The translations under genes were made by a program, and so were the position numbers. DNA of 32,000 nucleotides from Candidatus Nitrospira inopinata (GTDB lineage Bacteria; Nitrospirota; Nitrospiria; Nitrospirales; Nitrospiraceae): assembly GCF_001458695.1 (NCBI RefSeq), contig NZ_LN885086.1, forward strand, positions 3,180,001-3,212,000, written 5' to 3'. The notes below the pieces were generated by a model, which was not told the origin of the DNA, did not search any database, and was given only the letters and a program-made list of their open reading frames with translations. This document shows, one piece after another, positions 1 to 32,000 of the stretch. The first letter of the stretch is position 1. Each line of letters starts with the position of its first letter.

Positions 1-888
1 GCCGTACTTTGAGTGAACAGAGACGTATGTGAAGTCTAGCTCCAGAGGCTCTTCCCTGGATTGCCCCCACTGGTCGTTACGTCTTTCCTCGAACAATCTC
101 ACGAAAGTCTCACGGCCCAGCAACCGTTCGCAAGAACGGGCTTGGGACCTGTGGAAGCCTGATCCCTTTGAGATGGCATTTTCCGTTTTTAGGTCATTCC
201 CCGATTCCAGAAATCCGACCGACCCAAAAACCTGAACAGCAGTGAAGCTGAAAACCGGCGAAAACCGCGCCAAGGATTGAGATGATGACCCAACGTTCAC
301 ATGACTACGAAATCGGATGTCTGTGAAGGTCGTCGCCTCATAAAATCTCGCTTTTTTGAAGGTAGCAGAGCCAAAGAAGACGGCTCCATCAAAATCAGCG
401 CCCTTTTGAAATGTCACTTCGGAGAAATCTGTATCAATCATGTTCCCATTTGCACTGTTTCGTCCGGCGAAACACGTGCCCTGGAAATACACGGTCTCGT
501 CGAATGCGCAATCATGAAAGCTCACTCCCGAAAAATGCGACCGGGCACAATCGACGTATTGCTCAAACCGACATCCCTCGAACTCAACATGTTGCTGAAA
601 ATGAAGGTCATGCAAGAGAAGCCGCTTCCTAAAGACACACTTCTTGAAGATCATCAGAGGAACAATCGCCTCATGACGTGGGCTACTACTGGACGACCCT
701 GATCGCCTTCGATCAATCACTTCGACACTATCGAACACACAGTCGGTGACATTCACGACCTTGACCGACCGCGCGCCGCCGGCAACGGCGTCGTGCAAGT
801 TCAGGTCTCCGACCACCCGCACACACTCCATGCGACCATTATGGATCTTCAAATCCTGCAAAAATAACCGAGCGGGAATTCCTTTCAT
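1..888 (-). CDS. Pentapeptide-repeat (beta-helix) protein, N-terminal 296 codons. The ORF continues past the left window edge.
   Basis: Absent from the supplied track because it has no stop codon in the window. I scanned every plus-frame-1 triplet from 1 to 915 and found no tta/cta/tca, so the minus-strand frame is open to position 1. ATG is at comp(886-888), with an alternative GTG at comp(895-897). Translation: MKGIPARLFLQDLKIHNGRMECVRVV...LHDLHFQQHVEFEGCRFEQYVDCARSHFSGVSFHDCAFDETVYFQGTCFAGRNSANGNMIDTDFSEVTFQKGADFDGAVFFGSATFKKARFYEATTFTDIRF. It shows five-residue periodicity with F/L/V at the centre, as in pentapeptide repeats. Track ORF 301..702(+) is its antisense shadow. Confidence 0.6.
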   Translation of the reverse strand, partial: MKGIPARLFLQDLKIHNGRMECVRVVGDLNLHDAVAGGARSVKVVNVTDCVFDSVEVIDRRRSGSSSSSPRHEAIVPLMIFKKCVFRKRLLLHDLHFQQHVEFEGCRFEQYVDCARSHFSGVSFHDCAFDETVYFQGTCFAGRNSANGNMIDTDFSEVTFQKGADFDGAVFFGSATFKKARFYEATTFTDIRFRSHVNVGSSSQSLARFSPVFSFTAVQVFGSVGFLESGNDLKTENAISKGSGFHRSQARSCERLLGRETFVRLFEERRNDQWGQSREEPLELDFTYVSVHSKYG

Positions 889-985
889 CGCCCTCACCAA
901 AAGACAAATGCGGGGTTACGATCACAGGACAGCTTCCGGATGTCTATCTTCATCGGCGGCTCGACGAAACCTGCTTTCTGCAGTA

Positions 986-1831
986 TTACAGAATCTCCCT
1001 CAACATCTCTACCTGTCGTTCGGTCAGCGGCGCGTCGGCGCGGGGATTCCGCACCAGCATCCGCACGCGGGGAACCGCTCGCTGATGTCTCGCCCGCTCG
1101 ACCACCTCGACGTTGGCCAACCTGGTGCCGGCCTTGGACGGCAGCGGCTCGACGTCCCACAACACGATCAACACGGCGCTGAGATGCGGCAGTTTCGTCA
1201 ATAACACCGTGACGGCGCCGGACAAGGCCTTGACGTCCAGCCACGTTTCTTCCCGTCGGCCGTCCAACCTCCCCGTCAAATCCGCATGAGGAATGGAAAT
1301 TTGCAAAACTACCGGATCGCAATAATCGGCAAGCTGCTTCGCCTTCTGTTGAACACGCGCGAGGATGCGGTGCGTCAGGATCGTTCCGCGACCTTCTTCC
1401 CTCTGTTCATCGGTCTCGGCCATCCCGCGCAATGGGATACGCCGCCGCACCCCCGAGCCCACCATAGCCGTCACCTCGACAAAGAACCGCTCGTGACCCA
1501 GATGACACTCCAAATCGGCAGTGCGCGCCCTTGATTCAGGGAGAAAACAGAGATGGACTCCCGCGCGAACCAGTTGGGTCGCCAGTTCCAATTCGGCCAA
1601 CGCCGACTCTTGCACCCCCGGATCATCTTGAGCCAGTCGGTGCAACAGTCGGCCAAGACGAAGGCCGCTCGGTTCGTCTGCGCAATGGCGACGAAGCGCG
1701 ACCCACCGATCCTCGATGGCCCGTGAAAGCCGTTCGCATCGGGCTTGTGCCCGCGGCATTTTCCGGAGACCATTGCCTTCCCATGAACGGGCGACGACTT
1801 TGACCGTTCCCCTCGACCGCCAACGCGCCAT
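986..1831 (-). CDS. Hypothetical protein (281 aa), no family recognised
   Basis: Track ORF with ATG at comp(1829-1831). It lies 11 nt downstream of the stop of the 109-aa ORF, with GGAG in the spacer, which looks like an operon. The overlapping plus-strand ORFs are Arg/Pro-rich. The segment TADLECHLGHERFFVEVT faintly resembles a nuclease core but is too weak to call. Confidence 0.5.
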   Translation of the reverse strand: MARWRSRGTVKVVARSWEGNGLRKMPRAQARCERLSRAIEDRWVALRRHCADEPSGLRLGRLLHRLAQDDPGVQESALAELELATQLVRAGVHLCFLPESRARTADLECHLGHERFFVEVTAMVGSGVRRRIPLRGMAETDEQREEGRGTILTHRILARVQQKAKQLADYCDPVVLQISIPHADLTGRLDGRREETWLDVKALSGAVTVLLTKLPHLSAVLIVLWDVEPLPSKAGTRLANVEVVERARHQRAVPRVRMLVRNPRADAPLTERQVEMLREIL

Positions 1832-1842
1832 GGCAAACTCCG

Positions 1843-2172
1843 TCAGATTGATTCCGCCTCATTCTCGTCATCCAAAGATCGGGCCAGGAGGTCAGGACGC
1901 TGTCGAGCAATGTGATCATACAGGTCGTCCAACCATCGTCCGGCGCAACCCAGGACTTCCCTCACCAACGGCTCCGGCCGGCCGGTGCGTTTGATGGTCC
2001 ATTGGGAGACGTATTCGAGCAATGTCTCGCGATCGAATCGGCGCGTGGCTTGGGTCGCCAGCGCCGACAATTCGCCGAACCCGGTCTTCAGGATCTCGGC
2101 CACGGTCTCGCGGCCGTACGACGTGCTGGCCGTCACGTACTGTACGGCCCGATTGATTTCATGATCGGTCAT
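1843..2172 (-). CDS. Hypothetical small protein (109 aa), first gene of the minus-strand trio
   Basis: Track ORF with a balanced, non-repetitive composition (MTDHEINRAVQYVTASTSYGRETVAEILK...). It is tightly coupled to the next gene. No family recognised. Confidence 0.45.
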   Translation of the reverse strand: MTDHEINRAVQYVTASTSYGRETVAEILKTGFGELSALATQATRRFDRETLLEYVSQWTIKRTGRPEPLVREVLGCAGRWLDDLYDHIARQRPDLLARSLDDENEAESI

Positions 2173-2320
2173 GCCGCCCTCCCATAATCACCCTGCCGCG
2201 GCCCGTCCGTCGTCGTCAATCCGCCCTCCCCTACATCGGGCCTTCTCTGATATTTCCCTCTTTTTCTCGATCAAACCGATGGTATGATCAAGGGTCACCA
2301 AACCACTCAAGGAGTATCCC

Positions 2321-4126
2321 ATGGCCGGACGCACCACTGCACGACGCGCTGTGAAATCCCCTGCCCGTTCGACGTTTTCCGATCGATGGAACCTCAATGA
2401 CCTGATTGACGACCCCCTCGGCAAATTCGATTCGTTGTTGGCTGATCTGGAATCGAAAGCGGCCCATATCGAGGCCGCTCGTCCCACACTGACTCCCTCC
2501 ATGGCAAGCAACGAGTTGTTGGCCTTGCTTCGCTTGAGCGAGGAGATCGCCCGGGGCTCAGCCCGACTCGGCGCCTACGCCTATCTGTGGTTTTCCGAAA
2601 ACACGAAGAACGCGGAGGCGCGATCGTTCAAGACGCGGGTCGAGGAACGGCTCACCGGCTTGAACAATCGATTGCTCTTCTTCGATCTCTGGTGGCAAAG
2701 CGTCGACGACGCCAACGCGGCCAGGTTGCTGGCGGACATGGGCGACCTGCGCTATCACATGGAGACGATCCGCCGTTTCAAACCGCACACCTTGTCCGAG
2801 CCGGAAGAAAAAATCATCAACATCAAAAACGTGACCGGTCGGAGCGCGGTGCACACCCTCTACGATCTCGTCACCAACGGGTTGACATTCACCGTCCGAG
2901 AGGGCGGGAAGACGAAAACCGTGAATCGAGAAGGGTTGATGGCCTACGTCCGCAGCCTCAAGGCCTCCGTGCGCCAAGCGGCGTATCAGGAACTGTATCG
3001 GGTCTTTACCGCTCACCGCGACCTGCTGGGGGAAATGTACCGAACGTTGGTGAATGATTGGAAGGCCGAAAACATCGGGCTCCGCCGGTTTGCCTCGCCC
3101 ATCGCCACCCGTAATTTGAGCAACGATGTTCCCGACCAGGCCGTTGAGACCTTGTTGGCTTCTTGCGCCAAGAACGCGGAGATTTTCCAAACTTATTTCT
3201 CGTTGAAGGCCAAGATCTGCAAGATCAAGCCGATGAGTCGTTACCACCTCTACGCCCCACACAGGACAGAATCAAAAAAATATTCCTATGCCGACGCGGC
3301 GTCGATGGTCGTCGAGGCCTATCGCGGTTTTTCTCCCCGGCTCGCCGAGCTGGCCGAGCAGGTCTTCCGCGAACGACACATCGACGGACCGACCCGCCCG
3401 GGCAAGATGGGAGGCGCCTACTGTTACAGCGTGGTTCCAGGGCTGACTCCCTACGTCATGCTCAACTACACGGGAGAGGCCCGGGACGTGGCGACGATGG
3501 CGCACGAGCTCGGCCACGCCGTCCATGGAATGATGGCGAAAGACCATTCCATCTTTACCTTTCACGCCACGCTTCCCTTGGCGGAAACGGCGTCGGTCTT
3601 CGGCGAACGGATTCTCTCCGACGCCTTAATGTCCAACGAGCGGAGCAAAGCCGTTCGGCAAGGACTCCTCCTCAGCCAACTGGACGATATCTATGCCACC
3701 GTGCTCCGCCAAACCTACTTCGTCCGGTTCGAGAAACTGGCTCACGGGATGGTCGCCGAGGGCGCCACGGTCGAGCAATTGGCCCAAGCCTACCTTGACG
3801 AGCTCAAGCAACAATTCGGAAAGGCCGTGAAGGTGCCCGATGAATTTCGCTGGGAATGGCTCACGATTCCGCATCTCTACGCCAGCCCCTTTTATTGCTA
3901 CGCCTACAGCTTCGGCAACCTGCTGGTGCTGGCCCTCTATCGCATGTACAAAGAACAGGGGGCCTCGTTCGTTCCCAAGTATCTGGACCTCTTGATGATG
4001 GGAGGCTCGAAATCCCCTCAAGAGATCCTGGCCACCGTCGGCGTTGATATGGCTTCTGAAGCGTTCTGGCAATCCGGTTTCGACGCGATCCGCGACATGG
4101 TGGGTCAATTAGAAGAGACGCTGTAA
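2321..4126 (+). CDS. pepF: M3-family oligoendopeptidase F
   Basis: 601 aa. Zinc motif HELGH lies inside VATMAHELGHAVHGMMA. The C-terminal PHLYASPFYCYAYSFG region and the overall length are typical of M3B PepF. AAGGAG sits at 2309-2314, 6 nt before the ATG. Confidence 0.92.
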   Translation: MAGRTTARRAVKSPARSTFSDRWNLNDLIDDPLGKFDSLLADLESKAAHIEAARPTLTPSMASNELLALLRLSEEIARGSARLGAYAYLWFSENTKNAEARSFKTRVEERLTGLNNRLLFFDLWWQSVDDANAARLLADMGDLRYHMETIRRFKPHTLSEPEEKIINIKNVTGRSAVHTLYDLVTNGLTFTVREGGKTKTVNREGLMAYVRSLKASVRQAAYQELYRVFTAHRDLLGEMYRTLVNDWKAENIGLRRFASPIATRNLSNDVPDQAVETLLASCAKNAEIFQTYFSLKAKICKIKPMSRYHLYAPHRTESKKYSYADAASMVVEAYRGFSPRLAELAEQVFRERHIDGPTRPGKMGGAYCYSVVPGLTPYVMLNYTGEARDVATMAHELGHAVHGMMAKDHSIFTFHATLPLAETASVFGERILSDALMSNERSKAVRQGLLLSQLDDIYATVLRQTYFVRFEKLAHGMVAEGATVEQLAQAYLDELKQQFGKAVKVPDEFRWEWLTIPHLYASPFYCYAYSFGNLLVLALYRMYKEQGASFVPKYLDLLMMGGSKSPQEILATVGVDMASEAFWQSGFDAIRDMVGQLEETL

Positions 4127-4127
4127 A

Positions 4128-4757
4128 TCAAGAGTGGGGCACAGGCGAGGACGGTCGTCTCCGACGTCGCCGATCCGTGAACCGGCCGAAGGCCCTGATT
4201 TCCTCTTCGGTCAGGGCCCGCCATCGACCGGGCATGAGGTCTCCAAGTCGAACCGGCCCGATGGCGACACGCATCAGCCGCAACGTCGGATGTCCCACCG
4301 CCGCCGTCATGCGACGAACCTGGCGGTTCATGCCCTCGTGGATCGTGATCTCCAGCCAAGCGGTCGGCACGGTTTTTCGAAACCTGATGGGCACAGGTCG
4401 CGCCGCTATTTCAGGCTCTTGAGTCAGCAACCTGACTTTTGCCGGTCTGGTTTGCCGCCCGCTGAGGACGACCCCCTCTTCCAGCCTTGCAATGGCCTCC
4501 TCATCGGGCATCCGTTCGACCTGCGCCAAATACACCTTCGGCAACGTATGTCTCGGATCGGTAATTCGATGCGCCATCGCCCCGTCGGACGTGAGGATCA
4601 GCAATCCTTCACTATCGCGATCAAGCCTCCCCGCCGCATAGACGCCGGGCAACGAAATGAAATCCGCCAAGGTCGGCCTACCGTCGCGATCGGTAAAGCA
4701 CGACAACACGCCGTAGGGCTTATTGAAGGCGATGGCGTATTCTTGCATCCTCGTCAT
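4128..4757 (-). CDS. rluE: RluE-type 23S rRNA pseudouridine synthase (RsuA/RluE family, no S4 domain)
   Basis: 209 aa. Contains FNKPYGVLSCFTD, the catalytic-Asp motif AAGRLDRDSEGLLILTSDG, and NRQVRRMTAAVGHPTLRLMRV. The C-terminal tail is Arg-rich. Confidence 0.87.
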   Translation of the reverse strand: MTRMQEYAIAFNKPYGVLSCFTDRDGRPTLADFISLPGVYAAGRLDRDSEGLLILTSDGAMAHRITDPRHTLPKVYLAQVERMPDEEAIARLEEGVVLSGRQTRPAKVRLLTQEPEIAARPVPIRFRKTVPTAWLEITIHEGMNRQVRRMTAAVGHPTLRLMRVAIGPVRLGDLMPGRWRALTEEEIRAFGRFTDRRRRRRPSSPVPHS

Positions 4758-4893
4758 TTCCGTCTTTCACAACGCTCGTCTTCGCCCCAACAACCGGTAA
4801 CGAGTTACAAGAGCAACAACGATCGACAATGAGCTAACAATTGCCCTTTTCCGCCTCCATTATTCTCCCGCATAGCTTGTCTCTCGATCCACG

Positions 4894-4923
4894 TTGACAG
4901 GAGCGAGATTCTTGTGGCATACT
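4894..4923 (+). promoter_or_regulatory. Sigma-70-like promoter upstream of bfd
   Basis: TTGACA (4894-4899), an 18-nt spacer, then CATACT (4918-4923). It lies 36 nt upstream of the bfd ATG. AAAGGAGA Shine-Dalgarno at 4946-4953. Confidence 0.45.
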
Positions 4924-4942
4924 GAGAATGCTTCTCATAATC
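4924..4942 (+). promoter_or_regulatory. Fur-box-like operator
   Basis: GAGAATGCTTCTCATAATC matches 14 of 19 positions of the Fur consensus GATAATGATAATCATTATC by hand count. It sits directly after the -10 element of an iron-related gene (bfd). Confidence 0.4.
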
Positions 4943-4958
4943 GCAAAAGGAGAACGTC

Positions 4959-5168
4959 ATGTATCTGTGCCTGTGCAAGGGAATTACCGAGTCGGACGTT
5001 CGGGAAGCCGGGCGGGCCGGTCTCATCACGCCGAGCCAGCTCAAGGCAAAGTTCGGCCTGAAAGACAGCGGCTGTTGCGGCCGTTGCGCCAAGCATATCC
5101 ACGAATTCGTCGAGCTCGCCGTTCGGGAAGCCCCCGCCACGTGCCATTCGCCCGTGGATTGCCTCTAA
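4959..5168 (+). CDS. bfd: Bacterioferritin-associated ferredoxin, BFD-like [2Fe-2S] protein
   Basis: 69 aa. MYLCLCKGITESDVREA...GCCGRCAKHI gives the C-x-C...C-x2-C pattern and the size expected for Bfd. Confidence 0.85.
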   Translation: MYLCLCKGITESDVREAGRAGLITPSQLKAKFGLKDSGCCGRCAKHIHEFVELAVREAPATCHSPVDCL

Positions 5169-5382
5169 ATCACGTTACCTCTCCCGACCGCCGTATTTCA
5201 GGCCAGGCGGCATGCTTACGGATTGCCTGACCATCTCTCTTCCCGGCCGTCTTGCACAGTGTTTATCATTTTCCCGATCAAGATCGCCCGTCACAGAACG
5301 GTTGCATATCGAGAACCGGCAACAGAGGAGACATCCTCCGATTCGTTTTGTCACTGAAAAGAGGCGGGAGTTAATGAGGGAG

Positions 5383-6030
5383 TTAATGAGAATGAGAAGG
5401 AGCGCCGGCAAGACGTTTGGCGACGTCCGCAACCCGTTGCCCCAGCGCCTTGGCGTCGGCGAGTTCTTTTTTGTCGATGCCGGGACTGTCGCCTTCCGTC
5501 GTGGCAGAAGCGCCAAACGCTCCTCCACCGCTGACCACGATCATTTGATTGCCCAGCATGGCGGCAAGGATCGTGAGCATCGTAATTTCTTTGCCTCCGG
5601 AGACCTGTCCCCCCGTGGCAAAGGCGGCTCCGACTTTGTTCCTCATTTTAAACTCGGGGAAGACGCCGAACTTGAATTGCCAATCGTCGAAAAACGTTTT
5701 GACCTCTCCCGCCATATTGGACCAATAGACCGGGGAGCCGACGATCACGGCGTCCGACGACAACAGATCCTCCGCCGTCACCTGTCCCACACGTTTGAGC
5801 ACGACCATGGTCCCCGCTATCGACTTGGCCCCCTCCGCTACCGCTTCCGCCATTCGTTCCGTATTGCCGGATAGAGAATGATAGGCCACCAGCACTTTCA
5901 CCGGCGGCGGAGCTTCGGCAGCCCATGACCGGTGCTCCAACACGCAGATCATTGTAAAGATCAAAACGATTGCCGAGGGGATTCGTCTGAGATTCATGAC
6001 GGACGCCATACACTGAACGGGCGTGACCAT
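5383..6030 (-). CDS. Flavodoxin/WrbA-like FMN protein with an N-terminal signal-like segment
   Basis: VKVLVAYHSLSGNTERMAEAVAEG, AVIVGSPVYWSNMAGEVKTFFD and GAAFATGGQVSGG match the flavodoxin-like fold. The N-terminus is MNLRRIPSAIVLIFTMICVLEHRSWAAEA: an RR pair, a hydrophobic core, then AxA. Possible starts are GTG 6033, ATG 6030 and ATG 5997. Confidence 0.8.
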   Translation of the reverse strand: MVTPVQCMASVMNLRRIPSAIVLIFTMICVLEHRSWAAEAPPPVKVLVAYHSLSGNTERMAEAVAEGAKSIAGTMVVLKRVGQVTAEDLLSSDAVIVGSPVYWSNMAGEVKTFFDDWQFKFGVFPEFKMRNKVGAAFATGGQVSGGKEITMLTILAAMLGNQMIVVSGGGAFGASATTEGDSPGIDKKELADAKALGQRVADVAKRLAGAPSHSH

Positions 6031-6040
6031 CACCCGAGGG

Positions 6041-6226
6041 CTAGTACCGAAAGGTCTCTTCTTCCATATGCTCTTCGACGGAGACCTCCGTCAACGAGCC
6101 CCTGTAGCTACAACGGTGACACCGGATCCGCCACTCCTCGATCCATTTCTCCTGCACGTACGACTGACGACAGGTAGGGCAGACAAATACCCCTTTCTTA
6201 TACAGCACGCGACGTTTTTCCTGCAT
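6041..6226 (-). CDS. Small zinc-ribbon protein (61 aa)
   Basis: Internal ATG at comp(6224-6226), preceded by GAGGGAG. Protein: MQEKRRVLYKKGVFVCPTCRQ...RIRCHRCSY, with two CxxC pairs. Its stop lies 10 nt before the flavodoxin-like gene. The longer 113-aa track version has an implausible Arg/Pro-rich N-terminus. Confidence 0.5.
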   Translation of the reverse strand: MQEKRRVLYKKGVFVCPTCRQSYVQEKWIEEWRIRCHRCSYRGSLTEVSVEEHMEEETFRY

Positions 6227-6393
6227 GGCTCCCTCGTTCACACCTTCATTGAAGCAAGGTCTTTTCGCGAGAAAGCATGGCACAGCCCTTCTGGCAATTG
6301 CAAGGATGGCGCGCCACGCAACGGCACCCTCCCTTTCTCTTCTCAAAGGAGGATTGCTTGACTCGGTACGGCCCGGCCGCATAGGATGGCCAC

Positions 6394-6864
6394 ATGCAGC
6401 CTATCGGCGTCCTGATCGGTCTCACCATCGCCCTGCTGACCGGCTTTATTTTAGGGGGCTTCCCTGCGTCCGCCGCCGATGGCCGGCTGATTCCCATCAA
6501 AACGCCGGCCGGCGCCGTCGTACAGGCCGAGATCGCCGACACCCCGCTCAAACGCGCCATGGGCCTTATGTATCGTGACCATTTGGACAAGGACCGAGGG
6601 ATGGTATTTCTTTTCGGCCAACCCCAAGCTTGGGGGTTTTGGATGAAAAACACCAAAATCCCGCTCGACATGATCTGGATGGACGCCAAAAAGCGAGTCG
6701 TTCACGTTGAGCGACATGTCCCCATTTGCACGAAGACCGATGATTCCTGCCCGCTCTACAAACCAAACAGCGAAGACGCGATGTACGTGTTGGAGCTCGC
6801 CGCCGGCGCAGCCGAGGAATACAAGATCGAGAAGGGCTCCATCCTGGAGTTTAAAGTTCCGTAG
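6394..6864 (+). CDS. DUF192-family protein with signal peptide
   Basis: MGLMYRDHLDKDRGMVFLF, WMKNTKIPLDMIWMD and YVLELAAG are characteristic DUF192 (COG1430) motifs. N-terminal signal: MQPIGVLIGLTIALLTGFILGGFPASA. Confidence 0.85.
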   Translation: MQPIGVLIGLTIALLTGFILGGFPASAADGRLIPIKTPAGAVVQAEIADTPLKRAMGLMYRDHLDKDRGMVFLFGQPQAWGFWMKNTKIPLDMIWMDAKKRVVHVERHVPICTKTDDSCPLYKPNSEDAMYVLELAAGAAEEYKIEKGSILEFKVP

Positions 6865-6966
6865 TCGGGAAGGCGCCGCTCCCAGCATAATCAAGGCACG
6901 ACGGAAGGGACCGGAAGACACCGTTCTTTCCCCGTCTGTCACCATCGCCGCCGCGACGGCATGCCG

Positions 6967-9144
6967 TCAAGACTTCTCCTGCCACGATCTCACGCGTCGC
7001 GCCGTAATCACGCCGTCCACCCGTTCGATGGCCCTTAAGACGCGGCTCAGATGAGCGGTGTCGGTAACCTCCACCACGAAATTCAACTCCGCCTTGCGGT
7101 CTTCGCGCGTGATGATTTCGGCTCGACTGATGTTGGCCTGACCTTCCGCAATGGCCGAGGAGACATTGGCCAACACACCGGGCTTGTCCTCGGTAATCAC
7201 GGCTACCTTTACGGGATGCTGAGCAGGTTCCGTGACATCCCATTCGACCTCCACCAACCGCTCTCGATCATAGTCCAGCGCGCCCAGATTCGGGCAATCG
7301 ACGGCATGGATCGTGAGACCGCGTCCTCTGGTGACGTAGCCGAGAATTTTATCGCCGGGAACGGGGTTGCAGCAGCGGGACAGTTGCATCAAGAGATCCC
7401 GCGCGCCTTTCACCTGAATCGCTTTCGCCCCGCCCCTGCTTTCTGGAAGTTTCACATGGGTCGGAGGCTCAGGAATCGCAACGCCCGAGATCGTCGGAGC
7501 CGCCAGTTTGCCGACGATCTGGGCCGCCGCCACGCGCCCGAACCCGACGGCCGTCGCCAACTCATCGACCGTTTCATACCCCTCGCGCCTTGCGGCCTCA
7601 AGCAGTTGATCCGACTTCAACATTTGAGCCGGAGCCAGTCCGTGGCGGCGGAATTCTGCTTCCAGCAACCGCCGTCCGATTTCCACGCTTCGTTTCTGCT
7701 CCTCGACCTTGATCCAATGTTTGATCTTGGTTTTGGCCCTCGACGTCCGGACGAACTTGAGCCAATCTTTGTGCGGAGTCTGGGTGGGAGACGTCAGAAT
7801 CTCGATGGTGTCGCCGCTTTCCAACTCGTGCCGCAGCGGCACGATCTTGCCGTTGATTTTGGCCCCGACGCAATGATCGCCCACTTCGGTGTGAATCGCA
7901 TAGGCGAAATCGATGGGCGTCGATCCCTTGGGCAATTCCTTCACGGCTCCCTTGGGCGTAAAGACGTAGATCACGTCATGGAACAATTCGAGCTTGACCG
8001 AATCCATAAACTGCCGATTGTCCGGCAAATCTTTTTGCCATTCGACGAACTGTCTCAACCATCCGAAGGTTTTGCTGTCTTTCTCGTCGATCCTCCCCTG
8101 CTCTTTGTACTTCCAATGGGCGGCGATCCCGTACTCCGCGACACGATGCATTTCCTCCGTGCGAATTTGAAATTCCACGTGCTCGCCCTTCGGCCCCACG
8201 ACGGTCGTATGGAGCGATTGATAGAGATTGGACTTGGGAATCGCGATGTAATCTTTGAATCGGCCCGGCAGCGGCCGCCAGAGAGAATGAATCACCCCGA
8301 GAAGCGCATAGCAGTTCATCTTCGAGTCGGTGATGATCCGCAGCGCGGTCAAATCGTACACCTCTTCGAACGAAATCGACTGTTTCTTCATCTTCTGGTA
8401 AATGCCGTAGAGATGTTTGGGGCGGCCGTAGACCGTTCCGACCAATCCGTTTTCCGCCATCGCCTTTTTGACGAGCTCGATGACTTCTTGAATATAGATC
8501 TGCCGATCCTCGTCCCGCTTCGCCACGCTGACGCGCAACGTCTCATAGACGTCCGGCTTCAGGTGCTTGAGACACAGGTCCTCGAGCTCGTTTTTGATCC
8601 ATCCGATCCCGATGCGATTGGCCAGCGGCGCGTAGATCTCCAGCGTTTCCTCGGCGATTTCCAGGCGTTTTTTTTCACTCAGATGCTCGAGCGTCCGCAT
8701 GTTGTGCAGTCGATCGGCCAGTTTGATGATCACGACGCGGATATCGTCCGCCATCGAGAGCACCATTTTGCGGAAGTTTTCGGCCTGCTTCTCCTCTGAA
8801 CTCCGAAACGTGATCTTCCCGATTTTAGTCACCCCTTCGACCAACCCCACCACGTCCTTGCCGAACAGCCGCTCCAGCTCCTCGGGCGTGGCGACGGTAT
8901 CTTCCAAGGTATCGTGCAGCAGGCCCGCGACCACCGTCGTCACGTCGGTCTTCAACAAGCTCAATATCCCCGCCACGGCCACCGGATGTTGTACGTACGG
9001 CTCGCCGGAGCGCCGCCTCTGACCTTCATGAGCCTTAGCGGAAAACTCGTAGGCCTTGCGGATCAGATCGAGATTCGCCTCCGGTTGATAATTCCGGACG
9101 CGCGCGATCACCTGATCGATATCCGTGACCGTTTCGTACACCAT
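6967..9144 (-). CDS. rel: Bifunctional (p)ppGpp synthetase/hydrolase (RelA/SpoT homologue)
   Basis: 725 aa. HD hydrolase motifs (HPVAVAGIL, LLHDTLEDT), a synthetase region (YRSLHTTV-like QSLHTTVVGP), a TGS region (VFTPKGAVKELPKGSTPIDFAY) and a C-terminal ACT-like region. Confidence 0.95.
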   Translation of the reverse strand: MVYETVTDIDQVIARVRNYQPEANLDLIRKAYEFSAKAHEGQRRRSGEPYVQHPVAVAGILSLLKTDVTTVVAGLLHDTLEDTVATPEELERLFGKDVVGLVEGVTKIGKITFRSSEEKQAENFRKMVLSMADDIRVVIIKLADRLHNMRTLEHLSEKKRLEIAEETLEIYAPLANRIGIGWIKNELEDLCLKHLKPDVYETLRVSVAKRDEDRQIYIQEVIELVKKAMAENGLVGTVYGRPKHLYGIYQKMKKQSISFEEVYDLTALRIITDSKMNCYALLGVIHSLWRPLPGRFKDYIAIPKSNLYQSLHTTVVGPKGEHVEFQIRTEEMHRVAEYGIAAHWKYKEQGRIDEKDSKTFGWLRQFVEWQKDLPDNRQFMDSVKLELFHDVIYVFTPKGAVKELPKGSTPIDFAYAIHTEVGDHCVGAKINGKIVPLRHELESGDTIEILTSPTQTPHKDWLKFVRTSRAKTKIKHWIKVEEQKRSVEIGRRLLEAEFRRHGLAPAQMLKSDQLLEAARREGYETVDELATAVGFGRVAAAQIVGKLAAPTISGVAIPEPPTHVKLPESRGGAKAIQVKGARDLLMQLSRCCNPVPGDKILGYVTRGRGLTIHAVDCPNLGALDYDRERLVEVEWDVTEPAQHPVKVAVITEDKPGVLANVSSAIAEGQANISRAEIITREDRKAELNFVVEVTDTAHLSRVLRAIERVDGVITARRVRSWQEKS

Positions 9145-9150
9145 GGCGCG

Positions 9151-10866
9151 CTATGCTCCATCCGACGGCCGTATATCGCGGATCCGCAACTGAATCCGGT
9201 CATACCCGTTCCAGCGATTCAACTCCGGCGTGAACGCCACGTCCACAAGATCTCTCAGAGACACCCCCTGAGTTTCCAGAGATTTCATCCCAAAGCCGAT
9301 TCCATCAAAAGGCGGCGATCCCTCCTGGCGTAGCGTCATCTTCAGATGTTTCTCTCCCACCACCCGAGCGTTTGTGATTTCGAGCCGTCTTCCCGCGAAC
9401 ATCGGTTCGGGATTGCCGGCCCCGAACGGATGCAACGAACCGATCTCTTGGAGTAACCGATAGGTCACCTCGTTCAACCGCACCTCGGAGTCGAGATGCA
9501 GCGTCGGGACACGGCGCGCGGCTTGCGCCCACCGGCCCGCGACCGCCGCAAAGCGTCCGGCGAATTCGGACAATCGGCTCTCATGCACCGTCACTCCCGC
9601 CGCGCTGGGGTGTCCGCCGAACGCCAGGAGCAGGTCACGGCAAGAAGCCAACCCTTGATACAGATCGAATCCGGGGATGGTGCGGGCCGATCCCTTGCCG
9701 ATCCCCCGCCCATCGAGAGCGATCACCACGGCCGGCCTATGAAACCGTTCCACGAGACGAGACGCAACGATGCCCACCACCCCCATGTGCCATTCCCGAG
9801 AAGCCACGACGATCGCATCAGGCAGCTCACCCGCTTCCACCGCGGCCGTCGCGTCCCGCATGATCTCGGACTCCAGCCTCTGGCGGAGTCGATTCAATTG
9901 ATCAAGCTCCTCGGCCAACCGCTTCGCCTCCGCTTCGGACTCCGTGGTCAGCAGCCGAACCCCCTTCAGGCCTTCATCCAACCGTCCGGCCGCATTCAAT
10001 CTCGGCGCCAGTTTGAACGCGATCGCATCCGCCGTGCAGTCGTTCGCCAGACCGGACACCAGCTTCAAGGCTCGGATTCCGCAGCGCGCCCCACGGGACA
10101 GTTGTGCCAATCCCTCGCGCACAAAGACGCGATTCTCGTCCTGCAGCGGAACGACGTCGGCGATGGTCGAAAGCGCCACCAAGTCCAGAAGCGCGTCCGT
10201 CGGCACCTCCCCGCTTCCGTGACGGGCTTCGTACGCGCACGCCACCTTGTAGGCCAACCCGCCCGAACACAATCCGTGAAACGGATACCGCGCGTCGCGA
10301 CGATGGGGGTTCATCACCGCCACGGCGGGAGGCAACTCCCCGTCCGTCTGATGATGATCCGTCACAATAACGTCGAGCCCCAATTGATTCGCCAACGCGA
10401 TTTCACGATGCGATGTCGTGCCACAGTCCGACGTCACGAGCAACGTCACCCCTTCACTCGCCAACCGGCGCACCGCCCCCTCATTGAGACCATAGCCTTC
10501 CCGAATGCGATGAGGCACATAAGCAGAGACATTGGCCCCAAGCCCTTGAAAAAACGAGAGATAAATTCCTGTTGCCGACATGCCGTCGACGTCGTAATCA
10601 CCATAAAAACACACCCGCTCGCCGTTGACCATGGCCTGATGAAGGCGATCAACGGCTCTATCCATGTCCGGAATCAAAAAGGGATCATGGACGATGCCGG
10701 GAGACATCCAGGCGGCGGCCTCGTCCAACGTCGTGACGCCTCGAGCCAACAACAGCGAAGCCGTCGCCGAGGAAATTGCCAGAGCCTGGGCCAAGGCCTC
10801 CCGGCGGGTGAGGTCAATATCGCGAAAGACCCAGAGTTTGGACCCCATGCACGCCTCGCCTCTCAC
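9151..10866 (-). CDS. recJ: Single-stranded-DNA-specific exonuclease RecJ
   Basis: 571 aa. DHH-family motifs (FYGDYDVDGMS, LLVTSDCGT, VIVTDHH) and a DHHA1 region (FGGHPSAAG). An ATG at 10848 (MGSKLWVF) is an alternative start. The stop lies 6 nt before rel. Confidence 0.93.
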   Translation of the reverse strand: MRGEACMGSKLWVFRDIDLTRREALAQALAISSATASLLLARGVTTLDEAAAWMSPGIVHDPFLIPDMDRAVDRLHQAMVNGERVCFYGDYDVDGMSATGIYLSFFQGLGANVSAYVPHRIREGYGLNEGAVRRLASEGVTLLVTSDCGTTSHREIALANQLGLDVIVTDHHQTDGELPPAVAVMNPHRRDARYPFHGLCSGGLAYKVACAYEARHGSGEVPTDALLDLVALSTIADVVPLQDENRVFVREGLAQLSRGARCGIRALKLVSGLANDCTADAIAFKLAPRLNAAGRLDEGLKGVRLLTTESEAEAKRLAEELDQLNRLRQRLESEIMRDATAAVEAGELPDAIVVASREWHMGVVGIVASRLVERFHRPAVVIALDGRGIGKGSARTIPGFDLYQGLASCRDLLLAFGGHPSAAGVTVHESRLSEFAGRFAAVAGRWAQAARRVPTLHLDSEVRLNEVTYRLLQEIGSLHPFGAGNPEPMFAGRRLEITNARVVGEKHLKMTLRQEGSPPFDGIGFGMKSLETQGVSLRDLVDVAFTPELNRWNGYDRIQLRIRDIRPSDGA

Positions 10867-11066
10867 CGTACCGTGTCACGCAGAGAAGACTCCGCGTCCG
10901 CATTCCAAACGAGCGGGAACAAGGGGATCGTAATGACTCCCCCTCCCTTTGTCAAACCGACATGCCGATGCAACTGTTTGCAAATGTTTGATGAACCGGA
11001 AGAAATTTGGAGATTATGGAACAGGAAAGAAGCGCGGCAAGGCGAGAAATCGACACCGGATGGCAA

Positions 11067-11088
11067 GAAGGGGAAATGGAACCCCTTC
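11067..11088 (-). terminator. Weak hairpin just after the pup stop codon
   Basis: GAAGGGG (11067-11073) pairs with CCCCTTC (11082-11088) around an 8-nt loop, 6 nt downstream of the pup stop on the minus strand. Only TT follows it, so it is not a canonical intrinsic terminator. Confidence 0.3.
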
Positions 11089-11093
11089 GGGTA

Positions 11094-11291
11094 CTATTCC
11101 CCTCCTTTTTGAACGTAGTTCTTCACGAATTCTTCCGCGTTCTTCTCAAGCACATCGTCGATTTCATCGACGAGCTTGTCGATGTCTTCTTTAAGCTTTT
11201 TCCCCGTCTCAATGACCTTGGGATTCGCTTTGACTTCTTCCTTGGCCTGGGGCTCGCGCTTGGGTTCTTGCTTACGCTCTTGTTTTTCCAT
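11094..11291 (-). CDS. pup: Prokaryotic ubiquitin-like protein Pup (C-terminal GGE)
   Basis: 65 aa, disordered and charged. The C-terminal half DIDKLVDEIDDVLEKNAEEFVKNYVQKGGE matches the conserved Pup helix and the GG[QE] terminus. I checked the ending against the DNA: cag aaa gga ggg gaa tag. GGAGGTG Shine-Dalgarno lies about 7 nt upstream of the ATG. Confidence 0.85.
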   Translation of the reverse strand: MEKQERKQEPKREPQAKEEVKANPKVIETGKKLKEDIDKLVDEIDDVLEKNAEEFVKNYVQKGGE

Positions 11292-11416
11292 TCGAGCACC
11301 TCCGCGGAGAAACCGACCCGGCTGATTCTCTCACACCGGCCTCTGGTGTCACCTTACTCCAGGACCGGCACCCCGTCAAGCTCACGGACGAACCGTCTCT
11401 CTCTTGCCCGTGCGCA

Positions 11417-11520
11417 TCGCGAAGCGTCGTTCGTCTTTCGTGCGCCGAGACCGTCGTCTCAAGTTTCCCGCTTCCATTCAACATGGAACTCGAACGCATG
11501 AGACGAACGCCGCTTCGCGA
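11417..11520. repeat. Nested inverted repeats in a 104-nt element (potential three-way-junction RNA) between hppA and pup
   Basis: Outer arms TCGCGAAGCGTCGTTCGTCT (11417-11436) and AGACGAACGCCGCTTCGCGA (11501-11520) are complementary at 19 of 20 positions. Two inner hairpins lie between them: GAGAC-cgtc-GTCTC (11447-11460) and TTCCAT-tcaac-ATGGAA (11472-11488). Confidence 0.5.
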
Positions 11521-11541
11521 CGGGCGAGAGACGACCGCGGG

Positions 11542-13599
11542 CTATCGAACGATCAAGGAGACGATCAAGAGCGCGACGATGTTGATCACCTTGATCATGG
11601 GATTGACCGCCGGTCCAGCCGTGTCCTTGTACGGATCACCGACCGTGTCGCCGGTGACGGCCGCTTTATGCGTGTCGGTTCCCTTCAATCCCTGCTCCTC
11701 GATGAACTTTTTGGCGTTGTCCCAGGCGCCGCCGCCGCTGGTCATGGAAATGGCCACGAACAGCCCCGTCACGATGCTTCCGACCAGGACCCCTCCCAAG
11801 GCTTGAGGGCCGAGAATCAATCCCACCAGGATCGGCGACAAGACGGGGATCAATCCCGGAATCATCATCTTCTGAATGGCCGCCTGCGTGACGATGTCCA
11901 CACAGGTGCCATACTCCGGCTTGCCGGTCCCTTCCATAATGCCCTTGATCGTTCGGAATTGCCGGCGCACCTCTTCCACGATCAACCCGCCGGCCTGCCC
12001 GACCGCTTTCATACAGAGCGCCCCGAAAATGTACGGCAACATGCCGCCGATGAACAACCCGACCAAGACGTTGGGATTCGAAAGATCGAACGCGGTCATC
12101 GCGGAATTATGCGCCGTCACCTCGCGCGCGTACTCGGCGAACAGAACTACGGCCGCCAACCCCGCGGAGCCGATCGCGTACCCCTTGGTCACGGCCTTGG
12201 TCGTGTTCCCGACCGCGTCGAGCGGATCGGTAATGTCACGGACCGCTTTCCCCAAGTGCGACATTTCGGCAATGCCGCCCGCGTTGTCGGTAATCGGTCC
12301 GAACGCATCGATCGCCACCACAATGCCCGCCATCGACAACATGGAGACCGCCGCCACCGCCACGCCGTACAAGCCGCCGGACTCCCCTCCGCCGCAGATC
12401 CAGTAGCTCCCCAAAATGGCCGCCGCGATGATGACGACCGGCGCCGCCGTCGATTGCATGCCGACCGCCAATCCCGCGATGATGTTCGTCGCGTGGCCGG
12501 TTTCACTGGCCTTGGCGATGTACTTGACCGGCTCGTAACTTTTCGACGTGTAGTAGTCGGTGATGAAGACCAACGCCAGCGTCACGATCAACCCGAGCAA
12601 CGCCGCCACGTAGTAGCTGACGCCGCTCGTTCCGCCGACGCCGTCCATGATTTGCGACGTGATCGGGAAGAACGCCACGGCCGCGATACCTCCCGCCACA
12701 AAAAGCCCCTTGTACAAAGCCGGCATGATGTCGCCGCCGGGGCTGACCTTGACGAAGAGAATCCCGATGATGGTCGCGAAGATCGTGACGCCGCCCAACG
12801 CCAACGGATACAAAATCGGCGCGGTGGCCCCCTTGAACATGGTAAAGGCCAAGACCATCGCCGCCACCGTCGTGACCGCGTAGGTCTCGAACAGGTCCGC
12901 CGCCATGCCGGCGCAGTCGCCGACGTTGTCGCCGACGTTGTCCGCGATCACCGCCGGATTGCGCGGGTCGTCTTCCGGAATGCCGGCTTCCACTTTACCG
13001 ACCAGATCCGCTCCGACATCCGCCGCCTTGGTGTAGATACCGCCGCCGACTCGGGCGAACACGGAAATCAAACTGCCGCCGAATCCCAGACTCAGCAGAG
13101 CATGGATGGCTTTCTCTTGTCCCGCGATCGATTGCGCGATCGTATAAAAGCCGGTGATCGCCAACAAGCCCAGGCCGATCAACAACAGCCCGGTAACGGC
13201 CCCTCCCCGAAACGCGACCGTTAACGCGGCGTTTAATCCGTCGTGAGCCGCCTGCGCCGTCCTTACGTTCGCTCGAACGGCGATGATCATGCCCACGTAG
13301 CCGGCAATGGCCGATGCGCCGGCCCCCACCAAAAACCCGACCGCCGTCAGCAAGCCGAATTTGTCGGACACCGCCCCCGCCGCCGCCAACACGACAAAGA
13401 GCACGGTCGCGACGACGCCGATGGTCTTATATTGCCGGTTCATGTAGGCGCCGGCTCCTTCCTGAATCGCCTTGGCAATCTCCTGCATCTTGGCGTTGCC
13501 GGCATCCAGTTTGAACACCCACATGGCCAGATACAGGCCGTAGCCGATCCCGGCCACTGCGGCAATCAATGCAAACGTCACAATTGCTGAATCACTCAC
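11542..13599 (-). CDS. hppA: K+-independent proton-translocating membrane pyrophosphatase
   Basis: 685 aa and polytopic. Typical H+-PPase motifs are present ([55 protein letters not shown]). [16 protein letters not shown] carries the Lys that marks K+-independent enzymes. GTG start, with GGAGGA (comp 13606-13611) 6 nt upstream. Confidence 0.95.
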
Positions 13600-13974
13600 G
13601 GGATTTCCTCCTGGTGGATAAACATGCCTCTTATGTCACACGGCTCCCCTGGCTTCAACCCATCGAAAGTACATAAAGCGAGGGGGGAAACCGTCGGACC
13701 AATCGCAGGAGCAGCGAGAGGCTAACTGCCTGAAAAGCCGCGGTATTGTATACAGCTCACGGAGACGGTGCAAGCCAAAGTTTGCTCGGCCGCGTCTGAT
13801 AGTCGTGGTTCGAGTTCACTGATCAGATCTGATTTGGCGTGGGGCTACGCTGAAAAACTCTCGAAACGTCCCGGCGCTCCGGCATGCGGCCGCAACTGCT
13901 CATCCGCGACCACAACGTCCGGTTTACGTCGCATGCCGACTTTGCTATCATGCACACGGCTTAGGAAGAACTCG

Positions 13975-14229
13975 ATGGGATTGGAACCGAACTATATCGT
14001 GATCGACGGGCAGACGTTCAGCAAAGCGAAGCTCGCGTTGGATAATCACGTCTACAAGAATTGCCAGATCGACGACTGCGACCTGTACTACAGCGGCGGC
14101 CAGTACGAACTGCTGGACACCCACATCACCAACTCTCGTCTGATCCTGAATCACCCGGCCAAGGGCATCTACAGTGCGCTCCAGATTTTTAAAATGAAAT
14201 CGCCCGGCTCCCGCATCATCTTCGAATAA
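13975..14229 (+). CDS. Hypothetical small protein (84 aa)
   Basis: ATG at 13975, preceded by AGGAAG (13963-13968). The upstream part of the 153-aa track ORF is Ser/Arg-rich and probably non-coding. No family recognised. Confidence 0.4.
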   Translation: MGLEPNYIVIDGQTFSKAKLALDNHVYKNCQIDDCDLYYSGGQYELLDTHITNSRLILNHPAKGIYSALQIFKMKSPGSRIIFE

Positions 14230-14246
14230 CCCTCCGCAACGGCTTT

Positions 14247-14930
14247 GTGTCCTACACCTACGACTACACCGGAAAGCCAACGGACGAGGGCATCGTCCGG
14301 CTGTACTGGCGTTTCCTGAAAATGCGGCTCACCCGCTGTCTGCGAAACAAAACCTTCCGCTTCGACGGCAGGAAATACGAGTATCTCTATCACCCCTATA
14401 ACAGGACCTGGAAAAACGAACGCGGCGTCGAAATCCCGATTTTTCGAGAGATTCTTGTACGCCATCACGGCACACGGATTCTCGAGGTCGGCAACGTCCT
14501 CTCTCACTATTTCCCCGTTCAGCATGACATCGTCGATAAATACGAAGTCAGCCCAGGCGTGATCAATCAGGACATCATCGAGTTCGTCCCTCATGAGAAA
14601 TACGACCTGATCGTCAGCATTTCGACGTTGGAGCATGTCGGGTGGGACGAACAGCCACAGGACCCTCCCAAGCTCCTCCGGGCGATCGAGCACATGCGAT
14701 CCACCTGTCTCGCCCCCGGCGGCATGCTCGTCGCCAGCCTGCCGATCGGCTACAACCGCTTCTTTGACGACTTGGTGGACAGAGGCAAGAGTCCGTTTAC
14801 CACGCACCACTTCCTGAGACGGATTTCAACGCGGAATTATTGGGTGGAGGCCGATTGGGACCAAATCCGCGGCGCACCCTACGGACGCTTCGTCGCCCAT
14901 GCCATCTGTATCGGGATCATCCGTGGGTGA
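14247..14930 (+). CDS. Class I SAM-methyltransferase-like protein with a degenerate motif I
   Basis: RILEVGNVLSHY sits where motif I (E/DxGxGxG) would be. DLIVSISTLEHVG and PGGMLVASLP resemble the post-II/III motifs of Methyltransf_11/23-type folds. GTG start at 14247; an ATG at 14322 is an alternative. Confidence 0.55.
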   Translation: MSYTYDYTGKPTDEGIVRLYWRFLKMRLTRCLRNKTFRFDGRKYEYLYHPYNRTWKNERGVEIPIFREILVRHHGTRILEVGNVLSHYFPVQHDIVDKYEVSPGVINQDIIEFVPHEKYDLIVSISTLEHVGWDEQPQDPPKLLRAIEHMRSTCLAPGGMLVASLPIGYNRFFDDLVDRGKSPFTTHHFLRRISTRNYWVEADWDQIRGAPYGRFVAHAICIGIIRG

Positions 14931-15062
14931 GGGAGCGGCCATCGCATGGGTGACTTCCTTCCATAAAGCGGTGCCATCGCCGCGCTCGAATTTCGACGGC
15001 GTCCGCTCGTGCCGGAACGTCCGGCTCAAAGGCGTTCGACGTTTCAGACGAAGCAAAACCGG

Positions 15063-16349
15063 TTACTTGCCGACCGGCACGTTCTCCGTTCGCTTGACGA
15101 TCTCGATCGGTTGGAAGACAGGGTCCTGGGAGCCTTTGGAGGATTCAGCTTCGACCCTTTCAAGAAAGGAGGCCGGTCCCGTAATCGGCCCGTAATTCAA
15201 GGTGACTTCGACGTCAAAGGTGCGGGTGTCTTTCGGCGTCGGGAAGGAAAAGGTTTCGACTCGCATCTCTTCGGGTTTCAGCACCGTATCGTCCAGGACT
15301 TTCACCGCTTCAAAATCGAACACGGTCTTATCCCCCTTGGCGTTCAGGTAGGTTCTCCCATAGGTCCTGCTGTCCGCAAAGACCGTCTTGAGATTCTTGC
15401 CTTTGACTTCAAGGTTCAACATGACGGTGGCCCATCCAGGATGAGTGGTCGGCAAATTGTGCGGCACCAAACTTTGCACGGTCACCCTGACCGTTGTCTT
15501 CTCTCCCTCAACCTGCGTGTACACGTCCAACTTGGCCGCTTCCTGGCGCAGCTTGCCGATGCGGCCCGGGAACGTATGGTTGGCCACCTTGCGCTTTTTC
15601 TCCCCGTTGGCCGATTCGCCGACCTGTTCGGGCATGTGACAATACTGGCATTCCCTCCCGACCTTCACCGCCCGGCTCTTATCCCAGTCGCCCAGCAAGT
15701 CGTTGGCCTTTCCGAGATTGACCGCGGACGGCACCGATTGGTGGCAGTTGAGACAGAGATCGGACTTCTGAAACACGTCCGCCTCTTTCGATTGGTGGGC
15801 CAGGTTTTGGACGGCGTCTTTGTAGGGGCCGTATAAGATCTTGCTGTCGGTCTCATAGTTCGGCTCCGGCGGATGTTTCGTGCGATCCACCTGTTTGATC
15901 AAATGACACTGTGAGCAAGCGACTCCGTCGAGCGACGGGTCGCCGGACATGGTTTGATCGATAAACAATGGAACGTGATCCGGAGCCGCACGGACGTGCG
16001 GGGCATGGCACCGGAAGCAAAGACTTTTGTCTTTACCGCCGGGCGACTTGAGAAACAGATCGAGAGAGGCGCGGAACGCGGGGGAATGAATGGACTTTGA
16101 GAGGGGCGACAGTTCCCATTCCTCGAACACCCGCTCATGGCACCGTTTGCACTTGTTTGAATGGGGGAAGGCCTTTTCGACGATCGCCTGCGGCCTGGGG
16201 TCCTGCGAAGCTCCTTCAGGCACCCAGCCGGCAAGAGCACAGAACCAAACGGTCAACGCGACGATCGACGCGACGGGTCGATAGCCGGACCCGGTACGGC
16301 CATCCATTATCTTAACGACCTTGTTTTCCAAACGGCGTTCGGGGGTCAT
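15063..16349 (-). CDS. Pentahaem c-type cytochrome with a non-haem C-terminal domain
   Basis: Five CxxCH motifs: CKRCH, CFRCH, CSQCH, CLNCH, CQYCH. N-terminal hydrophobic anchor or signal (PVASIVALTVWFCALAGWV). About 170 C-terminal residues have no Cys or His motifs and look beta-rich. Paralogue of the next gene. Confidence 0.85.
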   Translation of the reverse strand: MTPERRLENKVVKIMDGRTGSGYRPVASIVALTVWFCALAGWVPEGASQDPRPQAIVEKAFPHSNKCKRCHERVFEEWELSPLSKSIHSPAFRASLDLFLKSPGGKDKSLCFRCHAPHVRAAPDHVPLFIDQTMSGDPSLDGVACSQCHLIKQVDRTKHPPEPNYETDSKILYGPYKDAVQNLAHQSKEADVFQKSDLCLNCHQSVPSAVNLGKANDLLGDWDKSRAVKVGRECQYCHMPEQVGESANGEKKRKVANHTFPGRIGKLRQEAAKLDVYTQVEGEKTTVRVTVQSLVPHNLPTTHPGWATVMLNLEVKGKNLKTVFADSRTYGRTYLNAKGDKTVFDFEAVKVLDDTVLKPEEMRVETFSFPTPKDTRTFDVEVTLNYGPITGPASFLERVEAESSKGSQDPVFQPIEIVKRTENVPVGK

Positions 16350-16442
16350 CGTCCCGCAACCGGTTTATCGTCACGCATGACCTCCCCCCTCATTCCATTC
16401 GTTCTCGTCATGATCGGCTTGATCGATTGCGTTTCGTCCTGA

Positions 16443-17753
16443 TTACAACGCCTTTGCGCGGTACGTCAGCATGCGCGGTTTCGCATAGTCGTCGATGATT
16501 CGACCGGCCTCATCCCGCTCCTTGTCGGAACGCAACGTGGACAGATACTTTTCCCTCAGCACCGGATCGGGAGTCGGAATAAGCGCATAGGTCAGCACCG
16601 CTTCCACGAACGCGGGGGTCACGCCGTCGGGGAGCGTCAAGGCAAACGGCACCTTCCTGGTGTTGCCTCCCTTGATGAAGGGGTCGGGAATCGGGCCGCG
16701 TAGAATCTTGTCGTACGGCAATCCAAATCGTTTGATCTCTTCGGCCAATACTCTCCCCTGAGCGTCCTTGGCCGTCACGACCAGAAAGAATTGCTTCAAG
16801 ACCGGGTCTCCGTCGGGAAAACTGTGCGGAAGACTTCCGATCTTGACCAGCGCGGTTCCCTCGAGCGCCCCCCCGGCGCGTTTCGCATCGATGTCGATGC
16901 GTGGCGTCCATTCGGCCTGGAGATTGCGGTTCCTCAGCATGGTGCCGGCTCCCACTACGCCTCGAAACCAATGACGCCCGATGGCCCTGGTGATGGCTCC
17001 CCGCCTTGAAGTCGAGCTGCCGGTCGAGGGTTCCATGTGGCAATCTTGACAGACCATGCCCGCAAGAATTTCTCCGGGCAGCTCCTTTTGCGTCACGTCT
17101 TTCACCTTGTCGAAATGACACGCCGCGCAAAAGGCCGCTTCACGAAACACCGGCGCCTGCGCCGCCTGATGGACCAAGTTCTCTTCAGGGTCGGCAAACG
17201 GCCCATAGAAGACGGGACCCGGTTTGATCCTGAACGTCGGCGGTGGATTCGGCGTTTGCTCGACGGCGTGAATCAGATGGCACGATGCGCAGCCGATGCC
17301 CTCGACAAGAGGCCGACCAGCCAAAATCTGCTCCGTGATGCGTTCCGCGTACCGGGGGAAGACCGCGGCGGCGGGAATGTGGCACGAAAGACAGCGACTG
17401 CGTTCGTCCGGAGTCGGATTCGTCTGAACCCACAACCCCAAGACCGTCCGAAACACGGGGGACTCCGACGACGTGCCGTGCAATAACGCCGCGTCGATTC
17501 GCCCGAACGTTTTCAAATCCGGCGTCTGCTCTCTGACGCCCTTCCATTCTTCATAATGTCGCACGTGACATTGCTTGCAGTCTTCCGATCTGACGAAAAC
17601 TTTTTCAATCTCGCTCACCCACCCGGACGTCTTCTCATCCTCCGACTGTCGGGCCGTCATCTGTGCCTGACCCCCCTCGACCGACAGGACGAGCAGCGCA
17701 AGCAAAACCAGCATCCCGATCTCCCTGGCAGCCCCCACCCGGCGCACCCGCAT
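16443..17753 (-). CDS. Pentahaem c-type cytochrome with a non-haem C-terminal domain (paralogue)
   Basis: Five CxxCH motifs: CKQCH, CLSCH, CASCH, CAACH, CQDCH. They are spaced as in 15063..16349 (for example YGPFADPEENLVHQ versus YGPYKDAVQNLAHQ). I prefer the ATG at 17753 (MRVRRVGAAREIGMLVLLALLVLSVEGGQA signal), because the track start at 17819 would overlap the upstream gene. Confidence 0.85.
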   Translation of the reverse strand: MRVRRVGAAREIGMLVLLALLVLSVEGGQAQMTARQSEDEKTSGWVSEIEKVFVRSEDCKQCHVRHYEEWKGVREQTPDLKTFGRIDAALLHGTSSESPVFRTVLGLWVQTNPTPDERSRCLSCHIPAAAVFPRYAERITEQILAGRPLVEGIGCASCHLIHAVEQTPNPPPTFRIKPGPVFYGPFADPEENLVHQAAQAPVFREAAFCAACHFDKVKDVTQKELPGEILAGMVCQDCHMEPSTGSSTSRRGAITRAIGRHWFRGVVGAGTMLRNRNLQAEWTPRIDIDAKRAGGALEGTALVKIGSLPHSFPDGDPVLKQFFLVVTAKDAQGRVLAEEIKRFGLPYDKILRGPIPDPFIKGGNTRKVPFALTLPDGVTPAFVEAVLTYALIPTPDPVLREKYLSTLRSDKERDEAGRIIDDYAKPRMLTYRAKAL

Positions 17754-17796
17754 ACAAGCCCCCCGGCGTATTCCGTTCAGACCTCGTCGACGTCCG

Positions 17797-18234
17797 CTAA
17801 TCCCGCTTGCAGCCGACAAAATGGAAATTCACGCCCCATCCGACCGGATCGCCGGGATCGGCCGGTTCATACGTCCCGACGGTGAAATTGCAGCTCTTCA
17901 TCGCCTTCTTCAAGGCCAATCCGAACTCCGTCATGTTCCGAATTTCCTGTTTGTCGATTTCCTTGATCACCGACCGAACCTTGATGCCGGCGTAGTCCGC
18001 CCGTGAATTGCCGATGACTTCGAACACCGCCACGCCTTGCGGCCGTTGGAGCTTCAGCTCCCGTTGGATCTCTTCATCCACGGCGCCGACCACGACTCCG
18101 AACTCTTCTCCCAGCCGAGCCGCTTCCTCTTCCGTCATGACCTCGGTCCGCGCCGCGTCGTCGGCGACCGCGAGATCGGCGGCCAGCAAGACGGCGAACA
18201 GCACCAGCGCCGGTCGGGACCATCTTGTTTTCAT
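17797..18234 (-). CDS. Secreted PDZ-like domain protein (145 aa)
   Basis: Signal peptide MKTRWSRPALVLFAVLLAADLAVA. The core FGVVVGAVDEEIQRELKLQRPQGVAVFEVIGNSRADYAGIKVRSVIKEIDKQEI follows the PDZ pattern seen in DegP/HtrA PDZ domains, although the usual GD and G positions are substituted. Confidence 0.55.
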   Translation of the reverse strand: MKTRWSRPALVLFAVLLAADLAVADDAARTEVMTEEEAARLGEEFGVVVGAVDEEIQRELKLQRPQGVAVFEVIGNSRADYAGIKVRSVIKEIDKQEIRNMTEFGLALKKAMKSCNFTVGTYEPADPGDPVGWGVNFHFVGCKRD

Positions 18235-18241
18235 TCGCCCT

Positions 18242-19072
18242 TCAGTTCGGAAGCGGATCGATATTCAGTTGAAACCACGGCGCCACGGCCTTTTGGCCGT
18301 TGCGCTCTTTGTTCTCCCCGTTCCATACGGCGAATGAGACGGCTTGAACATGGCCGGGAATCAGTTTCGCTTCGTTCTCTTGTTCCTCGCTCGCGAGCGA
18401 TCGGTACATGACCACGCGCCAAACTCCGTCCTTCCACAGCGCCTTGCCCTGCACGCGACCTTGTTTCTCCTTCGTCGTCAACGTGCTGAATCCGCCCCCG
18501 ATCAAGTCTTCCACCGAAGACACCCGGCGCGGGATCACTTCGAACGTTCGCACGCCGCCTTCTTTTTTCTCCGAAGCCCGAGCCGCTCGCCGGTCGATGT
18601 CGCTCTGCCAATCCGCCTTCCAATGCCACATGTTGATGTAGTGGTCCAGTTGGCCCATGCAGAAGAACGCCGGGGCGTCGCCGAGAGGAAGGCCGATCGC
18701 CACTCCGTCCCGGAACGTTCCCGGCGTAAGCCTGTCGTTTTTCGTATTATCCTGCCACTCGAGCAGAAAGGCGATCTCCCGTCCGTTGTGGACGGATCGC
18801 ACGTCGAGCGTCCGGGCGGACGGCTCCGGCCACGCCGGGCGCGTAATGATTTGCCCGCTCAAGGGGATCGTCATCCGCGGGATCCTGCTCCACGCGGCAT
18901 CGTCCGGGGCGACGGGGACGTCGCCTTCGATCAAATGAGAACGGATGCCGATTCCCTCCGAACTGACGAGAGGAATTCCGAATCCCCCAAGAAGGCCGGC
19001 CGTGAAGAGGAGACCGACGAGGCACGCGAGCAAGCGGGGACGGGAACTGAAGAGGTTTGTCATTCGCACCAC
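18242..19072 (-). CDS. EB_dh-domain haem-b protein (gamma subunit of type II DMSO-reductase-family enzymes; NxrC/ClrC/EbdC-like), copy 1
   Basis: N-terminal signal or anchor (LLACLVGLLFTAGLLGG). Contains FFCMGQLDHYINMWHWKADWQ, SSVEDLIGGGFSTLTT, WRVVMYRSL and FAVWNGENKERNGQKAV. The conserved Met (in CMGQ) and Lys (in ERNGxK) sit where the family has its Met/Lys haem ligands. GTG start at 19072 has AAGG 6 nt upstream; ATG 19063 is an alternative. Confidence 0.75.
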   Translation of the reverse strand: MVRMTNLFSSRPRLLACLVGLLFTAGLLGGFGIPLVSSEGIGIRSHLIEGDVPVAPDDAAWSRIPRMTIPLSGQIITRPAWPEPSARTLDVRSVHNGREIAFLLEWQDNTKNDRLTPGTFRDGVAIGLPLGDAPAFFCMGQLDHYINMWHWKADWQSDIDRRAARASEKKEGGVRTFEVIPRRVSSVEDLIGGGFSTLTTKEKQGRVQGKALWKDGVWRVVMYRSLASEEQENEAKLIPGHVQAVSFAVWNGENKERNGQKAVAPWFQLNIDPLPN

Positions 19073-19163
19073 GAAGAACCTTCATTCCCCGTCGCGCTGC
19101 GTCCAGCAAACGCAATTCTTCGGCACGCCGGGCGAGATGCGCCTGCACGGGGCGCGTATGGGT

Positions 19164-20456
19164 TCATGCGAGCCTCAGCCGGCGTATCCTGTTTTCTCCC
19201 CGTTCGCAGATGTAGAGACATCCCTGTGAATCCATCGCCAACCCCACGGGAGCGTTGACCACCGCCTCGACGCCGAGGAGGCCCTCGCCCGGCTTCAACA
19301 GACCGGCCGACTCTTTGGCGACAAACCGCGCGGCGCCGCAGCCGCCCATGTGATTGTCCTCATAGCCGCTGTCGCCGGTGCCCGCCACCGTCGTGATGAC
19401 GCCGGTCGCGGCGTCCACTTTCCGAACTCGATGGTTCATCGTGTCGGAGATGTACAGGTTGTTCTCGCGATCGATCGCCACCGCTTCCGGCGCATGCAGC
19501 ATGGCCCTGACGGCCGGCTTGCCGTCCCCGTCGTACCCGTATCGACACACTCCGGCCACGGTGCCGATCACCCCGGTCCGCCGATCGATCTTTCTGATTC
19601 GGTTGCTGCCCTTGTCCACAAGGTACAGATCGCCGTTCCGATCGACGGCGAGGCCGACGACGTCGTACAACCGCGCTTCCAGAGCCGGTCGCCCATCGTC
19701 AAGATACAGCGACAGATCCAATCCGTCGGAGCAAACCGGCATGAGCCACCCCTGATCATCGCTGAAATCGATGCCGATGGCGTCGCCGGAGAGCACGACC
19801 AGATTGCGGGCGACCAAAGGCTGATCGCGGGCTTCGTCTTCCTCCGTCCAGATTCCGGCGATCGTCGTCACCATGCCGGTCTTGGGGTCATACCGCCTCA
19901 CGCGGTGCGCCTGGGTATCCGCGATATAGAGCACGTCATCCTGATCGAACGCGATGGCCGCTGGCCAGGTGAGATTCACCTCCGTGGCGGGACCGTCGCC
20001 GTTAAAGCCATGCAGTCCCGTTCCGACCACCGTCGTAATGATGCCGGTATCGCGGTCCACCCTGCGGATGCGATTGCTCCCCGAGTCACAAATGTACAGG
20101 TTGTTTTGCGAATCAAACGCCACGTCCAACGGCAGGTACAGTCCGGCCTCGCCGCACGGGCCGTCATCTCCGCAATAACAGGTTTCGCCGATTCCGGCAA
20201 AATTGTGAATCGTCCCGGTCTGAAGATTGATGCGGCGGACGCGATCCGAACCGGACTCCGCGAAGTAGAGCCATTGTTCGTCTTTGTCCAGCGCGGCGTG
20301 GTGAGGAAGCGGAATCCCCGCTTTGACCGCCGGCTTGCCGTCGCCCGTGCTGCGGGCCTTCCCGTTGCCGGCAAACGTGTCGATCAGCCCGACGGCCGTT
20401 CGCGCACCCGTTTCTTTCGACGTCAATTGCGTGTCCACGGGACGGTTTCCCCTCAC
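19164..20456 (-). CDS. NHL-repeat beta-propeller protein
   Basis: Repeated NHL signatures: LYICDSGSNRIRRV, LYIADTQAHRVRRY, LYLVDKGSNRIRKI, LYISDTMNHRVRKV, LYICERGENRIRRL and LYFAESGSDRVRRI. No N-terminal hydrophobic signal is visible. GTG start 6 nt after the tatA stop. Confidence 0.9.
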   Translation of the reverse strand: MRGNRPVDTQLTSKETGARTAVGLIDTFAGNGKARSTGDGKPAVKAGIPLPHHAALDKDEQWLYFAESGSDRVRRINLQTGTIHNFAGIGETCYCGDDGPCGEAGLYLPLDVAFDSQNNLYICDSGSNRIRRVDRDTGIITTVVGTGLHGFNGDGPATEVNLTWPAAIAFDQDDVLYIADTQAHRVRRYDPKTGMVTTIAGIWTEEDEARDQPLVARNLVVLSGDAIGIDFSDDQGWLMPVCSDGLDLSLYLDDGRPALEARLYDVVGLAVDRNGDLYLVDKGSNRIRKIDRRTGVIGTVAGVCRYGYDGDGKPAVRAMLHAPEAVAIDRENNLYISDTMNHRVRKVDAATGVITTVAGTGDSGYEDNHMGGCGAARFVAKESAGLLKPGEGLLGVEAVVNAPVGLAMDSQGCLYICERGENRIRRLRLA

Positions 20457-20462
20457 AAACGG

Positions 20463-20744
20463 CTACGCGGGCGGGGCAGGTTGCACACCGGCTGGCGGCT
20501 GGCTCACAACGGGCGCTTGAGCCGACGGGGGGCTCGCCGGCTGGGGAGGAGTCGCCTGTTGTTGCGCTACGGCCTGAGCCTGGGCCTCCGCCTCGATCGC
20601 GTCCGCCTCGTGCACGGACTTTTTGAACCCTTTGATGGCTTTCCCCAACCCCTCTCCCAATTGGGGCAACTTGCCCGCGCCGAAAATAATCAGCACGATG
20701 AACAGAATCAGCACCAACTCCGTGAATCCGAGACTTCCAAACAT
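20463..20744 (-). CDS. tatA: Twin-arginine translocase subunit TatA/E
   Basis: [42 protein letters not shown] shows the canonical TatA TM helix, FG hinge and amphipathic helix. The C-terminal tail is Ala/Gln/Pro-rich. Confidence 0.9.
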
Positions 20745-20769
20745 GGGCGCGCTCCTTCGTAAAGATGGA

Positions 20770-21591
20770 TCAGGCTCCGGACTCGTCTTTCACTTTTTTG
20801 GCGAACCGCTCGCGCAATCGCTTGCGAACTTCTTCGGCTTTGTCGAACATTTTGCACTTATCATAGACGTTGATCAGATTGTAATACGCCAACGGCTCGT
20901 CGGGATTGTGCTCGACGGCGTTTTCCATGACGGTCATCGCCAAATCGGTCTTTTTATGATTGAGCGCGACCTCCATCAGCTTATAACTGGACTCCAAATG
21001 TTTCGGGTCCAGCTCGAGCGTTCTGAGATAACACTGGATCCCCATATCGATCGTGTTGTAATCCGACACTTGGGGATTGTCCAACTCGATATAGACGCCC
21101 CCCAAGTTGTACCACGCGATGGGGTCTTCCGGCGTGATTTCGACCAGACGCTCGAAAAATCCCTTCGCCTCCATGTACTTCTTTTTGTCCGCGTACAGGC
21201 GCCCCAGGTTGAACAACGCCAACACGTCGTGGGGGAACACCTCCAAGGCGTGTCGGAACTGGGCTTCCGCCTCATCCATCATGTTCTTCGTCGCGTAGAT
21301 CGTCCCCAGATTCGAATAATACATGGCCAGCGACCGGTTCATTTCCGCCCGCAAACCTTCAGCCATTTCGATGGTTTTCTTGACCTCCATCAACGCATCG
21401 TCGAGTCGTCCCTGTCTGAAATACAGCTCTCCGAGCCGGCTGCGCGCGTGAAAATCGTCCGGCTCTTCCGCGAGCAACTTTTCAATGCCGGCGATTTCTT
21501 CTTCGGGCGACAGCGGTTGATCGCCCGGATCAACGGCCGCCGAGCCTGGCGAGGGCGGCGTGGGTTCGGACATCGGGATCTGTGTCTCCAT
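20770..21591 (-). CDS. Tetratricopeptide-repeat protein
   Basis: 273 aa with several 34-residue TPR-like units (for example [94 protein letters not shown]). Confidence 0.85.
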
Positions 21592-21640
21592 CGGAAAGCG
21601 TTCCTTTTCTGTTCGAGTATCGTTCCCTCAACCGTACCGG

Positions 21641-22762
21641 TCAGGCTTCCTTCGCGACCAACGGATCCGACGATCCCAGCAACGCCGCCTCGGTCGCCGT
21701 CTGCGATCCTGCGACCGCCTGCCTCGCCCGATCGGTCGTCAACAACATCATACCAAGGATCACCATCAACGTCAGATTGGAAAACATCAGGGCATAGCCC
21801 GCGATGAACATCAGACCGATGCCGTACCCCGCCAGGCGTCCCATCAGCAACAGTTTCACGACGCTGTACCCCCAACACAGGAAGCCGACGAGATAGAGGG
21901 CGAAGGGGAGATAAAACGTGTAGCCCATGCCGAATTGGAAAATCCACCCGATTCCCTGCGAGGCTTGTCGAGCGGCGGAAGCCAAGGCCGGATCGTACCG
22001 TTCCAACAGGTAATCGAAAAAAATCAGCAGCAGAAAGACGGCGCCGCTTACAGCCCAAAACCACATCGCCCGACTCCGTTGACGCCGGTTCTTCACACGA
22101 AGGGAGAGTCCGCGTCCATAGGCGGCGTAGACCAGCATGCTCGCCAACACCATCAGCGCCTCACCGGCTCGATGCAACTCATAGACCAAAGGAGGCGCGT
22201 CCAACGTTCCGGCCAAACTATAGGCCGTGGAGACGATTTGGTAGTACAACCAGCCTCCGATGCCCAACACATACACGGTCACCAACAGGCGCTTGATTCG
22301 TTCCGGATGGGAAGCCCAGTACTCCACCGTCAGAAACGCGAGCGTCATCAGTGCCACGCCGTTGTAGATTACGGCGCCCAGCATTCCCGGCTGCACGAAC
22401 AAAAACGCAACGGTCAGCGCCAACAGCAGGACGGTGGACGCCATCGCCGATTTGGCCGGCCACCCGGCATCGGACCCCATGCCGCGCTGCGTCATGATCA
22501 CGACAAGGCTCAGGAACAGGAGCACGGCCACGATATTCAGCAACCACGCTCCGACCGCCGTCAACGTGGTGAACGTGGGAGTGATCCAGGAATGCTCCGC
22601 CGCCATCTTGCTCAGGTGCATTCCCAAGCGGGACGCCAGTCGATACAAAACCAGTTCGAGAAACGAGGCCAACAGCGTGAGTTTAACGGCGTACTCAAAG
22701 AGGGGACCGAAATCCCCGATCTTTCCCGGCGGCCGATTGCCCAGAAGAATGGAGGCCTTCAT
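21641..22762 (-). CDS. Polytopic integral membrane protein of unknown family (about 9-10 TM segments)
   Basis: 373 aa, dominated by hydrophobic stretches of about 20 residues separated by short charged loops. No Cys or His cofactor motifs recognised. ATG at comp(22760-22762). Confidence 0.75.
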   Translation of the reverse strand: MKASILLGNRPPGKIGDFGPLFEYAVKLTLLASFLELVLYRLASRLGMHLSKMAAEHSWITPTFTTLTAVGAWLLNIVAVLLFLSLVVIMTQRGMGSDAGWPAKSAMASTVLLLALTVAFLFVQPGMLGAVIYNGVALMTLAFLTVEYWASHPERIKRLLVTVYVLGIGGWLYYQIVSTAYSLAGTLDAPPLVYELHRAGEALMVLASMLVYAAYGRGLSLRVKNRRQRSRAMWFWAVSGAVFLLLIFFDYLLERYDPALASAARQASQGIGWIFQFGMGYTFYLPFALYLVGFLCWGYSVVKLLLMGRLAGYGIGLMFIAGYALMFSNLTLMVILGMMLLTTDRARQAVAGSQTATEAALLGSSDPLVAKEA

Positions 22763-22788
22763 GACGAATACGCCTTGAGTCGGCGAGT

Positions 22789-22818
22789 ATTATATCCATC
22801 GCAAAAAAATGAGGTCAA
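22789..22818 (-). promoter_or_regulatory. Sigma-70-like promoter for the membrane-protein/TPR/tatA/NHL... unit
   Basis: On the minus strand: TTGACC (comp 22813-22818), an 18-nt spacer, then TATAAT (comp 22789-22794). It lies about 27 nt upstream of the ATG at 22762. Confidence 0.5.
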
Positions 22819-22832
22819 CGCCGGACGGCCTC
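22803..22832 (-). terminator. Hairpin plus U7 tract after the radical SAM gene
   Basis: Minus-strand RNA reads GAGGCC-guccggcguu-GACCUC (one mismatch), followed by UUUUUUU (the plus-strand A-run at 22803-22809). It starts about 20 nt after the stop at 22853. The stem is short, so termination may be partial. Confidence 0.4.
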
Positions 22833-22852
22833 AAACCGACCGGATCACGAAC

Positions 22853-24634
22853 CTACGAACCGATCGCCTGAGGCGTTTGAATGCCGGCTTCCTTGGCTCG
22901 TCCGATATACAGCAATCCGTCGGCCATCGAGTAGTTGAACGGCAGTTCGCAGACCACCTCGCTGATCCGCTCATAGACGTATTGATAGACCCGTTCGGCT
23001 TGATCCGGCGTCATGCCGCCTTGTACCTCGTAAAAAAATCCGAGACTCAGATCCTCGGACGACGGCCGCATGATCCGTCGAATACCGTATTCGGCCGGAT
23101 CGCTCATGATCGGCGCCTCTTTCTCCAAATCGAACAGACAGGGCTGACAAGAGAAGCCGAACGACTCATGGAGCCTGCGGTTTTCCACGATGAAATTCAT
23201 GGTCTCCAGGGCCTCGTCCTCCGTTTCCGTCGGGAATCCCACGATGATGTAGCAGTGGACGGCAATCCCCAGATCGACGCAGTCGTCGGCGATGCGCCGG
23301 ACCCACTCCTGCTTGATTCCTTTTTTCATCAAATCCATGACCCGCTGATTGAACGATTCCAGCCCGAACACGATCTTCAAGCATCCGGCGTCCCGCATGA
23401 GCGCCAACAAGTCGCGCGTGAGATTTTTTTCGAACCGCATTTCGCAGGTCCATTTGACGTCGAGCCGCTTCTCGATCATCTGCTGGCAGAGCCGCCTGGT
23501 CGGCGCCAGCGCGAAACATTCGTCGGTGAAGAAAAAATGCCTGGCTCCGTACCGCTGCTTGAGCCATTCCAGCTCGTCGATCGTTCGTCCCGGATCTTTT
23601 TGCCGGAAGTTTTGATGATCCAGCGTGAGGGCGCAGAACGCGCAATCCTTGTAATAACAGCCGCGGGAGAACTGAATCGGCAGCACCGGTTCGGGCGACA
23701 GATAGCGATCGAGCGGAAATCCGTCGTAGTTCGGAGCGGGGAGTCGATTGACGTTCTCCGAGTAGAAGGGTTGATTGACGATGATCTTGCCGTTCTGCCG
23801 ATGAATCAAGTTGGGCACCTTGCCGTACTCTTTTTTACCGGCCAACTGGTTGATCAGTTCCAGCAACGCGGTCTCGCCCTCGAAGACGACGATGTCGTCG
23901 GTCAGTTCAAACAGGCTGGGGCACCGACGAACGTTATCGACCAGACGGGTAAAGATGCTCCCGCCGATCGTGACGTGCAGGTCCGGCGCCGCTTCTTTGA
24001 TCAGCTTGCAAAGCGTGAGGCCGGGAATAATCTGGGACGTGGCGGTAATCGACACGCCGATCAAGTCCGGGCCGTTGCCGATGATCGACGGAAGAAACAT
24101 CTCCCGCATGAGCGTGCGATAGGGATTTCGCGCTTCGTCGCACACGATCTTCATCAAGTCTTTCGAGGAATAGATCGAATAGTCGCCGAACTGATTGTCC
24201 ACCACCGTCAATCTCGTCGGAAAATAAGCGGACGAGATCAGCTCCAGCCACTTGTCGATCATGAACAAACTGGCGCGATAGGCGTCGAGATCGTAAAACC
24301 CCTCTCCCCGCAACGTCGCCTTGGCCAATTCGATCCGTTCGGCCAGATAGGCGAATCGATCGAGCGACTCGGTGACTTTGGCATAATGCTCCCGGCTCCC
24401 GTGCCCGGTGTCACCGGATGCCGTTCGCTCCAGCCGGCGATGCAAATCGATCAACTGCTGATAGACCCTCGCCCCATAGGTCCTGGTCAGCATGCGATCC
24501 AACAATTCGATGCCGAGATCGCGTTGCGACACGTCGGAGACGCCGCCCTGCCGAAGGAAACCTGTCAGGGACGGAAGACTCAAATACGGTTGGGACGGAT
24601 GCCACGTGGGTGGGAAAAGCAGCGAAACTTTCAT
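22853..24634 (-). CDS. B12-binding-domain radical SAM enzyme
   Basis: 593 aa. The N-terminal region resembles a cobalamin-binding Rossmann fold (IGVSITATSQIIPGLTLCKLIKEAAPDLHVTIGGSIFT). The radical SAM core has the Cys triad FSRGCYYKDCAFCAL (comp 23633-23659), which I checked against the DNA. FFFTDECF and KIVFGLESF follow. Confidence 0.88.
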   Translation of the reverse strand: MKVSLLFPPTWHPSQPYLSLPSLTGFLRQGGVSDVSQRDLGIELLDRMLTRTYGARVYQQLIDLHRRLERTASGDTGHGSREHYAKVTESLDRFAYLAERIELAKATLRGEGFYDLDAYRASLFMIDKWLELISSAYFPTRLTVVDNQFGDYSIYSSKDLMKIVCDEARNPYRTLMREMFLPSIIGNGPDLIGVSITATSQIIPGLTLCKLIKEAAPDLHVTIGGSIFTRLVDNVRRCPSLFELTDDIVVFEGETALLELINQLAGKKEYGKVPNLIHRQNGKIIVNQPFYSENVNRLPAPNYDGFPLDRYLSPEPVLPIQFSRGCYYKDCAFCALTLDHQNFRQKDPGRTIDELEWLKQRYGARHFFFTDECFALAPTRRLCQQMIEKRLDVKWTCEMRFEKNLTRDLLALMRDAGCLKIVFGLESFNQRVMDLMKKGIKQEWVRRIADDCVDLGIAVHCYIIVGFPTETEDEALETMNFIVENRRLHESFGFSCQPCLFDLEKEAPIMSDPAEYGIRRIMRPSSEDLSLGFFYEVQGGMTPDQAERVYQYVYERISEVVCELPFNYSMADGLLYIGRAKEAGIQTPQAIGS

Positions 24635-24696
24635 ACGATCGGTCGCTCCGTGTGCGTCGAATAATCGGGGTGATGGAATGAAACGGCCTCTCGTGG

Positions 24697-24726
24697 GTTA
24701 TAGCCTCCGACCGGATTGAAATGCAA
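24697..24726 (-). promoter_or_regulatory. Sigma-70-like promoter for the radical SAM gene
   Basis: On the minus strand: TTGCAT (comp 24721-24726), an 18-nt spacer, then TATAAC (comp 24697-24702). It lies about 60 nt upstream of the ATG at 24634. Confidence 0.4.
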
Positions 24727-24781
24727 CCCCGCTCAAGGTCTCGCCATCACGCACGGTTTGCGCTCCCCGGCGGTTGGACAG

Positions 24782-24833
24782 AAAAAAGGCCCCGGATCGA
24801 ATCGCCACTTCTTCGTGACGACGACCCGGGGCC
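24782..24833 (-). terminator. Rho-independent terminator after EB_dh copy 2
   Basis: On the minus strand: GGCCCCGG (comp 24826-24833)...CCGGGGCC (comp 24788-24795), with inner pairing TCGTCAC/GTGGCGA, followed by UUUUUU (plus-strand A-run 24782-24787). A second GC-rich hairpin (CGGCC...GGCCG, about 24850-24877) sits just after the stop codon. Confidence 0.6.
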
Positions 24834-24880
24834 TTCAAACGGCGCTCGGACTGTACGGCCCGCCCTTCGGCTCAGGCCGA

Positions 24881-25831
24881 CTACAGCTTGAGCGTAAACC
24901 AGGTGGAGAGCGACTTCATGCCGTTCCGTTCGATATTGGCGCCATCCCACACCGCAAAGGCAATCGGGATGGACATGCCGGCTTTGAATTGCGTATCGTT
25001 CGCGTCGCCGGTTTCCAACGCTCTCTTCACGACCACGCGCCAGGTCGGGCCCGTATAGGCTCCGCCCTTCACGGAGCCGGCCGGCTCCCATACTCCATAC
25101 CCGACGACGTCCTGATGGACCTGCGTGGTCAACGTGCTGAAGCCGTTGGCATTGAGATCCTCCACGGAACTCACCCGCAAGGTGGGATCGGACATGATGT
25201 TGCCCGACCAGATACCGGGATTGAACGGTCCAAGGCTCCGTCCGATGCGGTCGGGATAGGTCACCCCACCAGCCGGCTCTTCATAGTAGAAGTCCCAAAA
25301 AATGCCGGGATATTGATCATCGACGTCCCAAATTCCCGCGCTGTCTTTCCCCAGATCCTTCTGCCACTCGGCGTTCCAACGCCAAATATTGGTGGTTCCG
25401 CCGGATTGTCCCATACATTGAAAGGGCGGCGCTCCCGACGTATTGACCGGAAACATCACCGCAACCTGGTCTCTGAAATCTTGCGGACCGATCGCCGTAT
25501 CGTTCTTCGTCTGATCAAGCCATTCCAGTCGCAGGCCCAACTCTTTGCCGTTCGTCATGGCCTTGACGAAGATGGATTTGACGGCGATGTTCGGGTGCAT
25601 CGGCGTTGTAATCAATTGTCCGCTCAACGGCACGACGACGCCGGGCACGCTTTCCCAAATCGGGTTCGCCCCGTCCATCGGAATGGCTCCCTTGATCATT
25701 TTGGTCGGGATCGTGACCGGTTGACTGACGGCCAACGGCACCTGTCCGACCGTCAGAACCGCGCCGACGGCGAGGACAGAGAGCAGCACCGCCCATACCA
25801 CACGTTTGCTGGTCGTCTGCACTATGCGCAT
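24881..25831 (-). CDS. EB_dh-domain haem-b protein (NxrC/ClrC/EbdC-like gamma subunit), copy 2
   Basis: Signal: MRIVQTTSKRVVWAVLLSVLAVGAVLTVG. Contains PFQCMGQSGGTTNIWRWNAEWQ, SSVEDLNANGFSTLTT, WRVVVKRAL and FAVWDGANIERNGMKSL, a clear paralogue of 18242..19072 with an insert of about 40 aa. ATG at 25831 is preceded by GGAGGGGG. The track's TTG start at 25852 would translate the Shine-Dalgarno sequence. Confidence 0.8.
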   Translation of the reverse strand: MRIVQTTSKRVVWAVLLSVLAVGAVLTVGQVPLAVSQPVTIPTKMIKGAIPMDGANPIWESVPGVVVPLSGQLITTPMHPNIAVKSIFVKAMTNGKELGLRLEWLDQTKNDTAIGPQDFRDQVAVMFPVNTSGAPPFQCMGQSGGTTNIWRWNAEWQKDLGKDSAGIWDVDDQYPGIFWDFYYEEPAGGVTYPDRIGRSLGPFNPGIWSGNIMSDPTLRVSSVEDLNANGFSTLTTQVHQDVVGYGVWEPAGSVKGGAYTGPTWRVVVKRALETGDANDTQFKAGMSIPIAFAVWDGANIERNGMKSLSTWFTLKL

Positions 25832-25920
25832 AAACCTACCCCCTCCTCTCAACTAGAGATAGATAGAATGGTCTCCCTTCAAACAAACATAGGGCTCACT
25901 CGGAGCCAATCACCGGAACG

Positions 25921-26892
25921 TCAGGCCGTTCCAACGGGGCCCGTATTACCGCTGTCTTGTTCCTTCTCTTTGATTTCCATGAACGACTGCGCGCCCACCT
26001 CGTTGAGCAAGAGACTCAGCTCATTTCCCTGATCCTGGGCGCCGCACTCGTAGGTCTGTCCTTCCGGAGAACTGAACGTCGCCGGCCGATAATCCGTCTC
26101 CGTATAGGGTTGCGGCGTCACGCCCAAGAAGGCGGTTTCAAAGTCGATCCAATCGGCCGTCATGTCGGCCACCAGCTTGAAGAGGCCGTAATCGGCCTTC
26201 TTGGCAAGCATGCGGCAAAACAGGGGAACCCACCGACCGATGTGATTCTTGACGAATTTCTTCTGGGCCTCCACGACGATCTCCGTTTTCTCCGCGCCGT
26301 CGTGGCACCGTGAGTAGGACTCTTTATAGGCAAGAAAATGCATGAACTCGAACTCGACGCTCAGATGATCGAGTCGTTCATGGATGTCTTTGGACAACTC
26401 CACTCCGAACGCCCGATAGAAGCCGGCGATATCGCCCATCACGTGCGATTGCGCGAACACGTGATCGTTGCCGAACAAGGTTTCATACGGTGGGCAGTCG
26501 AGCGTAATCACGTTGCTGAAGACCCGGCGATGCTCCGCTTGCAGATCGCTGAGTTGCCAATTGGCGCATTCGGAGGTGCTCAGCGCCTCCACCAGCTCGA
26601 TCTGTTTCTTGATCGCCGCCAACGCGCGGACGGCCCGTTGGCCCCCTTGTCCATCCAGCATGGCCTCCAACGTCTCCAGCGCGGCGCGACCGTCTTCGAC
26701 GAACTCACCGCACCGCAGATAATCAAGAAATTCCTCGTCTTCCGGATACAGCATGCTCCAGGAGATGAGCAGATAGATCTTGCTGCGATTCAACGCCCGT
26801 TCAACCGCCGGGGAGTCTTTGACCGTGGGGGAAGCCTGAATCACGGCGCCTGGGGAAGGGGATACGTTCGGCACAGGCTGTTTGATCGTCAT
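25921..26892 (-). CDS. TorD/NarJ/DmsD-family redox-enzyme maturation chaperone (type II DMSO reductase delta-like)
   Basis: RSKIYLLISWSMLYPEDEEF, LQAEHRRVFSN...CPPYETLFG, VMGDIAGFYRAFGVEL and ERLDHLSVEFEFMHFLAYKE follow the NarJ/TorD family pattern. ATG at 26892 is preceded by GGAGAA. It carries a C-terminal extension of about 70 aa beyond the usual family length. Confidence 0.8.
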   Translation of the reverse strand: MTIKQPVPNVSPSPGAVIQASPTVKDSPAVERALNRSKIYLLISWSMLYPEDEEFLDYLRCGEFVEDGRAALETLEAMLDGQGGQRAVRALAAIKKQIELVEALSTSECANWQLSDLQAEHRRVFSNVITLDCPPYETLFGNDHVFAQSHVMGDIAGFYRAFGVELSKDIHERLDHLSVEFEFMHFLAYKESYSRCHDGAEKTEIVVEAQKKFVKNHIGRWVPLFCRMLAKKADYGLFKLVADMTADWIDFETAFLGVTPQPYTETDYRPATFSSPEGQTYECGAQDQGNELSLLLNEVGAQSFMEIKEKEQDSGNTGPVGTA

Positions 26893-27105
26893 CGCGTATT
26901 CTCCGGCCCGTCGGGTCGATCGCCTCACCGGCGACTTCCGAAACGACGCGCCAGCCGGCCAACCTCTCGAACCGAAACCTTGGTATGTATATGAAATGGC
27001 CTGAAGATTGTCAAGGGAGAACCATCCTCTCCTGGCGAAAAACCCTCTTGCGATGCCTGGACACCCTTCGACAATCGATGGACATCGGAGAACGCATCGC
27101 TTCTG

Positions 27106-27705
27106 TCATGACTTCACCTGCGTGCGCCGACCGTGCGGTATTACGCGGATCGCCACGTGATCATTGACCGTTTTGCAGATTTTCTCGCATATCCCGCACC
27201 CTACGCACCTATCCTGCACAATCGCCACCTGCATCAGGTAAAAATCCATCGCCAGCGCCTGCGTCGGACAGCGGGACACACAGGCGTGGCAACCTTGTCC
27301 CGCCGTGCAGCGAGAGTGGGATACGACCGCGCAGCCCATTCGGACCTCGTGAATCCCACCGACGGGCTCCAGGGCCCCCGTTTGGCACGAGGCGATACAA
27401 GGAAAATCTTCACACAACAGGCACGGAGCTTGATCCGCGAACAAGATCGGCGTGGCGTCACGCTCATGGGCCACGATCGCCCCCGGCGGACAGTCTTTGA
27501 TGCAGTCGCCGCACCGCGTGCACAGTTCCAGAAACAGTGCCTCCTCGACGGCGCCGGGCGGGCGCAACCAATCGGTCCGGATCGTCGGCGCCTTCTGCAC
27601 CGGAGCGGCGTCCACTTGTTTGGAGAACTCCCGCGCGGCTTTCGCGACGGAACGAACGGAGTCCTTGAGAAAATCGCGTCGGCCGTATGAGGGATCGGGT
27701 GTCAT
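27106..27705 (-). CDS. Tat-signal 4x[4Fe-4S] ferredoxin, NapG/MauM-like
   Basis: Twin-arginine leader MTPDPSYGRRDFLKDSV. The LRPPGA motif is followed by four Cys clusters: CTRCGDCIKDCP, CLLCEDFPCIASC, CTAGQGCHACVSRCP and CVGCGICEKIC. The start is uncertain (ATG 27705 or GTG 27774) and neither has a clear Shine-Dalgarno sequence. Confidence 0.85.
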   Translation of the reverse strand: MTPDPSYGRRDFLKDSVRSVAKAAREFSKQVDAAPVQKAPTIRTDWLRPPGAVEEALFLELCTRCGDCIKDCPPGAIVAHERDATPILFADQAPCLLCEDFPCIASCQTGALEPVGGIHEVRMGCAVVSHSRCTAGQGCHACVSRCPTQALAMDFYLMQVAIVQDRCVGCGICEKICKTVNDHVAIRVIPHGRRTQVKS

Positions 27706-27778
27706 GGGATGGCCGTGTCCGTTATGCACGAATATCACGCATCGTCGGAGGCGATGTTCTCGCTTTCCTCTCACGGCG

Positions 27779-27803
27779 GGTGAAGAGCGCGTGTGCTCTC
27801 ACC
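27779..27803 (-). other. Strong intercistronic hairpin between the HExxH gene and the ferredoxin gene
   Basis: Minus-strand RNA reads GGUGAGAGC-acacgc-GCUCU(U)CACC: 9 bp with one bulge and no U tract. It begins 9 nt after the stop at 27812. Confidence 0.4.
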
Positions 27804-27811
27804 GCCGGCAC

Positions 27812-28822
27812 TCACGTCACGCCGTCGGCGCGCAGTTTATACACTTCCACGCAGCGATCGCAGGCTCCAAACTCCACATCCCACCCCGGATGATTGTCCC
27901 GAATGTAGTCCAAGACGTACGACTCGACCTTGTTCGTCAAATCTTCGACCCAAGAATAGGTGGGAAAGCGACAGAGCGGACAGGGAAAGCCCGGCATGAG
28001 CATGATTTTGTTGCTCTGGACCTCCGGAACTTCGCCTCCCTCGACCTCGACGGCCCGCTCCATGACGCGCAGGGTGTCGGCGGCCATCTCGATCAGTTCG
28101 GAGTGAGTGAAGTACGAGGTCTGCCACAGCCCTTCGAAGACCGACCTCAATTGAAGCGGTGGAATTTTTCGATACCAGGACCGGAATTCTTTGAACCGAT
28201 CCTCCTTGCTCAGCATCGGTTCTTTGCCCGCGGCAACCAGTCGACTGTCCACGCTCAGGCTCCACAATACGCGATACCGTTGCAAGATCAGCGTTTCCTC
28301 GCCGGGATTCTGCCCCACTTTGGTGTCCGGATCGTATCCGAACGCCGGGTCGATCATGTCCGAGATATGCATCAATTCGTGGCGGCAGTACCGCGTCAGC
28401 GCCGGGTCATAGAATCGCCGGGGGATCAGCTTGATCCCGACGCCTTTCATCCCCTTTTCCTCAAACGAACGGGCCAACTCCTTTTCGACCGGTCCCCATT
28501 TGCGCAGAATATCGACCCCTTCCTGATCCTCTTTGAGCACGCCCTTGACCAAAACGATGCCCACCTTTTCCCTGAGCAGCGGGTATTCGTTGAACGAGTC
28601 GCGGATGATGTCCGCGAACCCCCAGGTCCCGAAGAGATACTGATAGAGCTTCTTAAACTCGCCTTCCCGATCTTCCAGGGCGAACTTCTCGTAGATGGGG
28701 TCGGCATACTCATGGAACTCCTTGTAGTAAGTGGGGTCCCCTTCCCGCTCCGTCTTCTCGATGAACGAATCGATCACTTCTTGAAGCAGGGCGGGCTGAA
28801 ATCTGATCTCCATAAACGGCAA
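27812..28822 (-). CDS. Hypothetical HExxH-motif protein with a C-terminal CxxC...CxxC zinc ribbon
   Basis: 336 aa with normal composition. HELMH lies at comp(28367-28381), which I checked against the DNA. The C-terminus has CPLC...CDRC. The start is either TTG 28822 or ATG 28813 (MEIRFQP). No family recognised by eye. Confidence 0.65.
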   Translation of the reverse strand: MPFMEIRFQPALLQEVIDSFIEKTEREGDPTYYKEFHEYADPIYEKFALEDREGEFKKLYQYLFGTWGFADIIRDSFNEYPLLREKVGIVLVKGVLKEDQEGVDILRKWGPVEKELARSFEEKGMKGVGIKLIPRRFYDPALTRYCRHELMHISDMIDPAFGYDPDTKVGQNPGEETLILQRYRVLWSLSVDSRLVAAGKEPMLSKEDRFKEFRSWYRKIPPLQLRSVFEGLWQTSYFTHSELIEMAADTLRVMERAVEVEGGEVPEVQSNKIMLMPGFPCPLCRFPTYSWVEDLTNKVESYVLDYIRDNHPGWDVEFGACDRCVEVYKLRADGVT

Positions 28823-28970
28823 CGATCCTTTCCAGCGGAGTGATGGTCAGGGGGTCGCAAGGACTCCCCTCGCAAGATGAACGCTCGTCTTCCAACGCCG
28901 GGGGACATCCGACCGAAGGCTGCTTGACTTGCCTGTCGCGCATCTCTTACGATCGCCGCGAGCGATGAAA

Positions 28971-29000
28971 ATTATACAGACCGCTTCGATAGCCAATCAA
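28971..29000 (-). promoter_or_regulatory. Sigma-70-like promoter for the HExxH/ferredoxin/chaperone/EB_dh unit
   Basis: On the minus strand: TTGATT (comp 28995-29000), an 18-nt spacer, then TATAAT (comp 28971-28976). It implies a leader of about 145 nt. Confidence 0.35.
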
Positions 29001-29032
29001 GGATCTCCGCCGACGGGCGAAGAAGCAACTAC

Positions 29033-30136
29033 GTGATGCCCGAACAGATGACGACCGCGTCCGTACCGAACGGACCGCCGGGCTTTCCGACCGAGGCGGC
29101 TCCGGCGCCTCCCATCGACTGTTTGGACTACTGGGCGACAGATTGCCGGGAAGTGAGGACCTATCGGGGCCACACCCATGGCGTGTGGGCGGTGGCGTTC
29201 TCTCCCGACGGCCAAACCCTTGCGAGCGGCGGAGCCGACCGTCTCGTCCGCATGTGGGACATCGAGACGGGACGACTCCTTCGATCCCTTCGCGGCCATA
29301 CTCACGACATCCGCGCCGTCGTCTTCACTCCGGACGGCCAGACCCTCGCCACCGGCAGTGAAGACCGGACGATCCGGCTCTGGAACGGCAAGACCGGGGA
29401 GCCGCTGAAACTGTTGTTCACCCGCTACGACCACGGCATCTGCAGCCTCTCGCTCTCGCCCGACGGCCTCATGCTCGCGCGCGGCAGCCACAACAAGGAC
29501 ATCAAGATTTGGGAAGTCACCACCGGCACCGAACTGATGACCCTGCTCGGCAAGGACGAGTACGATCACCATTGGTCGGTCTGTGTCGCCTTTTCGCCGG
29601 ACGGCATCCACCTGGCCAGCGGCACCGATATCGGCAAGATCAAAATTTGGGAAGTGCTCCCCAGCGGCGACGAAAAGGTGTTGCACGACGGCCACTGGCG
29701 GCGAGATGAAGAAGATTCGACCGAAACACGCGGCTATTTCATCGAGGACGACGGCGGGTTCCAGAAACCGATGGACTACTGGATCGGCGCCATGACCTTC
29801 ACCCCGGATGCGAAATTCCTGATCACCGGCAGCCGCGACAAGACCATCAAGCTCTTCGAGATGCCGCACGTCGTCGAAAAGAAGGCCCTCACCGGCCATA
29901 AGGGGTGGGTACGCAGCCTGGCCGTCTCCCCGGACGGCAAGGTCCTGGTGAGCGCGAGCGACGACCAGACCATCAAGTTCTGGGACCTGGCGACCGGCCG
30001 GAACTTTAGGACGCTTCAAGGTCACGCCGGAGGCGTCCGCTGTGTGACCTTCTCGCCGGACGGCCGTCGTCTTGCCAGCGCCTCCTGGGACCGGACCGTC
30101 AAACTCTGGGAAGGGGGCGCCAAACAAGACGAGTAA
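29033..30136 (+). CDS. Seven-blade WD40-repeat protein
   Basis: Seven units of the type GHTHGVWAVAFSPDGQTLASGGADRLVRMWD, ending in ...SWDRTVKLWE. GTG at 29033 and ATG at 29036. The antisense 376-aa ORF 28997..30127 is Arg/Gly/Pro-rich junk. Confidence 0.92.
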   Translation: MMPEQMTTASVPNGPPGFPTEAAPAPPIDCLDYWATDCREVRTYRGHTHGVWAVAFSPDGQTLASGGADRLVRMWDIETGRLLRSLRGHTHDIRAVVFTPDGQTLATGSEDRTIRLWNGKTGEPLKLLFTRYDHGICSLSLSPDGLMLARGSHNKDIKIWEVTTGTELMTLLGKDEYDHHWSVCVAFSPDGIHLASGTDIGKIKIWEVLPSGDEKVLHDGHWRRDEEDSTETRGYFIEDDGGFQKPMDYWIGAMTFTPDAKFLITGSRDKTIKLFEMPHVVEKKALTGHKGWVRSLAVSPDGKVLVSASDDQTIKFWDLATGRNFRTLQGHAGGVRCVTFSPDGRRLASASWDRTVKLWEGGAKQDE

Positions 30137-30270
30137 CGATGCTCCTCACGGCAACAGGTTCCCAAAATTAGAATCGAATAGAATCGGAATATCCGCAACT
30201 TTCTTGACGACGGCATACCGCCACTTTCCATAGGTTCCGTCCACATTCACCGCCGCCCCCCACCAACCCA
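30081..30270. repeat. Direct repeat copy A (WD40 3' end, spacer, and a truncated Res 3' end)
   Basis: Hand alignment to 30974-31172 gives about 9 substitutions over about 177 aligned nt, plus one 14-nt indel. The first 135 nt or so differ at only 3 positions. Confidence 0.85.
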
Positions 30271-30271
30271 T
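30146..30271 (-). pseudogene. Remnant copy of the C-terminal 40 codons of the Res-like restriction gene
   Basis: The minus frame reads MGWWGAAVNVDGTYGKWRYAVVKKVADIPILFDSNFGNLLP*. The intact gene ends ...ERWVAAVNADGTYGKWRYAVVKKVADIPILFDSNFGNLLP* at 31053. There is no similarity upstream of about 30270. Confidence 0.8.
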
Positions 30272-30391
30272 CAAGGCATGGCAACTGCGAAGGCAGCACC
30301 GGCGATGAATCGGGTCTGGGTAACGGACCGGATAACCCTGATCGACACTCTGAGCAACGGCATAGAGCGTGCGTTGTGGGCTGCCACACGC

Positions 30392-30670
30392 TCACCTGAA
30401 CAGGTCATAATCGTAAATTGAGTGATGATGACCGATATACCGGAATTCGACGTGATTGGGACCAAGGAACTTGAAGACGATGCGATAGGCTCGATCGACT
30501 CGAAAGCTCCAGACTTCATGATGTTTGGGATGCAATTTCTCGCTGTGGAGGGAGGGATGAAACGGATTCTCTCGGAAAAGATCGGTCTTCGCGGCGGCTT
30601 TTCGTTGAATCGGCTTGGAGAGTTTCCTAAATAGTCTATCGAACGTCGCCGTCGTCGAGAGTTCGAGCAT
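30392..30670 (-). CDS. RelE/ParE-superfamily type II toxin
   Basis: 92 aa. FDRLFRKLSKPIQRKAAAKTDLFRENPFHPSLHSEKLHPKHHEVWSFRVDRAYRIVFKFLGPNHVEFRYIGHHHSIY follows the ParE/RelE toxin pattern. It lies 6 nt downstream of a small partner gene. Confidence 0.8.
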   Translation of the reverse strand: MLELSTTATFDRLFRKLSKPIQRKAAAKTDLFRENPFHPSLHSEKLHPKHHEVWSFRVDRAYRIVFKFLGPNHVEFRYIGHHHSIYDYDLFR

Positions 30671-30676
30671 GACCGG

Positions 30677-30874
30677 CTAGTCGATCAGCTCGCGTAACGA
30701 CTTTCGTTTCGTGACCCGTCCTGCCCGGTGATCCTTCTCGGAGGCATCCAACGCGTCCAGAAATTCGCGACGATAGAGACCAATCGCATCGCAGAACGAT
30801 TCGAAGTTTTCCTTTGAGATCTCGAACTGAAAACTGTCGCGTGTCCGTTTCACGACCTTTGCCGCTAGCGCCAT
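30677..30874 (-). CDS. Putative cognate antitoxin (65 aa)
   Basis: Its position immediately upstream of the toxin, its size, and AAGGAG 5 nt before the ATG support the call. I did not recognise the family from the sequence. Confidence 0.6.
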   Translation of the reverse strand: MALAAKVVKRTRDSFQFEISKENFESFCDAIGLYRREFLDALDASEKDHRAGRVTKRKSLRELID

Positions 30875-30895
30875 AACGCTCCTTTTTTACGAAGG

Positions 30896-30921
30896 ATTTT
30901 ACAGCCTCTCGCTCTGCGAGA
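30896..30921 (-). promoter_or_regulatory. TA promoter -10 element with a palindromic operator
   Basis: On the minus strand: TAAAAT (comp 30896-30901), 5 nt downstream of the perfect inverted repeat TCTCGC-aga-GCGAGA (30907-30921). This is the typical layout for antitoxin autoregulation. Confidence 0.4.
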
Positions 30922-30973
30922 CAATCTCAAACTGCGGGGAACGACCGGAGCGAGACTCCAGCGGCTCCCACGC

Positions 30974-31043
30974 CCTCCTGGGACCGGACCGTCAAACTCT
31001 GGGAAGGGGGCTCTGGGAAGGGGGCGCCAAACAAGACAAGTAA
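30974..31043 (+). pseudogene. Remnant of the WD40 gene 3' end, frame-disrupted
   Basis: cctcctgggaccggaccgtcaaactctgggaaggggg...cgccaaacaagacaagtaa copies 30081-30136. The 14-bp duplication shifts the frame, and there is no upstream coding continuity. Confidence 0.75.
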
Positions 31044-31172
31044 CGATGCTCCTCACGGCAACAGGTTGCCAAAATTAGAATCGAATAGAATCGGAATGTC
31101 CGCAACTTTCTTGACGACGGCATACCGCCACTTTCCATATGTGCCATCGGCATTGACCGCCGCCACCCATCG
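30974..31172. repeat. Direct repeat copy B (remnant WD40 3' end, spacer, and the intact Res 3' end)
   Basis: See copy A. It also contains an internal 14-bp tandem duplication, CTCTGGGAAGGGGG x2 (30997-31024). Confidence 0.85.
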
Positions 31173-32000
31173 CTCGGCCGCCGCGCGTTTCACATCTTCC
31201 AGCGGATCATACCCTTTCGTCTCCAAAATCAGATAGGTCGGCGGTTCGGTCTTTAAGCGAACAACAAAGTCCGGCACATAGTCGTGCATTTGGCCATTGT
31301 GCAGATAAGGAATGGCGAAGCCAAGGCCTGCATTTTTGACGAAGGCCTCGACCGCGTCATGTCGATCCAGATAATAGGCAGCGGACTGCTCCCATTGTTT
31401 CGTGTCTGCGACGACATAGTTGAGGTGGGACTTGCTGACCTCCCGCACCTCGCGGCTGGTCCAAAAATCTACGTCCGCCGTTGAACCTGGTCCGCGGGTC
31501 GCTTCATAACGAGGCACTTCCGGCGCTTCTCCTTGTGACGTGTCAGGCCGAATCGCCTCCAGCAATCGCTCGACCACCCAGCCATAGTAGGGTGCAAGAA
31601 AGAGATCCTTCTTGTCAGCGGGCGGACGGGCCTCTACTTTCTTGTCGAGGTACGATTCAATAATGCCGGCGAGCTGCGGAAACAGTCTGTGAGTTGGAAT
31701 CGTGCATCGCTTCTGGGCAACATACTCCCGCGCAAGCGTTCTCCCAAGATCGAACACCAATTCCTGCATCCGCCGCTTCTCGCGAAACTCCTTGAGCGTG
31801 ACCTCGTCGATACGGCCGGGACCGGAAAGTGACAGCCGCCCCTTGTTGTTCACGTGCAGCCCCTTCACCTCGACCTCTGGCGGGATGCGGCCCGGTTCCA
31901 ACACCAGCGGAGGCACGGTCGCCCAATCGACCGTCACCTTGTTACGAATCGCCTGGGTGTAGCCCTCGACGCGAGGAAACTTAATCTCAAATTGTGCCTT
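31053..32000 (-). CDS. C-terminal part of a type III Res-like restriction enzyme (PD-(D/E)xK endonuclease region). The ORF continues past the right window edge.
   Basis: I checked that the frame is open from 31937 up to 32000 (KAQFEIKFPRVEGYTQAIRNKVTVDW...). The C-terminus has DYVPDFVVRL...YLILETKGY, a D...E-x-K nuclease core as found at the C-terminus of helicase-nuclease Res subunits. The track start (GTG 31937) is an artefact of the window edge. Confidence 0.7.
   Translation of the reverse strand, partial: KAQFEIKFPRVEGYTQAIRNKVTVDWATVPPLVLEPGRIPPEVEVKGLHVNNKGRLSLSGPGRIDEVTLKEFREKRRMQELVFDLGRTLAREYVAQKRCTIPTHRLFPQLAGIIESYLDKKVEARPPADKKDLFLAPYYGWVVERLLEAIRPDTSQGEAPEVPRYEATRGPGSTADVDFWTSREVREVSKSHLNYVVADTKQWEQSAAYYLDRHDAVEAFVKNAGLGFAIPYLHNGQMHDYVPDFVVRLKTEPPTYLILETKGYDPLEDVKRAAAERWVAAVNADGTYGKWRYAVVKKVADIPILFDSNFGNLLP

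Follow-up and report, generated by a model that had tools for sequence, protein, structure and literature searches.

The 13 genes between positions 15063 and 28822 of the window (the whole 32,000-nt stretch of Candidatus Nitrospira inopinata DNA analysed here) very probably constitute the conserved nxrC, or nitrite oxidoreductase (NXR) accessory, locus, which provides everything that the periplasmic enzyme needs other than its catalytic subunits, NxrA and NxrB; most Nitrospira carry the genes for this catalytic partner, NxrAB, at another place in the genome. The orthologous loci are N. defluvii NIDE3268-3281 and N. moscoviensis NITMOv2_3614-3627, and the gene order is that of the published table: two pentahaem cytochromes, PDZ, NxrC, NHL, TPR, membrane protein, radical SAM (rSAM) enzyme, TorD-like protein and a protein listed as unknown. 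A cluster of nxrC, TorD-like and NapG-like genes is already in the literature (PMC8115096; PMC6606698), and a conserved cluster containing a pair of pentahaem cytochromes has been described as specific to, and diagnostic of, NXR-encoding nitrite-oxidising Nitrospirales (PMC12342949). A preliminary description had presented these genes as a candidate for an undescribed electron-transfer system, which their orthology to the published nxrC cluster contradicts. It was right that they resemble accessory genes of NXR and type II DMSO-reductase loci and that most members have no assigned role. It had also raised the possibility of an already described nxrAB accessory region with assigned roles; this applies in spirit, the locus being a published NXR locus, but roles are assigned only for NxrC and the chaperone, the only members tied to NXR by homology and expression.

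All 13 open reading frames lie on the minus strand with short intergenic gaps (-23 to 246 nt), as originally reported, and the domain content then proposed was confirmed by Pfam and NCBIfam profile searches and motif counts. Profile searches detected no NxrA/NxrB-like, NapH/NrfD-like or ccm genes in the window, in agreement with the absences noted before. A divergently transcribed WD40 gene is the fourteenth conserved member of the unit; almost every Nitrospira locus extending that far has it, in divergent orientation and with 70-96% identity. In a synteny comparison the order of the 13 genes plus the WD40 gene was identical across 80 Nitrospira species, which upholds the view of one coherent unit; the nearest relative of the species studied here is Nitrospira sp. 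JZ-4_Bin198. We refer to the HExxH, NapG-like, chaperone and NxrC_2 genes as block 1 and to the remainder, from the rSAM gene through the pentahaem cytochromes, as block 2 (order: rSAM, membrane protein, TPR, TatA, NHL, NxrC_1, PDZ-like, two pentahaem cytochromes c). Signal peptides were called by eye, without a predictor. By this reading the HExxH, chaperone, rSAM, TPR, NHL and neighbouring WD40 proteins have no N-terminal signal; since at least six proteins lack one, the cluster is not purely periplasmic, contrary to what had been supposed.

Features of the nxrC locus, in window coordinates
Feature	Position	Strand	Ortholog	Evidence
WD40 beta-propeller gene, divergently transcribed	29033..30136	+		WD40 E 1e-75
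Promoter (TTGATT-N18-TATAAT), HExxH gene	28971..29000	-		10/12 consensus match; footprint in 61 sequences
Promoter of WD40 gene, conserved	28924..28953	+		Consensus scan and footprint
HExxH (HELMH) protein, C-terminal CPLC...CDRC zinc ribbon, cytoplasmic	27812..28813	-	NIDE3281 / NITMOv2_3627	Motifs
NapG/MauM-like ferredoxin, Tat-exported	27106..27705	-	NITMOv2_3626	RRDFLK; 16 Cys in four [4Fe-4S]-type clusters
Promoter (TTGACA-N17-TATACA), sigma70-type, chaperone gene	26985..27014	-		Phylogenetic footprint, 66 distinct Nitrospira intergenic sequences
TorD/NarJ-family (type II DMSO-reductase) chaperone	25921..26892	-	NITMOv2_3625	PF02613 (Nitrate_red_del) E 1.7e-21
NxrC_2, soluble haem-b gamma subunit of nitrite oxidoreductase	24881..25831	-	NITMOv2_3624	EB_dh E 3.3e-30
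Intrinsic terminator after nxrC_2	24782..24833	-		dG -42 kcal/mol, z -6.6, then U6
Promoter (TTGCAT-N18-TATAAC), rSAM gene	24697..24726	-		Footprint in 69 sequences
Class-B (B12-binding) radical SAM enzyme	22853..24634	-	NIDE3276 / NITMOv2_3622	PF04055 E 2.8e-20
Promoter (TTGACC-N18-TATAAT), membrane-protein gene	22789..22818	-		11/12 consensus match; motif in 65/81 distinct orthologous intergenic sequences
Polytopic membrane protein, about 9-11 helices predicted	21641..22762	-	NIDE3275 / NITMOv2_3621	Helix prediction
TPR protein, cytoplasmic	20770..21591	-	NIDE3274	Multiple TPR families, E down to 1e-26; no signal peptide
TatA/E-family Tat translocase component	20463..20744	-		PF02416 E 1.1e-16
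NHL-repeat beta-propeller, no signal peptide	19164..20456	-	NIDE3272	NHL E 8.5e-27
NxrC_1, paralogous haem-b EB_dh protein	18242..19063	-	NIDE3271 / NITMOv2_3617	EB_dh E 2.5e-31
PDZ-like small secreted protein	17797..18234	-	NIDE3270	Signal peptide (by eye); weak PDZ matches
Pentahaem cytochrome c	16443..17753	-	NIDE3269	Five CXXCH; Cytochrome_C554 E 2.5e-8
Pentahaem cytochrome c	15063..16349	-	NIDE3268	Five CXXCH; Pfam and NCBIfam matches

The three promoters first proposed, those of the HExxH, rSAM and membrane-protein genes, are phylogenetically conserved. The terminator after nxrC_2 also stood up to analysis, and a hairpin of -20 kcal/mol or stronger before a T-run is found in 63 of 70 distinct orthologous sequences. 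The number of consensus matches in the region (6, versus 4.4 in shuffles) is not above background, and the rSAM promoter was found by footprint, the consensus scan having failed to pick it up. The proposed "U7 hairpin" at 22803-22832 was rejected as a terminator, since its stability does not exceed that of shuffled sequences (z 0.46); the run of T forms the spacer of the conserved promoter of the membrane-protein gene. The division into three transcription units has to be revised: the chaperone gene has a fourth conserved promoter, absent from the earlier list, and the cluster therefore probably comprises four units.

Transcript levels of N. moscoviensis during nitrite oxidation agree with the conserved promoters and terminator. 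For 8 of the 13 genes the ortholog was looked up, and each exceeds the transcript median. Mean RPKM is 18,780 for NxrC_2 (rank 2; in that organism only one gene is transcribed more strongly, PMC6606698), 2,417 for the chaperone (rank 40) and 327-719 for the six others. The level rises 7-fold from the napG-like to the torD-like gene, which fits the chaperone gene promoter, and drops 50-fold across the terminator after nxrC_2. Block 2 has promoters of its own and transcript levels 25-50 times lower than that of nxrC_2, which makes a stoichiometric complex of its products with NXR unlikely.

Within block 1, NxrC_2 matches subunit C of Kuenenia NXR (7B04_C, E 3.9e-33); the equivalents of the haem ligands Met108 and Lys201 are conserved in all orthologs, and an N-terminal signal sequence is present (by eye). 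The chaperone, which also matches TIGR03482 below cut-off (E 1.4e-21) and has no signal peptide, is presumed to be a maturation and Tat-proofreading factor for NxrA. The ferredoxin, termed NapG-like in the literature (PMC8115096), scores E 2.9e-31 against the NCBIfam NapG model, under the curated cut-off, and no NapH partner is encoded in the window. The HExxH protein gave no Pfam match even at E<=10 and no PDB match by fold (AF2 model, pLDDT 88) or by sequence profile. It is 85-99% identical over the 80 Nitrospira species; E146, H149, D152, D155 and four cysteines are invariant, and H145 nearly so, among the Nitrospira, Nitrospinae and Kuenenia-type-NXR homologs. Homologs are found next to nxrA in Nitrospinae and on a contig whose NxrA is of the Kuenenia type. 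In L091, L134 and L092 the homolog is the direct upstream neighbour of nxrA, which in L092 encodes a Tat-signal NxrA. In two Nitrospinae contigs it stands about 190 nt ahead of an NxrA N-terminus, and in L089, a locus with Kuenenia-type nxr genes, nxrA is no more than 4.4 kb away. We class this HExxH/Zn-ribbon protein as NXR-associated.

In block 2, the rSAM enzyme scores just under cut-off for PF02310 (31.6 bits), and its best NCBIfam matches, RiPP C-methyltransferase and PhpK-type methyltransferases, are all below cut-off. C326, C331 and C334 of its CX4CX2C cluster motif are invariant, and the motif occurs in about 137 of the 150 nearest representatives of its family, which is very large (2,591 such sequences at E<1e-30). 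The nearest relative outside Nitrospira, from Nitrospina watsonii, is 45% identical. The membrane protein has no Pfam or NCBIfam match, and its all-helical AF2 model (pLDDT 69) no PDB fold match; in the distant locus L093 the gene after rSAM encodes a homolog with 30% identity. As neither the HExxH nor the membrane protein gave a family or fold match, their candidate roles are guesses. The tatA gene holds the same position in Nitrospira loci. NxrC_1 is 39% identical to NxrC_2 and keeps both haem ligands in 72 orthologs; its transcript is low in N. moscoviensis (352 RPKM). The PDZ-like protein matches Pfam at E 1.4e-3, below cut-off, and the PDZ region of DegP/HtrA models at E 3e-9.

Physical links to nxrAB were found in 3 of the 80 Nitrospira species, where the rSAM gene has nxrAB or the nxrB end as its direct upstream neighbour. 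One locus (L087) reads nxrC_2-nxrA-nxrB-rSAM, with nxrAB between the two blocks; another (L069) reads histidine kinase-sigma54 regulator-nxrA-nxrB-rSAM; in the third (L075) the nxrB end is followed by rSAM. The distant locus L093 carries rSAM-TM-(GIY-YIG)-NHL-HExxH on one strand, the NHL gene directly upstream of the HExxH homolog. Near the nxr genes of L089, which are of the Kuenenia type, no rSAM, TM or NHL gene was seen.

These arrangements bear on three other readings. A self-contained periplasmic electron-transfer system of 13 genes, working without a molybdopterin catalytic subunit, would explain why the window holds no alpha, beta, quinol-interacting or ccm gene and why many members have no characterised role. 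It is nonetheless highly improbable and already largely refuted: the locus is the published nxrC cluster, its EB_dh protein is NXR-C-like, nxrAB genes abut rSAM in three species (in one of them between the blocks), HExxH and nxrA genes adjoin in other phyla, and at least six members are cytoplasmic. We also considered whether two unrelated loci merely adjoin, block 1 serving NXR and block 2 being, for example, a cytochrome/haem-b module with its own maturation enzymes that acts neither on nor with NXR. The strong conserved terminator and separate conserved promoters, the low transcription of block 2, the absence of block 1 from the 10 kb that precede block 2 in L069, and the Nitrospina rSAM relative, which lies among housekeeping genes rather than NXR genes, are consistent with such a division. 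However, one of the block-2 proteins is an NxrC paralog whose haem ligands are intact, nxrAB directly precedes rSAM in L069, L075 and L087, and L093 joins the block-2 rSAM, TM and NHL genes to the block-1 HExxH gene. In addition, the listing of genes specific to NXR-encoding Nitrospirales includes those of block 2, and the rSAM of another periplasmic-NXR nitrite oxidiser is the top-scoring representative among 1.84 billion. We regard this division as improbable.

A more specific proposal is a dedicated maturation line made up of block 2 together with the HExxH protein. In it the rSAM enzyme would post-translationally modify, most simply methylate, an NXR subunit or one of the exported haem proteins before export; the TPR, NHL and WD40 proteins would serve as scaffolds, while TatA and the membrane protein would act at the membrane. 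The similarity of rSAM to peptide/RiPP C-methyltransferases and P-methyltransferases, the missing signal peptides of the rSAM, TPR, NHL, HExxH and WD40 proteins, the contiguous genes of L093 and the abutting nxrAB in three species all favour it. Yet every rSAM family score is under its curated cut-off, substrates in this very large family are uncharacterised, no rSAM gene was seen in the examined loci adjoining Kuenenia-type or Nitrospinae nxr genes, and the parts consulted of the Kuenenia NXR structure paper mention no such modification. We consider this proposal rather unlikely.

On the favoured reading, that of an NXR-accessory locus, the HExxH, rSAM, membrane, TPR, NHL and WD40 proteins are most likely cytoplasmic or membrane factors for NXR assembly and maturation.

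From what is known of these families, the chaperone would hold the NxrA Tat signal in the cytoplasm during insertion of the Mo cofactor and FeS clusters; NxrAB would then be exported via Tat, with the TatA of the cluster adding capacity. NxrC would be exported by Sec, bind haem b and dock on NxrB. Electrons would pass from nitrite to Mo, along the FeS chain to haem b, and on to c-type cytochromes, for which the two pentahaem proteins are candidates. These are paralogs, 27% identical, with exactly five CXXCH motifs each. That at 16443..17753 resembles ExtKL (E 1.9e-17, below cut-off), and that at 15063..16349 weakly matches pentahaem c552 5ZE8 and MccSep. The pair recurs beside another nxrC paralog in N. 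moscoviensis.

All thirteen co-directional genes of the preliminary description were recovered as minus-strand ORFs at 15063-28822, separated by -23 to 246 nt, in a window whose G+C content is ∼58%. Profile searches of the window proteins upheld the gene list. The two paralogous cytochromes c carry exactly five CXXCH motifs apiece and are 27% identical to each other, the two EB_dh haem-b proteins (NxrC_1 and NxrC_2) share 39% identity, and the small secreted protein shows weak PDZ similarity. An NHL propeller, a TPR protein and TatA (PF02416, mttA/Hcf106, E = 1.1e-16 over residues 5-54, as in TatA/E proteins) are also encoded in the cluster. As had been stated, the window contains no NxrA- or NxrB-like sequence. 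The description of the cluster as periplasmic did not hold for the HExxH, chaperone, radical SAM (rSAM), TPR and NHL proteins. When the sequences were read by eye, no N-terminal signal was seen in these five or in the WD40 protein encoded next to the cluster, and for this reason we place about half of the cluster in the cytoplasm.

The locus is the nxrC cluster of Nitrospira. The same products, thirteen in all, occur in matching order and orientation in N. defluvii (NIDE3268-3281) and N. moscoviensis (NITMOv2_3614-3627) (PMC6606698, PMC8115096, PMC12342949). A 2025 comparative study described ‘a conserved cluster (NITMOv2_3614-3631)’ that encodes NxrC and TorD, two putative pentahaem cytochromes and several unknowns, and counted it among the genes found specifically in NXR-encoding Nitrospirales (PMC12342949). 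Its supplementary table lists NIDE3268/3269 as pentahaem, 3270 as PDZ, 3271 as NxrC, 3272 as NHL, 3274 as TPR, 3275 as membrane, 3276 as radical SAM, 3279 as chaperone and 3281 as unknown (PMC12342949), and the gene order in the window is the order of that table. Common to both are NxrC_2 beside a TorD-like chaperone and a NapG-like ferredoxin, NxrC_1, the two pentahaem cytochromes, the PDZ, NHL, TPR, membrane and rSAM proteins, and conserved unknown proteins. In N. moscoviensis nxrC_2 (NITMOv2_3624, 34.2 kDa) adjoins the TorD-like chaperone gene NITMOv2_3625, nxrC_1 is NITMOv2_3617, and nxrC_2 ranks within the top three genes by expression, with a transcript level equal to that of nxrAB (PMC6606698). 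The exact rSAM protein sequence is present on at least 24 public contigs with the same neighbours; among species representatives, Nitrospira sp. JZ-4_Bin198 is the closest (rSAM 99% identical). The window differs from the published cluster in coming from a different species, in lacking the two-component system counted in the literature as part of the N. moscoviensis cluster, and in carrying toxin-antitoxin-like and restriction-endonuclease-like genes after the WD40 gene, where the N. moscoviensis cluster reportedly continues.

Since the cluster has been reported before as such, no new system is added. The claim of an undescribed system without a catalytic subunit is not supported, although the observation behind it was largely correct. 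The best-supported reading is that of a Nitrospira NXR accessory locus. Its first part (HExxH, NapG-like ferredoxin, chaperone and NxrC_2) combines a highly expressed haem-b gamma subunit and chaperone with the ferredoxin and an NXR-linked zinc-motif protein. Its second block (rSAM to pentahaem cytochromes) combines maturation factors, probably cytoplasmic or membrane-bound, with the second NxrC paralog and the two pentahaem cytochromes, at lower expression.

The rSAM alignment was scanned against one genome per GTDB species, giving 415 relatives, and the best 80 of the 415, all Nitrospira or Nitrospiraceae, were compared with all window proteins by tblastn. The gene blocks recur: on every sufficiently long contig among these best 80 loci, the same 13 genes lie in one order and orientation. 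Nearly all Nitrospira loci that extend far enough keep the divergent WD40 gene in place, at 70-96% identity. Within the cluster, conservation is highest in NxrC_2 and in the HExxH protein (85-99% identity on contigs that contain much of its gene) and lowest in the membrane protein and ferredoxin. In Nitrospira sp. CG24C (L087) nxrA-nxrB sits between nxrC_2 and the rSAM gene. In one Nitrospiraceae locus (L069, 906-4513) the run nxrA-nxrB-rSAM directly follows the genes of a CHASE3-HAMP-GAF histidine kinase and then of a sigma54-dependent response regulator, and another locus (L075) opens on the final part of nxrB, with rSAM next. Therefore, the catalytic subunit that had been noted as missing is NxrAB, physically inside the cluster in some species. 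Several more contigs begin 50-400 nt from the rSAM gene, a pattern that assembly breaks at multicopy nxrAB may account for. The L087 nxrA (5301-8194) is present as two overlapping ORFs (443 and 661 aa), and tblastn likewise aligns it in two pieces that leave NxrA residues 265-481 unmatched. Either the metagenome-assembled genome contains a frameshift or an assembly error at this point, or the gene is a pseudogene.

Both NxrC proteins belong to the EB_dh family (PF09459; E = 3.3e-30 for NxrC_2 and 2.5e-31 for NxrC_1), and the two scored just below the cut-off of TIGR03477 (142.8 and 149.1 bits versus 169.85). NxrC_2, the larger, matches subunit C of the crystallised Kuenenia NXR (7B04_C; E = 3.9e-33, residues 51-321) and also the gamma subunit of ethylbenzene dehydrogenase (2IVF_C), with the haem ligands Met108 and Lys201 (EBDH numbering) aligned. 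The Met and Lys axial ligands are kept in all orthologs of both paralogs (n = 70-72). A Met-to-Gly loss of a haem ligand in NxrC_1 was considered and discarded, the changed Met not being the equivalent of Met108, which both paralogs retain. N. moscoviensis has another small block (NITMOv2_4208, 4210 and 4211) in which an NxrC paralog and both pentahaem cytochromes occur again (PMC12342949), and in Nitrospina proteins the haem-b domain is fused with haem-c sites. Together these two arrangements favor a hand-over in which electrons would pass from haem b to haem c.

In Kuenenia stuttgartiensis (kustd1699-1713 and 7B04; PMC8387239), NXR likewise has a soluble haem-b NXR-C of the same family, c-type cytochromes are encoded with the NXR genes as accessories, and in the structural model electrons exit through haem b to an external partner. 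Unlike the window, the Kuenenia cluster includes nxrA and nxrB, together with cupredoxins, NXR-T and a bd-like oxidase; the rSAM, NHL, TPR and TatA genes of the window are not reported in it. Type II DMSO-reductase operons (EbdABCD and kin) share with the window an EB_dh gamma subunit with Met/Lys ligands and a delta chaperone of the TorD/NarJ family. There, a single operon also contains the alpha and beta genes, which here are encoded at another place in the genome; the EbdC and EbdD equivalog models scored far below cut-off. By analogy with type II DMSO reductases and the Kuenenia structure, cofactor insertion would probably come first, followed by export through Tat, export of NxrC through Sec and then electron flow.

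The chaperone, of the Nitrate_red_del/type II DMSO-reductase family, matches PF02613 above cut-off (E = 1.7e-21) and has no signal peptide, as expected of a cytoplasmic TorD/NarJ-domain protein; against TIGR03482 it scored 77.4 bits, below the cut-off of 152.3. As a member of this family it would bind the Tat signal peptide of its cognate molybdoenzyme. At ∼323 aa the protein is ∼100 aa longer than typical TorD/NarJ proteins; the Pfam domain covers ORF residues 111-238, with an extra N-terminal segment and a C-terminal tail of ∼65 residues. The ferredoxin has RRDFLK as its Tat motif and four groups of Cys (16 residues in all), corresponding to four [4Fe-4S] motifs, and in this it resembles the Tat-exported ferredoxin of the NapGH pair of periplasmic nitrate reductase. 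In contrast to NapGH, the cluster has no NapH-like membrane partner, nor was one found in the window, and the NapG score is well below cut-off: the best NCBIfam match, NF007012 (NapG), gave 108.6 bits against a curated threshold of 269, and TIGR00397 gave 95.1 against 178.85. We therefore call the protein NapG-like rather than NapG.

In the HExxH protein the zincin-type motif is HELMH at ORF residues 148-152 (145-149 from the ATG start, as numbered in the family alignment), in a predicted helix. The E and the second H are invariant and the first H nearly so, D152 and D155 (alignment numbering) are invariant, and two CxxC pairs are also present; the family pattern is HExxHxxDxxD plus PCPLC...C-x-RC. 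Against Pfam nothing was found at E ≤ 10, and the family profile matched no PDB sequence over the HExxH region. An AlphaFold2 model (pLDDT 88, from a 24-sequence alignment) gave no fold match in the PDB with Foldseek (best E 0.26, TM ≤ 0.14). Because neither sequence nor fold resembles a known zincin, we did not file the protein as a zincin or peptidase. The family has 375 detectable members, and it was through distant homologs that non-Nitrospira genomes were reached; the homologs in the following loci are 33-44% identical. In locus L089 the HExxH gene lies 4.4 kb upstream of nxrA (1,922 bits versus 7B04_B), nxrB and a chaperone gene. In locus L092 an Rrf2 regulator and the HExxH protein are followed by a Tat-signal molybdopterin protein scoring 903 bits against Kuenenia NxrA over the 536 available residues. 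One member of an L089 protein cluster is labelled Candidatus Poribacteria, and the two loci are consequently not called anammox genomes. On two Nitrospinae contigs, ∼190 nt after the HExxH gene, comes MRLNRRKFLQ...VGNPLEAYPD, which aligns with NxrA N-termini, and the contig ends there. A fourth lineage (L093) has, on one strand, the genes for rSAM (52% identity) and the membrane protein (30%), then a GIY-YIG insert, NHL and HExxH. The Rrf2-family gene immediately precedes the HExxH homolog in both Kuenenia-type NxrA genomes (L089, 9381-9806; L092, 4466-4825); some Rrf2 regulators sense NO or nitrite. Lücker (2013) mentioned a ‘putative zinc finger’ protein conserved among Kuenenia, Nitrospira and Nitrospina, to which the HExxH protein may correspond. 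The place of a HExxH homolog directly upstream of a Kuenenia-type nxrA suggested kustd1699 as its counterpart, an identification rejected because kustd1699 is called a blue copper protein (PMC11897245).

The rSAM protein matches PF04055 (E = 2.8e-20) with a three-Cys cluster. Its motif is CX4CX2C rather than CX3CX2C, invariant here and typical of a large rSAM family (∼137 of the 150 nearest representatives). The B12-binding domain PF02310 scored 31.6 bits (cut-off 32.1). All NCBIfam subfamilies were far below cut-off, the best being TIGR03975 (155.7 versus 281.85), and the best sub-threshold likenesses were to peptide C-methyltransferases and P-methyltransferases. The top-scoring rSAM among 1.84 billion representatives is from Nitrospina watsonii (45% identity, E = 6e-169); around the Nitrospina-type rSAM, 40 marine loci held no cluster genes nearby and had housekeeping neighbours. 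The membrane protein is polytopic with no family match, and a fold search of its mediocre model (pLDDT 69) against the PDB was empty. A bis-His haem site in it was rejected, only one of the two invariant His being retained in the L093 homolog. We consider it rather unlikely that the HExxH protein, the CX4CX2C B12-rSAM, the membrane protein and the TPR/NHL/WD40 scaffolds make up an uncharacterised maturation pathway specific to periplasmic NXR. Before export, such a pathway might modify an NXR subunit, or the haem proteins that partner it, by post-translational rSAM chemistry, and the HExxH protein would have a fold absent from the PDB and be the universal component in Nitrospira, Nitrospinae and Kuenenia-type NXR genomes.

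Promoter footprints were derived from intergenic alignments of ∼60-80 species. All three promoters proposed for the cluster are conserved as -35/-10 pairs; the division into three units was incomplete, a fourth conserved pair lying upstream of the chaperone gene, and the divergent WD40 gene has its own. The terminator after nxrC_2 was confirmed (dG -42 kcal/mol, z -6.6, then U6), and a similar hairpin stands ahead of a T-run in 63 of 70 distinct orthologous sequences. The U7 hairpin proposed at 22803-22832 is no more stable than shuffled sequences (z 0.46), and its T-run is the spacer in the promoter at 22789-22818. The map of promoters and terminator agrees with the transcript levels published for N. 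moscoviensis. From chaperone to nxrC_2 these levels rise 8-fold, without a conserved promoter between: across 67 species the ∼90 nt spacer contains only a conserved ribosome-binding region. Transcript processing or stability is one possibility for this step. For sigma54 sites (TGGCAC-N5-TTGC type), neither a scan of the window nor scoring of the cluster intergenic regions against the consensus gave a good match.

Features of the nxrC cluster and its flank (window positions), with published mean RPKM of N. moscoviensis orthologs
Feature	Position	Strand	RPKM	Remark
HExxH gene		-	327	
NapG-like ferredoxin gene		-	328	
Chaperone gene	25921-26892	-	2,417	
Chaperone/nxrC_2 spacer	25832-25920			
Small hairpin in this spacer	25893-25907			non-conserved
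NxrC_2 ORF	24881-25852	-	18,780	
rSAM gene		-	376	
NHL gene		-	719	
NxrC_1 ORF	18242-19072	-	352	
Pentahaem cytochrome gene		-	424	ortholog NITMOv2_3614
-35/-10 pair	28971-29000			
-35/-10 pair	26985-27014			upstream of chaperone
-35/-10 pair	24697-24726			
-35/-10 pair	22789-22818			in 65/81 sequences
Promoter-like site of WD40 gene	28924-28953	+		promoter region conserved
WD40 beta-propeller gene	29033-30136	+		divergent from HExxH gene; absent from preliminary description
ParE/RelE-like toxin ORF	30271-30670	-		weak Pfam match
Restriction-endonuclease-like ORF	31053-31937	-		weak Pfam match
Antisense ORF	21560-24664	+		1,034 aa, opposite rSAM and membrane genes
Antisense ORF	28997-30127	-		376 aa, opposite WD40 gene

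NXR makes almost all nitrate on Earth, and in Nitrospira the cluster encodes candidate parts for the assembly of NxrABC, its membrane attachment and its link to the respiratory chain. Four pointers are available for testing: the physical insertion of nxrAB in some species; the HExxH gene, which adjoins nxrA in Nitrospinae and Kuenenia-type NxrA genomes and is the leading gene of the Nitrospira nxrC block; the joint travel of the rSAM, membrane, NHL and HExxH genes in a distant genome (L093); and the four conserved promoters and one strong terminator, which fit the published expression steps except for the rise between chaperone and nxrC_2.

The long antisense ORFs are probably artefacts of high G+C rather than genes; the one inspected of the two gave no family signal. 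On one side the cluster is flanked by housekeeping genes (M3 peptidase, pseudouridine synthase, flavodoxin-like, DUF192, RelA/SpoT, RecJ, H+-pyrophosphatase and methyltransferase). On the other side, past the WD40 gene, the toxin and restriction-endonuclease-like ORFs may represent a defence or mobile insertion. In another locus (L001) the side beyond the WD40 gene carries PIN and ResIII helicase genes.
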